This document shows positions 1-64,000 of a stretch of DNA of 64,000 nt, one piece after another. The position numbers and the translations under genes are program-made. Origin of the DNA: an uncultured virus (IMG/VR IMGVR_UViG_3300044846_003060). Its lineage: Duplodnaviria; Heunggongvirae; Uroviricota; Caudoviricetes. The notes below the pieces were generated by a model. The model did no database searches, was not told the DNA's origin, and was given only the letters and a program-made list of their open reading frames with translations. Each line of letters begins with the position of its first letter. Positions within the stretch are counted from its first letter, which is position 1. The stretch is taken from IMG/VR virus record IMGVR_UViG_3300044846_003060; one strand, 5' to 3'.

Positions 1-19
1 AGAGTCTGGTAATTATGAA

Positions 20-3000
20 ATGATTGCTAATAAAGACATAGCAAATTTAATATACCAAAAAGGAGTTAACCCAGATGTATTAAGTAAGACTTTTGGTTTA
101 GGTAGTCCTGAAGAAATAAAAAAACAGTTTAGTCCCATTTATGAACATGCCTCTGGTATTCATGCTAAAAGAAATAAGGAAAAAATTGATGGCCTTATTA
201 AATCTGGTATGACTAAAGACCAAGCAATACAATCTCTTGTTGAACAAGGAGAAGGTAACTTGGAAGGATTAACAAATAGATATGGAAGTTATACTGAAGA
301 GGCTTTTAATAAAGCTCAAGAAGATGCTAAAAAAGTATTAGAGACAGCACCTTCATTAAAAGATCAGTATAGTGATTATTTTAAAAAGAGAGATGAGCAG
401 TATGAAGCTCAGATGGATGATCTTAAAGAAGGTATTGATTATGGTAAAACATTAACTCCATCTGAGACCACACAGAAAACTGCTGGAGCAATATACAATC
501 CACTTACTAAAACATTTGCACCAACAACTAGTGCATATGATAAAAGTGAAAATAAAAAAGTACTAGTAAATAAAATATTAGATACTAAAAATCAAGAACA
601 AAAAGAAAGAACTGTTGTCAACAAAGTACTAGATGCAAAGAATTTAACTGATGAACAAAAGAAACAATATTTAGAAGACCCTGTAGCTTTTAGTAACCTA
701 TACAATCAGTATCAACAATATGAAGCTACACCTGAAGTAGTTCAAGGAAGTTATATGAATACAATGGGGCAAAGCATGCCTCATACATCTTTTAGATCTG
801 ATTTTACTATTAATCCTGTTACCAAGACTTCTTTTCAAATGCCTAATGTAGGATCTAGTTTACCATTATTTGGGGCAAAAAATTATAATAAATATGGAAT
901 TCCTGGATTAGCTCCTAATAATATAAATATAACTAATGCAAATGTAGATTGGCATGCTGGTGCACCAGTACCAAAAAGTGCTCCTTCTGATGCTGTTAAC
1001 ATGTTAGATAAAGAATGGATAGCTGGAGTAGTTGGAGCAACAGCCTTTCCTGCTGTATATTCTGGTGTTCAAACATTATGGAATGCTCCTATTTTAGGTG
1101 CTGTAGGTAGTGAAGCTTTACCAGGTTTAACTCTAGGAAATGTTTCTAATGCTGTAAGTGCTTTTGATTTTGCTACTAAATATGGTCCTGATGCACTAAT
1201 GCAAGGTCAAAAAATGTATGAAGAAGGTTATTCAGATGATAGAGCAAAAGCTTTAGCTTATGATATTTATAAAGGAGTTAATTCTGCAATACCTTATACT
1301 AAATATTTAGGAAAAGATCTTGAAAAAATTAATCAAATTAAAAAAGGAAAAGATGCATTGAGTTTTTATGACAATGCAAATAAATCAGCTCAGACTCCTG
1401 AGAACGTAGTAGAAAATACAAAATGGATTAAAGGCTTAGGATCTGTATTAGCTTTACCAAAACAAAAAGGTGGTTCTATACAAATGGAACTTTCTGATGA
1501 TGAAATACAAGATTATGTAAAAAGAGGTTTTATTATTGAAGAAGTAAAAGTTCCAGCAATGCAATCAGGAGGAACTCCTTCTCAACTTTGGTATCAATAT
1601 ACAGGAACACCATGGTCAGAAGCAAAAGCAAAAGGTCTTACTGATGGTTCAGTGGAACAAAATTTAGCTTTAGCCAAAAGACTTGAGTCAGGAGAATTTG
1701 GAGAACCAAAACTATCTACTCAACAATATCAAGATGTTAGATCTGGATATGATCAAATGGTAGAACAAATGGTAGGTCAAGGTAAAACTCTTGATCAATT
1801 AGTTCAACAAAGAGTAGGTACAAGAGAAGGATTAAAGGCAAGATTTCCAGAATTATTTAAAACTGAATCTAAAAAAACTACAACGGCTGTTACACAAAAA
1901 TCTCAAGCACAAAAAGATGCTGAATTAAAAGCAGCTAGAGAATGGTTAACTGGAAAAGCTAAAGAAATTGGTAATGATATATTTGATGCTATTGGAGATT
2001 CTTATTGGGGTAAGCTAGCTAAAAAAGCAGGATCAGCCACTATAAAATATCTTGAAGCAGAAGCCGCAAAAAATAAAGTAGCCAAAGCTAAACAAGCACA
2101 GAAAGTTAAAGCTGTAGAAAAGAAAGTAGAAAAGAAAGTTCAAAGTACAGTTAAGAAAGTTACTAATCCACTTCCAACTCCAAGTGTAGTTGATGCATTA
2201 AATAATGCTGGTGTAAAATATGAACCAAGAAAACAACCCGTAGTTCCAGAACAAAGACCACAAAAAACTCCTAGTATATTAGATATATTAAATCAGAAAA
2301 GTATTTTTGATTATGATCCTTTAGAAACTTTAAAGAAATATGCTAAGCCTGTTGAGGAAAAGAAACCTGCTCCTATGACCGGATATGATATTAAAGGCAT
2401 AGTAGATCAAATACAGAAAGGTCAGAAGATGGGTCCACCTCCTTCACTTACTAGACAGCAATCACAACAACCATTAGGTGATAATAGTATGGCTGCTCAA
2501 TTTAAAACTAATGAGCAAAAAGGTAAAGGAATGAAACCACTTAACTTACCTGAAGTTAAAGATAAATCTATATGGGATAAAGCTAAAGAATGGGGCTCTC
2601 AAACATGGGAAGATACAAAAGACCTTGCTTCAGATACTTGGGAAGGTACTAAAAATCTTGCAGAAGAATACATAGCAGATCCAATTGTAGAAAGTATATT
2701 TGGAGAAGGTGTTAAAGATGCACCAACTAGTAAAGAAGAATTTCTTGAAACTCCTACAGGACAAAGAGTTGGTAAAAAAGTTCTTGATTGGAATGAATCA
2801 AAAGATAATTGGATAGATCCTTTTGGTCCTGCTGATTTATCAAAAGAAGAAGAACAACAACTAAGAAGAAAATTAGAAAAAGAAGGAGCTATAGATACTC
2901 CAGATGAAGTTGTAAAACCTAAAGAATCTAAAAAGAAAGTAGTTGAAACACCAAAACCTGATAAATTCTTTGAAGAAATATCAACTGTTAAAGATTCTTA

Positions 3001-3742
3001 TGATGCTGATAATACTTTACTTTCATATAGAAATCAATGGGATAATAGTGAAGGGTTTAGATATTTAGCTACTCCAGTTAAAAAAGATAGAAAGTCAACA
3101 GATGAATATTCAGATGTGATAGGTGTTGGACATTTCTTACTTGATGCTAGTGCTTCTAAATCTAAACCATATAGTCATGAATATAATAAAGCTTTTATAG
3201 ATAGAGCACTTAAGAATAATGACTGGGTTCCTACCTTTACAAATGAGGACGGTGATTATGTTAGATTAAAATATAAAAAACCAAATGAAATTACTAAATC
3301 AGATAAAGTTATTACACCACTTAGACAGATGACATTTGATAATATTGACTTTTCTAAAACACAAACTCCATCAGGATTTAAAAAAGGTATTAATGAAGTC
3401 ATGACAAAAGAAGGTAAAGGAACTTATTTATTATTTAAAAATAGAGATGGTTACTCAAGATTCAGTGGTGGATCAGTAGTATTTATATTTAAAGATAAAT
3501 TTGGTAACACGATTGTAAGAGACTTTGCTGGTTCACTTAATCAAATTGAAAATGAAGGTATTAATATTCAAAAGCAATATAATATAAAACCTGAAGATCT
3601 TACTCTTGGTTATCATGATGTTGGTTCTTTTAGTGCTAAGATAAAAGCAAATGCAGAAGGTAAATTAAAATCAAAACAGTGGGAAGGATTTAATAATGAA
3701 GATTGGACAGGTGGTGCATTATTAATACCTAAAACCAAATAA
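20..3742 (+). CDS. Large putative virion protein, probably 5'-truncated by the window edge
   Basis: 1240-aa ORF whose frame stays open upstream to base 2; no Cys seen; Lys/Ala-rich stretch, W-periodic 11-mer repeats, QKGG/QSGG motifs; first gene of the + strand structural block. Confidence 0.7.
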   Translation: MIANKDIANLIYQKGVNPDVLSKTFGLGSPEEIKKQFSPIYEHASGIHAKRNKEKIDGLIKSGMTKDQAIQSLVEQGEGNLEGLTNRYGSYTEEAFNKAQEDAKKVLETAPSLKDQYSDYFKKRDEQYEAQMDDLKEGIDYGKTLTPSETTQKTAGAIYNPLTKTFAPTTSAYDKSENKKVLVNKILDTKNQEQKERTVVNKVLDAKNLTDEQKKQYLEDPVAFSNLYNQYQQYEATPEVVQGSYMNTMGQSMPHTSFRSDFTINPVTKTSFQMPNVGSSLPLFGAKNYNKYGIPGLAPNNINITNANVDWHAGAPVPKSAPSDAVNMLDKEWIAGVVGATAFPAVYSGVQTLWNAPILGAVGSEALPGLTLGNVSNAVSAFDFATKYGPDALMQGQKMYEEGYSDDRAKALAYDIYKGVNSAIPYTKYLGKDLEKINQIKKGKDALSFYDNANKSAQTPENVVENTKWIKGLGSVLALPKQKGGSIQMELSDDEIQDYVKRGFIIEEVKVPAMQSGGTPSQLWYQYTGTPWSEAKAKGLTDGSVEQNLALAKRLESGEFGEPKLSTQQYQDVRSGYDQMVEQMVGQGKTLDQLVQQRVGTREGLKARFPELFKTESKKTTTAVTQKSQAQKDAELKAAREWLTGKAKEIGNDIFDAIGDSYWGKLAKKAGSATIKYLEAEAAKNKVAKAKQAQKVKAVEKKVEKKVQSTVKKVTNPLPTPSVVDALNNAGVKYEPRKQPVVPEQRPQKTPSILDILNQKSIFDYDPLETLKKYAKPVEEKKPAPMTGYDIKGIVDQIQKGQKMGPPPSLTRQQSQQPLGDNSMAAQFKTNEQKGKGMKPLNLPEVKDKSIWDKAKEWGSQTWEDTKDLASDTWEGTKNLAEEYIADPIVESIFGEGVKDAPTSKEEFLETPTGQRVGKKVLDWNESKDNWIDPFGPADLSKEEEQQLRRKLEKEGAIDTPDEVVKPKESKKKVVETPKPDKFFEEISTVKDSYDADNTLLSYRNQWDNSEGFRYLATPVKKDRKSTDEYSDVIGVGHFLLDASASKSKPYSHEYNKAFIDRALKNNDWVPTFTNEDGDYVRLKYKKPNEITKSDKVITPLRQMTFDNIDFSKTQTPSGFKKGINEVMTKEGKGTYLLFKNRDGYSRFSGGSVVFIFKDKFGNTIVRDFAGSLNQIENEGINIQKQYNIKPEDLTLGYHDVGSFSAKIKANAEGKLKSKQWEGFNNEDWTGGALLIPKTK

Positions 3743-3756
3743 ACTTATTAAGTTTA
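3740..3756. promoter_or_regulatory. Palindromic element TAAACTTA-T-TAAGTTTA overlapping the stop codon
   Basis: Perfect 8-1-8 inverted repeat; 15/17 copy at 9886-9902, also starting at a stop codon before an intergenic gap. Confidence 0.35.
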
Positions 3757-3800
3757 ACGATTAAATTAAAATTTAGTATATTTAGTATATAGTATAACCT

Positions 3801-6800
3801 ATGAAAAAACTAGTAACAATACGGAAAGCTCCAGATGGCAAGGGTCAGTATTTAAATAAAACAGCAAAGTTTTTAAATAAAGCCCAAGGAGGTGGTCAAC
3901 AAGAAGGAGGCTATAATCAAAAGATTTTAGAATATGTAGCTCAAGAGATATTACAAAGAGAACAAGATCCACAAGCTGTATATCAAACTCTTATTGAATC
4001 TAAAATAGATGAAGATACTGCACTTAAACATGTTCAAGCAATCATGCAATATCAACAACAGCAGATGGCTGAACAACAACAAGGTGCTCCACAAGAACAA
4101 GCTGGTGAACAAGATACAGCTTATACTCAAGCAGCTGAGGAAGTAGAACAAGATCTTGCTGGACAGTATGGTTATTATAATCCTAGTGGTGTTGGACAAG
4201 AACTTGCTGCTGATGAATCTGAAGATCAAATAAATCAAGAAGCTGATGAAGAGGTTTACAACATGGTTATGGGAGATGATCAAGGTGAATACCAAGATGG
4301 AGGTACCATAGATGATTATATTGTAAATAGATCAATTCCAAATTACCTAGGCTTTGAAGGAGATGACTTAAATGCATTTAATTATGCAAATGGTGGAGCT
4401 ACAAATAAAAGAAGCTTTATTAAAAATGTAATGTCAGAACTTAAAAAAGCTAGGGAAGGAATGCAACAAGAAGATCCTTCTGAGCAATTTGATATGACAG
4501 ATACATTAACTTTAGATAGAGGTAAGAAAAAATCTAAATTTGTAGAGGGTCTTGCTAGAGTTACTCAAACTGCTAAAGATAAAGAGAAAGCAGAACAAGC
4601 ATGGCAACAGCAACAACAAATGATGCAACAAGGTCCACCTATGCAACAAGCAGGTGCACCAATGCAAATGCCAATGGGTCAAGATGGTGGTCAGCAACCT
4701 TTAACAGATACTGAACATCCTTATCATCATTTAGCTATGATGCAAAATGCTAATAACTATATGACTGATAATCCTATGAATGCCATGTTTAGTGCTCAAA
4801 AAGGAATGACAATGCCTTCTCCAAGAGAGTATAGAAAAATGCATAGACAAGTTTCTAGAATGCTGCCTAACATTTATATGGATCCTGCTATTAAAGGTTC
4901 TGAACTCAATGTACATAAAACTAATTGGTTAGGAAGACCTAAAGAATATGACATTAAATTCCAAGGAAATCAAGGCATTATGCCAGGATGGGGACATGGT
5001 ACTCTTCTACTAGGGCTTCCAGGTGGAGCTAATATGGGAGTAGGTGGTGGTAGTTGGAATACTTCTTGGGGTTCTAATTGGAATACTGTTAAAGGTATGG
5101 TAGAAACTACCAAAGTAAAAAGAGAGGGGATTATCCGAGAGATTAATAAAAAAGCTGATCCTCAAACATATGATAAAGACAATAATAATATTCCGGATTT
5201 AGTTCAAAGACCAGATGAAAATGCAGAACCTAATCCTCCATCATGGGATCAAGATAATAACAAAGTTGCAGATGTAACTGAGATAGATCAAATTCTATAT
5301 CCGGGTCAACCAGATAGTACAGTACAACCTAAAGTAGATAATACAAAGGTGGTAGATAAAGATAATAACGGTGTACCTGATTATATTCAGGCTCCACTAA
5401 ATCAAATGGGAGGTTTTGCTGATCCAGAATCAGGCTTAACTAGATTTGTATATGGTGGTGATGAAAACATTTTTGATGATGATAGAAATACTATTAATAC
5501 AGCTGATCCATACTTTGGAAGAATGTATAGAAATGGTGGTATGCCAACATTTGAAGGTGGTGGTCAATGGGTAACTAAGCCAGATGGTACTACTATATTC
5601 TTAAAAGATGATGGTACTATTGATAAAACAAAGACAGCAATGTCTGATGATGAGAAAAAAGCTTATGATGAAAATGTATTAAAAAGAAATCAAGAATACT
5701 ATAATCAAAATAAAGATAAATTCACAAATCAATCAGAACAACAAAAATTAATTGATGATGCTGTAAACCAAAGAATGGCTCAGTACACTAAGCAATTTGG
5801 TAATAACATGCAACAACAACAAGGTAGTTATTACAATAATTATGGTCAACGATATAATCCTGGTTATAACTATAACCCAGGTTATAGATCTAATGGTTTC
5901 TTAGATCAAATGTTTTCAGCTAATCTGGCACCTAACTATTTAGGAACTTGGAGTAAACTTAAAGGAATGGAAACTAGTAACGGTATGCCTTTTACTGGTT
6001 TTGATGATAAAACACATCTTACAAATCTTAAAGTTACTAAGTCAGGTTGGTTATCTGGAAGACCTAAAGAATATGAAATGAGTTTTAGTAAATATATTGA
6101 TCCTAGAACTGCAAATAATATTACTCTAGATCCAAACAAGAATGCTCAAATTCAAAATAATAATCAAGCTAATAATACAAGTGATAATAAAAGTGATAGT
6201 GCAACTAATAATCAAACTCCAAAAAAGAATCCTGTACAAGACTATTTTAAATATACTGATGAAGAGTGGAACAACATGTCTAACAGAGATAAAAGAAGAG
6301 AAAAAAGATATATGAGGGAAGATCAGAAATGGTCGAATATGCCAAAGACTGAACTGAATCAATCAACTGAAACTATAGAAGATAAATCTCAAACATCTTC
6401 AATACAACCAAATGTAAATGCTGGTAGCCCAAGTCAAGGAGCAAATGTAATTCAAAATATTGCATCAGGTAATAATTTAAACTATCAAGATACTAGAAAC
6501 ATGATAGGTTCAAGTCCTTTGCAAGCAAAACCCAGAGATACTAGAGATCCAGGAAGTCCTCAACAAGGAGCCAATGTTATACAAGGTACTGCATCTGGGA
6601 ATAATTTAGATTATAATACTTCTAGAAGTACTGTAGGAACATCTCCATTAGAGGCTAAAAATCAAATGCCTGCTAGTAATTATATTTCAAATAGTCCAGG
6701 AGCAAATGCTGAAAGAAATTTCATGAATGAAATTCAAAGACTTCAGGATGCACAAAAAATGCAAGGTGTTATGAATCAGTTTCCTGGAGGTAATTTTCCT

Positions 6801-7556
6801 GGCTTTGCTTATGGTGGTTATATGCCAGATTACATGGCTTATGGAGGTTATCTACCAACTGCAGAAGGCGGTAATAATCCTGTAGACTATACTATGAATC
6901 CAGCATTTGTAGGTAAATCTAATTTAGATTTAATTAGTACATATGACAACATGGGTCCTGATACAGGATTAAAACCATCAAGTATGTGGAGTGATATGAA
7001 TTCATTTGGATTTGCACCACAAGGTGAACAACTTAAAAATGAGTATTTGAAAGATTGTACAGATGCTGATAAGCAAGATCCTACAAGTAAATGTTATGAG
7101 GGAATAAAATTGAATGAAAAAGATCCTATGTCTATGAATCCAGCAGATTTGAAAAAAGAAATGATGGATAAGCAAGATGTAAAAATGAAATTCAAAAATA
7201 AAGATGTTAAACAATATGATACAGAAGCTTGGATGGCTTTTGGAAATAAACTAGGTAGTACTGTTCCTTGGTTAGCAAATCAATTTGAAATTGGTAAACT
7301 TAAGAATCAAAAACTAGCTAATAAAACTTCTGACAATCTTTATGCAAGTAATGTAGCTGGAGATCCATTTAAGAAAACTGGTCAAACATCACTTACAGGA
7401 TCAAGTACAGGTTTAGACTTTGCAAGAGATCAAGGTCAATTACAGTATGGTCAAACTCAAAGTGGAGGAGCTCTTCAAGTAGGAGGTACAGCATATATGA
7501 CTGCTGATGAAGTAAAAAGATTTATGGAACAAGGTGGTCAAATAGAATTTATTTAA
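3801..7556 (+). CDS. Gln/Asn/Gly/Met-rich low-complexity putative virion protein
   Basis: 1251-aa ORF with many xxGG motifs, three DxDNNxxxD repeats and internal duplications. Confidence 0.7.
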   Translation: MKKLVTIRKAPDGKGQYLNKTAKFLNKAQGGGQQEGGYNQKILEYVAQEILQREQDPQAVYQTLIESKIDEDTALKHVQAIMQYQQQQMAEQQQGAPQEQAGEQDTAYTQAAEEVEQDLAGQYGYYNPSGVGQELAADESEDQINQEADEEVYNMVMGDDQGEYQDGGTIDDYIVNRSIPNYLGFEGDDLNAFNYANGGATNKRSFIKNVMSELKKAREGMQQEDPSEQFDMTDTLTLDRGKKKSKFVEGLARVTQTAKDKEKAEQAWQQQQQMMQQGPPMQQAGAPMQMPMGQDGGQQPLTDTEHPYHHLAMMQNANNYMTDNPMNAMFSAQKGMTMPSPREYRKMHRQVSRMLPNIYMDPAIKGSELNVHKTNWLGRPKEYDIKFQGNQGIMPGWGHGTLLLGLPGGANMGVGGGSWNTSWGSNWNTVKGMVETTKVKREGIIREINKKADPQTYDKDNNNIPDLVQRPDENAEPNPPSWDQDNNKVADVTEIDQILYPGQPDSTVQPKVDNTKVVDKDNNGVPDYIQAPLNQMGGFADPESGLTRFVYGGDENIFDDDRNTINTADPYFGRMYRNGGMPTFEGGGQWVTKPDGTTIFLKDDGTIDKTKTAMSDDEKKAYDENVLKRNQEYYNQNKDKFTNQSEQQKLIDDAVNQRMAQYTKQFGNNMQQQQGSYYNNYGQRYNPGYNYNPGYRSNGFLDQMFSANLAPNYLGTWSKLKGMETSNGMPFTGFDDKTHLTNLKVTKSGWLSGRPKEYEMSFSKYIDPRTANNITLDPNKNAQIQNNNQANNTSDNKSDSATNNQTPKKNPVQDYFKYTDEEWNNMSNRDKRREKRYMREDQKWSNMPKTELNQSTETIEDKSQTSSIQPNVNAGSPSQGANVIQNIASGNNLNYQDTRNMIGSSPLQAKPRDTRDPGSPQQGANVIQGTASGNNLDYNTSRSTVGTSPLEAKNQMPASNYISNSPGANAERNFMNEIQRLQDAQKMQGVMNQFPGGNFPGFAYGGYMPDYMAYGGYLPTAEGGNNPVDYTMNPAFVGKSNLDLISTYDNMGPDTGLKPSSMWSDMNSFGFAPQGEQLKNEYLKDCTDADKQDPTSKCYEGIKLNEKDPMSMNPADLKKEMMDKQDVKMKFKNKDVKQYDTEAWMAFGNKLGSTVPWLANQFEIGKLKNQKLANKTSDNLYASNVAGDPFKKTGQTSLTGSSTGLDFARDQGQLQYGQTQSGGALQVGGTAYMTADEVKRFMEQGGQIEFI

Positions 7557-7566
7557 TTATACCAAC

Positions 7567-9888
7567 ATGAAGTATAAAGTAAAAATTAAAAAATTACCAG
7601 AAGCCCGTATGGGTTATCAAGTTGATGGTTCTTTAAAAAATGATATAGTCGGTTTAGGTGGAGCTGATTTTAACTCTATGATGAGCAATAAATCTATGAA
7701 GCCTCAAAAGTCTATTGGTAAAGTACCTAGAGAAGAAGCTAACTTAGAAGCTGAAGGTGGAGAGACTGTATTAGGAGATATCAACTTTGATGGTTTTCCT
7801 GAGCACTATACTATTAAAGGACCAAGACATGCTCAAGGTGGTGTACCATTAAAACTTCCAGAGGATACATTTATTTTCTCAGACTTTAGAGAAATGAAAA
7901 TAAATGATCCTGACTTACTTGAAAAGTTTGGTAAAGTAGTTAAGAAAGCTCAAAAACAAAAATCTTATACTCCTGCACAGCTAGCTAAACAGTATGACAT
8001 AAATCATTATAGATCAATATTACAAGATCCAGATTCAGACTATCTAGATAGAAAAACTGCTGAATTAATGATCCGTAATTATAACATGAAACTTGGTGCA
8101 TTAGCTCTTGCCCAAGAAGCAAAAAAAGGTTTTCCTCAAGGTATACCAATGATAGCTAAACCATTTATGGAGGCTAATGGTCTTTCTGAAGAAGACTTTA
8201 TACCACAAGAAGAGGAAGCTGCTCAAGCTGAAATGGCACAAGGACCAATGCAACAAGATGCTCCAATGCCAGGTGGAGAAGGTATGCCAACTCAAATGCC
8301 AAATGGAGCTCCTATAGCTATGCCTCAACCTATGGAAGGTCAACCACAAATGGATCCTAGAGAAATGATGATGTCAGCCCAAATGACTCCAGAAGATATG
8401 GGTCAAGCACCTATGGCACAATATGGTATGTCAATGGGAGGATTTTATCCTGAGTATGCCTTTGGTGGAGCACAAAAACATGCAGTAAGAATAAAACAAT
8501 TACCACAAGCTAAAAAAGGTAATCCTTTACCAAATAGAACAGCTCTTGACAAAAACCGTCTTTCTCAAAATAAAAATAGAACCTATAACAAATCAAAAGA
8601 AGGTACAGGATGGATTGATTTAGGAGGTGGTGAATGGGGTAGAGGTTCTAGAGGAGGTATTGATGTTAAAACACTTGCAGAAAGAGGTCCTGTTGTAAGA
8701 GGTGGTGCAGGTTATAATCAAGAGGATGTTTGTGCTTGGATGAAAACAGAGGGTGGTTCATATTATGGAGCTACAGCAGAACAAATGATTGCTGCAGGTA
8801 TTGCTCACAAAAGTCTTCTTGGTTACTTAAAAGGTTGTGAGGTTGTTGATGAAGAAATGGAATTCTACAAAGAAGAAGGTCCGGGTAAAGAATGTGTATG
8901 TAAAGATAAAGATGGTAATGATGTAGTTACTCCACTTGATAAAGATGGTAAATGTCCTTGTGAAGAAGAAGTAAAAAAATGTTACTGTCTTGATGAGAAT
9001 GGTCAAAAAATAGAAGTTCCTTGTGGACCTAATGGTACTGAACCAGATTGTCCTGGAGGAATGAAAGGTATGGCTCAAGGTAGACCACCAGCAAAATACT
9101 GGATTCAAGATACTAGAAATTCAGTGAATGCATTCATGGATAGAATGAGATTAAAGAAATATCTTCCATGGTCTGCAAGAGTTGATCTTGAAGAAGGTAG
9201 ACCTTACTGGTTAGATCCTACTAGACAGTATGCTGCACTTGGTGAAAGAGCTGCTACAGAAGTAGAAGGTAATGCAGCTTTTGCAGGACCTCAACAACTT
9301 GCTGCCAGAAATGCTGCTTCTCAAGCTGGAACTTTACAAGGTATTGCAGATATTGGTTCTAATATAAATAATCAAAATGTTAATATAGCCAATCAGTGGG
9401 ATCAAACTAAAACAGGTATTAGAAATCAGGAGAATCTTTTAAGAGGTGAAGCTGAGACTAAAGACTTTATGGGTACTACAATTGCTAATCAACAATATGA
9501 TAATGCATTAAATCAGTTGGCAGATAATCAAACATTAGCTGCAAATACAGCTGATACAAATAAATATAAGACAGATGCATTAAATCAAATGTATCCTAAC
9601 TATCAAGTTGATCCATCTGTTGGTGGTCAAATGTATTATAATCCAACTCAAAAAGATCCTAATCCAATTAAACCTGAAGATGAAATTGCATATGCACAAC
9701 AACTTAAAGGTTCTGGATTAGATGCTGATGTACAAAGAGTAATGATGGCTAATTGGTATAAATCAAGAGGATCTGATAATTCAGTTGCTCCTGATCCAAA
9801 CATTGTTGCAGCTATGTATGGTCAGAAAGGTGGGGTTATGTTTAGAGATGGTGGATTCATATACATGGCTTGGCCAGAGTTTATGTAA
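7567..9888 (+). CDS. Putative virion/cargo protein with N-terminal EAEGGE...GPRHAQGGV domain and a Cys-rich insert
   Basis: 773 aa; the EANLEAEGGETV and KGPRHAQGGVP...FIFSD segments resemble a region I recall from crAss-like structural proteins; Q/N/A-rich helical C-terminus. Confidence 0.65.
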   Translation: MKYKVKIKKLPEARMGYQVDGSLKNDIVGLGGADFNSMMSNKSMKPQKSIGKVPREEANLEAEGGETVLGDINFDGFPEHYTIKGPRHAQGGVPLKLPEDTFIFSDFREMKINDPDLLEKFGKVVKKAQKQKSYTPAQLAKQYDINHYRSILQDPDSDYLDRKTAELMIRNYNMKLGALALAQEAKKGFPQGIPMIAKPFMEANGLSEEDFIPQEEEAAQAEMAQGPMQQDAPMPGGEGMPTQMPNGAPIAMPQPMEGQPQMDPREMMMSAQMTPEDMGQAPMAQYGMSMGGFYPEYAFGGAQKHAVRIKQLPQAKKGNPLPNRTALDKNRLSQNKNRTYNKSKEGTGWIDLGGGEWGRGSRGGIDVKTLAERGPVVRGGAGYNQEDVCAWMKTEGGSYYGATAEQMIAAGIAHKSLLGYLKGCEVVDEEMEFYKEEGPGKECVCKDKDGNDVVTPLDKDGKCPCEEEVKKCYCLDENGQKIEVPCGPNGTEPDCPGGMKGMAQGRPPAKYWIQDTRNSVNAFMDRMRLKKYLPWSARVDLEEGRPYWLDPTRQYAALGERAATEVEGNAAFAGPQQLAARNAASQAGTLQGIADIGSNINNQNVNIANQWDQTKTGIRNQENLLRGEAETKDFMGTTIANQQYDNALNQLADNQTLAANTADTNKYKTDALNQMYPNYQVDPSVGGQMYYNPTQKDPNPIKPEDEIAYAQQLKGSGLDADVQRVMMANWYKSRGSDNSVAPDPNIVAAMYGQKGGVMFRDGGFIYMAWPEFM

Positions 9889-9902
9889 ACATAATAAGTT
9901 TA
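9886..9902. promoter_or_regulatory. Second copy of the palindromic element (TAAACATAATAAGTTTA)
   Basis: 15/17 identity to 3740-3756, same position relative to a stop codon. Confidence 0.3.
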
Positions 9903-9949
9903 TTAAACTTTAAAAATTTTAATAGTTTTACAAAAGATAAAAAAATAAA

Positions 9950-12900
9950 ATGGCAACGTATTTACAAGGTGTCACAGACTATATTCCTCAGTTCCAACCA
10001 TTTCAACCGGACCTGAATTTCTATGCTAGTTTAATGCAAACTAAGCAGTCTCAGTATGATTCAAATTGGAAGGCTTTAAATAAAGTTTATGGTCAATATT
10101 TTTATGCTGATCTTACAAGAGATAACAATGTAAAAAAGAAAGAAGATCTTTTAAAACAAATTGAATTTAATCTTAAAAGAGTTTCTGGACTTGATCTTTC
10201 ATTAGAGCAAAATGTAAATCAAGCTACTCAAGTTTTTAAACCTTTTTATGAGGATAAAAATTTGATGAAAGACATGGCTTGGACTAAAACATACAATAGA
10301 GAAACAGGAAGAGCAAATGCATTAAAAGGTTCTGCAAAAGAAGAAGATAGAAAACAATATTGGGATACAGGCCTTAAGGAATTAAACTATAGAAAAGATG
10401 AATTTAAAGAAGCTACAGATGAAGAAGCTATGGGAATGGCCGGAGTCTCTTATACTCCTTATGTAAATACAATGGAGAAAGCTCTTAAGTTAGCTAAAGA
10501 TGCTGGTCTTTCTGTAGAGAGTGTAAAGTTTACTGATGATCAAAGATGGATTATTACCCAGAAGAATGGTCAACAACTTATTGAACCTTTAGAAAAATTA
10601 TTTGAATCAAGCTTGGGATCAGATCCTGGTATACAATCTGTTTATAAAACTCAAGCATATGTTAATAGAAAAGATTATGCATTCAGTAATGCTGGAGAGT
10701 TCAATGGAGATAAGAATGCTGCAGAGATGAAGTATCTTGAGAATAGTTTTAATATACTTAAGAAACAAAGAGACCTTCAATATAAAAGTATTCAAAAGAA
10801 CAGTGATGTTTATGATAAAAGAATCAATGATTTACAAAAATTAATTGATGATAAAAAGGCACCTGTTGGATCTGAAGATAAATTACAAGACTTAAAAGAT
10901 AACAAAAAGATAAATGATGATGTCTTAGCTAGAATACAAAAGGAATCTGAGATGTTTAGCAATTCTAATTCAACATCAACTACATCATCTGGTTGGACTA
11001 ACCCTTATAGTGATGTTGCTACTTTAAGATATAAAGTAGATGCCGGTATGGCAAGTACTTTAATGGAGAAAGATTTTGGAGAAGCAGCTCAGATATATGC
11101 TTATAGAGATGCTAAAACAAGTATTAAAGAAAATCCATATAAAGTTCTTGAGATCAAACATTCTCAAGAAATGCAACAGATTCATACTTCAGGTGCTTAT
11201 AAAATTCAAGCACAGCAAATGGCTAATCAGTCAAGAGAAAAAGTAGCTGCTGCTAAAATTCAAGCTGATGCTATCAAAGCTGAAAAAGAAAGAAAAGCTG
11301 ACTATGATAAATGGAGAGTTGAAACAGGTAATGGTGTATATGAAGAATATGAAGTTACAGATGCTCAAGGTAATAAAATAATTGACCCTAATACAAATCA
11401 ACCATTAAAAGATTTTAGGGTAGTTGGTAATCCAAATCAAAAGGTTACTACAAAAACAATACCTAATGATAACTTAACTCCAATACCAGATAATAAAAAA
11501 GCAAATGTATATGATGTAGAAAAACAGAATTTAGCTAATGCTCAAAAAAAGGCTCAAACAGATCAAGCATTAAATACTGTTTTTAATACATTAAATAAAT
11601 TACAAAATAAAATTGGTCCTGGAGATTTAGCTAAACTTATTAATCCTGATTATGCTCTTGCTAAAGATAAAGATCCAATGATGAGCGGTCTGTCAGCTTA
11701 TATGGATAATAAAGGAGGTATTTTGGCTGGAGCAAATCAGTATATGAAAGATCTAATGCTGGTTAGTAAAGGTACAAAAGACTTAATGAAAGTTGAGGAT
11801 ATTCAAAAAGGTTTTCAAGAAAAAGGTGCTGATTATTTAATGTCATTATCTAAAAAGTATGGTGATACCTATATATCAGGTTTAGTTGAAAGAGTTGATA
11901 GTTATCTAGCGGCCAATGCCCCATACTCTCCAGAGTTTGAAATGGAAAGACAAGCAATGCAGGGTTATGTTAAACCATTGAAAGATTATGGTAAATATGA
12001 AAAAGTTTATTTTCAATGGAAAGATAAAGCAGATAAAGCAGTAGCTCAACAAATGACTGCTCAAAAAGAAATGATAGCTGCTAAAGAATATAGTTTAAAA
12101 ATGACAGATTCAAGAGGATCAATATTTCAAACTAAAAAAGAATTTCTTGATGCTAATCCAACATATACAAAATTAGCTCAAGAAACATTTACTGGACAAA
12201 GTTATGGTAGTTCAATAAACTCACCTGGATTAGGTATTACTGGTACAGGTGGTAGACAAAGTACTTTTGATGAAGCAACTAATCAAGCATGGAATAAGTA
12301 TTTACAACAAGTAAATAAAATACAACAAAAAGGAGGAATACCTGCAGGTCCTGCTGCTGCTTCTATTAATGGTTTAGTAAACAATGTATTTCAAAATGCC
12401 GCTAATAGTGTTGTAGCTAATCAAAAAGGTGGGGATGGTAGAAGATACTATAATGAAATGATGTCTACTATTTTAAATAGTGGGATTGCATTTGATGGTA
12501 AAGATGGTATACTAACATATGGTGGTTTTAAACAATCTGCTATTAAAGATGCTAAAGAGGCAGAAACACAGCAAAAGCTATATACTATATTAAATGATTT
12601 CAATACTAGATTTAATGACTTTACAAAACCTCAACCAGCAATAGAAATTGGAGGTGTATTATTTGCAGCAGGTGAAAAAAATAGAGCAGGTAATTTTATT
12701 AGACTACCAAAAGAATTCTTAGATGGATATTATAATCAGGCAGATCCAAAAAAAGGATTCTTATCAAAAGATGAGTATGATGGATTATTGCAAAATGGAT
12801 TATCAATTATGGCCGATAGTGATAAGATTATGAACTCTCTTATTGAAGGTACTTTTACATCACCTCTAGAAGCTGTATTAAAATATAATAAAGAATTAAA

Positions 12901-13153
12901 TTTTGTAGATCCTTTAGGTGGTCATGAGCTTAATTTTACAGTTCCACCTGTCTTAAGTTCAGGTAGTAATCAGTATCAATATCAATCTAAAATAAATGTG
13001 TATAATCCAGAAACAGGTAAGTTAGAAGAATATTCCGGATGGGAACCTACATTTACAAATGGTCAGGATATAGACGGCATTATAAAAGATTGGGAAGATA
13101 TGTCAGCTCAAATCAACCTGCAAAATCAAAATATTAAATACGGATTAGAATAA
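9950..13153 (+). CDS. Putative virion cargo/ejection protein
   Basis: 1067 aa, helical/coiled-coil character, no Cys seen, directly upstream of the three giant genes. Confidence 0.65.
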   Translation: MATYLQGVTDYIPQFQPFQPDLNFYASLMQTKQSQYDSNWKALNKVYGQYFYADLTRDNNVKKKEDLLKQIEFNLKRVSGLDLSLEQNVNQATQVFKPFYEDKNLMKDMAWTKTYNRETGRANALKGSAKEEDRKQYWDTGLKELNYRKDEFKEATDEEAMGMAGVSYTPYVNTMEKALKLAKDAGLSVESVKFTDDQRWIITQKNGQQLIEPLEKLFESSLGSDPGIQSVYKTQAYVNRKDYAFSNAGEFNGDKNAAEMKYLENSFNILKKQRDLQYKSIQKNSDVYDKRINDLQKLIDDKKAPVGSEDKLQDLKDNKKINDDVLARIQKESEMFSNSNSTSTTSSGWTNPYSDVATLRYKVDAGMASTLMEKDFGEAAQIYAYRDAKTSIKENPYKVLEIKHSQEMQQIHTSGAYKIQAQQMANQSREKVAAAKIQADAIKAEKERKADYDKWRVETGNGVYEEYEVTDAQGNKIIDPNTNQPLKDFRVVGNPNQKVTTKTIPNDNLTPIPDNKKANVYDVEKQNLANAQKKAQTDQALNTVFNTLNKLQNKIGPGDLAKLINPDYALAKDKDPMMSGLSAYMDNKGGILAGANQYMKDLMLVSKGTKDLMKVEDIQKGFQEKGADYLMSLSKKYGDTYISGLVERVDSYLAANAPYSPEFEMERQAMQGYVKPLKDYGKYEKVYFQWKDKADKAVAQQMTAQKEMIAAKEYSLKMTDSRGSIFQTKKEFLDANPTYTKLAQETFTGQSYGSSINSPGLGITGTGGRQSTFDEATNQAWNKYLQQVNKIQQKGGIPAGPAAASINGLVNNVFQNAANSVVANQKGGDGRRYYNEMMSTILNSGIAFDGKDGILTYGGFKQSAIKDAKEAETQQKLYTILNDFNTRFNDFTKPQPAIEIGGVLFAAGEKNRAGNFIRLPKEFLDGYYNQADPKKGFLSKDEYDGLLQNGLSIMADSDKIMNSLIEGTFTSPLEAVLKYNKELNFVDPLGGHELNFTVPPVLSSGSNQYQYQSKINVYNPETGKLEEYSGWEPTFTNGQDIDGIIKDWEDMSAQINLQNQNIKYGLE

Positions 13154-13159
13154 TAAATT

Positions 13160-16100
13160 ATGGCAGAGGATACTGGAATACCATTTAACCCATTAGATCC
13201 ATTAGGACCTGATGTTGGAAAGGTTGATTTACCTACTATTGACCCAATTGGATTAAGTCCTTTTGAAGGTGATAATATTAATGTGCCTACATTAGAGAAT
13301 TATAAAAATGTGTATGATATACCAGCTGTTAATATATTACCTCCTCAATCCAGATTAGTTAACCAAGCTCCTAATGTAAGACAACTTGCAACTGGAACAG
13401 TTCCTGGTAAGACACCATCTCCTGTTAAATCATCAGCTTCTGATAGAGCAATGGCATGGATGGCTAAATGGAAAGGTCAGAATGCTACTAGGAATGCACA
13501 GCCAAAAGATAGTTTTGGTAGAATTTATTCTTACAAAGATGCTCCTAATGGAGATGCTTTTATGGAAAGATACCAAGCTTTTGGTCAAGAAAAATTTGAT
13601 GAGTTAGGGTTCTCTCCAATTAGAAATAATGAAGCATTATATAATGACAATACTACTTGGTGGCAGAGACATAGTAGAATGATGACTAATTCTTTTTGGC
13701 CATTGTTTTTTAGAGGATTTGTTTCAGGACCAAAAAGTTTAGCTAAAGCTATGACAGGTGATTTTAGTGCTGATCCTGAAGAGGCAGACTTTTATGAAAG
13801 AGCTGCTGCAATTGGTCAAGATAGTACAGGTGGTTTTGGTTCTTTCTTTAATAATACAGCAATGAACTTTGGTTATACTGCAGGTATAATTACTGAAGCA
13901 ATTGCAGAAGAAGGTATTGCTCTATTATTAGCTCCTGAAACTGGTGGTGCAAGTGTTGTAGCTGCTACAGCAAATAATATGAGAAAACTAGGTACTGTAG
14001 GAAAAACAATATCTATGTCTAGAAAGTTACCAAATTTTGCTTCAAAAGGAATGAATCTTAATAGAGCTAGTAGAGCTCAAGCAGTAGCTAGATCATCTGC
14101 TGCTTATGGTAAAGTTTTAAATAATAGTATTAAAGGAATTGGTGGAACTATTAATGGATCTAGAGGTTTTTGGAATGCTGTAAGAACAAATAACATAGTA
14201 AAATTTCTTAACCCTTTAGACAATACAATTGATGCTATAGCTGGTGTTGGTAAAAATTTAGATAACCTTACAGGACTAGCTAAAAGTTATCAAGTTGTAA
14301 ATAAAACGGCAGGTGGTTTATATAGAGACATGAGAGCTCTAAATATGGCTTTATCTGAAGCTAGACTTGAAGGTGGTTTAGTTCAAAATTCTACATATGA
14401 AAAATTATATAATGATTATTATATGAAGAATGGAGAAACTCCAGATGATGAGATGCAAAGAGCTATGTTACAACAAGCAATTGATGCTGGACAAGAAACA
14501 TTACTTTGGAATGTTGCTCTTGTATATGGAACAAATAAAATTACATTCCCTAATATAATGGGACCAAAAGGAGGAATTAAAAACTTCTTAAGAAGCAAGA
14601 CTGATGATATATTGAACTTAGATTCTAAGGTTGGTAAGATGGTTATTCGTAAGAATAAAGATGTTGTAAAAAAAGGTGGACTTAAAAATAAATACAAAGG
14701 TGAGTTTGTTGAATATAGTTTTAAAGAAACTTTAAAATCTTTTGCAAAAGATCCAATTAGAAAATCTGCAAAAGGTGCATTAGTATATCTTAAAGGAAAC
14801 ATTGCAGAAGGTTTACAAGAAAATGTTCAGGAAACATTATCAATGGGTCTTGAGAATTATTATGTAAATAAGTTTGAGTCAAATGCATTAAGAGCACATT
14901 TATTTAATAGGGCAGCAACTGAATACTCTAAGGATAAATCTGAATATATATCTGAAGCATGGAAAAAATTTAATCCTTTTACATCAGAAGGTTTTGAAAT
15001 ATTTGCCTCTGGTGCATTAATGGGATTATTTGCTTCTCCAATAAATCAATCTGTTGAGTGGGCTTCTATAGCATATAATAAAAACTTTAATAAAGAAGAA
15101 TACAATAAATATATTGAAGCTAAATCAAATTATGCTAAAGGTGTAGCTGCTACAATGAATAGAATGTATTCAGATCCCCAAGCTTTCTTTGAATCAAAAA
15201 TTTTCAACTATGCCACACAAGATCAAATTTTTTCTGCTAAAAAGTTTGGTTCAAGAAAAATAGCTCTTGATGCTTCAGATGAAGCTATTGTAGATACTGT
15301 TACAGCATTTTTAGAAACAGGTAACTATGATATGCTTAAGCACTACATAGGTGAATATAATAATATGACTGCTGAAGAGATTGAAGAAGATCTTGGGTTA
15401 GAAAAAGGCTTAGGTCAAAAATATAAAGATAGAGTTAATAATGTTTTAGATAAAGCAAATCAAATTGAAGAAACTTATAATGAGATCAATAAAAGATATC
15501 CATCTCCAATTAATTTAGGTGACTATAAAAAAGGAACTGATGAATATAAACGAGCTGCCATATTTAACTCAGCATGGAACTTAGCAAAAAGGAATGCAGT
15601 CTTTTTAAATAGTTCATACAAAGACTCTTTAGAAAGGATGTCTTCCATAGTTAATGCTGTATCTTCTGATCCAAGTTTATCTAAAACACTATCTGCAAGG
15701 GATATGGAGATGCTTACTAATGTCTCTAAAATGAAAAGTGAGAGAGACATGTTAAAGGCTGAAATTGATGCTGTAAAAGGTTCAGGAACCGCAAGCAGAT
15801 TTGATTTAACAGGGGCAGGTAAAAAACAGAAAAAACTTGATGCTTTAGATGAGTTCATTAAAGCTTATGATTACTTTCAAAATTATGAAGTATTTGATAT
15901 TGAAGAACAATTAGACTATCTTGAAGCTGAAGGAAAACTAAAAGATATAAAAGATAATGATGGTAATGCTTTATCTGAAAAAGATGCTAGAGAAGAGGCT
16001 AAGAAATTTTTGTTAGCTAAATTAAAAGTAGAACCTAAATCAGAAGAAGCAACTTTACAAGCAAAAACTAATTTAGAAACTGCTTATAAAAATTTCTTAA

Positions 16101-19100
16101 GAGCATCAGCTAATTTAAATGAGGGTACTTATTTTGAAGAGGGTGCTGATAAAGCATTTGAATTATTATTAGACCATTATAAACTTGGAAGAGAGTCTAA
16201 TATTATGGCTGACTATATAAACTTACTCCATAATCCAAAAGAATTTGCTGAACATGTTGAAAGAAATTATGAATGGATGTCCCGTCTATATGAAAACAGA
16301 CAAGACCATTATGATAAACTAGTAAATAAACAACTTGCTCATATAGAACTTAATGCTATTCTTAATGCATTAGCTGATAGAAATGTATTCATATCTGAGG
16401 AAGATGCAATAAATTTCTTGAGAAATCCAAGAATGATCCCTGAAGAATTTTTTGATAATACTAGAAAAGCAGTTATTAGAGAAGGTCATCCAGAGTATGA
16501 AGAACTTAGAACTTTATTTGTTATAGCCTCTGCTACTGCAATCAGAGGAGTTGCTGATCCTACAAATGAAGACTTAGAAAGAAACTTGGATTTCTTAGAT
16601 GAAGAAATGCAAAAAGAAATTGATGCATTACCTCAGATAGAAGTAAAAAGAGGAATCAAAAGTTTAGATACAATGGGAGATCCTTTTGTTGGTATTCAAG
16701 CTGTATTTGATCAATTAGGTAATGACCAATACATTGAAGTTTCTTATTTAGATGCGGCAGGTAAAGAACAAAAACAAATCTTTTATAAAAAAGATGATCA
16801 ACTTTATTATGATAATGATAAAGGTAACAAGGTAGAATTAGATGCTATAACAGCTCAATTTCTTGATGGAGATATCTATACATTAAAATTAGAACCAAAA
16901 GATCAAGAGGCTGTAAAAGAAATAAAAGAAAGGTATGCACAAAGAAGAATAGATTATATCAATAAGATGTCTGAAAAAGTTGCTAATACAGCAGCTGAAG
17001 AAGCACAGAATAGATTTATTCCTTTTACTAGTGCTACTCCATATGAAGATATGGATGTTGAATTAAGAGAACTTTTAGCTGGTGCCTACAATGAATATCT
17101 GGATGATAATCCAGAGTTGATGGAGAAAGTTGTAGATTTAGATGATTATGCTTATGCTGAGGAAAGAGATTCTTTTATTAGAACAAATAGAATTGCAAAA
17201 GAAATAATTGATAGATACAATAAAAAGAAATTAGCTGAACAAGCTACTACTCCAACTGGTGAGATTGAAGCACCTGTTATTGAGATAAATGGTCAAATGA
17301 TTGACTTTGCTACTTTAACCGATGCTCAAATTAGAAACAAGATTAGATCTTTGACTAAAGCAGCTGACAAGTTAAGTGAAGATATAGAAGCTTTACCTGA
17401 AGATAAAAGAAATAAAGCTGATATAGAAAGATTAGCAAAGATGAGATTTAACATAAATCTTGCTGAAAAGTATCTAGCTAACAGAGTAAAAAATAACAGA
17501 TCCGCAAAAATGGAGACTGTAAAAGATATTATCAATAGAGAGATCTTAAGGTTCCAAGATGGTATAACTAAAACTAGCAACAATAGTAAGTATGTAATTG
17601 ATGATGATTTATATACCCGTGTTACCACTGCTATTGAATCACTTAAGAAAGATGCATATAACTATAAGAATATCAATATAGTTTTAGCTGAGTTCAATAA
17701 AACAATCGGCCAAGGAAAATCAGTTGATGACTTTATAGCAGCTCTTAAAACAAGATTACCTATAGGTACAGATGGTATGAGTAAGTATGTATATAAAGTA
17801 CTTGCCAGAAATTTAAAACAAGTTATTGAGCCAGAAGATCCTAAAGCTAAAAAATTATCTGCTGATGAACTAAAAAATTATTTAAAAGAACAGATCTCTG
17901 AACTTACATATGAAGAAAGTAGAATAGGAGGTAACTATTTAGATGCTGAAATAAGAAAATTCCTTGATGAAGGTGAAGCTCAGTTTGATGAAACTAAGAT
18001 TGATAAAGCTGCTTTTGATGCAATCTTTGGACCTAATTCAGTACTTGCTAAATTAAAAACTAGACAGGACAATGGTGAAATAAAAATCTATGCTAATAAC
18101 ATTAAGTTATTTGATAAAGATTCTAAAATTGCTGGAGAGATTGACTTATTAATAGTTGATAGAGAAGGTGCTGTGTCTATAGTAGATATTAAATCAGGTA
18201 ATAAAGATAAGTGGTCTGGCTTTCATGATGCCGCTAATCCTTATTCTAAAAAGGAAACTTATTTATTACAACAAACAGCATATGCAAACATGTTTTATAA
18301 CATGACCGGCATTATGCCAAAAGTTTATTTATTACCTATTGAAATTGAATCAGATCCAAATGTTGACTTAGATGAAAAAACAGGTCTACCAATTGGAGGT
18401 AAAATACTTACTGCAAAATATGCTACGTCTCCAGTACAGTTAGGTGAAAATTTAATTGTATTAGATCCTAATACTGCATATGGTGATGAAACAATTCAAG
18501 AAAAAGTTGATACATTGATTCCAAGAAAAGAATTTGTTCCTGCTGAACCTGCTACAACTCCATTACAAGAAGTAAGTGATGAAGAATTTCAAGATTTTGT
18601 TGATAATAGAAATGTATCACAAAGTAGACTAGATGATATCACCTATAAAATATCTAGAGGTATTGAACTTACAGAGAGAGAATTAGCAATCAGTCAAGAA
18701 TTTGTAGCTGATATAAACTTTAAACTAATTCAATTAGCACAACAAGAACAAGAGAATCAAGTGGGTGATGATGCTGAATCTGCTACAGGAAAAGCTGTCT
18801 TAGATGAAGTAAGTAAAGCTCTTACTGAATCTGAAAAAGAAACCAGACAAAGAAACATTGATATATTAAATAGAAGAATAAGTATTCTAGAAAGTAGAGC
18901 TCTTGAAAATGACAAAAGTTTAGGAGAACTTCAAGATACTCTTGGTTTTTTACAAAATATGTTAGACTCATCTGTTGAAATAGCTGGTCTTGAATTTGAA
19001 GCATTAATGAATAGTGCTAATAGTTTGTATGAGTTAGCTAATAAATTAAAATCTGCTAAACAAGTAAAAAGGGGAGAAAAGATTAAAGCCAGAGCTGGTC

Positions 19101-20503
19101 AGTATGAAAAGGAAACTAAAGAGAAAGCACGTAAAATTACATTTAAAGAAGCTCAGTTTATTTTAAATACTGTTAGAAAAGTACAAGATGAAATAAGACA
19201 ACTTGAAGAGATTAAAAAAGATTTGACTAATCAGATTAATTATTACAATAATCTAAAAACTGATCCATCAATGAGACTTATTAATAAGTCTGAGATTAAT
19301 CAAAAGATTGTTAAGGTTAAACGTAAGATATCTACAATTGAAAAATTAATAAATATCTTAAGAAATGCAATTAGAAAATCATTAGAATATCTTCAAGAGT
19401 ATTTAAAAATCTTTAATAAATATAATACTAAACTTGATAGATTCAGAAAAGATACCGGTTTCCAAGAATTATCAGCTGATGAAATTAGAGCATTGATTGA
19501 TTCTTTAGATCCAAATGATGTATCTACACTAGATAGATATCCTCAACTTAAAAAACAATTTGACACTCTTGTAGATAAAGTTAATAAATCCATGGATGAT
19601 GTTGAGTTTACTGATGAAGTCATTCAAGTTGAAAGAGATAGATTAGAAGAATTAGTTGCTGCCCATAAAAAGTATAATGATCAATTAAGATACTTGCAAG
19701 AGTTATTAGAACCAGTTGCTGCTGATGCATTTTATGAAAGTCCTTTGTCTGATAAAAATGCACCTGATGCACCTAAACCAAAAACAGGTGGTACTCCTGC
19801 TCAACAAAGAATTCAAACTAGAATTGAAGAAACTAATAAAGAAATCCAAGATGCTAAAGATGATATGGGTGACACTGTAGGATCATTTAGTCTTAGTGAT
19901 ATAGAAGAAGCCCCTAGTGGACAACCTGCTGTTAAAACTGAAGGATTTAAAACTCTTTCAGATATGGTAGAAGCTGCTAATGATCTTATTGAATTAAATA
20001 AGATCTATGATGTAATTACTGACTATACTTTAACAGTAGATGAGTTAGATCAACTATCAGATCTTATTGATCAGAGAACTGAAGCATTACAAACTAATAC
20101 AGCAACTATTACATATAATGAAAATAATATTTCAAAAGGTGATAGATTTATCGTAAAAAATGCTATATTTATTAATAAGGAAATTTTTGCAGAACCAGGA
20201 AATTCACTCTTTATAGAATCTGTTAATGAAAATGGAGTTACAGTATATAAAGTGTTGGGAGGTGAAACAGAAAATCTTACCTTTGAAGAATTAACTAATA
20301 ATACAACTCTTGATAACATGTCAAACATCCCACAAGAAGAACCAGTAGTTCTATCTACAGAAGATAAAAATGTAATTAAATCTTCATTAGATGCAGCTAA
20401 TTCAATTACTACAGATGACTTAGATGCAGTTAAAGATTCAATTAAAAATAAATCAATGGATGATTTAGAGAATGATTTATTAGAAACTAATGTTTGTGAA
20501 TAA
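13160..20503 (+). CDS. Giant putative ejection protein with an internal PD-(D/E)XK nuclease domain
   Basis: 2447 aa; hydrophobic Gly/Ala segments near the N-terminus; GEIDLLIVD...VDIKSG...QQTAY nuclease motifs at ~18130-18290; long coiled coils; stop overlaps next start (TAATG). Confidence 0.75.
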   Translation: MAEDTGIPFNPLDPLGPDVGKVDLPTIDPIGLSPFEGDNINVPTLENYKNVYDIPAVNILPPQSRLVNQAPNVRQLATGTVPGKTPSPVKSSASDRAMAWMAKWKGQNATRNAQPKDSFGRIYSYKDAPNGDAFMERYQAFGQEKFDELGFSPIRNNEALYNDNTTWWQRHSRMMTNSFWPLFFRGFVSGPKSLAKAMTGDFSADPEEADFYERAAAIGQDSTGGFGSFFNNTAMNFGYTAGIITEAIAEEGIALLLAPETGGASVVAATANNMRKLGTVGKTISMSRKLPNFASKGMNLNRASRAQAVARSSAAYGKVLNNSIKGIGGTINGSRGFWNAVRTNNIVKFLNPLDNTIDAIAGVGKNLDNLTGLAKSYQVVNKTAGGLYRDMRALNMALSEARLEGGLVQNSTYEKLYNDYYMKNGETPDDEMQRAMLQQAIDAGQETLLWNVALVYGTNKITFPNIMGPKGGIKNFLRSKTDDILNLDSKVGKMVIRKNKDVVKKGGLKNKYKGEFVEYSFKETLKSFAKDPIRKSAKGALVYLKGNIAEGLQENVQETLSMGLENYYVNKFESNALRAHLFNRAATEYSKDKSEYISEAWKKFNPFTSEGFEIFASGALMGLFASPINQSVEWASIAYNKNFNKEEYNKYIEAKSNYAKGVAATMNRMYSDPQAFFESKIFNYATQDQIFSAKKFGSRKIALDASDEAIVDTVTAFLETGNYDMLKHYIGEYNNMTAEEIEEDLGLEKGLGQKYKDRVNNVLDKANQIEETYNEINKRYPSPINLGDYKKGTDEYKRAAIFNSAWNLAKRNAVFLNSSYKDSLERMSSIVNAVSSDPSLSKTLSARDMEMLTNVSKMKSERDMLKAEIDAVKGSGTASRFDLTGAGKKQKKLDALDEFIKAYDYFQNYEVFDIEEQLDYLEAEGKLKDIKDNDGNALSEKDAREEAKKFLLAKLKVEPKSEEATLQAKTNLETAYKNFLRASANLNEGTYFEEGADKAFELLLDHYKLGRESNIMADYINLLHNPKEFAEHVERNYEWMSRLYENRQDHYDKLVNKQLAHIELNAILNALADRNVFISEEDAINFLRNPRMIPEEFFDNTRKAVIREGHPEYEELRTLFVIASATAIRGVADPTNEDLERNLDFLDEEMQKEIDALPQIEVKRGIKSLDTMGDPFVGIQAVFDQLGNDQYIEVSYLDAAGKEQKQIFYKKDDQLYYDNDKGNKVELDAITAQFLDGDIYTLKLEPKDQEAVKEIKERYAQRRIDYINKMSEKVANTAAEEAQNRFIPFTSATPYEDMDVELRELLAGAYNEYLDDNPELMEKVVDLDDYAYAEERDSFIRTNRIAKEIIDRYNKKKLAEQATTPTGEIEAPVIEINGQMIDFATLTDAQIRNKIRSLTKAADKLSEDIEALPEDKRNKADIERLAKMRFNINLAEKYLANRVKNNRSAKMETVKDIINREILRFQDGITKTSNNSKYVIDDDLYTRVTTAIESLKKDAYNYKNINIVLAEFNKTIGQGKSVDDFIAALKTRLPIGTDGMSKYVYKVLARNLKQVIEPEDPKAKKLSADELKNYLKEQISELTYEESRIGGNYLDAEIRKFLDEGEAQFDETKIDKAAFDAIFGPNSVLAKLKTRQDNGEIKIYANNIKLFDKDSKIAGEIDLLIVDREGAVSIVDIKSGNKDKWSGFHDAANPYSKKETYLLQQTAYANMFYNMTGIMPKVYLLPIEIESDPNVDLDEKTGLPIGGKILTAKYATSPVQLGENLIVLDPNTAYGDETIQEKVDTLIPRKEFVPAEPATTPLQEVSDEEFQDFVDNRNVSQSRLDDITYKISRGIELTERELAISQEFVADINFKLIQLAQQEQENQVGDDAESATGKAVLDEVSKALTESEKETRQRNIDILNRRISILESRALENDKSLGELQDTLGFLQNMLDSSVEIAGLEFEALMNSANSLYELANKLKSAKQVKRGEKIKARAGQYEKETKEKARKITFKEAQFILNTVRKVQDEIRQLEEIKKDLTNQINYYNNLKTDPSMRLINKSEINQKIVKVKRKISTIEKLINILRNAIRKSLEYLQEYLKIFNKYNTKLDRFRKDTGFQELSADEIRALIDSLDPNDVSTLDRYPQLKKQFDTLVDKVNKSMDDVEFTDEVIQVERDRLEELVAAHKKYNDQLRYLQELLEPVAADAFYESPLSDKNAPDAPKPKTGGTPAQQRIQTRIEETNKEIQDAKDDMGDTVGSFSLSDIEEAPSGQPAVKTEGFKTLSDMVEAANDLIELNKIYDVITDYTLTVDELDQLSDLIDQRTEALQTNTATITYNENNISKGDRFIVKNAIFINKEIFAEPGNSLFIESVNENGVTVYKVLGGETENLTFEELTNNTTLDNMSNIPQEEPVVLSTEDKNVIKSSLDAANSITTDDLDAVKDSIKNKSMDDLENDLLETNVCE

Positions 20504-23500
20504 TGAAAATTACTTGTGCTCTTAGTAAAGAACATTTACTAAAACTTGCTGCTGTTATATATAAAGATATTGAATCATACCAAGCAGAGAATAAAGCCTA
20601 TGATGCCAGAGTTTTAATGAATCAGTTATATGATAAATTAAATAAAGCACAAGGTCAAGAAGTTGCCTTATCTTATATGCAACAGATGCCATTTTTAGTT
20701 GGTCAAATTGCTTTTAAAGAAAGCACTGAGCTCATTGAAGATTTTGCTATTAATGATCTATTTAAGTTAAATAAAGAATTCAGAAATGAAGATTCTGGAG
20801 TTCAATCTTTATTAAATTTTTTTGGTAAGACAATTGATGCATCTACTCTAAAACTACTTGCAGATGCAGAGTTAAATAATCCTGTTGAGAATGATGGGCC
20901 ACCAATTGCTGAAGAACCTCCAATAGAAAAATTTACTGATAAGAGATTAAAAGTTTTAGTTGACAATGCTATATCAACTACCTGGGAAGAGTTTTTAGAA
21001 ATGGATCCTAATTTAAAAGTTGATGAAACAATAGAGAATGTAGATCCTGCTAAAACTACTGTATATAATACACTAGATAGACTTAGAAAGTTAACTTCTG
21101 GTGGAACTGCCTTAGATACTATAGTAATGGATGATAACAAGGTTAAACTTAGAGTTTGGTCTCTTAATGCATTTCCTCAAGACTTACTATATCAAAAGAC
21201 AAAAGATCTTAAACAAAGAATAAATACATTTCAATCTGGTAAAGCTAAAGATCAAGGTGAAGTAAAACCGGTTACTGAACAATTCATGGTTGTTCTTACA
21301 AATGAAAAAGGTCAGATACTTTATTTTAATGAAGCAGGTGTTGTTACTCCTAAAGAAAATGGAGGTAAACCTGTTTATCAAATGCTAAGAGATGTTAGAT
21401 TAGAGAAAGGTGGTGAGTATAGAGTTACAGATATATATGGTAGAGAGGATATGATCCTTGGTTCTGCTCAAACTGCTCAAGCAAGAGTAAAACAAATGGG
21501 TTATAAATCCATTGATATGTTTGAAAAATCTGAAGGTGTTAAGTTCTCAGATTTTGTAAATCAAATTGAAGAAGAAAGACAAGCAAAGTTTAAAGAGTAT
21601 TATGATTTTAGACAGTCCTTAATTGGAATGCCAGCTAATAGACAAATATTTTTACCACTTGTTGATGTAAGTAATGGTGTTAGAAATGGTAGAGTTAGAC
21701 CAGGAACTATGAACATCAATAACTTAAGATCCTTTACTCCTGAACAAGCTGAAGCTATACTACAATCAATTACATTATTAGATACTGATTATATTACTGA
21801 AGATAGAACACTTAAAGCTAATACATCAGCTGTTCAAATTAATGGAGAAGTATTTGAAGTTGACAGACCAGATATATCAACTGATCTGGCTACAAAAATA
21901 GCTAAGGTGCTTACTTCTAAAGATCTAAGTATTACAAGTAAGTTGGACTTTGTTCAACAGTTTTTAGATAACGCATTAGATGAAGATGTTAGAAGACATT
22001 TTATAAAGTATGATGCTGACCAAAAAAAATTAAGATTTTTATATAGAACATATATAAATGCTCAGTTTAAAGAAATTAAAAAAACAAATCCAAAAGCTGC
22101 AAATACATGGTTGGAAGTTGATTTAACTGGAGGCCCTGCAGCTGAAGCAAAAATTATTGAAGTTCTTTTGAAAGGTAAAGGAACTTTAAAAAAAGAGAAT
22201 AATAAAATTGTATTGGATAAGAACGGTATTCCTGAAGTGGGAAGATATTATCCAGCTAAAATTAAATACGATAAAGGTTTACTGCAAGACGGTACTTATT
22301 TTGATTATATAGAAGATCCAAATAAACCTGGAGAATATATGTTCAGTGTAGGTTCCTATAAAACAGGATTACTTCCAACAATGGATGCTAAAATTGTATT
22401 AGGAAAATCTAAATCAATTCCTTTGTTTAATAGCTACATGATTTTTGCAATTCCAAATGCATTTTCAGAATCTATTGATCAAATTAAAGATGAGAATGAA
22501 ATAAAAGGAGAGCCTTCAGAAATACGTAAGAAGTATAATGAGTTAGTAGATATATTAAAAAATTCTCCTGATCAAAATCCAAGTTTAAAAGCAACAGTTA
22601 CTGAATTAGGAAAGATAACACAGACACCTACAGGTAATTATAGAAGTATTGATATTACAATTGAAGGTCAAGAAGGAACTTTTAGATTGTATAGAGTTGT
22701 AGATACTAGTGCTAAAGTTGGAGATGAGATAAGTTTAATACTTAGAGATATTGAAGTACAAGATGGTATGGGATATCCTAATACTATTGTAGGTGTAAGA
22801 GATTTTGAAGGTAGAAGATATGACTTTGGATTCTTACAAGACTCATTCCGTAGTAAAGAATATAATGAACCATCAAGACAACCTGTACCATTAAATACTG
22901 AAGCAATAGAGGAAGCTAAAGAAGAAGAAGAACTTGATGATATAACAGATACACAATCTGAAGTAGGTGAGAGTAAAGATATTCCAATAACTCCTATTGA
23001 ACCTGGTAAAGGTAGTATAGGTAGAATACTTGATGAGGATCCGGGGTTTGTTCTTGATAGAAAAACATGGCTGAGTCAATCAGGAATTACTCAAGAGCAA
23101 TTAAATAATGCAAAAGATTGGTGGGAGAATTCATCTTCTGGTAAGCTTTTAAATAAATACATTGAACTCAGTGTAGCAGCAGATTTAGTTAACTCTGATG
23201 TATATGCAAAATTTATTGCTAAAGGAGCATGGCTTTTAGGTTATGCTGATTACAAATTACAGCCAGGTAAACTTGGAGTTATTGCTTTAAATCCCCGTAA
23301 TGGTGGGAACTATGTAGATGTTTATCATGAAGCTTGGCACGTATTTTCTCAGTTATTCATGACTAATGAACAAAGAGTTAAATTATATACAGAGTTTAGA
23401 AATTCAGATCCTGCATACAAGGATATGTCCTTCTTTGAAATAGAAGAAAGACTAGCAGAAAACTTTAGAGAGTATGCAAGAAATCCTAAACCTGTTAAAA

Positions 23501-26500
23501 GTCAACCTGTTAGAAATACATTATTTAGAAAAATATTAAACTTCCTAAAACAATTATTCGGTAAGGTATCTCCAAAAGATATCATTGATCCAAATATAAT
23601 GGAAATAGGAATGGTTAATGAATTGTTTGAAGCTCTTTATTTCAATAATGATAATGTATTAAATAAATTTTCTCCATCCGTAGATAATTTAAAATGGGAT
23701 GAACTTGATAGAGGAGTGGTTGTAAAAACAGAAGAAAAGAATTCTAAGGGTAAAAATATAAAAGTTGAAGTACTGAATGAACAAGATGGTAGAGCTCTTG
23801 CAAATACCATTGATTCTGTACTATCTGAAATCATTGATGAAAGTTCTAAATTTTATAATAAAAAATCAGGAACTGTAAAAATCTTAACTGATTCCTATAA
23901 TAAAGGTCTTGCTTATGATAAGGTTAGAAAGAAGTTCATAGAAGATATTAAACAATGGCAAAAAGAACTTCTTATTAAAGATGCTAAGTTTGATACCTAT
24001 ACCACTTTAGATCAATTAGATTCAAATGCCTTTGCTGTAATAAGAAGTAAAAAAGGTGATCATAAATATATTTTCTTAAGAGGTCAAGTTGAAAGTTTTA
24101 AAAATCTAACAGCTGATACTAAACTTGGAGAAAGAGAGAAAGGAAAACTATACAAAGACAATATTGAAATTGTAGCAGATTACTTTGAACATGATTTAAT
24201 TAAAGATAGAAAAGGAAGAGGAGCAAGTATAATAATTGTTGATAGTAGACAAGAAGCTGAAGATCAATTTAAAAATTATATTGAAATTGATCCTATTACT
24301 AACGAACAAAAGGCACCTTCAATACAATCAATTAAATTTAATGAAGATAGAGTTGCTGCAAGATTATTTACTCCAGAGCAACAACTTAAATTAGATAACA
24401 TTAGAATCTATGAAACAGCACTTAAACACTGGGATTCTATTATTGCTCATCATGAAAATAACTCAACCTTTGATATAATTAAACAAAAATATATCTTACT
24501 TGAAGAAGACCCAAGTACAAACTCATCATTAGATACTACAAGAGCTAATGAAACTAGGACTGGGGATAAACAAATTGGAGAGTTTACATTACAGGAAATG
24601 GCTAATAAAGAGACTGTATATATATTAAAAAGTCTCTTTAAGAAAGAAAAGAAAGGAACTGGTTATGTTAATGTATATGATAGATTTGGTAATAAACAAT
24701 TAGCTGATTTTAGAACAGTATGGAATGCCGTTGTAAGAGCCACCAATAGTGCAAAAGATCCTCAAAAAATATATGATGCACTTGTAAATGCTGCCAAGTT
24801 TTCTCCAGAACTACAACAGTTAATAGATTATAAGTTGCCTTTACCAAATCAAGTAAATCAATCTTCTTCTGAGTTTGATATTACTACTTCATTCTTTACT
24901 GATTTTAGTAGACCAAAAGTACCATATATTCAATTGTTAGCTTTTGATGATGGTGTAGAATTCTCAACTGAAGTAACAGATGCTGGTATAGATGTAAGTA
25001 AAACTTTAAAGATATTTGAGGCTAAGTTCCGGTCAGATAAAAATGATTCATACATTGAAAAAGATAATAATATATCCAGACTTAATTTAAATGCTGTATT
25101 GCAAAATTTTAGAAATAAAAATAGTGCAAATTTAATTCTTGATGAAGATAAAGCATTTAAGTTTCTTACATCCATTGGATTCTATTTTGATGATCTTACT
25201 GCTATTAAAGATGAATTAAAAGATTTCAATAATAGAAAGTATTATTATATACCAAGAATATTTGAAACAATCAAATTAGTACATGAAGCTAGTTTAGATC
25301 CTAACTTATCTAAAGAAGGAAGAGAATTAATAAATAAGTTTAGAATGAGTCCATTGAGGGTATTAAGAAGTGGTATACCTGAAAATGTATTGGGTCAGAA
25401 AGATTCTTCTTTATACAAAAATGGGCTTTCACAAAAGACTATTGTTGATAGACTGCTTACATTACAAAGTAAATACGGTAAAACCGGATCTAATTTTAGT
25501 GTATTAAATCCTGAAAGAAACAGAGTTAATTTACATACTGATGATAACACAGCAACAGTAATAGCTGATGCAATAAATCAAGTAAGTAATAAATCTGATA
25601 TGTGGACAAAAACACAGTATAGATTATTAAATTCATTTAACCCTGCAGTTAATGCATTTACTAACAGGTCCCAAATAATGAAAGCTTTATTTGAGCCAAG
25701 TAATAAAAGAAGAACTGACAGATTTTTAGAAATTATTATGGTGGCTGGTACACAGCTTACATTAAATGATGTATTTTTATCAGGAACATCAACTACAAGT
25801 TTAGATGGCCAGGGTAAATTCTTACAAGATTTTCATACATTTCTTAAGTCAGGTTATTTAGAGTTTTTAAGACCAGGTTCTAAATCCTCTTCATTTGGAT
25901 TCATCTTACGTGGAGGTTTCCCTATTGATGTAAAAGGTATGGGTAAGAATAAAGAACAACATCTATATGCAGATATAGATGACTTCCTTACTGCAAACAA
26001 TAAAGAGACTGAAGTAATTGAAAGAATTATCCTACCATATCTTGCAGGTGAACTTGAAAGAATAAATAAATTCAAAGAAAACCCAAAAGCAAAAAATTAT
26101 ATAGGGTATAATCAAAAAGTCACTGACTCAGGTAAGAGAGCTGGAGAAGAGTATGCAATATTTGAAGGTATACTTGATGATAAAACTAAATCAGACTTAT
26201 TAGAAAAAATAAACAACTCTGGTATAGATTTAATAAACTATCTTAAAAATGATCCTGATTTAAAATCTAGTTTGATTAAACAAATCAAAGGTTATTTTAC
26301 TACTAGAAGTACTGATGTTTATAACAGATTAAATGAAGGTAAATATGTAGATCCTAAACTATATAATAAAGTACCTGGTGATTTGACTAAGTCAGAAAAA
26401 GAAAAAGTTCTTGCAAAGACTTTCATGTATAATTATTGGATTCATAGTGTTGAGACTCAGATATTATTCTTAGGTGACATATCTCAATATAATCATCTTA

Positions 26501-29500
26501 AAGAAGAATTACATAAGAGAACTTCTGGTTTGATTTCAAATGGTCCAAGATTTAGGACTGATACTGCTGCTCAATTATTTATAAATAATAAAGCTTTATG
26601 GGCAAAAAGTACTTATGCATCTACTTTACCTGCTGAGTATCAAAACTTTGAATACAATGGTACATTTAATACCGCCATCATGGAGGATATTACTAGAGAT
26701 AGTGAATACTTAGATATAATTAAAAAAGGTCTTGAAAAAGATTATGCAAAAAGATATGCTTTACTTCCAACAGCAGAAGCTAAAAAACTTATAGAAGAAA
26801 GAGTAGCAAAAGAAATTGCTAAATATACGGCAGATGAAATCAAAGAAGGTGATGGTCAAGGTTATATTACTGTTGATGCATATAGAACATTAAAAAAATT
26901 ACAAAACCGTTGGTCAGATCAGCAAGAAGTTCTATATCAAAAAGTAATTAAAGGAAGTGAGATTACACCAGCAGAATATATTGAACTTTTTCCTCCATAT
27001 AAATTACAATACTTTGGTCCATTAGTAGCACAAACAAAAGATTTTGCTAATGGTACAGTTTTACCAGTTACAGCTTTCCATAAGTTTGCCTTGGTACCTT
27101 TAATTCCATCATGGGTAAAGGGTTCTGATCTTGAAGTATTGCATAAAGAAATGCTAAGGAATAACATTCAATATGCAACATTTGGTAGTGGATCTAAGGT
27201 AGGTGCAGTAACATCTGATGGTGAATTAGATAAAATTTATGAGCCCGGTTCAGATAATAAAAAATTAAAAAGTAAAATAAACTTTACTAAAAATACTATT
27301 AATGTTGAGTACTTAAAAGAAGTAACCAGTGTACCTAGTAAATTAAAAGGTAAAGTTATATTCTCAACTCAGTTAAGAAAATTAATTCTTGAAGGATTAT
27401 TTATTAAAGGAGAACTTGTAAATGGTGCTAACAAAGATATAGTAGAAGGATACACTTCATTGGTTGACTCTTATACTAAATTATTAAAAGAAGAATTATT
27501 AACTGAAATTGGTTATACAAAAGAGAATGGAGTATATGTTGGTAAGCCTGCTAAATTATTAAAATTAATCAAAGACAATTTAGCTAAAAAAGATTACCCA
27601 AGTCACCTTCTTGATGCATTAAAAACAAATCCTGATGGTTCACTTAAGTATGACTTATCAAATTTTATTGATGCTCAAACTATAGAAAGAACTGTATTAT
27701 CAATTGCTGAAAATAGATTTGTTAAACAAAAACTAAAAGGAGAAGCTTTAGTTCAAGTAGCAAGTTCCATGACAAATGGTTTATGGACTGCAGGAAATAA
27801 ATTTAAAGCAGGATCTAAGGAAGATGTATTAAAGTATATGGGTACTAATAATCTACCTTTCTATTATCCTGGTGAGGATGGTAAAACAAATGCAATGAAA
27901 GTTGCTATTGCTTTACAAGGAGACTTCTTCAATTTATTAAACTTAAATGACTTAGATGGTCAACCAATTAAGACAAGAGAAAGACTTAATGAACTGATCA
28001 AACAAGATGAATGGTTAAATAAAGATAACAACCGTAAAGCTATTACCATGACTGCTGTTAGGATTCCTGTACAAGGACTTAACTCTATGGAGTTTATGGA
28101 AGTTTGGGAGTTCTTGGATCCTTCTGCAAGTAATATTATTATTCCTCCTACAGAACTAGTAGCAAAATCAGGGGGTGATTATGACGTTGATAAGCTTACT
28201 ACATTCATGCCTAACATAGATAAAGATGGTAATGTTTATACTTCAGATAAAAATGCAAAAGCTTTACTTGATTCTATTAATGAAGCAGACAGTAAAGATA
28301 AAATGGCCTTAATCAAGCAAGCTAAAAAAGTAATGGAAAATGACTTGATCACTAGTATCAGATCTATTCTTGAATTACCAGAAAATTATGCAACTCTTGT
28401 AAGACCAAATGATACTTACATGCTTAAAGATATTGCTGATGAATTAGCTGATGTTGTAGTTGATTATGATAAATTCCAAACAGTAAATAGAAAATTCAAA
28501 GAATATAGAATTGTAAAAGGTAAAAAAGCAATTAGTCCTACTACTACATTAGAACCTTTATATAATATTGATAAGTTTAATGGTAACATGATTGGTAAAG
28601 CAGTACTTGGTATTGGTGCCAATGAGAATGCTTTTAGTCCTTTATTAAATTCTATTGGTGCTAAAATGCCATTGACTTATCAGGAAAGTGAATTTGATCC
28701 AAAAATCAATAAGTATAAAGATATAAAGGATGGTGAAACTTATAGAACAAGATTACTATTACGTCATAATAAAAATGCTGATGGTACAATTTCATTAGCA
28801 GATGTAAACTCTGTTGATGCTGTAAATAAAATAGCTGACTTGTTTTCACAAGGTATGAATGGATGGGTTGACGTTGAAAAAGATCAGTGGATCTTTTATA
28901 TTCAAGGTAACTTAGAAATATCTCCTGTATTACTGTATTTATTAAAAGCTGGTGTACCTGTGAGAGATGCTGTTATGTTTGTGTCTACTCCTCTTATTAG
29001 AGAGTATGCAAATAAACAAAGACTATTGAAAAGTCCATATGCAACTCTAATGGGTATTGCACCTACTGAACCTCAGTTTGCTCAATATAATGCAGCTAAT
29101 GAAGTATTAAGTCCTGCTATAGATGCTTACTTGAAAAGAACTATTGATAAAGCTGTATTCTCAGGTTATAGTTTTGATACTGCATCAATAGCTTACTATG
29201 GTTTAGGTCCTAATGGTAGAAAACAATTAATGACTCAAGAGTTCAAAGGAACTGATGATCAAGTGATTAAAGATCAAATTAATGACTTCTTACAATATGT
29301 TGATTCAAATGATGTCATGAGAATCAATTTTTATCAGCAAGCAGATAGAAGACAAAATAATAAAGTATACAGTAAACCAAGAGTTTCAAATAAAGAAATT
29401 TACAATTCAGCTGTACAATTAAGTGATAATAATTTAGATAGCTTTGGTAATTTTGATAAAGCTAAAATTGAACAATTAGTTAAGTCTAAAAATGATACTG

Positions 29501-32500
29501 ATAAATATTCTGATTTTTCAATGGCTGCATTCTTGCATTTTATTGAGATTGAAAAATATTTAAAGGGTCTAGGTAATGTAAAAAGATTATCTAAACCAGA
29601 TACTCAAACATTTAAAACTATACAAGAGGTTTTATTAAGAGATCTAAATATTGCATACTTAAATGATTACAGTAAAGTTGATAAAACTACTTTTGATAGA
29701 TTAAGAAATGACAGCATTCTTGCTGCTCTTGCAGATAAAGATATAATAACTCAAGTAATAAGTCCATTGTTTTCATTAAGAAATAGCAAGCAAGTATTAG
29801 ATCAGATTGTTTCTACTATCAATACTAAAACAGAAGCTCTCAAAGAAAGATATGGTGGTCTTGGAGCAGACAACATTAGTAGGTTTATTGAAGAGTATAA
29901 AAATGCCATCAATACATTTATACTACAAAACTTCTTAAGTAACAATATAAACTCTAATGGAGAGATTGTTTTAGTGCCGGATACTTACAAAGGTTTTGAA
30001 GTTGTTACTAATGAAAATCTTGAAACAGATGTTGAAGTAACTGAGAAGGATGGTAAGAAACTTATTAGAGTTAATCCAAAAAGAATTGAAGCTGACTTTA
30101 AAAATAAAAACTACTTAGTAACCAGTAGCTCTAACAACTCTTACAAGTCAAGAGGCCTTGAAGCATTCCAAGTTGGTGATGATGTATTTGAATCTAAGTC
30201 AAGTTACTATAGATATGTTATAGAAAGAGAGTATTTAAAAAATAAAGGATTTACTAAAGAAGAACTTAACAGTATTGCTTTATTGAATACTTATAATCCA
30301 TCTGTAATATTGAGAAGAGGTACATATTCTTTTACAGATCAGTTATTAGAATCTATTCAACAGTTTCCAGAACTTTCTAAATATCCTGTAGTAAACCAAT
30401 TAAGTTTATATGCTTTTTCTAATGAATTTAATGTATTAACTTTAAATGATAAAGGTTTACTTGATGGTGCTCAAGCTGATATATATGCTCAGAATATTAG
30501 AGAACTAGCTAATCCAAAAATCCAAAAGATTGCAAACACTAAGGATAATGAAAAAATAAGTAGATTATTTTACATGCTTCAATTAATGGCAACTTACCAA
30601 CATGGTTCAGGTCCTTCAATTGATGGCTTTAATGAAATACTACCTCAAGATTCATACTTAAGTGTTATGAATAATGCTAGTCCTTTATTCACTAAATACT
30701 ATTTTAATGAAGATACTCTTGAATATATTGTTGATGTTCTTACAGCAGATAAATTAAGAATTAAGAACTATACAAGCATGCCAACAAGTAATAATACATT
30801 TGTTATTGAGGCTAAAGCTGAAGGTGCTCAACCATCTATTAAACCAACAACTCCTACTTTAACTGTAAATGATCCTAAAGATTTTACAAATCATTCGGGT
30901 GGTGCTGCTTTATCTGATACTGAATGGGATCAAATAGGTAGAGAGTTTGGGGTAACTAATCATAAACATTATAGAGAGCCTTTAGATTATGTAGATACAA
31001 AAGGTGAAGCTGCTAAAGGAAGTAAAACATTAGATTCTAAAAAATTACAAGCAGCTGGTATTGAACCTACTCATATTAGTCAAAAAGACTATAATGAAGG
31101 TGCACAAAAAGCTACAAAAGCTTTTAGAATGATGTATACTGATTCTGAAAATAAATCAGTAAGAAGTGCCTATATTATTCGTAACTGGTTACAAGTTAAA
31201 AATGCTGATGCCATATTTGCATTAGGTACTATAAAACAACCTGGTGAAAATGCATCTGATAAAGCTGGTGAAACAAGAATAGCTGCTGTCCCTATTGTTA
31301 AAGGTGGTACAGGATATGCTGTTCAAATGGCTATTAATGAAGGTAAACCTGTTTATGTATTTGATGGTACTAAAGAAGGATGGTATAAGTATGATTATTC
31401 AATTAAAAATTTTGTAAAAACTGATACACCAACTCTTACTAAAAACTTTGCAGGTATAGGAAGTAGAACACTAAGTACAAAAGAAGTAATAGACAAATCA
31501 TTACAAGCCATCAGAGATGTATATACTCAAACATTTGGGGCTAAACAAAAATCAGATGGTACAACAGTTAAATACAAGTACTATGGTGCTATGTATGATA
31601 TTGTTGTAGAGAATGGACTTGGTATAGATGTATTAAACTATAAAGGGAAACCGGCTAAAAAAGCAATTTTATTAGCTTACTTTAATCAAAATCCAAATAT
31701 AGATCCTCAAAGTACTGGACCTGATCCAATAGTTTTAAGTGATGAAGAAATAAATAATGATGATACAGGTAACTCAGATCCAACAACAGGTAATACATTT
31801 ACTTTTGCTGATGGTTATGAGATTGAAACTCCTTTTAAATTAAACAAAGAACAAGAGGCAGCTCTGTTAAAACTTGAAGAATTCTATAATGATCCTAAAA
31901 AATTCAATAATGAAATTACATTGATTGGATATGCAGGAACTGGTAAAACTTCAATCATGGCTCTCTTTGATAAATGGTTGAATAAAGGATGGTTTGGACC
32001 TAATATAGTATATACTGCACCAACTCATAGAGCAAATGCTGTTACTAAACTTAAGAATCCTAAAATTAAAGTATTAACTCTCCATTCCTTATTTGGATTT
32101 GGTCCTGAAGTAGACTTTGAAGGAATGGATTATGACGTAAGAGATTTACAATTTGCTAATAATAGAAATGGAAAAATTGATAAAGGTCAAATACTTATTG
32201 TAGATGAATCTTCTATGATTACTGATGAATTATATGATTTCTTAGGTCAGCAAAAAGATAAGTATGATCTTAAAGTTATATACATGGGTGATCCAGGACA
32301 GTTAGGTCCTGTGCAAAATAAAGGAGGCTTGACATCAAAAGTATTTTCTAATCCCACATCTAGTATTACTTTAACTAAAGTAGAAAGAACAGGAGATAAT
32401 CCTATACTAAAAGAATCAACTGCACTAAGATCTGGAGGTTCTTTATCATATCAGTCTGCAGAAATTAATGGAAAAGGTGTTGAATATATAAATAGTACAG

Positions 32501-34722
32501 CTAGAGAAAATCAAATACTTGCTGAAAATCTTAATGAAATGAGAGACTCAGAAAACTATTTGTATTTTAGAATGTTAGCTGCAACAAATCCTGAAGTAGC
32601 TAGATTAAATAAAGTAGCGAGAGAAATATTATATCCTCAAACCTATCAAGAACAATTAGTAGTTGGTGAAATTCTTATGGGGTATGATAATTTTGGTAGA
32701 GATTATAAAACAGGCCAGTCTTTATTATATAACTCTGGAGATTATATGATTACTCAACTTAAGAAAGATAATAAAGAAGTCTATATAACTAATTATGAAA
32801 AACAAGGAGACAAATTTGTAAATATCGGTTTTGAAGAATTGAATTTTACTGGATACAATGTAACTCTTAAAAATCTATTGGATCCAGAAGCAAAACCATT
32901 TGAAGTCTTTATACCAGATATTGTAGGTAATGATGATGCATCTACTAAACTTGCAGATTCTATTCATAAGTTAAACTATATGGGTAAGATTGCTGGTTAT
33001 GGACAAGATAAAGCTAAATATTTTGAAGCAGCTTCTAATTTATCTAAACAAGTATTATTTATGAATGACGTAAAAGGTTTAACTGATAAGTCTAAAATTA
33101 AAAAAGCAATAGACTATGGTTATGCTCATACAATTCATAAATCTCAAGGTGGTACTTATACTAAAGTATTTATAAATGATCCTAGTATAACAGGATTAGT
33201 AGGATATATTAAAGATAGAAGAAGACTTACCGATGATCAAGCACAAACTGTTGAAAGACAATTAAAGTATGTTGCTGTATCAAGAGCTACTGACTATGTA
33301 TATATTTCAACTAATAGAAGTGCTGCAGGAAAACCTACTAGTTTTGATGATCCGGCCTCTGGAGATTTTGATACTGTAGGAACATTTAATATCAATGATT
33401 TAAATCCACCATCTAATCCACCAATATCAGGAGAAAGAAAACCTATTGAACCAATAAATGCTCAAGAAATTGAAGATGGTTTAATCTTACAAAAAGGTGT
33501 TCTTACTAAAGAAGAACAAAAACAATTCTTTCAATTTGGTAAAACAGTTCTAGAAAAGAATGGTTATAATCCTTTTGCACAATATGTTATGGCCTCTGCT
33601 GGTAAAATGGAATGGAGTCCTGAATTTGTAGTTGATAAAAATGGAAAAGGTGTAGATAGACCAGGAAATTATAATACTGGAATCATTCAAATTAAGAAAA
33701 ACCTAGGAGGAAGAGACAGTAAAGAAAAAAGATGGAATTATAATTACTACCTCACTAATTTTGATGGTACTACTATAGCTCCAATACCAAATAATATTAT
33801 AAGTATACTAGAAAAAGTTACAGGTCAAGATATGTCTGACTATGATACAGTTCTAATTAACTTATATCCATTAGGTAGAACACTTGGTTGGCATCAAGAT
33901 ATAACTGAAGATTATAGAAACATGGATAGAGATATTATATCTGTATCTATTGGAGCAGATGCTGATTTTACTTACAATAAAAGAGATAAATTAAGTTATG
34001 CTCCTGCAGCAGATAGTATTCCTGATGGTGTTGTTAATTTAAAGAGTGGGGATGTTATGAGTTTTGGTGGTAAATCTAGACTTGTTCAACATACTGTAAC
34101 TAATGTAACAGGTCAGACAGATTTAGGAACCATAAATCTTGCTAACTCTAATGTAAATAAATATTTTAATGGTGGTTTAAATTTATCTAACTGGAGAATG
34201 AACTTTACATTTAGAGTAGCTGATTCTAAAAATAATAATGGTAAAAGAGGATTAGTTTCTACAGTAATTCCAGGTATTAAAAAGTTTGAAGGACAAATGA
34301 CCTATGCTTATGGTCAAAATAAAAGAGCTGGTGTAATAGCTAATACAACATTTGATGCCATATTAACGGGTGAAAGAACAGCTACTACAAGATATGAAAC
34401 TTCAGATAATATTGAATACTGGAAAAAAGCCAAAGTTGGAGATATTATTACATGGAAATCTGATGATGGCCGTACTGTAGATGTAGAAGTAACAAGACCA
34501 CTACATAAATTAGTGGGGTCAGGTAAAACACCAACTGATTGGAGCCAACTTGAAGGCTGGTCAATATCTTATTTTAATGAAAAGGTTAGACCTAAACTTG
34601 ATAAAGCTTGGCAAATTGAGTTTAAATTACCTGCACCGCCTGCTGCTGAAACAGAAATTAATGATAACTTTATTGATCCTTTTGAAGATGATCAAGAAAA
34701 TAATTGTGCATATCCTTTTTAA
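20503..34722 (+). CDS. Polyvalent virion RNA polymerase (crAss-type two-barrel RNAP) fused to zincin, SLOG/DprA-like, SF1 helicase, AlkB-like and ASCH domains
   Basis: 4739 aa; HEAWH 23326-23340; DGQG ~26851; RIP 28060-28068; catalytic DYDVD 28177-28191; HSGGA...GGTG...FAGIGSR; GYAGTGKT/DESSM/GDPGQL/HKSQG/YVAVSRA; HQD...H...RMNFTFR; ILTGERTATTR. Confidence 0.88.
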   Translation: MKITCALSKEHLLKLAAVIYKDIESYQAENKAYDARVLMNQLYDKLNKAQGQEVALSYMQQMPFLVGQIAFKESTELIEDFAINDLFKLNKEFRNEDSGVQSLLNFFGKTIDASTLKLLADAELNNPVENDGPPIAEEPPIEKFTDKRLKVLVDNAISTTWEEFLEMDPNLKVDETIENVDPAKTTVYNTLDRLRKLTSGGTALDTIVMDDNKVKLRVWSLNAFPQDLLYQKTKDLKQRINTFQSGKAKDQGEVKPVTEQFMVVLTNEKGQILYFNEAGVVTPKENGGKPVYQMLRDVRLEKGGEYRVTDIYGREDMILGSAQTAQARVKQMGYKSIDMFEKSEGVKFSDFVNQIEEERQAKFKEYYDFRQSLIGMPANRQIFLPLVDVSNGVRNGRVRPGTMNINNLRSFTPEQAEAILQSITLLDTDYITEDRTLKANTSAVQINGEVFEVDRPDISTDLATKIAKVLTSKDLSITSKLDFVQQFLDNALDEDVRRHFIKYDADQKKLRFLYRTYINAQFKEIKKTNPKAANTWLEVDLTGGPAAEAKIIEVLLKGKGTLKKENNKIVLDKNGIPEVGRYYPAKIKYDKGLLQDGTYFDYIEDPNKPGEYMFSVGSYKTGLLPTMDAKIVLGKSKSIPLFNSYMIFAIPNAFSESIDQIKDENEIKGEPSEIRKKYNELVDILKNSPDQNPSLKATVTELGKITQTPTGNYRSIDITIEGQEGTFRLYRVVDTSAKVGDEISLILRDIEVQDGMGYPNTIVGVRDFEGRRYDFGFLQDSFRSKEYNEPSRQPVPLNTEAIEEAKEEEELDDITDTQSEVGESKDIPITPIEPGKGSIGRILDEDPGFVLDRKTWLSQSGITQEQLNNAKDWWENSSSGKLLNKYIELSVAADLVNSDVYAKFIAKGAWLLGYADYKLQPGKLGVIALNPRNGGNYVDVYHEAWHVFSQLFMTNEQRVKLYTEFRNSDPAYKDMSFFEIEERLAENFREYARNPKPVKSQPVRNTLFRKILNFLKQLFGKVSPKDIIDPNIMEIGMVNELFEALYFNNDNVLNKFSPSVDNLKWDELDRGVVVKTEEKNSKGKNIKVEVLNEQDGRALANTIDSVLSEIIDESSKFYNKKSGTVKILTDSYNKGLAYDKVRKKFIEDIKQWQKELLIKDAKFDTYTTLDQLDSNAFAVIRSKKGDHKYIFLRGQVESFKNLTADTKLGEREKGKLYKDNIEIVADYFEHDLIKDRKGRGASIIIVDSRQEAEDQFKNYIEIDPITNEQKAPSIQSIKFNEDRVAARLFTPEQQLKLDNIRIYETALKHWDSIIAHHENNSTFDIIKQKYILLEEDPSTNSSLDTTRANETRTGDKQIGEFTLQEMANKETVYILKSLFKKEKKGTGYVNVYDRFGNKQLADFRTVWNAVVRATNSAKDPQKIYDALVNAAKFSPELQQLIDYKLPLPNQVNQSSSEFDITTSFFTDFSRPKVPYIQLLAFDDGVEFSTEVTDAGIDVSKTLKIFEAKFRSDKNDSYIEKDNNISRLNLNAVLQNFRNKNSANLILDEDKAFKFLTSIGFYFDDLTAIKDELKDFNNRKYYYIPRIFETIKLVHEASLDPNLSKEGRELINKFRMSPLRVLRSGIPENVLGQKDSSLYKNGLSQKTIVDRLLTLQSKYGKTGSNFSVLNPERNRVNLHTDDNTATVIADAINQVSNKSDMWTKTQYRLLNSFNPAVNAFTNRSQIMKALFEPSNKRRTDRFLEIIMVAGTQLTLNDVFLSGTSTTSLDGQGKFLQDFHTFLKSGYLEFLRPGSKSSSFGFILRGGFPIDVKGMGKNKEQHLYADIDDFLTANNKETEVIERIILPYLAGELERINKFKENPKAKNYIGYNQKVTDSGKRAGEEYAIFEGILDDKTKSDLLEKINNSGIDLINYLKNDPDLKSSLIKQIKGYFTTRSTDVYNRLNEGKYVDPKLYNKVPGDLTKSEKEKVLAKTFMYNYWIHSVETQILFLGDISQYNHLKEELHKRTSGLISNGPRFRTDTAAQLFINNKALWAKSTYASTLPAEYQNFEYNGTFNTAIMEDITRDSEYLDIIKKGLEKDYAKRYALLPTAEAKKLIEERVAKEIAKYTADEIKEGDGQGYITVDAYRTLKKLQNRWSDQQEVLYQKVIKGSEITPAEYIELFPPYKLQYFGPLVAQTKDFANGTVLPVTAFHKFALVPLIPSWVKGSDLEVLHKEMLRNNIQYATFGSGSKVGAVTSDGELDKIYEPGSDNKKLKSKINFTKNTINVEYLKEVTSVPSKLKGKVIFSTQLRKLILEGLFIKGELVNGANKDIVEGYTSLVDSYTKLLKEELLTEIGYTKENGVYVGKPAKLLKLIKDNLAKKDYPSHLLDALKTNPDGSLKYDLSNFIDAQTIERTVLSIAENRFVKQKLKGEALVQVASSMTNGLWTAGNKFKAGSKEDVLKYMGTNNLPFYYPGEDGKTNAMKVAIALQGDFFNLLNLNDLDGQPIKTRERLNELIKQDEWLNKDNNRKAITMTAVRIPVQGLNSMEFMEVWEFLDPSASNIIIPPTELVAKSGGDYDVDKLTTFMPNIDKDGNVYTSDKNAKALLDSINEADSKDKMALIKQAKKVMENDLITSIRSILELPENYATLVRPNDTYMLKDIADELADVVVDYDKFQTVNRKFKEYRIVKGKKAISPTTTLEPLYNIDKFNGNMIGKAVLGIGANENAFSPLLNSIGAKMPLTYQESEFDPKINKYKDIKDGETYRTRLLLRHNKNADGTISLADVNSVDAVNKIADLFSQGMNGWVDVEKDQWIFYIQGNLEISPVLLYLLKAGVPVRDAVMFVSTPLIREYANKQRLLKSPYATLMGIAPTEPQFAQYNAANEVLSPAIDAYLKRTIDKAVFSGYSFDTASIAYYGLGPNGRKQLMTQEFKGTDDQVIKDQINDFLQYVDSNDVMRINFYQQADRRQNNKVYSKPRVSNKEIYNSAVQLSDNNLDSFGNFDKAKIEQLVKSKNDTDKYSDFSMAAFLHFIEIEKYLKGLGNVKRLSKPDTQTFKTIQEVLLRDLNIAYLNDYSKVDKTTFDRLRNDSILAALADKDIITQVISPLFSLRNSKQVLDQIVSTINTKTEALKERYGGLGADNISRFIEEYKNAINTFILQNFLSNNINSNGEIVLVPDTYKGFEVVTNENLETDVEVTEKDGKKLIRVNPKRIEADFKNKNYLVTSSSNNSYKSRGLEAFQVGDDVFESKSSYYRYVIEREYLKNKGFTKEELNSIALLNTYNPSVILRRGTYSFTDQLLESIQQFPELSKYPVVNQLSLYAFSNEFNVLTLNDKGLLDGAQADIYAQNIRELANPKIQKIANTKDNEKISRLFYMLQLMATYQHGSGPSIDGFNEILPQDSYLSVMNNASPLFTKYYFNEDTLEYIVDVLTADKLRIKNYTSMPTSNNTFVIEAKAEGAQPSIKPTTPTLTVNDPKDFTNHSGGAALSDTEWDQIGREFGVTNHKHYREPLDYVDTKGEAAKGSKTLDSKKLQAAGIEPTHISQKDYNEGAQKATKAFRMMYTDSENKSVRSAYIIRNWLQVKNADAIFALGTIKQPGENASDKAGETRIAAVPIVKGGTGYAVQMAINEGKPVYVFDGTKEGWYKYDYSIKNFVKTDTPTLTKNFAGIGSRTLSTKEVIDKSLQAIRDVYTQTFGAKQKSDGTTVKYKYYGAMYDIVVENGLGIDVLNYKGKPAKKAILLAYFNQNPNIDPQSTGPDPIVLSDEEINNDDTGNSDPTTGNTFTFADGYEIETPFKLNKEQEAALLKLEEFYNDPKKFNNEITLIGYAGTGKTSIMALFDKWLNKGWFGPNIVYTAPTHRANAVTKLKNPKIKVLTLHSLFGFGPEVDFEGMDYDVRDLQFANNRNGKIDKGQILIVDESSMITDELYDFLGQQKDKYDLKVIYMGDPGQLGPVQNKGGLTSKVFSNPTSSITLTKVERTGDNPILKESTALRSGGSLSYQSAEINGKGVEYINSTARENQILAENLNEMRDSENYLYFRMLAATNPEVARLNKVAREILYPQTYQEQLVVGEILMGYDNFGRDYKTGQSLLYNSGDYMITQLKKDNKEVYITNYEKQGDKFVNIGFEELNFTGYNVTLKNLLDPEAKPFEVFIPDIVGNDDASTKLADSIHKLNYMGKIAGYGQDKAKYFEAASNLSKQVLFMNDVKGLTDKSKIKKAIDYGYAHTIHKSQGGTYTKVFINDPSITGLVGYIKDRRRLTDDQAQTVERQLKYVAVSRATDYVYISTNRSAAGKPTSFDDPASGDFDTVGTFNINDLNPPSNPPISGERKPIEPINAQEIEDGLILQKGVLTKEEQKQFFQFGKTVLEKNGYNPFAQYVMASAGKMEWSPEFVVDKNGKGVDRPGNYNTGIIQIKKNLGGRDSKEKRWNYNYYLTNFDGTTIAPIPNNIISILEKVTGQDMSDYDTVLINLYPLGRTLGWHQDITEDYRNMDRDIISVSIGADADFTYNKRDKLSYAPAADSIPDGVVNLKSGDVMSFGGKSRLVQHTVTNVTGQTDLGTINLANSNVNKYFNGGLNLSNWRMNFTFRVADSKNNNGKRGLVSTVIPGIKKFEGQMTYAYGQNKRAGVIANTTFDAILTGERTATTRYETSDNIEYWKKAKVGDIITWKSDDGRTVDVEVTRPLHKLVGSGKTPTDWSQLEGWSISYFNEKVRPKLDKAWQIEFKLPAPPAAETEINDNFIDPFEDDQENNCAYPF

Positions 34723-34731
34723 TTAAATAAA

Positions 34732-37700
34732 ATGGCAAAAAATTGTAGAGATACTGAAAAATTTAAAACAGCTGAGGCATCTACTAAAGCTTGGTTTAAA
34801 ACAAATGGTTTATTAGATAGATTTTTAAGAATCCCTGAAGGTAAATTAGTAAAGTTTAGAGAGGCTAATGCAGCTTTATCTAAAAAAGCTAATAATGAAA
34901 TGAATATTCCAGGTAGACTCTTTACAGAACTTGAAGGAGGTACAAGAGCTTTACCAAACATAATGATGTTCCATAAGATAGATGCTTTTAAAGGTAAATT
35001 CTATCCGGGAAATAACTATTTAAAACCAGAATATTTACCAAGAGAAACTAGACCACTCTATGAAACTGTTGCCATTGATGAAGAAGCAGTTAGTGCTGAA
35101 AGAGCAGACAAGTTATTTAATGCATTAGGTCAAAAATATGAGGCAGCCTTTGGTATACCATATGTTATGGTATCAGAATATGAGGCTAATATGATATTAC
35201 AAAATAGCAATACTCCTTATAACAATCAACCAGGTTTCTTTTATGGAGACAAGGTTTATTTTGTTAAAGGTAAAGCTACTATGAACACAATGGTTCATGA
35301 ATTCTCACATCCCCTTATAAAAGCTATTGCATTAAATAACCCTAAACTATTTAACAATCTATATGAAACTTTACTAAAAAGTGATACAGGTCAAGATATA
35401 GTGAATCAATTAGTAGCTGAAGGTAAATTACAACCTGAGACTTCAAGATTTAAAGAAGAAGCCTTGGTTAGAGCAATGGAAAAAGATGCTGCTGAGAAGT
35501 TATCTAATGTAGTTAAAAGTGACAGTGCCTTTAAGGAGTTCATAAACATGCTAATGTATGCTATTAAAAAGATACTTGCTGGCATGACTAAGATGGTTAG
35601 TCCTAAAAAATTAACTACTACAACTACACTTTCTGAACTAACTGATATGATGTTATTTGAAGACTTTCAAATGGAATCTATTAAGTTTGATAATACTGAT
35701 TTTGCAGACTTTGCATCTGAGTATGATGCTTTACTTGGTGCTTTACAAAACTCCACTGCTAAACAATTACAAGAAGCTATCAACAGAGCCTATACAGAAA
35801 GTACTTTCCAGTTAACCCAGTTAAGAAATGCTCCTTGGAAACTAAAAGAAGATTTAAGTAGAATTGGTGGAGAAAAAGTATTGAGATCTATCAGAGATCA
35901 TTTGAAAAGATATCAAACTGTTTCTGCAGACTTATCTGATATTTCAGTAGATGAAATTTTAGATGCCATGGAATCTCAGCAAGAAGAGTTTAGAATAAGA
36001 GGTATTGCACTTATTAATTCTATAAATGAAGCTAAGATATTCTCAGAAAAAATAGAACAGATATTGCAAGAAATGCAGACTAATAAGAGACATCTTACTG
36101 CTGCTGGTATAGCCAAAGTACAATATTTTAGTGAGTATATTCAGAGGCAGAAAGAGTTTCTTACTGATGTAGAAAAAATATTAGGCCGGGGTAGGGACAA
36201 TGAGTTTGTAAAAGAACTTAGATCAACTATCAATATTATCAATGATGCTTCTGACTTAATCAAAGAACTGAAGACAGATGTAGTCACAGAAATATTTGTG
36301 GATAATACTGAGTTCATGCAAGAAGAAATGGATAGAAAGATTTCTGAAAGAATTAGGCAGATAGCTAAGGCAGATAATCTATCAGAAGCCCTGACAGAAG
36401 AACTTGTAAAAGAAATTACCAGTCTACCTAATGTAAAAAAATATGACATTGACTTAAAGAAATATCCTCTTAATCCTAAGAGAGCTCAAGTATTGGCTAA
36501 TGAATTAAAAGAATACTTCTTTAAAAGATTAAATAGAGATGCTATTGAAAAATATTTAAGTGGTGAAACTGAAGACCTAACATTCTTTCAGGCTTGGTTA
36601 AACCCATATCTATCTATGGATGATCCTTTAGGATCTTTTGTAAGATATATGAAGACTAAATTATCTGAGGCTGAGAACAAAAGTTTATCTCAAGCAAATG
36701 ACATTGCTAATACTCTAGTTCCTTTATTAGATGCTGTAGGTTATAGTCCAAATAATACAGGCCAACTAGGTAAGATGTTATTACAAACAGATAAGACTGG
36801 TTACACTGATTCTAATGGTGAGTTTGTTGAGTTTGAATTATATACTTTCTTAGATCAATTTATTAATTGGAGAAGAGATAAAGCTGAATTACAACACAAC
36901 TTTGATAAAGCAAGAGAGAGTGGTGATAAAGAAAAGATTAAATCTGCACTACAAGCACTATGGGAGTTTGAAGAAAAGTACATGCACCGTAAGTATAAAC
37001 AAGAGTACTATGACCTTCAAAATATTTGGAAACAAGATAACACAGTTAGAAACCCAATCACAGGATTAGATGTTAGTGTTTCTGCTTCACTATCTACAGA
37101 AGCATTCTTAGAAAGACAATCAGGTTTGGATAAACTCAATCAATACAAACACGAGGCTTATACTGAAATGGATGACCTTTATGAGTTTACTGAATCAGAT
37201 GCTGCAAAGGCAGAGTATGAGCAATTATATCAGATAACTAATGCAGATGGTACAAATAAAACCGGTGATGAACTTCTAAAAACTCTTGTAAGAAGAAAGT
37301 ATAGATATGAATCTAAAAGATTTTATGAGTATAGTTTGAATGAAGAAAGAGTTCAAAGAGACTACGACAATTATGTTCAGGAGTTAGCAGTTAGAGGTAT
37401 AACCAAAGATGCTAAACCTGAAGAGTGGAAAGCAGAAATGAAGAAGTTTATTGATAAAAACTTCCGTATTGCATATTCTGAAGATTATTATAGATCTAAG
37501 GAAGATCTTTTTACACGACTTACAGATATAACTAATAAGTATAAATCCCCCCTGGCAGATAAAATGAGAGATCTTTATCTAGAAAGATGGAGACTTACAA
37601 ATGCTATTACAGATAAGAATGGTACAACTAATGCCTTACAATATACTAATGCTGTATTAGAAAAAATTAAAGATCTAGAAGAAGAGATTGTTAAGCTTCA

Positions 37701-40536
37701 AGATCAGTTTGATACAGGAAGTGGTTTGAGTAAAGAGAATCTAGTAAAACTCAAAACCTATGATGAAAGAAGTGCCAATGGTGAAACTCTTACTGATGAT
37801 GAGATGTTGGAATATAACTCTCTTATTGCAACTAAGAATAACATTGGTATGCCTCCACTAATACTGAAAGAGTATAAAAAAATACTCAGAGAAATTCAGG
37901 GTCTTACAAGTAAAGTTCCTACTGAATATTACATGGCTGCATTTTATGAAGCACTTGGTGATACTGAAGTATCTGAAAGTATAAATACAGAAAATGCTGA
38001 TACATGGGTTAACTCTGCAGATTTGTATGATGCAATGTCAAAAAATGATAAGTTTAGAGAATGGTTCCTTAGAAATCATTACCAAAAAGTAGGTTATAAT
38101 CCTACTACTAAAGCTTGGGAAATGATGTATTATAGAACTAAAGCTTGGACAGATGTAATACCGTCTGATATAAAACATTATAAGACTACTGTTCTTAAAG
38201 ATGCTGCCACAGGAGAACCTATTGTTATAAGAGGAGTTCCTGCAGGTAGATATTATAATCAAAGAATTAAAAAAGAATGGAGAACTGGTTATGATGCATC
38301 AACTGGTAATATTAATTTAAAAGTTGGTGTTGAAATAGATAATAAAGGTAACTTCTTACCTAGAGCAGATGCAACTGATAAAAAATATATTAATCCTGAG
38401 TATGAAGCTTTAGATAAAAATGGTGCCGAGTTTAAACTACTTGATGCAATTAAGAAAGAATATTTAAAAGTACAAGAAGGTAAGCCGGCAAGTTCTAAAT
38501 TGTATTTAGATTTAGCTAGATTTAGACAGTGGACAAATGTTGAACTTGTACAATCTGGTAAAGCAAAAGATGATTTAGGAAGTAAACTATCTGGTATAGG
38601 TGATTTTATGAAATCATTTGTTACTAAGTCTGCAGATGATCCAGAAACACAACCTGGATTTAATGTTGATTCAGAAGCCATGTTAATTGAAACAGATTTA
38701 CAAGGTCAACCAATTACTAAAATACCTGTGAGAGGTTTATATAGATTGAAAAAAGAATCTGTATCTCAAGATGTATTGAGAGCATTCTATACTTACTTGC
38801 ATTCACTTAATGAGCAAGATGCATTGATAAAAGAAGAACCACTTGCTAAAGCTATTAGTGATGTAATGAATGATCCAAGTAATGCAATTAAAAAAACAAA
38901 TACATTTAGTAAGAATATCCATAAGAGTACAGGTAAGTTAGCTTTATTAAATGCTAATACAAATAGAAGAGCTCAAGCAATGGATTATTTTATTGATAAA
39001 ACTTTCTATGGTCAGGCTTATTCAGGATTTGAACAAGAAAACCCTATTCTTACAAAAGCTGCAAACTTCTTAATGAAGAATGCAAGTAGATCCTTTATTG
39101 CAATGGATATGGTTTCTGCTATGAAAAACAGGTTTGGTGCTGTTATACAAAACAGTATTGAAGCTGCTGCAGCTACCTATTATAACCCTATGGCATTTGC
39201 TAAAGGTAGAGCTTGGTCTGCTACTGCTATGATTGAAATGCAAAAAGATATCTATGCAAAGGGCCCTAAAGGATTGAAGATGCAATTAATTGAAAACTTT
39301 AGTCCTATTCCTGATAAAACTAAACAAGACTTTGGTAAATCAAGTTCTAGAACTTTTATTAAAGATTTCTTTGATGGTTCATGGATGTATGACCCAAGAA
39401 GATTCTTGGATGTTGAAGCATCTCTGCAGATATTTGGTGGTATGATGTACTTCCAAAAGGTAGAACAAAAACAACCAGATGGTTCTCCAAAACAAATAGA
39501 TTACATTGATGCATTTGAGTTAGATGCAGATAGAAAATTAAAACTTAAAGATGGGATAGATCCTGAATGGTCTCCTAATCCTATTGAACATACTTTTGCT
39601 GAAGGTGAAACATTTGAATCTTTAGCTAAAAAGTATAACATGACTGTAGAAGAACTGCAAGCTAAAAATAAAGTAAAAACTCTTGATGGTTTTCAACCGG
39701 GAGATACTATAATTATTTCTAAAGCCTCTAAGTTCAACAACATGAAATTAAAAATTCAAGGTGTTGTTAAAAGAACTAATGGTGGTATGGAAGAATTAGA
39801 TTCTCCACAAGCAGATCAGTTTTTATTGTTTAGATTATTTACTTTCTATAAGAAGTATGCAACTCAAATGTTCTTGAATAGATTTCAAGCTGATATGTCT
39901 AAAGGTAATAGATGGGGTCATGTATATAATTGGGATTTAGGAACTACTACCCGTGGATACTATGTAACAGGGGTTATAGGTGCTATGAAATTCTTGAAAA
40001 CAGGTATGGCTTATTTACCTATAATGACTGATGAAGAAAAAGCTGCATTTAGGAAGATAGCTACTGAAGGTGTCTTACTTATGATCATGGCTCTTGCAAC
40101 TATGTTCTTATATGGATATGATGAAGGTGATGAGGATAGATTTGAAAAAATGAGACAGAGAGAAGAGGAGTTTGGAAAACTTGGTTGGTTATCAAACCAT
40201 ATGTTATATCAACTTATAACAGTTCGTAGAGAGAATGCTGCCTTTGTTTCACCTCAAGAATGGTTACAGTATGGAAATGTTACATCTATAGCATTTGGAC
40301 CTACTGTTAAACTTTACTTGAAAATATTAGCAGATTTGTACTACATAGCAACTGGTGATGAAAAAGCAGTTTATAAATCTGAAGTAGGACCTTACCCTTG
40401 GCAAATGAAAGATGAAGATGGTACCTTTGATTATAAACTATGGAATCATTTATTTAGTTTGTATGGTATTAAAGGTAAAAACTATGACCCTATTCAGGCA
40501 ATTAAGAGTGATGAACAATTCCAAAATCTAAGATAA
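34732..40536 (+). CDS. Giant putative ejection protein with zincin (HEFSH) and LysM domains
   Basis: 1934 aa; VHEFSH 35296-35310 followed by EEALVRA; LysM-like HTFAEGETFESLAKKYNMTVEELQAKN...QPGDTIII 39589-39717; hydrophobic helix near the C-terminus. Confidence 0.75.
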   Translation: MAKNCRDTEKFKTAEASTKAWFKTNGLLDRFLRIPEGKLVKFREANAALSKKANNEMNIPGRLFTELEGGTRALPNIMMFHKIDAFKGKFYPGNNYLKPEYLPRETRPLYETVAIDEEAVSAERADKLFNALGQKYEAAFGIPYVMVSEYEANMILQNSNTPYNNQPGFFYGDKVYFVKGKATMNTMVHEFSHPLIKAIALNNPKLFNNLYETLLKSDTGQDIVNQLVAEGKLQPETSRFKEEALVRAMEKDAAEKLSNVVKSDSAFKEFINMLMYAIKKILAGMTKMVSPKKLTTTTTLSELTDMMLFEDFQMESIKFDNTDFADFASEYDALLGALQNSTAKQLQEAINRAYTESTFQLTQLRNAPWKLKEDLSRIGGEKVLRSIRDHLKRYQTVSADLSDISVDEILDAMESQQEEFRIRGIALINSINEAKIFSEKIEQILQEMQTNKRHLTAAGIAKVQYFSEYIQRQKEFLTDVEKILGRGRDNEFVKELRSTINIINDASDLIKELKTDVVTEIFVDNTEFMQEEMDRKISERIRQIAKADNLSEALTEELVKEITSLPNVKKYDIDLKKYPLNPKRAQVLANELKEYFFKRLNRDAIEKYLSGETEDLTFFQAWLNPYLSMDDPLGSFVRYMKTKLSEAENKSLSQANDIANTLVPLLDAVGYSPNNTGQLGKMLLQTDKTGYTDSNGEFVEFELYTFLDQFINWRRDKAELQHNFDKARESGDKEKIKSALQALWEFEEKYMHRKYKQEYYDLQNIWKQDNTVRNPITGLDVSVSASLSTEAFLERQSGLDKLNQYKHEAYTEMDDLYEFTESDAAKAEYEQLYQITNADGTNKTGDELLKTLVRRKYRYESKRFYEYSLNEERVQRDYDNYVQELAVRGITKDAKPEEWKAEMKKFIDKNFRIAYSEDYYRSKEDLFTRLTDITNKYKSPLADKMRDLYLERWRLTNAITDKNGTTNALQYTNAVLEKIKDLEEEIVKLQDQFDTGSGLSKENLVKLKTYDERSANGETLTDDEMLEYNSLIATKNNIGMPPLILKEYKKILREIQGLTSKVPTEYYMAAFYEALGDTEVSESINTENADTWVNSADLYDAMSKNDKFREWFLRNHYQKVGYNPTTKAWEMMYYRTKAWTDVIPSDIKHYKTTVLKDAATGEPIVIRGVPAGRYYNQRIKKEWRTGYDASTGNINLKVGVEIDNKGNFLPRADATDKKYINPEYEALDKNGAEFKLLDAIKKEYLKVQEGKPASSKLYLDLARFRQWTNVELVQSGKAKDDLGSKLSGIGDFMKSFVTKSADDPETQPGFNVDSEAMLIETDLQGQPITKIPVRGLYRLKKESVSQDVLRAFYTYLHSLNEQDALIKEEPLAKAISDVMNDPSNAIKKTNTFSKNIHKSTGKLALLNANTNRRAQAMDYFIDKTFYGQAYSGFEQENPILTKAANFLMKNASRSFIAMDMVSAMKNRFGAVIQNSIEAAAATYYNPMAFAKGRAWSATAMIEMQKDIYAKGPKGLKMQLIENFSPIPDKTKQDFGKSSSRTFIKDFFDGSWMYDPRRFLDVEASLQIFGGMMYFQKVEQKQPDGSPKQIDYIDAFELDADRKLKLKDGIDPEWSPNPIEHTFAEGETFESLAKKYNMTVEELQAKNKVKTLDGFQPGDTIIISKASKFNNMKLKIQGVVKRTNGGMEELDSPQADQFLLFRLFTFYKKYATQMFLNRFQADMSKGNRWGHVYNWDLGTTTRGYYVTGVIGAMKFLKTGMAYLPIMTDEEKAAFRKIATEGVLLMIMALATMFLYGYDEGDEDRFEKMRQREEEFGKLGWLSNHMLYQLITVRRENAAFVSPQEWLQYGNVTSIAFGPTVKLYLKILADLYYIATGDEKAVYKSEVGPYPWQMKDEDGTFDYKLWNHLFSLYGIKGKNYDPIQAIKSDEQFQNLR

Positions 40537-40537
40537 A

Positions 40538-40678
40538 ATGGCAAAAGCAACAACAGGAACAGTAAAAGCATACATTAAACCAAAAGTTTCCCGTCCAGGG
40601 GTGCATGCTAAAACCAAAACTTCTAAGTCAAAGAAGTCTAGGAACTACAAGAAGTCTTATAGGGCCCAAGGTAGGTAA
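40538..40678 (+). CDS. Small very basic protein (46 aa), not in the ORF track
   Basis: ATG 1 nt after the previous stop; MAKATTGTVKAYIKPKVSRPGVHAKTKTSKSKKSRNYKKSYRAQGR; ends just before the hairpin at the strand switch. Confidence 0.7.
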   Translation: MAKATTGTVKAYIKPKVSRPGVHAKTKTSKSKKSRNYKKSYRAQGR

Positions 40679-40679
40679 G

Positions 40680-40721
40680 AAAAAAAAGAAGGGAGAGAGC
40701 CTATTACAGCTCTCCCCCTTC
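40680..40721 (-). terminator. Intrinsic terminator at the convergence of the two gene blocks
   Basis: Minus strand GAAGGGGGAGAGC-TGTAATAG-GCTCTCTCCCTTC followed by a T tract. Confidence 0.75.
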
Positions 40722-40958
40722 ATTGTTATAGAAGTCTAAGACTTCATATTGGTTTTTAAAGTTTATCACTTTAAAATTCTTTTCTTCAAAATCATATCTA
40801 ACTACAGATAATGTTTTCAATGCTTTATGAAAAGAACATGCTTTACATACAATACATTTACCTTTTGCACTTTTAATCTGATATTTTCTTGTATTATCCT
40901 TGAATTTCTCTAATGGTTTATCAATACCACAGTGAAAACATTTAAGAGTCTCCATCAT
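40704..40958 (-). CDS. Small zinc-finger protein (CxxC...CxxC)
   Basis: CFHC and CKAC pairs; start taken at the MMETLK ATG. Confidence 0.6.
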   Translation of the reverse strand: MMETLKCFHCGIDKPLEKFKDNTRKYQIKSAKGKCIVCKACSFHKALKTLSVVRYDFEEKNFKVINFKNQYEVLDFYNNEGGEL

Positions 40959-41124
40959 CTTCACAACAGTCACATTTCTCCTCAGTGTCTAAGACACCAT
41001 ACTCATTATCATACCAGTCTCTGGCATCTTTTTTATTTGGCTCATCTATATCTCCACTTGCCATAGCTTCAGCTCCTGCCATGTAAGCTTCAATCATCTT
41101 TTTTCTAAATGTTACTGGATGCAT
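40942..41124 (-). CDS. Hypothetical protein
   Basis: Start probably MHPVTF, overlapping the end of the MazG-like gene. Confidence 0.5.
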   Translation of the reverse strand: MHPVTFRKKMIEAYMAGAEAMASGDIDEPNKKDARDWYDNEYGVLDTEEKCDCCEDDGDS

Positions 41125-41512
41125 CTGTGTCAACTTTAATAAACTTACTGATATCTGGACGGTAATATCCAGGGCCCTTAAGAATCTTTCCATCTTCTCT
41201 GAGAACAGGTTTTCCATCTTCACCTAATTTACTCATGTTACTAGACTGTATTTCATTAAATACATCTTCTATAATGTGTTGCATACCATGTTTAAGAATT
41301 GTACCACATAGAATATATAATTGATCACCAAGAGCATCTGCAATTTCTACTAGAGATTTGTTATAACATGCTTCAAGATATTCATCATTTTCTTCTTTCA
41401 TAAGAGTATGTCTTAAATCATACTCTGCATTAGATAATAATTGTGGCCACTTACCATCTTTTTGACCAAATGCTTTGTGGAACTCTGCCACTGCTTTTAA
41501 TTGTTTTTCCAT
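41105..41512 (-). CDS. MazG-like all-alpha nucleoside triphosphate pyrophosphohydrolase
   Basis: EENDEYLEA...EIADALGDQLY...SNMSK...DGKILKGP; start reassigned to MEKQL because the track start lies inside a terminator. Confidence 0.85.
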   Translation of the reverse strand: MEKQLKAVAEFHKAFGQKDGKWPQLLSNAEYDLRHTLMKEENDEYLEACYNKSLVEIADALGDQLYILCGTILKHGMQHIIEDVFNEIQSSNMSKLGEDGKPVLREDGKILKGPGYYRPDISKFIKVDTDASSNI

Positions 41513-41523
41513 ATTGTAAAGAT

Positions 41524-41555
41524 AAAAAAAAGGGAACACATTTCTGCATTCCCTT
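41524..41555 (-). terminator. Intrinsic terminator
   Basis: Minus strand AAGGGAATGCA-GAAA-TGTGTTCCCTT plus T tract; GNRA loop. Confidence 0.75.
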
Positions 41556-41592
41556 AATTAGTATTAACCCTTGGTGTTATAAGCCAAGGCTC

Positions 41593-42888
41593 CTAGAAAT
41601 CAAAATCAAAAGACTGTTTATCTTTTTCTTCTGTTTCAGTTTCATTAAAATCTAAATCAAAACTAAAATCATCATCAACTGAAGTGTTTAATGGTTCTTC
41701 AACAACTACTACAGACATCTTTGTAGTTTCATTAAGTTCAACTGTATCAACTACAAAATCAATTTGGGGAAAAATGTCCTCTGTTTTTTCAGGACTAACT
41801 TCCTCTTCATTTTTACTAGCTAAATAATCTTCTATAGTTGCAACAGGCTCCGGTTTTTCTATTGGAACTAGTAATGAATCTAACACAGCATCATCATCCT
41901 CATCAATATCAAATGGAACTTCTATGTCTTCAACAACATCTGCAACTACTTCTTCAGACTGGTGCAAATCTATATCAAAATCAGACCCATTTGTACCACT
42001 TTCTTCTTCTGCTTTAGCATATCTAATGTCTTCATCTATTTGATCTGCTTCTAAATCTGCCTCAGCTTCTGCTTGAGCAATAGCATCAAGTAAATTAATC
42101 TGATTAGGATCTACATCTTCTTGAGGTGGTGTACTTAAAACAGGAACTGGTGTACTTATTTGTTGAACTGGTGCACTAAAATCACAAATAGTTCCTATAA
42201 AGTAATGTAGGATTCTTTGATCTTCCATCCAAGTTTTAGGATGTGATGACTGAAGTGCATGAGTTATAAAATTATAGAATGCCCACAAACTATCTGTATT
42301 AGCAAATACATGTATTGGTTTCTTCATTTGATCTCTTACCAGACTAGCTTGTTCAGTAGTAAGAATTTCATATTCAGCAAACAATACTCCTAATAGCTGA
42401 GACTGTTTTCTTTTATTCAATGTTACAACTTCCATAGCAGCTTTATCAGAAACAAGTTGATTATAATACATATGTGCATTAGCCACATAATCATCAATAG
42501 TAGCTTTTACTTCTGCATCTGCAGTACCTGTATGTTTTCTAACCCAACTACCAACTTCACCAGAAATCATAGTAGAACCAGTTTTTAAACTATAAGCACC
42601 AACTACACATTTAAACTTTACTTGTTTATTATAACTGTTTGTCCATGCAAACATCATAGTTAATTCAGGATCTGAATTATAATTTAATCTATAAATTCCT
42701 TGAGCAATTTGCCCATCAGCAGTACATCTGTACTCCTCATCTACAATACCAAACCCTGCATTAGCAAGGGCTGTATAGGCATAATCAATAACAAATTGGT
42801 GACTTATAACAGTATAAGTAGCACCATGATTAGGTAATGGAACACTAACTAAGTGTCCCTTTGTACAATTTGAAATTTTCTTTGGCAT
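41593..42888 (-). CDS. DUF932/DUF945-like protein with a long acidic C-terminal tail
   Basis: YTVISH...NSYNK...RKHTG...SLWAFYNFITHALQ pattern; D/E-rich tail ending FDFDF. Confidence 0.6.
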   Translation of the reverse strand: MPKKISNCTKGHLVSVPLPNHGATYTVISHQFVIDYAYTALANAGFGIVDEEYRCTADGQIAQGIYRLNYNSDPELTMMFAWTNSYNKQVKFKCVVGAYSLKTGSTMISGEVGSWVRKHTGTADAEVKATIDDYVANAHMYYNQLVSDKAAMEVVTLNKRKQSQLLGVLFAEYEILTTEQASLVRDQMKKPIHVFANTDSLWAFYNFITHALQSSHPKTWMEDQRILHYFIGTICDFSAPVQQISTPVPVLSTPPQEDVDPNQINLLDAIAQAEAEADLEADQIDEDIRYAKAEEESGTNGSDFDIDLHQSEEVVADVVEDIEVPFDIDEDDDAVLDSLLVPIEKPEPVATIEDYLASKNEEEVSPEKTEDIFPQIDFVVDTVELNETTKMSVVVVEEPLNTSVDDDFSFDLDFNETETEEKDKQSFDFDF

Positions 42889-42889
42889 T

Positions 42890-44791
42890 TTAAAATAAAC
42901 TTAATTGATTTATAATAGGTTGTAAGCTTTGTATTTCTTTTCTTACTTTTTCAATATAAAAATCATAATTGATTTCATATTCATCTATAGGAAGTTTTAC
43001 ATGTGCATTTAGCACCTGTTGCATCCATTTTCCGGCTTCAACCTGAATTTCTCTATTATCAGAATTATTCTTCTTAATAATTTTAGAACCAGACTTACAT
43101 ATATAATATCTTATAGTATGCTGCAGTTCTTTTACTGTATACTCTCCATCTTTTACAAAATGTTGGAAAAACTTCCAGTCTCCTCTAATCTTGACACCAC
43201 CACAAAAATCAAATATATCAGTGCAATTCCTAATATATGTTTCAGGTTCAACCCCTTCTACAAAATATGCATGTAATGCTTTAGGTACAACTAAAAAACT
43301 TTTGTTTTTATGAAGTGCAAGGTCTGCAAACTCAAATCTACCTTTACACTTAGACTTACCATCTTCAGTGATAGCTATATAGTTATTGACATCACCAAGT
43401 ATTAATTTAGTATACTTATCATGTTCTAACTGTAGATTAGTCATTTCTTCCCACCTCTTGCAGATTTCCATATATTTAGCTTCATACTTTCTAGGTATCA
43501 TAGTCTCAAGACCATCTGTATTCTGCATTAAAGGAACAGCATCTGGAATTTCTTCACAAATCATTTCATACAACATTGTAAGACTTAGCTGACCATTAAT
43601 TGTAATCCTCATGGTAAACTGTGGATCATATAGAAAACTATTCTCATCATTGCTGAGTCCATAAGTTGAATTAAGAATAATCTTATATACATAATTCTTG
43701 GGATCTTTCTTTGGGATCTTTTTTCTTTCTTCAAAAAACCATTCATACAGTTCACAAAATTCTTGTTTAGGTAAATGTGCAGGAGCCCATTTATTTCTAA
43801 TAGCTAGATTAGGATAAAAACTTACAACATCTGAAGTCATAATTATCATGTCTTCATTAGATTCATAAACTTTAGTTTCTCTAGCACCATGGACACCACC
43901 AAGACCAAAATCTGTTTTTACTCCTTTGTAGTTTACAGAATACTTAAAGCCTCCTTTTGTTTCATTAGGAAATATTACTGCCTCTTTAAATTTTTCTAAT
44001 AACTTTTGAAATGGAGCTGTAGTAAATTGAATATAAGGTAGAATTATATGTTTGACTTCAATCTTATCCCGCAAAGTTCTAAGTTTTCTAAGTTGTGCTT
44101 TTTTAATCCCAGTCTTTTTACTGAGAAAATACATAAAAAGTTCTTTAGATATCCTTGGTTCTGATGCAGAATATAAGTCAATTTCATATTCATTAGTAAG
44201 ATCTCTTCTCAAATCAATTTGGCTTTTACTTAATTGCATAATAGCTTTAGTTGACTTGACATCATTTATACAATACTTTAAAATATTGTTTATTTGTCCC
44301 TCATTTTCAATCTCAGTAGTATGATGTATTGGCATGTCCACTATATTCTTCCAATCCATACTAAACTGAATCCACTTTAGTGAACTTCTTTTAGCTGGAT
44401 TATCCCAGTGGTTAAGTTTAAATACATCTAACTGCTTAATTGTCAAATCTCTAGGTCCAAATTCAGGAAAATTTCCTTGGTTCTGATTAGAGATTGTTTG
44501 TTGTGCTATTTGATATAGCTTTCTAGCAACTTCATCACCACTCATTATTTTGAGTTGGTCTGCATTTCTAATAACATATTCAGTTATTTGACTGTCAAAA
44601 GCCAAACCATTAAAACTAACATGCCATTCTCCATGTGTTGCATTTCTATACAGGAAGTTAGCAAAATCTTCAGTATCATTTCTACTTTTATGAATGATAA
44701 AAATTTCTTGATGTTCAGATTTTACATCTTCAAAGACTCCCATGAAACAATTACTAAGAGTTTCATAGTCCATTACCCAATGTGTTCTCAT
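42890..44791 (-). CDS. polB: DNA polymerase family B with 3'-5' exonuclease
   Basis: MDYET (ExoI), FNGLAFD (ExoII), YCINDV (ExoIII), SDVVSFYP (motif A), KIILNSTYG (motif B), NTDG (motif C). Confidence 0.92.
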   Translation of the reverse strand: MRTHWVMDYETLSNCFMGVFEDVKSEHQEIFIIHKSRNDTEDFANFLYRNATHGEWHVSFNGLAFDSQITEYVIRNADQLKIMSGDEVARKLYQIAQQTISNQNQGNFPEFGPRDLTIKQLDVFKLNHWDNPAKRSSLKWIQFSMDWKNIVDMPIHHTTEIENEGQINNILKYCINDVKSTKAIMQLSKSQIDLRRDLTNEYEIDLYSASEPRISKELFMYFLSKKTGIKKAQLRKLRTLRDKIEVKHIILPYIQFTTAPFQKLLEKFKEAVIFPNETKGGFKYSVNYKGVKTDFGLGGVHGARETKVYESNEDMIIMTSDVVSFYPNLAIRNKWAPAHLPKQEFCELYEWFFEERKKIPKKDPKNYVYKIILNSTYGLSNDENSFLYDPQFTMRITINGQLSLTMLYEMICEEIPDAVPLMQNTDGLETMIPRKYEAKYMEICKRWEEMTNLQLEHDKYTKLILGDVNNYIAITEDGKSKCKGRFEFADLALHKNKSFLVVPKALHAYFVEGVEPETYIRNCTDIFDFCGGVKIRGDWKFFQHFVKDGEYTVKELQHTIRYYICKSGSKIIKKNNSDNREIQVEAGKWMQQVLNAHVKLPIDEYEINYDFYIEKVRKEIQSLQPIINQLSLF

Positions 44792-45018
44792 ATTACTTTT
44801 TTAAATAAACCATTAGCAATTGGATCAAGTAGTTTATTTGTGGATAGTTCTACTTTTGTTATTTTAGGCATTTTTGGTTCACACTTGCTGCAATGACTAA
44901 TCATTTCATGATGAGTAGATCCACAACACTGACATGCAATTGGAAAATGAAAATAAGTCCTAGTTAAATTATTATTTAACTTACATATGTCACAACGACC
45001 ATATTCTCTATCACCCAT
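44788..45018 (-). CDS. Small Cys/His-rich (zinc-binding) hypothetical protein
   Basis: CDIC, CQCC, HCSKC; ATGA overlap with polB. Confidence 0.55.
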   Translation of the reverse strand: MGDREYGRCDICKLNNNLTRTYFHFPIACQCCGSTHHEMISHCSKCEPKMPKITKVELSTNKLLDPIANGLFKKVI

Positions 45019-45060
45019 AAGACTTGTGTTCAGTTAAGCTGTTCCCCCATTTAAGTAAAT

Positions 45061-45093
45061 AAAAAAAGAGGGTGTTTGGTACCCACCCTCTTT
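45061..45093 (-). terminator. Intrinsic terminator
   Basis: AAAGAGGGTG...CACCCTCTTT stem with an A7 tract on the + strand (T tract on -). Confidence 0.7.
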
Positions 45094-45111
45094 CTGGTTT
45101 TTTGGTATTGT

Positions 45112-45459
45112 TTAAGCTTGCTCAGCCATAAACTTCTTATAATCAAACTTTGCATTAACTGCAAACATTTTGATTAATTCTTCCATAGCCTCAGTATCTT
45201 CAATATAAAATTCTTGAAACACTTCTACTTTGTGTCTCTCCTGTTTCATACCTTTTGTACCAGCTATTGCCTGTCCATACTCATCTAGTTTGGGCAGCAT
45301 ATGCAATGTAGTTTTTTTAATCTTAGAGATTATTACAAATACTTTTGTTCCTGGATCAAAAATACATTCCACATATGGGCATGTATCATTAATAGGAATC
45401 ATTCTAAAAGTTTGTTTTTCTTGCCAAGTTGCTTGGACAAGCATCATTGATTGTGTCAT
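45112..45459 (-). CDS. Hypothetical protein
   Basis: 115-aa ORF in operon-like context. Confidence 0.65.
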   Translation of the reverse strand: MTQSMMLVQATWQEKQTFRMIPINDTCPYVECIFDPGTKVFVIISKIKKTTLHMLPKLDEYGQAIAGTKGMKQERHKVEVFQEFYIEDTEAMEELIKMFAVNAKFDYKKFMAEQA

Positions 45460-45485
45460 TTGTTGGTTTTTTAATTAAATACAAA

Positions 45486-46052
45486 TTAATCTATAATTTC
45501 TAAATTCTGCAAGTCTGCAACTGAAATTTGTAGATTTTCTTTTTCTAAATCAGGCTTGTCACATAACTCACCCACACTACTTAACAAACTTACAGGAACA
45601 TCTAATAGTTCTGCATATCTGTCATACCATTTTTCTGGAAATAAATAACTATATACATAGACATAGTTACCTCCATGTTTGTCAAAATAATCAAGAATTT
45701 TGCGCTTTAAATTCATATTAAGTTTACTGTAATTACCACTAACTATATTATCCCAGTCAATCCCCATATCAGAGAAATCAAATGTAAATACACTAGTGTT
45801 ATCATCAGCCTTCACATAATCACATAACCTAGTATGTGTTAATAAAACATCTTTTTCAAATTTTAAATATTCAATGTCTTTTCTATTCTCATACACACAT
45901 ATAAACTTCATATCCTCGGTGCTGTAGTTTTTTCCCCAAGACAAATAAGTCTCTGTTGGAATAGCAGGTGCCCCTCTTTTTATGCCCAAGAGCGGATATA
46001 TAAATATCTTGGACTTTTGAAAATATTTGCCATAAAGCGCATTAATAACCAT
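45486..46052 (-). CDS. Hypothetical protein
   Basis: 188-aa ORF immediately downstream of the nuclease gene. Confidence 0.65.
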   Translation of the reverse strand: MVINALYGKYFQKSKIFIYPLLGIKRGAPAIPTETYLSWGKNYSTEDMKFICVYENRKDIEYLKFEKDVLLTHTRLCDYVKADDNTSVFTFDFSDMGIDWDNIVSGNYSKLNMNLKRKILDYFDKHGGNYVYVYSYLFPEKWYDRYAELLDVPVSLLSSVGELCDKPDLEKENLQISVADLQNLEIID

Positions 46053-46056
46053 AAAC

Positions 46057-47073
46057 TTACAATTTAATATTACCTACTGCTAAGTCATATGGTAGGTCAT
46101 ATCTTTTCTGTATATAATGCCATTTGGCAATTTCTAATACAGATTTAAAATCACTTTTCCATTGACTCATTGTTTCTACAGAGACTTGGAAAGGATAAAC
46201 TAAATTGTATTTGTCAATTACAATAAAAGTTACTTGAACCTGCCAGTCTCTGGCATCCGGTTTATCTTTCAAGAATTTATCTGAAGCTAGAATAGTATAG
46301 ATAACTCCTTGTATCCAATACTTGTAATATTCTACAGCATCAGGAAAATCTTGAATAGACTTACCTGTTGTTTTGAGGTCATTGATAAAAATTATCTTTG
46401 CCTCTTTATCAACAACAACATTGTCAAGTACTCCGTGTAAACCAAAGGGTAATTTTTCATGGTCAACCTTAATATGCAACTCATTATAGGTCTCAATGTG
46501 AGTGTCTTCCTCAGTTATATCTAGTGCTAATAGTGTTCTCACATCACTATTACTCTTTAGTATTTCAACCTGTGCTTTGCAGCCATCCAAAGTAGGTTCA
46601 TCAACTATTGATTTGTCTAGACTATTTTTAAGGAATTCAAAATACTCTTTGTGTTCATCAGTAAGTATCTTGTCAAGTCTTTGCTGATCAGTTTTAAGAT
46701 TCTGATAAAGGTTTGCTGTAAGTAGTTGTGTGAGTATATCTTGTGGGTAGTCCTCCAAAATTAAGGAATTATTTTCATATCCAAGATGTATCCTAAAAAT
46801 ATTATCAATAATTTTTCTAGGATTGTCACTAGGTAGTTTTCCCGGTAGGGATATAAATTTATCATTATATTTCTCTTTCTCAAATAAAAGGCAGTGAAGG
46901 ACACTACCACCTACAAGGTGAGCATCCTTACTGTCTTCCCTCTGGTTGAGCACATAATGATTGTAGAATAAAGCAGGTGAAAAAAGTAACTTATTCAACC
47001 CACTATAACTAAAATAAAACTTTTGTTTGTAAAATCTCTCTAGTTCATCAGAACCATTCAAAGTCTGTATCAT
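46057..47073 (-). CDS. PD-(D/E)XK family exonuclease
   Basis: FSYSGL, GSVLHCLL, HGVLDNV, INDLKTTG, YWIQGVIY motifs. Confidence 0.8.
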   Translation of the reverse strand: MIQTLNGSDELERFYKQKFYFSYSGLNKLLFSPALFYNHYVLNQREDSKDAHLVGGSVLHCLLFEKEKYNDKFISLPGKLPSDNPRKIIDNIFRIHLGYENNSLILEDYPQDILTQLLTANLYQNLKTDQQRLDKILTDEHKEYFEFLKNSLDKSIVDEPTLDGCKAQVEILKSNSDVRTLLALDITEEDTHIETYNELHIKVDHEKLPFGLHGVLDNVVVDKEAKIIFINDLKTTGKSIQDFPDAVEYYKYWIQGVIYTILASDKFLKDKPDARDWQVQVTFIVIDKYNLVYPFQVSVETMSQWKSDFKSVLEIAKWHYIQKRYDLPYDLAVGNIKL

Positions 47074-48415
47074 TCTTTTCTTCTGTTGGATTAATAGTTA
47101 GTTCTTCTGGGACCCCTGGAATTTCATTTAATTCAGATTCGGAAACAGGATTTGACTGTTCTAACTCTATTAACTCTGACTTGAGGTCATTTCTCTCAAT
47201 TCTTAGTAATGCAGTTTCTATGTCATCATCAGAGATTTCAAGGTCACTTTCAACCCTTTCAACCCCTAAAGCAACCCCCGCAACCCCTGGTATTGAATTT
47301 AGGTCCTCTAAATTAGCATGTAATTCAACAACCTCTTCTTCAACTTGACCCTCTGGTACAAAGTCTTCTATATTTTTATAGACATAGTTTTTATTTAACA
47401 AAGCAAGAGTTGCTTCATCAACAGTAATAGTTTTTACTTTAAAGTAATCAGTACCACCAGTTGATTCAATCTCATGAACATATTTCTTCATAATAATATC
47501 AATCTTATCTGTATCAACAACACCCTTGTCAATCAAAGACTTCATTATATCATCTATATCTGTATTCATATAACTATCTTTACCTAGATATCCAAGTAAA
47601 GATTTAAAGTTAACATGCTTTTTAGTATGACAGTTGTACATTTGATTATGATACTCTTTAAACAATAACTCTAAATAGAGTAAGCTATCTATATAGTTAG
47701 AATTAGCCATTATCTCCATTGCCAAGATATGATTGTCATTATCAGAGCTCTTAAACATGTCAGATAATTGATCAAACATTACTGAATCTATGATAACTGC
47801 ATCTGCACCATTAATATGTTTAAGTAATGCAGCCTCTGTTAAAATAGTAGTATTTAATACCTTAGGAAAATATTCAGCATAGCTATTACTTACTTGATAA
47901 AAAGTATTAGAACTTCTCAATTCTATAGTTACTTCTGGATTTTTCATAGCTTCAATAAATACTTTTTCATTTCTAATTTCACTAGAAGAACTATAATCCA
48001 TATAAACTCTGTCCTCAGTATAAAATTCAAGTGCTGTATCTACATTCTCTACATAATAATCATCCATTTTGTCTCTAACAGTTTCATAAATCTGTCTAAA
48101 CATTTCTGTAGGCATGCTGTATAACCATCTTGTGTCACACATCTTATGAACTGTTGCAGTACCTGCAAATATATGTGTTGCAATATCTATATCTCTGACA
48201 GATTTAATACCATATTGTATAGTTAAATCTTTTAGTTTTACCCTAGGAATATTCACTCCTGGTAAAAAATATAATTTGTCTCCTTTTGTAGGGACATAAT
48301 CTCCATTGGATACTTGTAAATCAGCCCTTGAATCAGGAGAACCAAAAAGTGGTTCAACAGTTATCTTGACCTCATCTGAAACTACTTCAATGTCAAAAAA
48401 CAAATAATTTTTCAT
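47048..48415 (-). CDS. Hypothetical protein downstream of the MoxR-like ATPase, acidic tail
   Basis: 455 aa; contains LSDMFKSSDNDNHILA motif shared with two other ORFs. Confidence 0.65.
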   Translation of the reverse strand: MKNYLFFDIEVVSDEVKITVEPLFGSPDSRADLQVSNGDYVPTKGDKLYFLPGVNIPRVKLKDLTIQYGIKSVRDIDIATHIFAGTATVHKMCDTRWLYSMPTEMFRQIYETVRDKMDDYYVENVDTALEFYTEDRVYMDYSSSSEIRNEKVFIEAMKNPEVTIELRSSNTFYQVSNSYAEYFPKVLNTTILTEAALLKHINGADAVIIDSVMFDQLSDMFKSSDNDNHILAMEIMANSNYIDSLLYLELLFKEYHNQMYNCHTKKHVNFKSLLGYLGKDSYMNTDIDDIMKSLIDKGVVDTDKIDIIMKKYVHEIESTGGTDYFKVKTITVDEATLALLNKNYVYKNIEDFVPEGQVEEEVVELHANLEDLNSIPGVAGVALGVERVESDLEISDDDIETALLRIERNDLKSELIELEQSNPVSESELNEIPGVPEELTINPTEEKNDTDFEWF

Positions 48416-48427
48416 TGTCTTAAGTTT

Positions 48428-48452
48428 AAAAAGGGGAGTATTACCTCCCCTT
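48428..48452 (-). terminator. Intrinsic terminator
   Basis: AAGGGGAG-6 nt-CTCCCCTT stem with a short T tract on the minus strand. Confidence 0.6.
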
Positions 48453-48510
48453 ATGTTTGTTTTAATTTGCTATAGGACTTGTAAAAAAGGGAAAAAGTTT
48501 TAACCCTTAA

Positions 48511-49680
48511 TTATTTTACAGCCATCTTCACCACGTCTTGATTCATCATCAATGAACTAAACTTAACTTTGTTACCATTAACAATTTCCTTAACCATGTA
48601 ATATCTAAGGTCATTAGTAAATGCTTCACAGTCAGTAGTAAGTTTAGCTATCCTGTCAATAATAGGTTTACCTATACTTCCTTTGTCAGCCAAAGTCAAT
48701 GAATAGTTAATTACCCTTGTTGCAATTACACTAGAAATATCAGCACGGAAATCATCATCTTTACCAACTGCATTAGTAAGAGAGTTCATTACATACTGCT
48801 CATCTTTAGTTAGGATATCTGCAGGACTAATTATTCTATCAAGTTTGTTATTGATGAACATAGTAAACATTGAACTAAAATCTACACCAACAGAACCCTC
48901 ACCAATCATTTGAATCAATGGAAGATCATCCTCAAACTTAGGTACAGAACTAATAGCATTGAAGAAAGTAGTAATAGATCTTGGATTAACTCTTTGAGTT
49001 ACCAACTCTGGGTGCATCAACATAAAGTTAATACATCTACCATCTATGTTTGCTTTCTCTGCCCACTTAGCCCATACATCAGCATCATATTTCAACTCAA
49101 CAGATATAAATCTAGTCTTCTGAGCAACATCTAAAGAAGTTACATTATAATCACCATTGTCTGGATTAGTAGTCAAGATAACATGCCAATTCTTTGGTAA
49201 CTTCCAAGAAACATATTCCTGTCTATCTAGAATCTCCATGGTTGCTTGCATAAATCTTGCATCAGCTCTAGTATAATCATCAAGAATCAAGAAACCACCT
49301 TCACCTTTACCCTGAATCCATTCAGGAGCAGCATGTGACATTCTCTTGCCCACAACTTTGAATTTATTTGCAGTAGCTGCAGCTATCTGAGATTCATTAA
49401 TCCAACCTTCTTTACCTTCTGCATTTCTAATTTGAAATTCTTTTACAGGAAACCCAACCAAGTCACCTAATTCTTCTAACTGAGATAAATTCAGCTTTAC
49501 AACATCCATTTGTAATTCTTTACCCAACTGCATGATAGCAGAAGTTTTACCCAAACCAGCATCACCTTCAATATTAATAGCCACAGGAACTTTTCCTTCA
49601 GACTGAATGTGTTGGTTATTTTTAACCATGTGCTTAATAAAACTCTTTAACTCTTCAACATTTAATTGTACTTGACTCAT
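48511..49680 (-). CDS. MoxR-like AAA+ ATPase
   Basis: Walker A GDAGLGKT, Walker B LILDDYTRAD, TTNP, AQKTRF; adjacent to a vWA gene. Confidence 0.85.
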   Translation of the reverse strand: MSQVQLNVEELKSFIKHMVKNNQHIQSEGKVPVAINIEGDAGLGKTSAIMQLGKELQMDVVKLNLSQLEELGDLVGFPVKEFQIRNAEGKEGWINESQIAAATANKFKVVGKRMSHAAPEWIQGKGEGGFLILDDYTRADARFMQATMEILDRQEYVSWKLPKNWHVILTTNPDNGDYNVTSLDVAQKTRFISVELKYDADVWAKWAEKANIDGRCINFMLMHPELVTQRVNPRSITTFFNAISSVPKFEDDLPLIQMIGEGSVGVDFSSMFTMFINNKLDRIISPADILTKDEQYVMNSLTNAVGKDDDFRADISSVIATRVINYSLTLADKGSIGKPIIDRIAKLTTDCEAFTNDLRYYMVKEIVNGNKVKFSSLMMNQDVVKMAVK

Positions 49681-49690
49681 ACTCTTTTTT

Positions 49691-50872
49691 TTATAGTTCT
49701 AATTTAATTACTTTTCCTGGTAAACTGTCATTCATATGGGATCTTTCTGACAAGACCCATAGAACATTTCCTTTAGGTCTTACACTTGTCCAACATTCAC
49801 CGTCAGTAAAATACACCAGGCTTGTATATTTCTTTTGGTTTTCATTAAAGTACTCTAGGACAGGATCAAACTCAGTCCCACCTCTTCCAAATGCACTCAT
49901 CTCAAATTTACCTTTGTAAGGTTCAATTGATCTGATATTTGTATCACACTGTATTACAGTTACATCAACACCACATTTATAAATATGGTAGATTTCACTC
50001 ATAAACTCTTTAAGTTCATCATCACTTACAGAACCTGAAGTATCTATAGCTAACAACATATGTTGTCTCATTTTTACTTTAAGACCCGGATTAGCATCAA
50101 ACCTTCTATTCTCTTTTCTTCTGATCTTCTTAGTAAATACTTTGGTACTAACACCAGTAAATCTCCTAATGAATCCTCTCCAGTCAAATTTAGGTTTAAC
50201 AATCTCTTCAATTTTGATCAATCCTTCTATCTCCCCAGGAATATTACCTTTCTTCTTTTCTGTCTGCTCTTTAGCATCAGAAAGAACCTTTTGTAACTGT
50301 TTCTCTATAAGTTTCTGTTCTGCTTCTGTAAGATCTTCAAAGTCTTCCCAAGTACTGTGATCAGGTATCTCACCATTCTCTATATTCTCAAGAAGTTGAT
50401 CCATATTAGAGTCTCCACAAGTACCATTCTTATCTTTTTCATCCTGAAGTTGATTCAGTTTGTCATAATAATATCTAGCACCGGCCTTTCTATCTAGTTC
50501 TATATCAGTATAGTTATCTATATCAATACCACCTTCTGGTAGATACTGTTTACTTATATACTGATTTATCTCCATATCCATTGCTACATTAGCTAGTTTC
50601 TTGTTAGAAAACTTAAAGAATGTAGTAAGATGTCCAAAAGCAATATGTAGTAACTCATGCTTCAATAATCCATATCTGTGGTCTTCACTGAGACTTTCCC
50701 AGAACTCTGTATTAATAGTAAGCTGATAATTAATACCATTCTTGCTCACACCAGCTGTAGGAACTCTTTTACTGTCCCATAGCTTATTCAACATAATGAG
50801 AAAGAACCCATAATAGGGCTCCTTCAACATTAGTTCTTTACCTGTTTTACTTAGACTCTGTTGTTTGTCCAT
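49691..50872 (-). CDS. Metallopeptidase-like (HExxH) plus vWA domain protein (DUF2201-like)
   Basis: KHELLH; MIDAS DTSGS; GRGGTEF; YFTDGE. Confidence 0.85.
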   Translation of the reverse strand: MDKQQSLSKTGKELMLKEPYYGFFLIMLNKLWDSKRVPTAGVSKNGINYQLTINTEFWESLSEDHRYGLLKHELLHIAFGHLTTFFKFSNKKLANVAMDMEINQYISKQYLPEGGIDIDNYTDIELDRKAGARYYYDKLNQLQDEKDKNGTCGDSNMDQLLENIENGEIPDHSTWEDFEDLTEAEQKLIEKQLQKVLSDAKEQTEKKKGNIPGEIEGLIKIEEIVKPKFDWRGFIRRFTGVSTKVFTKKIRRKENRRFDANPGLKVKMRQHMLLAIDTSGSVSDDELKEFMSEIYHIYKCGVDVTVIQCDTNIRSIEPYKGKFEMSAFGRGGTEFDPVLEYFNENQKKYTSLVYFTDGECWTSVRPKGNVLWVLSERSHMNDSLPGKVIKLEL

Positions 50873-51266
50873 TGTCTTTTAGTTTAATGTTTATTTCAAA
50901 ACTATCTGTTGGGTACCCAATTTGTTCTAACATTTTTGTCATATCTCTTACAAAATATTCCATAAACAACTCTACTGAATTCTTAGAACCTTTATGCCCT
51001 GTAATAAGACTTAGAGTTCTTGGGCTAGTAAGATTACTTTCTCCAACTATACTTACTAGTTTGCTGTGTAATTTCTTCCCAGCCTCAGACCAGTCAGATC
51101 TTTGTACACCAGAGAATTTATACATTACAAGTAACTCTCCTATGTATTTATCTACATCAACATTCTTCAATGCCTGAAATGCTACAATATGATTCTCTTT
51201 ATCAGAGGATTGTAACATATTTAATAAATTTCTTGTTTCTTCTTTGTCAAAAATCATTTTACTCAT
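50847..51266 (-). CDS. Hypothetical protein
   Basis: 139 aa; N-terminal LLNMLQSSDKENHIVA motif. Confidence 0.6.
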   Translation of the reverse strand: MSKMIFDKEETRNLLNMLQSSDKENHIVAFQALKNVDVDKYIGELLVMYKFSGVQRSDWSEAGKKLHSKLVSIVGESNLTSPRTLSLITGHKGSKNSVELFMEYFVRDMTKMLEQIGYPTDSFEINIKLKDNGQTTESK

Positions 51267-51613
51267 TAGTCTTCAATTTTTAAAGTTTTTATTGCCCATT
51301 TTTCAGGTTTACCACTTGCAATCATATCTACCCATTCTTTTGCAGTAGGGATATAGTTGTTGCAATCCTCTTTGACATGTTGTTCTCCTACATATCTTAC
51401 ATATACATCTTTACCGTCAGAGTTGGTAATAGTCATACCAAATCTTTGTTCACATTCAAATATACCCTCACTGTGGTGTCTGAATACTCTATGCATACTG
51501 TGTCCAATCCATCCTTTAGTTTCATCAAACCATTTATGGATTTCCAAATAATCTACAGGAGATCCTCCAAACTTTTTAGCTGAGGATTTTGCATGTTGCC
51601 AAGGATGTGCCAT
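51266..51613 (-). CDS. His-rich conserved protein (DUF6915-like)
   Basis: MAHPWQHAKSSAKKFGG...IHKWFDETK...HRVFRHHSEGI...EQHVKED. Confidence 0.7.
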   Translation of the reverse strand: MAHPWQHAKSSAKKFGGSPVDYLEIHKWFDETKGWIGHSMHRVFRHHSEGIFECEQRFGMTITNSDGKDVYVRYVGEQHVKEDCNNYIPTAKEWVDMIASGKPEKWAIKTLKIED

Positions 51614-51614
51614 A

Positions 51615-51872
51615 CTAAAGATTTTTAAATTCTTCCTCTAAATCTGTTATAGCTATAATAACATCATCAAGCTCTTTTTTAATAAGATCTTTTATCCCTT
51701 CTTTATCATATAAAGGAACTTCACTTTTTCTTCCAAAAGCACCTGCTGAGTATTGTACTGTTACTGATGTAAAACATGATTTAAGAGCTTCTTCAAGTCC
51801 TCTTTTTCTCCTAATAAATTTATCAATGTTTTCTTGTAAATTTTTACCAGTAATAAATTTTTCTTTATCCAT
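51615..51872 (-). CDS. Hypothetical protein
   Basis: 85-aa ORF tightly packed with neighbours. Confidence 0.55.
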   Translation of the reverse strand: MDKEKFITGKNLQENIDKFIRRKRGLEEALKSCFTSVTVQYSAGAFGRKSEVPLYDKEGIKDLIKKELDDVIIAITDLEEEFKNL

Positions 51873-52279
51873 TATTCTTCTTCTGTTTTACTTAATAAAT
51901 CTCCATCATGAAAGAAATCTTCAGTCTCAGTAACTCTTACATGATTATTAATAATATACTTTCCTGAAGGAACACATATACATAAATCTCCAAAGCCACC
52001 TTCATTATTCCACCAGTCTTCTATATCATTAAGAAGTTTTTCATCAGCAAATGATTCAATTTGGTAATAAAGATCTCCATCTAAATTTGTTAAAGTATAT
52101 TCATTGTCCCAATCATTTACATTGTCATTTACATCTTCTGGAGTTTCACATGGAACTTTTGTATAACCAATCCATTCTATGGCACCTGAGTCTCCTCCAC
52201 CATCATATTTTACTTTAATACCTGTGATACCTAAATCAGCCAACTTAAATAAGAGGCTTGTTAATTCTAATTCTGTCAT
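51872..52279 (-). CDS. Acidic conserved protein (DUF6878-like)
   Basis: YDGGGDSGAIE...WWNNEGGFG. Confidence 0.65.
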   Translation of the reverse strand: MTELELTSLLFKLADLGITGIKVKYDGGGDSGAIEWIGYTKVPCETPEDVNDNVNDWDNEYTLTNLDGDLYYQIESFADEKLLNDIEDWWNNEGGFGDLCICVPSGKYIINNHVRVTETEDFFHDGDLLSKTEEE

Positions 52280-52281
52280 AA

Positions 52282-52707
52282 CTATTTAATTTTGTAAAAT
52301 CTACCTAATATGTTTCCATTTAGGAATTCTTCTTTTTCAAGTACTTCGTGAACAAACTGATGTTTGGTTTCTTGATATGTAAGCTCCATACCTGAGTAAC
52401 ATATCAATAAGATTTCTCTTTTGATTACTACTCCTGCTTTGTGAGCTTCCTTTAGAACTTTATTACTACTGTAATAGTTCATGAAGTCTGGTTTTAACTC
52501 TCTTTTGTACTTCTTAAGTCTCTTGTCCGTGGACATGGCTAGAGCTTTTTTACCAAGAGGTTTCTTTATATTAGCAAAGAAATTCTTCTTACCAACATAT
52601 GCAACAGACTTACCATCAATGATAGCAGTCATAATATAAATAAATCCTACACCTCCTTGAGGTATATCACCTTCATTAAATTCTTTTCCTTGATGGATCC
52701 AACTCAT
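52282..52707 (-). CDS. GIY-YIG family endonuclease
   Basis: GFIY...YVGKK, YYSS, REIL, E, FLNGNI motifs. Confidence 0.75.
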   Translation of the reverse strand: MSWIHQGKEFNEGDIPQGGVGFIYIMTAIIDGKSVAYVGKKNFFANIKKPLGKKALAMSTDKRLKKYKRELKPDFMNYYSSNKVLKEAHKAGVVIKREILLICYSGMELTYQETKHQFVHEVLEKEEFLNGNILGRFYKIK

Positions 52708-53681
52708 AATGCTTGTTTTAATAATGGAAATAATTTATTTCTTGTGGCTTCAATACCATGTATTTTAACTGAATCCGCAATATCTTTTTCATTTTCAAAC
52801 TCAATTGGTATAAATCCAAATTCCTCTTGATATCTCTGCATGTATTTCTTACCTGTAGGATCATTGTCAAATAAAACCAATACTTTTTTGTATTTCATTT
52901 TTATATCTTCAACAAATTCTTTTGGTAATACAGTACTTTCAGCATCTGGAGCAATTGCTTCAATATTATTTATATCTAATAAATTAAAACATAGTAAATC
53001 TTTAAGAGATGCTACAAGTATCAAATACTTTTTATCATATTGTAGTTGCTCAAGACCCTGAGTATAATCAGATATCTTCAAAAACTTTTTAGCTGGAACT
53101 TTAGGTTGATAAATTTTGTATAAACTACCATCTTCTTTAAAATAACCATAGATAAATTCCTTTTCTATTCTTATTCTATCCATAACAAAGTCACCTTTGT
53201 CTTTTGTTAGTTCATAATATTCTAAAGGATATATATTATAATTTTCTAGAATTCTAGAATTAATATTATATGGAGTCCAATAACTTTTATCATTTGTATT
53301 CCAGTGTCTTATTTGATAATCAGATAATTTAAATCTTGTTGCTGCAAGAACAGGAGTAGAAGCACTAAAATCTGTTTTACTTATGTAACTTTCATAGTCA
53401 AACATAATCTTATCCTTTGCACTATCTCTTGTAAGATTATATAAAAGTTCAACAAGTCTTATTGCATCACCTTGATAACCTGAAGAAAAGTCTTTGAATT
53501 TATACTGACTAGTTCTTCCATCAAAATAAATAATCATAGATGGTATTTTGTCAGATGGATTAAATATTGATTTAATCTTTATTGACTCACCAGTAAGCTT
53601 TTCAGTTATATTGAGATAATACTCAAATATCCATTCTCTTGGGACATCCCATAAACTTGTAATTAACCTAGTTGATATCAT
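52704..53681 (-). CDS. DNA primase (Toprim domain)
   Basis: FKDFSSG in the N-terminal region, KIYQP, SLKD, LFDNDPTG, KDIAD. Confidence 0.8.
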   Translation of the reverse strand: MISTRLITSLWDVPREWIFEYYLNITEKLTGESIKIKSIFNPSDKIPSMIIYFDGRTSQYKFKDFSSGYQGDAIRLVELLYNLTRDSAKDKIMFDYESYISKTDFSASTPVLAATRFKLSDYQIRHWNTNDKSYWTPYNINSRILENYNIYPLEYYELTKDKGDFVMDRIRIEKEFIYGYFKEDGSLYKIYQPKVPAKKFLKISDYTQGLEQLQYDKKYLILVASLKDLLCFNLLDINNIEAIAPDAESTVLPKEFVEDIKMKYKKVLVLFDNDPTGKKYMQRYQEEFGFIPIEFENEKDIADSVKIHGIEATRNKLFPLLKQAL

Positions 53682-53693
53682 ACTATCAAAATT

Positions 53694-53723
53694 AAAATAA
53701 GGGGACCATCTCTGATCCCCCTA
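53694..53723 (-). terminator. Intrinsic terminator
   Basis: Minus strand GGGGATCA-GAGA-TGGTCCCC-TTATTTT; GNRA loop. Confidence 0.65.
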
Positions 53724-53727
53724 TCCA

Positions 53728-54423
53728 TTAGTCTAGGTTGAAATCAGAAGATGATTTTCTTGGTGTTTTTATTTCATCATCAGAATCAAATTTGTCTATT
53801 TTTTTAGCTTCTTTTTGTTTGATGATATGAGTTTTGTCATCAAAGTTCATGATGTTTGCTGCATCCAATTCACCAAAAGCATATTGCTTATCTGCTGAAT
53901 TTGGAAAGAACAAATTATAATCAATGTAACCCTCTTTATTTGTCCACTCTTTACCACCTATACAGCAGTCAAAGAATTTATTTTTAATTGGAGCTGTTCC
54001 ATTAAATGCATCAATAAACTCTTCAATAGTTTTATGCTTGTCATTTTGTTCTTTAAACCAATCACTGATACCCAATGATTTACAAAGATTTTGCAAGAAA
54101 ATTAATATTGCTTTATCTCTTTGAATTGGTGTACCTCTTTTAGTAAAACCATCTGCAAATGCATAAAAACTACCTTTTACTTTACCAATTTGGCCATCAT
54201 ATCTACCTTTCTCTTGATCATTATCAATATAAAAACCTTCAAAACCTTCTAAAGCTTCAGTTTCTAGATGTAATAATAAATAATAAGCATTTTCAATATA
54301 GGTATATTGCTCTAACTCAAGCTTGTGCAATTTTACTCTATGGTTTCCTGGTTGAATTTTTTTTGGAAGTTTTCTACCTTCACCACTACCTTTACTTTCT
54401 AAGTCTAATGTACTTAATCCCAT
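53728..54423 (-). CDS. Putative single-stranded DNA-binding protein
   Basis: Position between AAA ATPase and primase; beta-rich; acidic/aromatic tail SDFNLD; function inferred. Confidence 0.45.
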   Translation of the reverse strand: MGLSTLDLESKGSGEGRKLPKKIQPGNHRVKLHKLELEQYTYIENAYYLLLHLETEALEGFEGFYIDNDQEKGRYDGQIGKVKGSFYAFADGFTKRGTPIQRDKAILIFLQNLCKSLGISDWFKEQNDKHKTIEEFIDAFNGTAPIKNKFFDCCIGGKEWTNKEGYIDYNLFFPNSADKQYAFGELDAANIMNFDDKTHIIKQKEAKKIDKFDSDDEIKTPRKSSSDFNLD

Positions 54424-54442
54424 TTTTTTTGATTTTTAATTA

Positions 54443-55162
54443 TTAAATAAACACTTCATCCCATGATGTTTTTAAAACACCTTCTTTCATTTCAGAAATT
54501 ACTATTTCTTTGTTTCTTAGATGCTCTGGTCTTGCACCACAAGTAACTTCTTCATTTGTCCTAAAAGACAAAATAGTTTCATTACCTTTTCTGTACATAT
54601 AACCAATAGCATCTGCATTTGCACATATTAAAGATTTGATTTTACCAGTTAAATCTATATTAGCAGACATAACCATTTCTCCCTTATCATCAACTACCTT
54701 GTCTTTAATGTGACCAGATAGAATAATGGTGGGTGCGAATTTATCAATAAATTCTAGAATTTGGAAAAATGCTTTTCTAATATATAAATAACCAGCTCCA
54801 TTTGCTAATGTAAGAACACTATCTCCATCAAAGTTTTTACCCATTGTTGTATCCTGATAAAGATTGACAGCTAATGGCATGATCATATCTTCTAATGCAG
54901 TTACAGTATCAATAGTAACATATTTGTATGGAAATCCAGCAGCCTTAATTGCCTGACCTACTTCTCTTAGTTCAGATAGATTATTTACTTTAACTTTAAG
55001 AGCTTCTACATAATCAGAACCATTCTCAAGATCTATAATTAGATTGTCTTCAAGTCCTGCAAATGCAGTGGTTTTACCTGTTTTGGGCTTAGAATAAATC
55101 AATATTCTTTTAGGATTTACTCTGTTAGCCGCAACTTTTTTAGTTGGGAGTACAATACTCAT
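54443..55162 (-). CDS. AAA_24/Sak4-like P-loop ATPase (recombination)
   Basis: YSKPKTGKT, IDLENG, VTIDTVT, ILSGH, ADAIGY. Confidence 0.8.
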   Translation of the reverse strand: MSIVLPTKKVAANRVNPKRILIYSKPKTGKTTAFAGLEDNLIIDLENGSDYVEALKVKVNNLSELREVGQAIKAAGFPYKYVTIDTVTALEDMIMPLAVNLYQDTTMGKNFDGDSVLTLANGAGYLYIRKAFFQILEFIDKFAPTIILSGHIKDKVVDDKGEMVMSANIDLTGKIKSLICANADAIGYMYRKGNETILSFRTNEEVTCGARPEHLRNKEIVISEMKEGVLKTSWDEVFI

Positions 55163-55824
55163 ATTTCACTTTTTGCTTGTTTAATAAGATCATTTAACCA
55201 TTGTTTATCACTTACAGGTTTTACTAGCATGATTGCTGCAAAATCTCTTAAAGAGATATTAGATAAAGTTAAATTCTCTTGATTATCATTATCTGAATCT
55301 TCTTTTAAAGAAGGAAACTCTTCTTCAAAGTTTGGAAAATAATAAAGATCATTAACTCCATTTTGTTCTTTTGCAGGAGGTAAAGCTTGTTCTTTAGCTT
55401 TTTCATATTCAGCATAAGTCATTGTTTTACCTTTCCACAATACTTTTAACTCAGATAAATTAACAAGATATGAATCATATTCTTTACCAACATCTCCACC
55501 TGTTTTAATAGGATATTCAGTTTTATAATGTGGATTTGCTTTGTAGATAAATAAAGGTCTGTTGTTATCATACGGAGTATAATCTACAACAACTTCATTA
55601 TCATCTTTTACTTTTTCAAAGAGCTCAATATAAAGATCTTTATTTTTCTTAAGTTCTCCATCAAACAATTGAATATTTTTACCTGGCAACGGACTGATAT
55701 TAGATCTAAAAGCTGTTTTAATTGTAAACTCACTTTGTGCTATTCCAGCTCTGTCTAATGTTCCTTTGTGATAAAGGTAATACTCATTTTGTTTTTCATT
55801 TCTCAAATTTGGTGCTTCTCTCAT
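55159..55824 (-). CDS. Hypothetical protein
   Basis: 221-aa ORF; ATGA overlap with the ATPase gene. Confidence 0.6.
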   Translation of the reverse strand: MREAPNLRNEKQNEYYLYHKGTLDRAGIAQSEFTIKTAFRSNISPLPGKNIQLFDGELKKNKDLYIELFEKVKDDNEVVVDYTPYDNNRPLFIYKANPHYKTEYPIKTGGDVGKEYDSYLVNLSELKVLWKGKTMTYAEYEKAKEQALPPAKEQNGVNDLYYFPNFEEEFPSLKEDSDNDNQENLTLSNISLRDFAAIMLVKPVSDKQWLNDLIKQAKSEI

Positions 55825-55843
55825 TTGTTTTTAAATTTAAAAA

Positions 55844-56860
55844 TTAATCTTCTTGTCTTCTTCCAGGAGTTGGTGCCTCTTCCAATCTCATAGTATCTCT
55901 GTTAAGTCTATAAAACTGAATACCGGTTAAACCATTTCTGGATTTTAAAAAGTGAAATACTAATGTTTCTTCATCTTCAATAATTAATTTGTCAGGACCA
56001 TAGGAACTTAATCTTTTATCATAAGGTCTATTGATTCCAATTACAACATCAGCATGCTGTAAAAGAGCATCCGAACCATAGATATCAGAGTCCAAGATAT
56101 AATTACCATAGGTACCTGGTTTATTTCTTTCTGGAGATTCAATACTTCTGTTAAGCTGACTTAAAATCAAAAAAGAAACAGGAAACCTTTTTTTCATTTC
56201 TGTCATTGCCTCACCTAAGTCACTTAGCATTTCAAATTTGTCTTTTTGTGACTGATCTTTTCTCAATAAATTAGAATGGTCAATACATACAAGTATATTA
56301 GTATATACTTCTTTCTGATTTCCATTTTCATCTTCTATGATTTTCTTAAAATCTTCACATTCATCTTGTATGGTAACTTTCATTTCATCTACTGTGCATG
56401 GATCATAGATCATATTAGTTTTACCTTTACCTTCAATACTTTCATATATATCAATCAATTTGTGGATATCCTCTTTGTCAATAGGTTTACCCTTGCTCAT
56501 AAGTTTTTCATAGGACATTCCTGATTTTACTGATAACTTCCTTGCACCATCTGTTTCATCAACCATCTCAAGTTGGAATTTTAATATTCTAAAATCTTGA
56601 TCTTTGTTGAGTTCAATGATATCTGAAGTCATCTGCTCCATGAAAAAGGTTTTACCTACACCAGGTCTTGCTCCAATGACAGTAATAGTTCGCCATTCTA
56701 AGCCATTTACAAATGCATTATTAAATTGTGGCCATGCAGTTTTTAATGTTTTTATTTCTCCTTTACTGATTGCAATAATTTTATTTATTGCTTTTTTAAT
56801 AGATTCTTTCTCAGATGTTCTCTTTAAAGGAACAACTTGTTTTGTTGGTTTTTGATACAT
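55844..56860 (-). CDS. dnaB: DnaB-like replicative helicase (SF4), RecA-like domain only
   Basis: GARPGVGKT, FQLEM, IDH, LSQLNR, DIYGSDAL, LKSRNG. Confidence 0.85.
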   Translation of the reverse strand: MYQKPTKQVVPLKRTSEKESIKKAINKIIAISKGEIKTLKTAWPQFNNAFVNGLEWRTITVIGARPGVGKTFFMEQMTSDIIELNKDQDFRILKFQLEMVDETDGARKLSVKSGMSYEKLMSKGKPIDKEDIHKLIDIYESIEGKGKTNMIYDPCTVDEMKVTIQDECEDFKKIIEDENGNQKEVYTNILVCIDHSNLLRKDQSQKDKFEMLSDLGEAMTEMKKRFPVSFLILSQLNRSIESPERNKPGTYGNYILDSDIYGSDALLQHADVVIGINRPYDKRLSSYGPDKLIIEDEETLVFHFLKSRNGLTGIQFYRLNRDTMRLEEAPTPGRRQED

Positions 56861-56861
56861 A

Positions 56862-57062
56862 TTACTTATTGTTAAAATAGTTAAGTAATAGTTTCTTCTT
56901 TATTATATTATAAATAAAGTGACCAGCTGTTATTAAGAATTCAATAATTAGGAATTGCCATATAGTAATATGTACTATACTTGCATCAACAATTAAAAAG
57001 GCCAGTGTTGTATTTATTAGTGCAATTAAGACTAATAAAAACTGAGCTTCCATTTTTCTCAT
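56862..57062 (-). CDS. Small membrane protein
   Basis: Two hydrophobic segments, 66 aa. Confidence 0.5.
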   Translation of the reverse strand: MRKMEAQFLLVLIALINTTLAFLIVDASIVHITIWQFLIIEFLITAGHFIYNIIKKKLLLNYFNNK

Positions 57063-57646
57063 AGGTATCTTTCTTTAAATTTTGGTGTATCATCTACAGG
57101 TTTGTTTAAGATAATCTCACAATAGTTTGCTAATTCTGACATAAACTGTCTTCCATCTTCTTGTTTCCTAATAAAATACTGTGAGGTTCTCATATAATTA
57201 TATTGATTATCAGCATATTCTCTTATATACTTTTTAGATGCACTAAATATTGTATCCCAATCATAATCATAATTATCAAAAAACCATCTAAATGCATTCT
57301 CTAAGTTCTTTACATTAGATCTTGCATATTTACCGCTAGGAAGTTTTATGTTTGGAAATATTAGGTTATATTGTTCAATATTTTTTAAGAAATCAGTTCC
57401 CATAATGATTTGAGAACTTTTCTTTTTACTTTTCTTAAAAAACCCATTTATTTCTTCTATAAAGATAATACTTTTATCAGTAATTTGCAAATTTTCTGTT
57501 AACCATCCTGCCTGTTTTAATCTTGTAATTTCTAGATTAGAATTGACAAATGTGTGTGGTTTAATATTTTTTGCAATACTAAATAATACATAAAAACTAT
57601 TAGGTGTTAGATTTTCCCTAACTAACTTTTGAAATAATTCCTCCAT
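57059..57646 (-). CDS. Hypothetical protein, possibly replication-associated
   Basis: 195 aa upstream of the helicase; YMRTSQYFI motif; function inferred from position only. Confidence 0.5.
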   Translation of the reverse strand: MEELFQKLVRENLTPNSFYVLFSIAKNIKPHTFVNSNLEITRLKQAGWLTENLQITDKSIIFIEEINGFFKKSKKKSSQIIMGTDFLKNIEQYNLIFPNIKLPSGKYARSNVKNLENAFRWFFDNYDYDWDTIFSASKKYIREYADNQYNYMRTSQYFIRKQEDGRQFMSELANYCEIILNKPVDDTPKFKERYL

Positions 57647-57647
57647 A

Positions 57648-58331
57648 TTACCAAGTTATATGTTTATAGTTTTGTATTTTTATAAATACATTGTCTGAAT
57701 CCCATTTAGAACCATTATAAGCTGCACTTGCTGGATGTTTTACCATAAACTTAGTGTTATTATCATCATCAGTAAGAGAAGACCATTCTTCAGCTTTCTT
57801 ACCCATATAAACATAAACAAGTCCTGGATTATAATTATTTAACCAGTCTAATAAATATGCAGTAAAAGGTTTCCATATATCATAATGACTACCAATTTTA
57901 CCTACTTCAACTGTAAGAGCTGTATTAAACATAAGAACTCCTTGATTTGCCCATCTTTTTAGGTCCACATCTAAAGATCCTGGATGACCTCTGTAAACAG
58001 TTCTGTTTACTTCATCTAATATAAATCTTAAACTGGGTTGTAATTGACCTGTATTACTACAACTAAATGATATACCATCTGCTACACCCAACTGTGGATA
58101 GGGATCTTGACCAATCATAACTACTTGTAGTTTATCATATGGACATTCCTCAAATGCCCTAAATACTTGTTTTAGTGTTGGAGTAAATCTTTTATCCTCT
58201 TGACTTAGTGTATAAAGCCTTGTTAGAATATCATCAAACTCACTACTAAATATAAAAGATTTAAGAACTCTACCCCAACCACTGGGTTCAAGTTTGTCAA
58301 ACATTTTTTGTTTAATTTCTTCTAAATTCAT
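57648..58331 (-). CDS. ung: Uracil-DNA glycosylase (family 1)
   Basis: GQDPYP, GISFS, PSL, WANQGVLMFNTALTV, GSH, HPAS. Confidence 0.92.
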   Translation of the reverse strand: MNLEEIKQKMFDKLEPSGWGRVLKSFIFSSEFDDILTRLYTLSQEDKRFTPTLKQVFRAFEECPYDKLQVVMIGQDPYPQLGVADGISFSCSNTGQLQPSLRFILDEVNRTVYRGHPGSLDVDLKRWANQGVLMFNTALTVEVGKIGSHYDIWKPFTAYLLDWLNNYNPGLVYVYMGKKAEEWSSLTDDDNNTKFMVKHPASAAYNGSKWDSDNVFIKIQNYKHITW

Positions 58332-58340
58332 TTTTTTCTT

Positions 58341-58348
58341 TATTTTTG
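58341..58348 (+). promoter_or_regulatory. Bacteroidota-type -7 promoter element TAnnTTTG
   Basis: TATTTTTG 15 nt before the ATG of the lone + strand gene; no well-spaced -33 TTTG seen. Confidence 0.35.
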
Positions 58349-58363
58349 TTTAAAAATTATAGT

Positions 58364-58678
58364 ATGCCGGTTAAAATAATGGAAATTAAAGATGATGCTC
58401 TTGTAGAGATCCAAGTTAACAAGAACTATTATGCAATGTGTAAAGCCTCTCTAGCATATTTGTTCAAAGAGAATATGGACAAAGGTAAAGATGCTGAAAA
58501 TCTAGAAGAATTAAAAGACAAAACATATCATGAAATGTCTGATTTTCAAAGATTATTTTACACTCTATCATTATTAGTTGCTGAAATTGAAAGATCATCT
58601 AAACTACAAGGAAAAGTAGAAGAAAAAGAAATATTAGCTCCTGGAGATGAAGGTTATGAATCTCCTATCCAAGATTAA
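58364..58678 (+). CDS. Hypothetical protein, lone + strand gene in the - strand block
   Basis: Fills the gap between ung and the next gene; start taken at MPVKI. Confidence 0.6.
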   Translation: MPVKIMEIKDDALVEIQVNKNYYAMCKASLAYLFKENMDKGKDAENLEELKDKTYHEMSDFQRLFYTLSLLVAEIERSSKLQGKVEEKEILAPGDEGYESPIQD

Positions 58679-59042
58679 TATTAAATTGTTCTTTACCTAT
58701 CTGTATACAAGCTTCAATAGCTAACATTAATTCATCTTTACTGCAATCAGCAAAAGATTTGTAAGTTATCATTAAACCTTCTTTATAGGCTAAACCTGAT
58801 TGATCTTTTACAAGACATTTCATCTCATCAAAGGTGTAACCAGATTCTTTGGCTAGTTCTCTTATACAAGCATGTACTTTTGCAAGTTGTGCTTTACTGT
58901 GGTCTAAGCCTACCACATCAATATACATGTCTACTATTTGTCCTTCAGGAATTTTTTCAATAAAAATATCATATGCTGTTTTATCTTTAGAATTTCCGTA
59001 GACAAGTTTACCATTTTTCTTTATGAATTTACCACTAAACAT
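58665..59042 (-). CDS. Hypothetical protein, NinB-like
   Basis: SKAQLAKVHACIRELAKESGYTFDEMK...SFADCSKDEL resembles the NinB/Orf pattern. Confidence 0.5.
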   Translation of the reverse strand: MFSGKFIKKNGKLVYGNSKDKTAYDIFIEKIPEGQIVDMYIDVVGLDHSKAQLAKVHACIRELAKESGYTFDEMKCLVKDQSGLAYKEGLMITYKSFADCSKDELMLAIEACIQIGKEQFNINLG

Positions 59043-59043
59043 A

Positions 59044-59295
59044 CTAACAAGTTATATTACCCATAATTTCTAAAAACTGCTCATAATGAATTCTTTCTGT
59101 AATATTTAATGCTGGTATATCAAATGATTTTAATGACCATTTATTATCTATAACATCAATATTATCCGTACTATGTAAAAGTACTCCTGAACATAGCTCT
59201 TTATTATAATAGTAATAATCATATCCATTTTGGCTATCAGAATCAAGTATATCTATTTTCTCAAAGCCAAGATCTATTAATTCTTCTTCAGTCAT
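59044..59295 (-). CDS. Hypothetical protein
   Basis: 83 aa; MTEEELIDLGFEK start typical of small phage ORFs. Confidence 0.55.
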   Translation of the reverse strand: MTEEELIDLGFEKIDILDSDSQNGYDYYYYNKELCSGVLLHSTDNIDVIDNKWSLKSFDIPALNITERIHYEQFLEIMGNITC

Positions 59296-59345
59296 CTTAA
59301 TCTAAATTTTTATAAATAATACTAATGATGATTACACACATGCAA

Positions 59346-59441
59346 TCAATCATCCCAGTTATGATACCCTTCATCTCTTAAACTATAAATTATTAAACCT
59401 ACAATTATAACTACTATAATTGCTCCAATTACAAATTCCAT
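59346..59441 (-). CDS. Small single-pass membrane peptide (31 aa), not in the ORF track
   Basis: MEFVIGAIIVVIIVGLIIYSLRDEGYHNWDD; TAATG coupling to the upstream ORF. Confidence 0.5.
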   Translation of the reverse strand: MEFVIGAIIVVIIVGLIIYSLRDEGYHNWDD

Positions 59442-59623
59442 TATTTATCTTTTTTAGGTAAATATTTTTTCTCAAATTTCTTCCAACCTTTTGGATCAAA
59501 CTGTGTGACAAGCAAATCAAGTTTTATTTCTTCTTCATGTTCATCACACATTCCAATCCCTTTAATATCCAAATCAGGACTATACCTTTTGGTAGCAGGA
59601 GCTCCACATTTAATACATTCCAT
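59441..59623 (-). CDS. Small zinc-binding hypothetical protein
   Basis: CIKC...CDEH. Confidence 0.55.
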   Translation of the reverse strand: MECIKCGAPATKRYSPDLDIKGIGMCDEHEEEIKLDLLVTQFDPKGWKKFEKKYLPKKDK

Positions 59624-59850
59624 TAGTAATTAAATTGTAATTCATAATCAGATAAAATCTCTCGAATTTTATCTCTTAAACTTTCATAAGATTCATATAA
59701 CTCAGGAGAAAGTTTCTCATTATACTTGGTTTCATTTCTTAAATGTTGATCAACATCAAACAAAGCCATTTTCCATTTGTGACCATCTAATGCATTTCTT
59801 GCATCATCTGCTTCTTCTACAGAATCAAACTTTAAAATTATTTCTGCCAT
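59623..59850 (-). CDS. Hypothetical protein
   Basis: 75 aa, coupled to neighbours. Confidence 0.55.
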   Translation of the reverse strand: MAEIILKFDSVEEADDARNALDGHKWKMALFDVDQHLRNETKYNEKLSPELYESYESLRDKIREILSDYELQFNY

Positions 59851-60245
59851 TGCCCAATAAATGTTTCAGTGTTAATAATATCTCTAATATAGTCAATTTC
59901 ACTATATTTTTCATTATCAAGAGTCCATAGTCCCATTTCTTTTATTCTTTTGTCTCTTAAAGTAATTATAGAATATCCAGTAAGATAAGAATTATCTTCA
60001 TCATTACTGCTTAGCATTCCAATAAGATTTTCTTTTTCTATTTGAGTAATATATCCGGTTTTTACCAATAAATTTACTTCAGATAAAAAGATAAACGGCC
60101 TAAATTCTCCTTTCTTTGTACCATGTGTGTACATATACCACAGATACCCCATATTACTGTCTTCTACTTTACATACCATATGATGTTCATGGCATATATT
60201 TTCAATCAAACTTGTGATCTTCTTGTCTCTAAACACTTTTATCAT
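59838..60245 (-). CDS. Hypothetical protein
   Basis: 135 aa; contains LIGMLSSNDEDNSYL motif. Confidence 0.55.
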   Translation of the reverse strand: MIKVFRDKKITSLIENICHEHHMVCKVEDSNMGYLWYMYTHGTKKGEFRPFIFLSEVNLLVKTGYITQIEKENLIGMLSSNDEDNSYLTGYSIITLRDKRIKEMGLWTLDNEKYSEIDYIRDIINTETFIGQWQK

Positions 60246-60523
60246 GATACTAAAAATTTAAATATTGCTTTTAGTTTATTGTGTTCATCTATCAACCATT
60301 CTGGAGTAAATACTTCAGTATGCTCTACAAAGTTAACTCTAGTATGATACTCAAGATCATGTGTAAAGTTTACTACCCAGATATAACTGATGTAGAGTTT
60401 AAATTCAAGACTCACATTTACTTCCTTTGAAATAAATGTATAAACATGATGATTAACCTTAGATCTATGAAATCCATACTTTACAAGCTTTTTACCTATT
60501 AATTCTGTTTCTCTAAGTGTCAT
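60242..60523 (-). CDS. Hypothetical protein
   Basis: 93 aa; starts 1 nt after the last 21-bp repeat copy. Confidence 0.5.
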   Translation of the reverse strand: MTLRETELIGKKLVKYGFHRSKVNHHVYTFISKEVNVSLEFKLYISYIWVVNFTHDLEYHTRVNFVEHTEVFTPEWLIDEHNKLKAIFKFLVS

Positions 60524-60528
60524 ACATT

Positions 60529-60723
60529 CTATTCTGATTTAAAGGGTGAAATTCCTAATTCTATTTTTCCTTTGTGTTTTGACTTTTCTCCTGTAAAATG
60601 TACTGAAGAAACAGTTCCCCATACTTTTTTGCCGTTTCTTATAAAATACATTTTTGCACCTAAGTCTGGTTGTCCTAACTTGTTGTAAGTTTCGGAGTCA
60701 AAATATCTTTTTGCCATTGCCAT
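60529..60723 (-). CDS. Repeat-flanked hypothetical protein (64 aa)
   Basis: ATG supplied by one repeat; FKSE-stop supplied by the next. Confidence 0.6.
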   Translation of the reverse strand: MAMAKRYFDSETYNKLGQPDLGAKMYFIRNGKKVWGTVSSVHFTGEKSKHKGKIELGISPFKSE

Positions 60724-60741
60724 TCTATTCTGATTTAAAGG

Positions 60742-61002
60742 TTAATTTTTTCTACTCTTTCTTGCTTTAGCCATAACTTCATCAGGATGGAAAAAGTAAT
60801 CTAAGAAACATTTTTTAGAACAAAAATGCTTTAGTCTTGATACAGATGTCATAAGTTTAACTGAAGTATCAGTGTCTTGATTATTATTATAATAATTCAA
60901 GTCCATTGTTATCCAATTATCTGGTACATCATTCTCATTTCTCAAGCACTTTGTTTGTTTTTCATTAAGTATACTACACTGATTACATTTGTAAACTATC
61001 AT
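60742..61002 (-). CDS. Repeat-flanked zinc-binding protein (CxxC...FCSxxC)
   Basis: CNQC...HFCSKKC; ATG from the repeat; TAA abuts the next repeat. Confidence 0.6.
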   Translation of the reverse strand: MIVYKCNQCSILNEKQTKCLRNENDVPDNWITMDLNYYNNNQDTDTSVKLMTSVSRLKHFCSKKCFLDYFFHPDEVMAKARKSRKN

Positions 61003-61003
61003 T

Positions 61004-61213
61004 CTATTCTGATTTAAAGGTTTCTAATCTGTTTACTATTTTTTCAACAACTTTTTTATCCATTCCAATATATCTAAATGTAATATCTACATCTTGAACA
61101 TCATTTAAAAAGTCCTTTTGTTGTTGTTCTGTCATTCTAAAAAACATCCATCCATTTTCTTTGTTTCTAATGACCATCCAAAGCATTTTAATAAATAAAA
61201 ATTTCTGTTTCAT
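61004..61213 (-). CDS. Repeat-flanked hypothetical protein (69 aa)
   Basis: ATG from one repeat; FKSE-stop from the next. Confidence 0.6.
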   Translation of the reverse strand: MKQKFLFIKMLWMVIRNKENGWMFFRMTEQQQKDFLNDVQDVDITFRYIGMDKKVVEKIVNRLETFKSE

Positions 61214-61231
61214 TCTATTCTGATTTAAAGG

Positions 61232-62098
61232 TTAAAAAATATAACGGATTGTATTCCAAGGTATTATCTCATCATGCATTTTAACAAACTGTTTGATATA
61301 ATCAGCTTTTCTATTGTGCTCATACCTAAGATTCTTTCCACCATACTGTGATACTTTTCCTTCCTGTATTTTAGGTACCCATAATAGTTCTTCTCCTGGA
61401 AGTTTATTAGCTAGATTATACTTATGTTTCTCTTCATTATGAGTTAAGAAAATTACTTCAGCTTTTACATTATCAGTATTCCATTTATTAAAAGTAGAAT
61501 GTCTGTTGATTATATAAAACAAAAACTCATACTCTACAAGCCAATTATCATGAACTATTACTGGACTAAAATTTAAGTGAACTTCATATCCTGCTCTTAA
61601 AAACAAGTATACAGCATTTAATCTTTCATCAAGAGAACTTGTATTAGGTTCAAGAACTTTTCTCCATATCTCAGGCATAAGACTAAATCTTACTCTAATC
61701 TTACCTTCTGGATTAAACTTCAATAAATCATGATTTACATACTTTGTAGCAAATGAACCCATAGCAAGTGGATGATCTCTAAAGAAAGCAAATATCTTCT
61801 CCCATTCATGATATTTAGCATGCAGAGCAAAGTCTTCATTACAAGATATATCATAAGTAATATACTCTCCTGTTTGATTAGGTTTTTCTACTGTAGAAAA
61901 ATAAGCATGTGAATTAATCTCTGTCAGGATATCCATAGTATTTGTAGCTACAGATAATCCTTCCGGCTTATGTCTCTTCATATAACAATAAGAACAGTTA
62001 TACAAACAACCATGACCAAAGGAGGGACTGATAAAATCAGTACTCCTCCCACTTGGTCTAATTATCATAGATTTTCTGGTAACTTTCTCAACTATCAT
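61232..62098 (-). CDS. Spore photoproduct lyase-like radical SAM protein
   Basis: GCLYNCSYCY (CxxxCxxC), SCNED, FATK, RVRFSLMP, GYEVHLNFSPVI; start reassigned to MIVEKV. Confidence 0.8.
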   Translation of the reverse strand: MIVEKVTRKSMIIRPSGRSTDFISPSFGHGCLYNCSYCYMKRHKPEGLSVATNTMDILTEINSHAYFSTVEKPNQTGEYITYDISCNEDFALHAKYHEWEKIFAFFRDHPLAMGSFATKYVNHDLLKFNPEGKIRVRFSLMPEIWRKVLEPNTSSLDERLNAVYLFLRAGYEVHLNFSPVIVHDNWLVEYEFLFYIINRHSTFNKWNTDNVKAEVIFLTHNEEKHKYNLANKLPGEELLWVPKIQEGKVSQYGGKNLRYEHNRKADYIKQFVKMHDEIIPWNTIRYIF

Positions 62099-62099
62099 T

Positions 62100-62501
62100 T
62101 TAAATATATGAATAGATGACATATAAAATTTCAGGATGAAAATGTGCAAAAAATAAAAATGCAATAGTTGCCATTGATAATGCTGAATCTAATCTTTTAA
62201 ACTGTACCATTGTCTCCCAATATTTTCTTCTTTTTAGATACCTATTTATTGGACTTTGTATGATGGATAAAAGAAATATAATTAAATAAACATACCATAA
62301 TTCACTAATAGCCATTCCTAATATTAGGAATATTACATAAATTAATGAGAAACAGCCTAATCCAAATTTAATTGTTTTGTCATCTTCTTCACTGTGTTTT
62401 GTTTTGTAAAGAACTCTTACATAACCTCTAGCTTTAATAAATATAACTAGTTCATAACAAAATGCTGTGCCCAACATAAGGGCTAAAATTACGTCTTTCA
62501 T
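62100..62501 (-). CDS. Multi-pass membrane protein
   Basis: About four hydrophobic segments. Confidence 0.55.
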   Translation of the reverse strand: MKDVILALMLGTAFCYELVIFIKARGYVRVLYKTKHSEEDDKTIKFGLGCFSLIYVIFLILGMAISELWYVYLIIFLLSIIQSPINRYLKRRKYWETMVQFKRLDSALSMATIAFLFFAHFHPEILYVIYSYI

Positions 62502-62695
62502 GATTTTTTGTTTTTTTGTTCTAAGTAATCAATAATAAAACCAATAGCAACTAGTATATTCATACCACAGGATGCTATTATTTCATGAATGTCCTCATAT
62601 ACTGAAGACATTAAATGTACATGACCCACCATCCAGAATGGTACAGATAAGTTTTGACTTATCCATACCACTAAATATTTTAGAAAGTGTTTCAT
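62498..62695 (-). CDS. Small membrane protein
   Basis: 65 aa, hydrophobic; ATGA overlap. Confidence 0.55.
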   Translation of the reverse strand: MKHFLKYLVVWISQNLSVPFWMVGHVHLMSSVYEDIHEIIASCGMNILVAIGFIIDYLEQKNKKS

Positions 62696-62711
62696 TTAAT
62701 CACCTTCTTCA

Positions 62712-62969
62712 TTATTCAATCTCTTTTTCTTGTCTGGCTTCTCCGTAGTGGGATGAGAATTTTTTCTTAGACTGTTCCACCTTACTAATCTCTCCTGAAT
62801 TTTCTGATTCAACACTGATTGCTCTAATTTCCTTTTGTTTTCTTTCATACTCTTTCCATTCATAGATTTCTAATTCTTTCATTCTAGCAACATCTGCTAT
62901 AGTCATGCCTTCAGGTATACCACCATTGGCTTCAATAATTTCTATACAAACTTCTTTCATTCTTCCCAT
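62712..62969 (-). CDS. Hypothetical protein
   Basis: 85 aa. Confidence 0.5.
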   Translation of the reverse strand: MGRMKEVCIEIIEANGGIPEGMTIADVARMKELEIYEWKEYERKQKEIRAISVESENSGEISKVEQSKKKFSSHYGEARQEKEIE

Positions 62970-63394
62970 AACTTCAAACTTTTTTCTAAAAATAATTTGA
63001 TTGTAACTCTAACATCTTTATGCCCTAAAATAGATCCTGCTGCTTTTAGTTTATTATATGTTCTTGTTGACATATCCAATTGAACTCTCTTAAGTCTATT
63101 TGAAATAGATTTAGGTTCAAAAACATCAAAATCATAAGGGAACATCTGAGCATACACATAAACATTTTGTTTGTATGCCTTATCAGTGTGATATTGTAAT
63201 GCTAACTTTTTGTTATAATTAATTCTATCCCTTTTAATTTTTATTGTTGCAGCAATACCATGTTCTGTCATCATAAATTTATAAGCCAGAACAGCAATGA
63301 GATAACTTCTTTGATCAACAAGAATTCTTTTTCTACTTTTACTAATTAAAGGCATAAGAGCTTTTAGCACATCCTCTTTAGTGTAATCTTCCAT
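62957..63394 (-). CDS. Putative DNA-binding protein (DnaA C-terminal HTH-like)
   Basis: KSRKRILVDQRSYL...TEHGIAATI resembles the DnaA domain IV pattern. Confidence 0.45.
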   Translation of the reverse strand: MEDYTKEDVLKALMPLISKSRKRILVDQRSYLIAVLAYKFMMTEHGIAATIKIKRDRINYNKKLALQYHTDKAYKQNVYVYAQMFPYDFDVFEPKSISNRLKRVQLDMSTRTYNKLKAAGSILGHKDVRVTIKLFLEKSLKLWEE

Positions 63395-63397
63395 AAA

Positions 63398-63565
63398 TTA
63401 AATAAAAAAAGGAAAGAGTAATCCTTTAAATTCTGCTACAAAGGGTCCTATAAATATTGTACTTATAAACCCATGACTTTGAGACCATAAGTACCAAAAC
63501 CATAACATACAAATATGGGCTATAATCATATATAGCCATATTAAAATTGGTACTATATCTTTCAT
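63398..63565 (-). CDS. Small membrane protein (55 aa), not in the ORF track
   Basis: MKDIVPILIWLYMIIAHICMLWFWYLW...FPFFI; ATGA overlap with the upstream ORF. Confidence 0.5.
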   Translation of the reverse strand: MKDIVPILIWLYMIIAHICMLWFWYLWSQSHGFISTIFIGPFVAEFKGLLFPFFI

Positions 63566-63837
63566 ATGTTTATTAAATCTGCTTCATCAGCATAAACCAT
63601 TTGCTCACCCTTCATTTCTACTATGCCTTTAACAATAGCAAATCTTTCTGCAGCATATGATTCATATGGAAAAGATTTAGATGAAAGTTGTAGCTCTTCT
63701 AATAAATAACCATATTTACCTGGCTGTAATCCAAGAGGTATAACCTCTTTTACATTATAAATTTGGCCTTCTTTTACCCATTCTTCAATAGATACTTTGT
63801 TAGGTTTATTCTTGTCGTTTATACAAATTACCTTCAT
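63562..63837 (-). CDS. Hypothetical protein
   Basis: 91 aa; MKVICINDK...YAAERF. Confidence 0.55.
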   Translation of the reverse strand: MKVICINDKNKPNKVSIEEWVKEGQIYNVKEVIPLGLQPGKYGYLLEELQLSSKSFPYESYAAERFAIVKGIVEMKGEQMVYADEADLINI

Positions 63838-64000
63838 ATTCTACAATATCTGTTTTAATATCTAATTCTTCTAGGTTGTTTTTAATTTCAAACATTTCCA
63901 AGAAGTCTCCAGATTTAATATCACAATAACCTTTATCATGAGCTATTAAAGCACATTGTTCAGCCTGAAGTGGTTCATGCCTACAATATCTTATTAGACT
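63806..64000 (-). CDS. clpS: ClpS-like Clp protease adaptor, 5'-truncated by the window edge
   Basis: Manual translation SLIRYCRHEPLQAEQCALIAHDKGYCDIKSG matches the Bacteroidota ClpS pattern (C.H...QAEQC....H.KG.C..K.G). Confidence 0.75.
   Translation of the reverse strand, partial: SLIRYCRHEPLQAEQCALIAHDKGYCDIKSGDFLEMFEIKNNLEELDIKTDIVEYEGNLYKRQE

Follow-up and report, generated by a model that had tools for sequence, protein, structure and literature searches.

Three giant, consecutive genes in an uncultured virus (IMG/VR record IMGVR_UViG_3300044846_003060) raise the question of why their products contain almost no cysteine except at the termini that face one another. In the following text, "the window" is the whole stretch of 64,000 nucleotides of DNA that was analysed. 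The genes, called g1, g2, and g3, their cysteine codons, and a neighboring gene are located in the window as follows:

9950..13153, + strand: Cys-free 1067-aa protein, adjoining g1 on the upstream side
13160..20503, + strand: g1 (2447 aa, 276 kDa), first link of the proposed chain, with its sole Cys at penultimate residue 2446 (..NVCE)
20495..20497, + strand: TGT codon of g1 Cys2446
20503..34722, + strand: g2 (4739 aa, 536 kDa), proposed middle link and homologue of the virion RNA polymerase, with only Cys5 (MKITC) and Cys4735
20515..20517, + strand: TGT codon of g2 Cys5
34705..34707, + strand: TGT codon of g2 Cys4735, fifth from the end (NNCAYPF)
34732..40536, + strand: g3 (1934 aa, 223 kDa), proposed last link, with its sole Cys at residue 5 (MAKNC)
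34744..34746, + strand: TGT codon of g3 Cys5

When recounted from the ORFs and codons, the three proteins have four Cys in 9,120 residues (one, two, and one in g1, g2, and g3, respectively), just as the original prediction had claimed. Every one lies at a facing terminus, with no additional internal Cys and none at the two outer termini of the set (the g1 N-terminus and the g3 C-terminus). The combined mass, earlier put at about 1 MDa, is 1035.5 kDa by computation. The background was taken from the rest of the 120,701-bp genome, whose remaining ORFs of 150 aa or longer have 272 Cys in 23,159 residues (1.17%). At this rate, about 107 Cys would be expected per 9,120 aa, and the Poisson probability of observing four or fewer is 1.7e-40. 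If four Cys were placed uniformly, the chance of finding all of them no more than 5 residues from an inner terminus would be roughly 2e-11. Because a tail-fibre-like ORF of 1003 aa carries 71 Cys, the phage as a whole is not Cys-poor. The 1067-aa protein upstream of g1 is likely another internal or injected protein that stands outside the Cys chain; its homologues ("MATY...") have either 0 or 2 internal Cys and no terminal Cys.

Domain searches and alignments with known phage proteins revealed the following features:

17816..18325, + strand: PD-(D/E)XK nuclease-like domain of g1, residues 1553-1722 (Pfam PF12705, E=7e-5; PHROG 298, E=7e-10)
28177..28191, + strand: DYDVD of g2, residues 2559-2563, aligning with DFDID 1361-1365 of phi14:2 gp66 (blastp, E=3e-7)
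31747..33324, + strand: Dda/PIF1-like helicase domain of g2, residues 3749-4274 (PHROG 325, E=3e-72; Pfam AAA_30, AAA_19, and UvrD_C_2)
33697..34215, + strand: AlkB-like 2OG-Fe(II) oxygenase domain of g2, residues 4399-4571 (Pfam PF13532, E=3e-20)
35296..35310, + strand: HExxH of g3, a zincin-type metalloprotease motif, residues 189-193
39589..39717, + strand: LysM domain of g3, residues 1620-1662 (Pfam PF01476, E=3e-6)

A tblastn search with g2 residues 1-2999 matched the RNAP genes of 34 crAss-like records, phi14:2 g066 among them, and blastp aligned g2 with phi14:2 g066 at E=3e-7 and 5e-5. These matches bear out the earlier claims that the proteins are crAss-like and that the middle one is a virion RNA polymerase homologue, as its polymerase core is homologous to phi14:2 gp66 and crAss001 gp50 and the catalytic motif of gp66, which is DFDID 1361-1365 (Drobysheva preprint), is aligned. 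Judged by its sequence, g2 is a homologue of the crAss-like virion RNA polymerase of the phi14:2 gp66 type. From its gene position and its Cys depletion, we infer that g2 is packaged in the virion and injected. Placement in the order Crassvirales is tentative: the gene order corresponds, with a co-directional block of giant genes following the tail genes, and the best portal matches are Lbo-JY46 (33% identity), csAssE-Sib (27%), and crAss-like and Cellulophaga phages (22-26%). Residues H189, E190, and H193 of g3 are invariant in a 30-row alignment (A1), and phi14:2 gp65 is described as having a zincin-like domain (Drobysheva preprint); the g3 motif itself had no Pfam or PHROG family match. A phmmer search of PDB sequences yielded no matches for g1 and g3 and only helicase and AlkB-type matches for g2, and did not reach the gp66 structure.

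The C-terminal 499 aa of g1 and the whole of g3 had no tblastn match in the phage collection. Therefore, relatives were taken from metagenomic collections, where alignment queries were needed because a single-sequence search for related loci found almost only the contig of the window itself. Among the homologues recovered, the Cys pattern is strongly conserved: the pair is kept where the genes are separate and dropped where they are fused. The exact pattern occurs in 33 of 37 g2 homologues, 40 of 45 g3 homologues (in which the N-terminal Cys is the only one), and all nine g1 homologues, and it is maintained at 25-45% identity. Considered separately, the N-terminal Cys of g2 is present in 36/37 homologues and its C-terminal Cys in 35/37, with 1 internal Cys in a total of 147,007 residues (n=37). 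The N-terminal Cys of g3 is present in 43/45, and g1 homologues have a single Cys within the last 3 residues (9/9). Cys was never observed at the outer termini (0/9 g1 N-termini and 0/45 g3 C-termini). In alignments, g1 C2446 is invariant (A2), as is g3 C5 (A1). Furthermore, the terminal Cys is the sole invariant column among 48 rows covering the last 250 aa of g1 (A3), and C5 is the sole invariant column among 48 rows covering the first 350 aa of g2 (A4).

The pairing of these residues was assessed by counting junctions in IMG/VR loci. All 34 distinct g2/g3 junctions and 47 of the 50 distinct g1/g2 junctions carry both Cys, after duplicates were merged (from 43 and 69 junctions, respectively) and after leaving out ORFs with <1400 aa available, gaps outside -60 to +200 nt, and loci without a complete junction (13/66 loci have no complete g3 start). 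Of the three exceptions at g1/g2, one comes from a miscalled start, one from a homopolymer frameshift, and one from a pseudo-split by an in-frame stop that has neither Cys. Thus, the proposal that the Cys pattern follows protein order, and is conserved and paired in relatives, held at these loci.

Named and cultured crAss-like phages carry comparable patterns. In phi14:2 (host Cellulophaga baltica), gp67 ends with its sole Cys (Cys1797), Cys3 and Cys2179 occur in gp66, and Cys3 in gp65. For crAss001 (host Bacteroides intestinalis), gp47 has a Cys third from the end (Cys2339), gp50 has Cys5 and a Cys ninth from the end (Cys2404), and gp49 has Cys5; by the masses in PMC10172136, these three proteins add up to about 694 kDa. 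The crAss001 gp47 gene is on the strand opposite to those of gp50 and gp49, yet its Cys is kept, which argues that the pattern is not an effect of nucleotide sequence or translational coupling. Terminal Cys are likewise kept in cr112_1, cr128_1, and cr116_1, whose g1-like gene also runs on the opposite strand. Internal RNAP Cys are tolerated in several gut phages (eight in cr116_1, nine in IAS, and seven in LMMB).

Gene fusions and insertions provide further information on the relationship between facing Cys residues. Four g1+g2 fusions (loci L135, L154, L160, and L161) have 0 Cys in 3,464-4,300 residues. The fused proteins Fpv1 gp33 and cr1_1 gp076 are left with only the C-terminal Cys, which is oriented towards the next protein (cr1_1 additionally has Cys4026), and the RNAP+gp49-like fusions of LMMB and crAss002 are without a C-terminal Cys. 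An extra protein of 574-594 aa is situated between g2 and g3 in 6 of 66 loci and has exactly two Cys, one per end, and a relative with 75% identity is without this gene. Junctions of this extra link of about 580 aa fall below the length cut-off and were read apart from the counts given above. A candidate g2+g3 fusion (P0030, ending in ..HEILH..) was rejected, as it has no match to the g3 profile and is merely shorter than a relative with 92% identity. Given that fused forms lose both Cys, that a new split gains a pair, and that the termini are predicted to dock as described below, the view that facing Cys pair up is supported. A terminal position would also be expected from the splitting of one chain, and of itself would be no evidence for threading.

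The folding of paired termini, proposed earlier as a check, was carried out for the g1/g2 junction. The docking score was 0.74, compared to 0.00 for the best of three controls, and the predicted interface comprises these segments:

20342..20500, + strand: C-terminal ~53 residues of g1 (2395-2447), the predicted docking segment with Cys2446 (interface residues 198-250 of the 250-aa fragment)
20503..20814, + strand: N-terminal ~104 residues of g2, the predicted receiver with Cys5 (interface residues 1-25, 42-72, and 94-104)

Of 157 solved complexes, 116 attain the score mark, as do 2 of 215 mismatched pairs; these figures hold only roughly here because the fold used custom alignments. Contacts agree by at least 39% between runs, and the pLDDT of the partners is at least 64. 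The predicted interface takes in both Cys-bearing ends, where the fold reports confidence in docking rather than S-S geometry. Overall, the model supports docking of the g1 C-terminus on the g2 N-terminus.

A precedent for such a bond exists in a cyanophage. In Anabaena phage A-4L, the consecutive genes for gp27 (1717 aa) and gp26 (1114 aa) encode proteins whose sole Cys are third from the end and at position 5, respectively. Cryo-EM of the A4 pre-ejectosome is reported to reveal a disulfide between gp27 Cys1715 and gp26 Cys5, with the C-terminal helix of gp27 in a cleft of gp26 (PMC12002296, PNAS 2025). By analogy with A4, we infer that disulfide bonds join the ends of g1, g2, and g3.

Our main reading, to which we assign a probability of roughly 0.7, is that g1, g2, and g3 are injected cargo of a distant crAss-like phage and are disulfide-joined head-to-tail in the particle. 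The host cytoplasm is reducing, and therefore the disulfide could form only inside or after assembly. According to this reading, all three would be internal "cargo" proteins, g2 as the virion RNA polymerase and g3 as a zincin/LysM protein, and each would dock by its C-terminal helix on the N-terminal domain of its successor. Within the finished particle, the lone Cys on either side of a contact would then oxidise to form an inter-protein disulfide. The outcome would be a covalent head-to-tail chain of 9,120 residues and ~1.04 MDa, topologically equivalent to the single polyprotein encoded by some relatives, and selection against all other Cys would avoid off-pathway cross-links. Such a chain would probably serve to hold the set at 1:1:1 during packaging and to have the proteins leave through the tail in order, after which the reducing cytoplasm would separate g1, g2, and g3. 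Purification and assay of phi14:2 gp66 with DTT (Drobysheva preprint) is compatible with a reduced monomer as the active form.

That the proteins are threaded as one strand and released by reduction is speculative, and we rate it somewhat below even odds. More tentative still is the broader notion that the injected proteins of crAss-like phages make up a "virtual polyprotein," in which a disulfide would replace the peptide bond at any break and a single strand of ~9,000 residues would exit much like that of N4. Reduction by the cell would then ensure that the RNA polymerase is released or activated as it arrives in the cytoplasm. With the same reservation, genes could split, fuse, and take up modules freely if the new ends bring Cys.

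Of the alternatives to disulfide joining of neighbors, the one that survives best is that the terminal Cys form bonds elsewhere, such as in homodimers (g1-g1 or g3-g3), in g2 polymers, or with the portal or other cargo. A disulfide-bonded homodimer is described for crAss001 gp57 (PMC10172136), and some terminal Cys have no obvious partner in a neighbor. These include Cys860 of an 861-aa LMMB protein, the Cys eighth from the end of crAss002 gp30, Cys5 of Lbo-JY46 XAI97385, the gp055/gp056 junction of IAS virus, and the last residue of an 833-aa cr116_1 protein that has no N-terminal Cys even though the preceding RNAP ends in Cys. (Neither these unpaired-Cys proteins nor the inserted extra proteins have a Pfam match above threshold.) However, junction Cys are lost jointly on fusion and gained jointly at a new split, the outer termini are devoid of Cys, the fold docks the g1 C-terminus on the g2 N-terminus, and the A4 bond joins neighbors. 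We therefore consider bonding outside the neighboring pair to be unlikely.

The Cys pair might instead sit at the interface but engage in other thiol chemistry, with the two residues sharing a metal ion, sensing redox state, or forming a mixed disulfide only briefly while assembly proceeds, in place of a stable staple. Sequences of S-S and S-metal-S sites look alike, and the g1/g2 docking is predicted without the bond. Nonetheless, one Cys per end would supply a metal with two ligands only, no conserved His, Asp, or second Cys lies beside the terminal Cys in A3 and A4, and the single solved case, that of A4, is a disulfide. These points make other thiol chemistry quite improbable.

Less plausible again is that each Cys is a modification or processing signal for its own protein (lipidation, a protease site, or terminal trimming). 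The N-terminal Cys of g2 does lie within a conserved short motif, M-x-I-T-C-A-L, and Drobysheva et al. (preprint) consider activation of the RNAP by proteolysis. Against independent signals of this type, the Cys disappear in pairs on fusion and the C-terminal contexts are highly diverse except for the Cys. A lipoprotein was rejected because the Cys at positions 3-8 have no signal peptide ahead of them, so that a lipobox reading fails. A split intein or native ligation was rejected by reasoning, as a Cys located last to tenth-last leaves no room for an intein fragment and, at the other terminus, the Cys is not the first residue.

Finally, chance or a nucleotide-level constraint (translational coupling, RBS, or RNA structure) has tight window junctions in its favor, with the g1 stop overlapping the g2 start (TAATG) and g3 starting 9 nt past the g2 end, but we count it as refuted by the opposite-strand phages (crAss001, cr112_1, cr128_1, and cr116_1) and the paired-junction counts, given also a depletion P of about 1e-40 and persistence of the pattern at 25-45% protein identity with junction spacing in relatives that ranges from -13 to +36 nt.

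Disulfide joining of neighboring proteins is partly known already. The original prediction knew of no description of such a chain, and our literature search likewise found no report of terminal-Cys links between injected proteins for crAss-like phages; the novelty does not extend to the two-protein link of A4, which had been seen by cryo-EM. In the sections of the A4 paper that were consulted, the bond is given as a structural detail, with nothing on conservation, fusion or fission, or a chain (PMC12002296). The string "cystein" is absent from PMC10172136, the Drobysheva preprint, and PMC7886860. The terminal-Cys rule of crAss-like injected proteins was thus not found described. The reconstruction of crAss001 left gp47, gp49, and gp50 unresolved, and the order of ejection was regarded as "likely" set by packing and mutual interactions (PMC10172136).

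These observations bear on how a crAss-like phage keeps megadaltons of protein in store and drives them through a narrow tail in the correct order. No viruses are more abundant in the human gut than these. The conserved rule that each protein junction has one Cys pair can be read from sequence and tested cheaply in two cultured phages, and it offers a handle on ejection order and RNAP activation. The same rule explains why the module is encoded by one, two, three, or four genes depending on lineage, and helps to mend gene starts and frameshifts in metagenomic annotation.

Among known systems, phi14:2 (gp67-gp66-gp65) and crAss001 (gp47-gp50-gp49) are most directly comparable, since their RNAP-module proteins are reported to be virion-borne (PMC10172136; Drobysheva preprint), and they share the terminal-Cys pattern of g1-g2-g3. 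Likewise, g2 is homologous to gp66 and gp50 with an aligned catalytic motif, and the HExxH of g3 resembles gp65. However, g2 has double the length and includes helicase and AlkB-like domains, and the portal of the window phage is only 22-33% identical to those of named phages. The tail barrel, fibre hubs, and gp57 dimer of crAss001 indicate that disulfides between proteins are made and maintained in a crAss-like particle, although as described these are static braces of shell and tail, unlike the proposed links between injected proteins (PMC10172136).

Schitoviridae (N4 gp50 and DEV gp71) similarly hold a giant RNA polymerase in the capsid and expel it via a narrow tail. Cys is strongly suppressed in the ejection operon, and the earlier statement that the N4 polymerase has no Cys is confirmed (PMC11445570). 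The ejected Schitoviridae polymerase is viewed as beads on a string, and the N4-type and crAss-like polymerases are described as structurally unrelated (PMC13434306). In N4, the NTD, polymerase, and CTD form one Cys-free chain of ~3,500 residues, whereas the window phage has separate proteins with Cys only at the joints. Internal Cys are absent from both, and the four conserved terminal Cys distinguish the window proteins from the Cys-free proteins of Schitoviridae.

Cyanopodophage A4 resembles g1-g3 in having large ejection proteins encoded by consecutive genes, with a Cys near the C-terminus followed by one at position 5, and the predicted g1/g2 docking is of the same kind, with a C-terminal segment on an N-terminal domain. 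A4 differs in that it has one link, two proteins, and no RNA polymerase, and it is a 42-kb phage of the Saffermanviridae. No similarity between A4 gp26-29 and g1-g3 or the crAss001 and phi14:2 proteins was detected at E<=1-10 (phmmer, and hmmsearch with g1 and g3 profiles), and the likeness may be due to convergence. The terminal-Cys rule brings crAss-like phages, cyanophage A4, and N4 together in one idea, that of a linear thread of injected protein.

An ORF survey of the window revealed a run of giant ORFs on the + strand, including three consecutive genes whose products (g1, g2, and g3) have the following features:

13160-20503, + strand: g1, 2447 aa, with Cys2446 as its penultimate residue (..NVCE; codon TGT)
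17816-18325: PD-(D/E)XK nuclease-like domain of g1 (residues 1553-1722)
20503-34722, + strand: g2, the virion RNA polymerase (RNAP) homologue, 4739 aa, with Cys5 (MKITC; codon TGT) and Cys4735, fifth from the C-terminal end (NNCAYPF; codon TGT)
31747-34215: Dda/PIF1-like helicase and AlkB-like 2OG-Fe(II) oxygenase near the C-terminus of g2 (residues 3749-4571)
34732-40536, + strand: g3, 1934 aa, with Cys5 (MAKNC; codon TGT)

Counts made in the translations confirm the observation behind the original prediction in every detail: the three proteins contain four Cys among 9,120 residues, all at facing termini, and each TGT codon lies at its predicted coordinates. The outer ends (the g1 N-terminus and the g3 C-terminus) are Cys-free, and the summed mass is 1035.5 kDa. 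Elsewhere in the 120,701-bp genome, ORFs of 150 aa or more carry 272 Cys among 23,159 residues (1.17%), and at this rate ~107 Cys would be expected in the three proteins (Poisson P(≤4) = 1.7e-40). The depletion is specific, because tail-fibre-like proteins of the same phage (genome positions 114032-120701; locus L007) are Cys-rich, with 71 Cys in one protein of 1003 aa and 15, 10, and 18 in its neighbours. A 154-aa ORF antisense across the g1/g2 junction (20071-20535, - strand) is most likely spurious.

Searches with tblastn matched g2 to crAss-like virion RNAP genes in 34 records, including phi14:2 g066, and its DYDVD motif (residues 2559-2563) aligns with the catalytic DFDID of phi14:2 gp66. 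Since the helicase and the oxygenase both sit in the virion RNAP protein, they would also arrive with the particle; the content of these two domains differs among g2 homologues according to Pfam assignments. The g3 protein has an invariant HExxH motif and a LysM domain, and it resembles phi14:2 gp65, for which the available text of the Drobysheva preprint describes a zincin. The three homologous proteins of crAss001 and phi14:2 are reported as virion components in the accessible portions of PMC10172136 and that preprint. The genome's portal, terminase, and capsid belong to the crAss type but are distant, with the portal showing its best match (33%) to Leptolyngbya phage Lbo-JY46 and 22-27% to crAss-like phages.

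Three further large proteins of 1370, 1067, and 1498 aa (window 2-3742 and 9950-13153; genome 9626-14122) also lack Cys. The 1498-aa protein bears a transglycosylase/peptidase-like segment, and these three are therefore probably additional injected proteins outside the Cys chain.

The terminal Cys residues are retained in homologues. Among 37 g2 homologues (25-45% identity over the first 600 residues), the N-terminal Cys is present at position 4 or 5 in 36 and the C-terminal Cys lies within the last 9 residues in 35, with 33 having exactly these two; only one internal Cys was found in 147,007 residues. The four exceptions are P0005 and P0030, which fall short of relatives at 97% and 92% identity whose sequences do terminate in the Cys, P0035, which shares the false start of locus L092, and P0002, which has one additional Cys. 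For g3, 43 of 45 homologues have a Cys at positions 3-6 (the sole Cys in 40), and the C-terminus is Cys-free in all 45. The N-terminal Cys is missing from P0068, apparently a truncated gene call because its start falls at the HExxH region, and from P0077, which begins differently; a distant match, P0080, has 13 Cys. Each of the nine g1 homologues carries one Cys within its final three residues. In 48-row alignments of the last 250 residues of g1 and the first 350 of g2 (mean column identity 16% and 24%, respectively), Cys is the sole invariant column. The terminal-Cys pattern is real, and few features of these proteins are conserved as sharply.

We then assessed pairing at gene junctions using profile-guided scans of IMG/VR, which yielded 66 loci around g3 and 79 around g1. 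Junctions were counted once per distinct sequence when both + strand ORFs were at least 1400 aa, and were scored as paired when a Cys occurred both among the final 10 residues of the upstream protein and among the first 10 of the downstream one. Both Cys are present at 34 of 34 g2/g3 junctions and 47 of 50 g1/g2 junctions. The start of g2 in L084 was called 12 codons too early, ahead of MKVTC, and in L092 a frameshift within ten consecutive A soon after the g2 start (about 16645-16775) separates the true start (MVNC..) from the rest of the gene. The third miss, L151, looks like a pseudo-split, with a single in-frame TAA inside an A-rich stretch of g2 (about 20148-20190) and Cys on neither side. 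The L092 frameshift and the L151 TAA reflect either errors of assembly or sites prone to slippage.

Named and cultured phages carry related arrangements:

phi14:2: gp67 (1797 aa), sole Cys is the last residue; gp66 (RNAP), Cys3 and Cys2179 of 2180; gp65, Cys3 only
crAss001: gp47, sole Cys2339 of 2341; gp50, Cys5, Cys1334, and Cys2404 of 2412; gp49, Cys5 only
cr112_1 and cr128_1: pattern as in crAss001
Lbo-JY46: 1552-aa protein with its sole Cys at the end, then a 2748-aa protein with sole Cys4

The crAss001 gp47 gene and the gp50 and gp49 genes are encoded on different strands, which excludes translational coupling or a junction RNA as the cause of the pattern. A small gene in cr128_1 (L165 12094-12339) is annotated as "thiol-disulfide isomerase and thioredoxin".

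Gene fusions and fissions provide a separate view of the pattern. Four IMG/VR fusions with g1 homology in front and RNAP homology behind have no Cys in 3,464-4,300 residues. Among named g1+g2 fusions, Fpv1 gp33 (4401 aa) has only a penultimate Cys facing gp34 (Cys3), cr1_1 gp076 (4551 aa) has Cys4026 and a fourth-from-last Cys facing gp077 (Cys5), and cr118_1 gp14 has four internal Cys, off the mapped junction, and a fourth-from-last Cys facing gp15 (Cys3). In the Intestiviridae LMMB and crAss002, the RNAP is instead fused to a gp49/gp65-like protein; this fusion has Cys3 and no C-terminal Cys, and the ~2000-aa protein ahead of it ends with a penultimate Cys. For crAss002, this assumes that gp33 (L163 15151-15250) starts at Met33, which gives MSC.., like the LMMB sequence MSCGNIK; the annotated start probably precedes the true one by 32 codons. 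The terminal-Cys rule is thus usable to correct gene starts.

The converse case occurs in six of the 66 loci, where an additional 574-594-aa protein of no known Pfam family lies between g2 and g3 (L053 7887-9647, L064 1876-3606, L072 7863-9647, and L078 7905-9629; also L057 and L075). Its only two Cys lie at positions 3-7 and at the third-to-last residue, and the preceding g2 ends in Cys. A 75%-identical relative, L076, lacks the additional gene, and the last 27 residues of its g2 match those of the additional protein at 74%. A Cys pair is therefore present at every real break and at none of the fused joints examined, so the rule follows breaks rather than particular domains.

Structure prediction of paired termini, as called for in the original prediction, was performed for the last 250 residues of g1 with the first 350 of g2, each with its own 48-row alignment. 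The scores were 0.73, 0.77, and 0.74 (median 0.74), whereas the highest-scoring of three controls gave 0.00. Among solved complexes, 116 of 157 attain the mark for this score, compared with 2 of 215 mismatched pairs; these rates are only roughly valid for the custom alignments used here. The runs share at least 39% of contacts, with partner pLDDT of at least 64. The predicted interface joins the last ~53 residues of g1 to g2 residues 1-25, 42-72, and 94-104, with both Cys-bearing ends inside. This model supports docking of the g1 C-terminus on the g2 N-terminus.

In the most likely mechanism, to which we assign a probability of roughly 0.7, the C-terminal helix of each protein would dock on the N-terminal domain of the next, and the two end Cys would oxidise inside the particle to form a disulfide, linking g1, g2, and g3 covalently into one chain. 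In fused lineages, the same role would fall to a peptide bond. Selective loss of all other Cys makes sense for such a chain, as it would prevent incorrect cross-linking within the crowded, oxidising capsid. The chain might serve equal stoichiometry and joint packaging. It might also exit in order as one thread, with side stubs of at most ~10 residues at the joints, before the reducing cytoplasm separates the proteins. The original reading is partly supported, by the Cys pattern, its conservation and pairing, and the predicted g1/g2 docking; the proposed threading and reductive release are more tentative, falling somewhat short of even odds.

A few proteins do not fit a simple rule in which only neighbours pair. 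A lone Cys at the very end of a smaller cargo-block protein, next to a protein lacking a matching Cys, occurs in an 861-aa protein of LMMB (L014 6539-9124), crAss002 gp30 (L163 4456-6129), an 833-aa protein of cr116_1 (L016 21606-24107), and Lbo-JY46 XAI97385 (L166 24334-26358). The terminal Cys of IAS gp055/gp056 are likewise unpaired, in a record with ambiguous bases, and the RNAPs of several gut phages have internal Cys. The unpaired cargo-block proteins may form homodimers or have other partners.

Searches of the full main text of open-access papers returned no mention of terminal Cys in crAss-like phages. The term "cystein" is absent from the accessible text of PMC10172136, where the seven instances of "disulfide" refer to the tail and to gp57; "cystein", "disulfide", and "Cys" are absent from that of the Drobysheva preprint, and cysteines have no occurrences in PMC7886860 or PMC13434306. 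The available text of PMC11445570 reports that N4 gp50 and DEV gp71 are Cys-free and describes suppression of Cys as a general feature of the Schitoviridae ejection operon, consistent with the original statement that the ejected N4 vRNAP lacks Cys. The closest known case is the gp27-gp26 link of cyanopodophage A4 (A-4L), a Cys1715-Cys5 disulfide observed by cryo-EM (accessible text of PMC12002296). The genes for gp27 (1717 aa) and gp26 (1114 aa) are consecutive in the A-4L record, and each protein has only its one disulfide-forming Cys; therefore, the signature of g1-g3 corresponds to a proven disulfide in one unrelated podophage, whose ejection proteins show no sequence similarity that we could find to the crAss-like system. 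The original claim of novelty thus appears to hold for crAss-like phages but not for a single link of this kind, and a multi-link chain through the virion RNAP, with a fusion/fission rule across crAss-like phages, appears to be undescribed.
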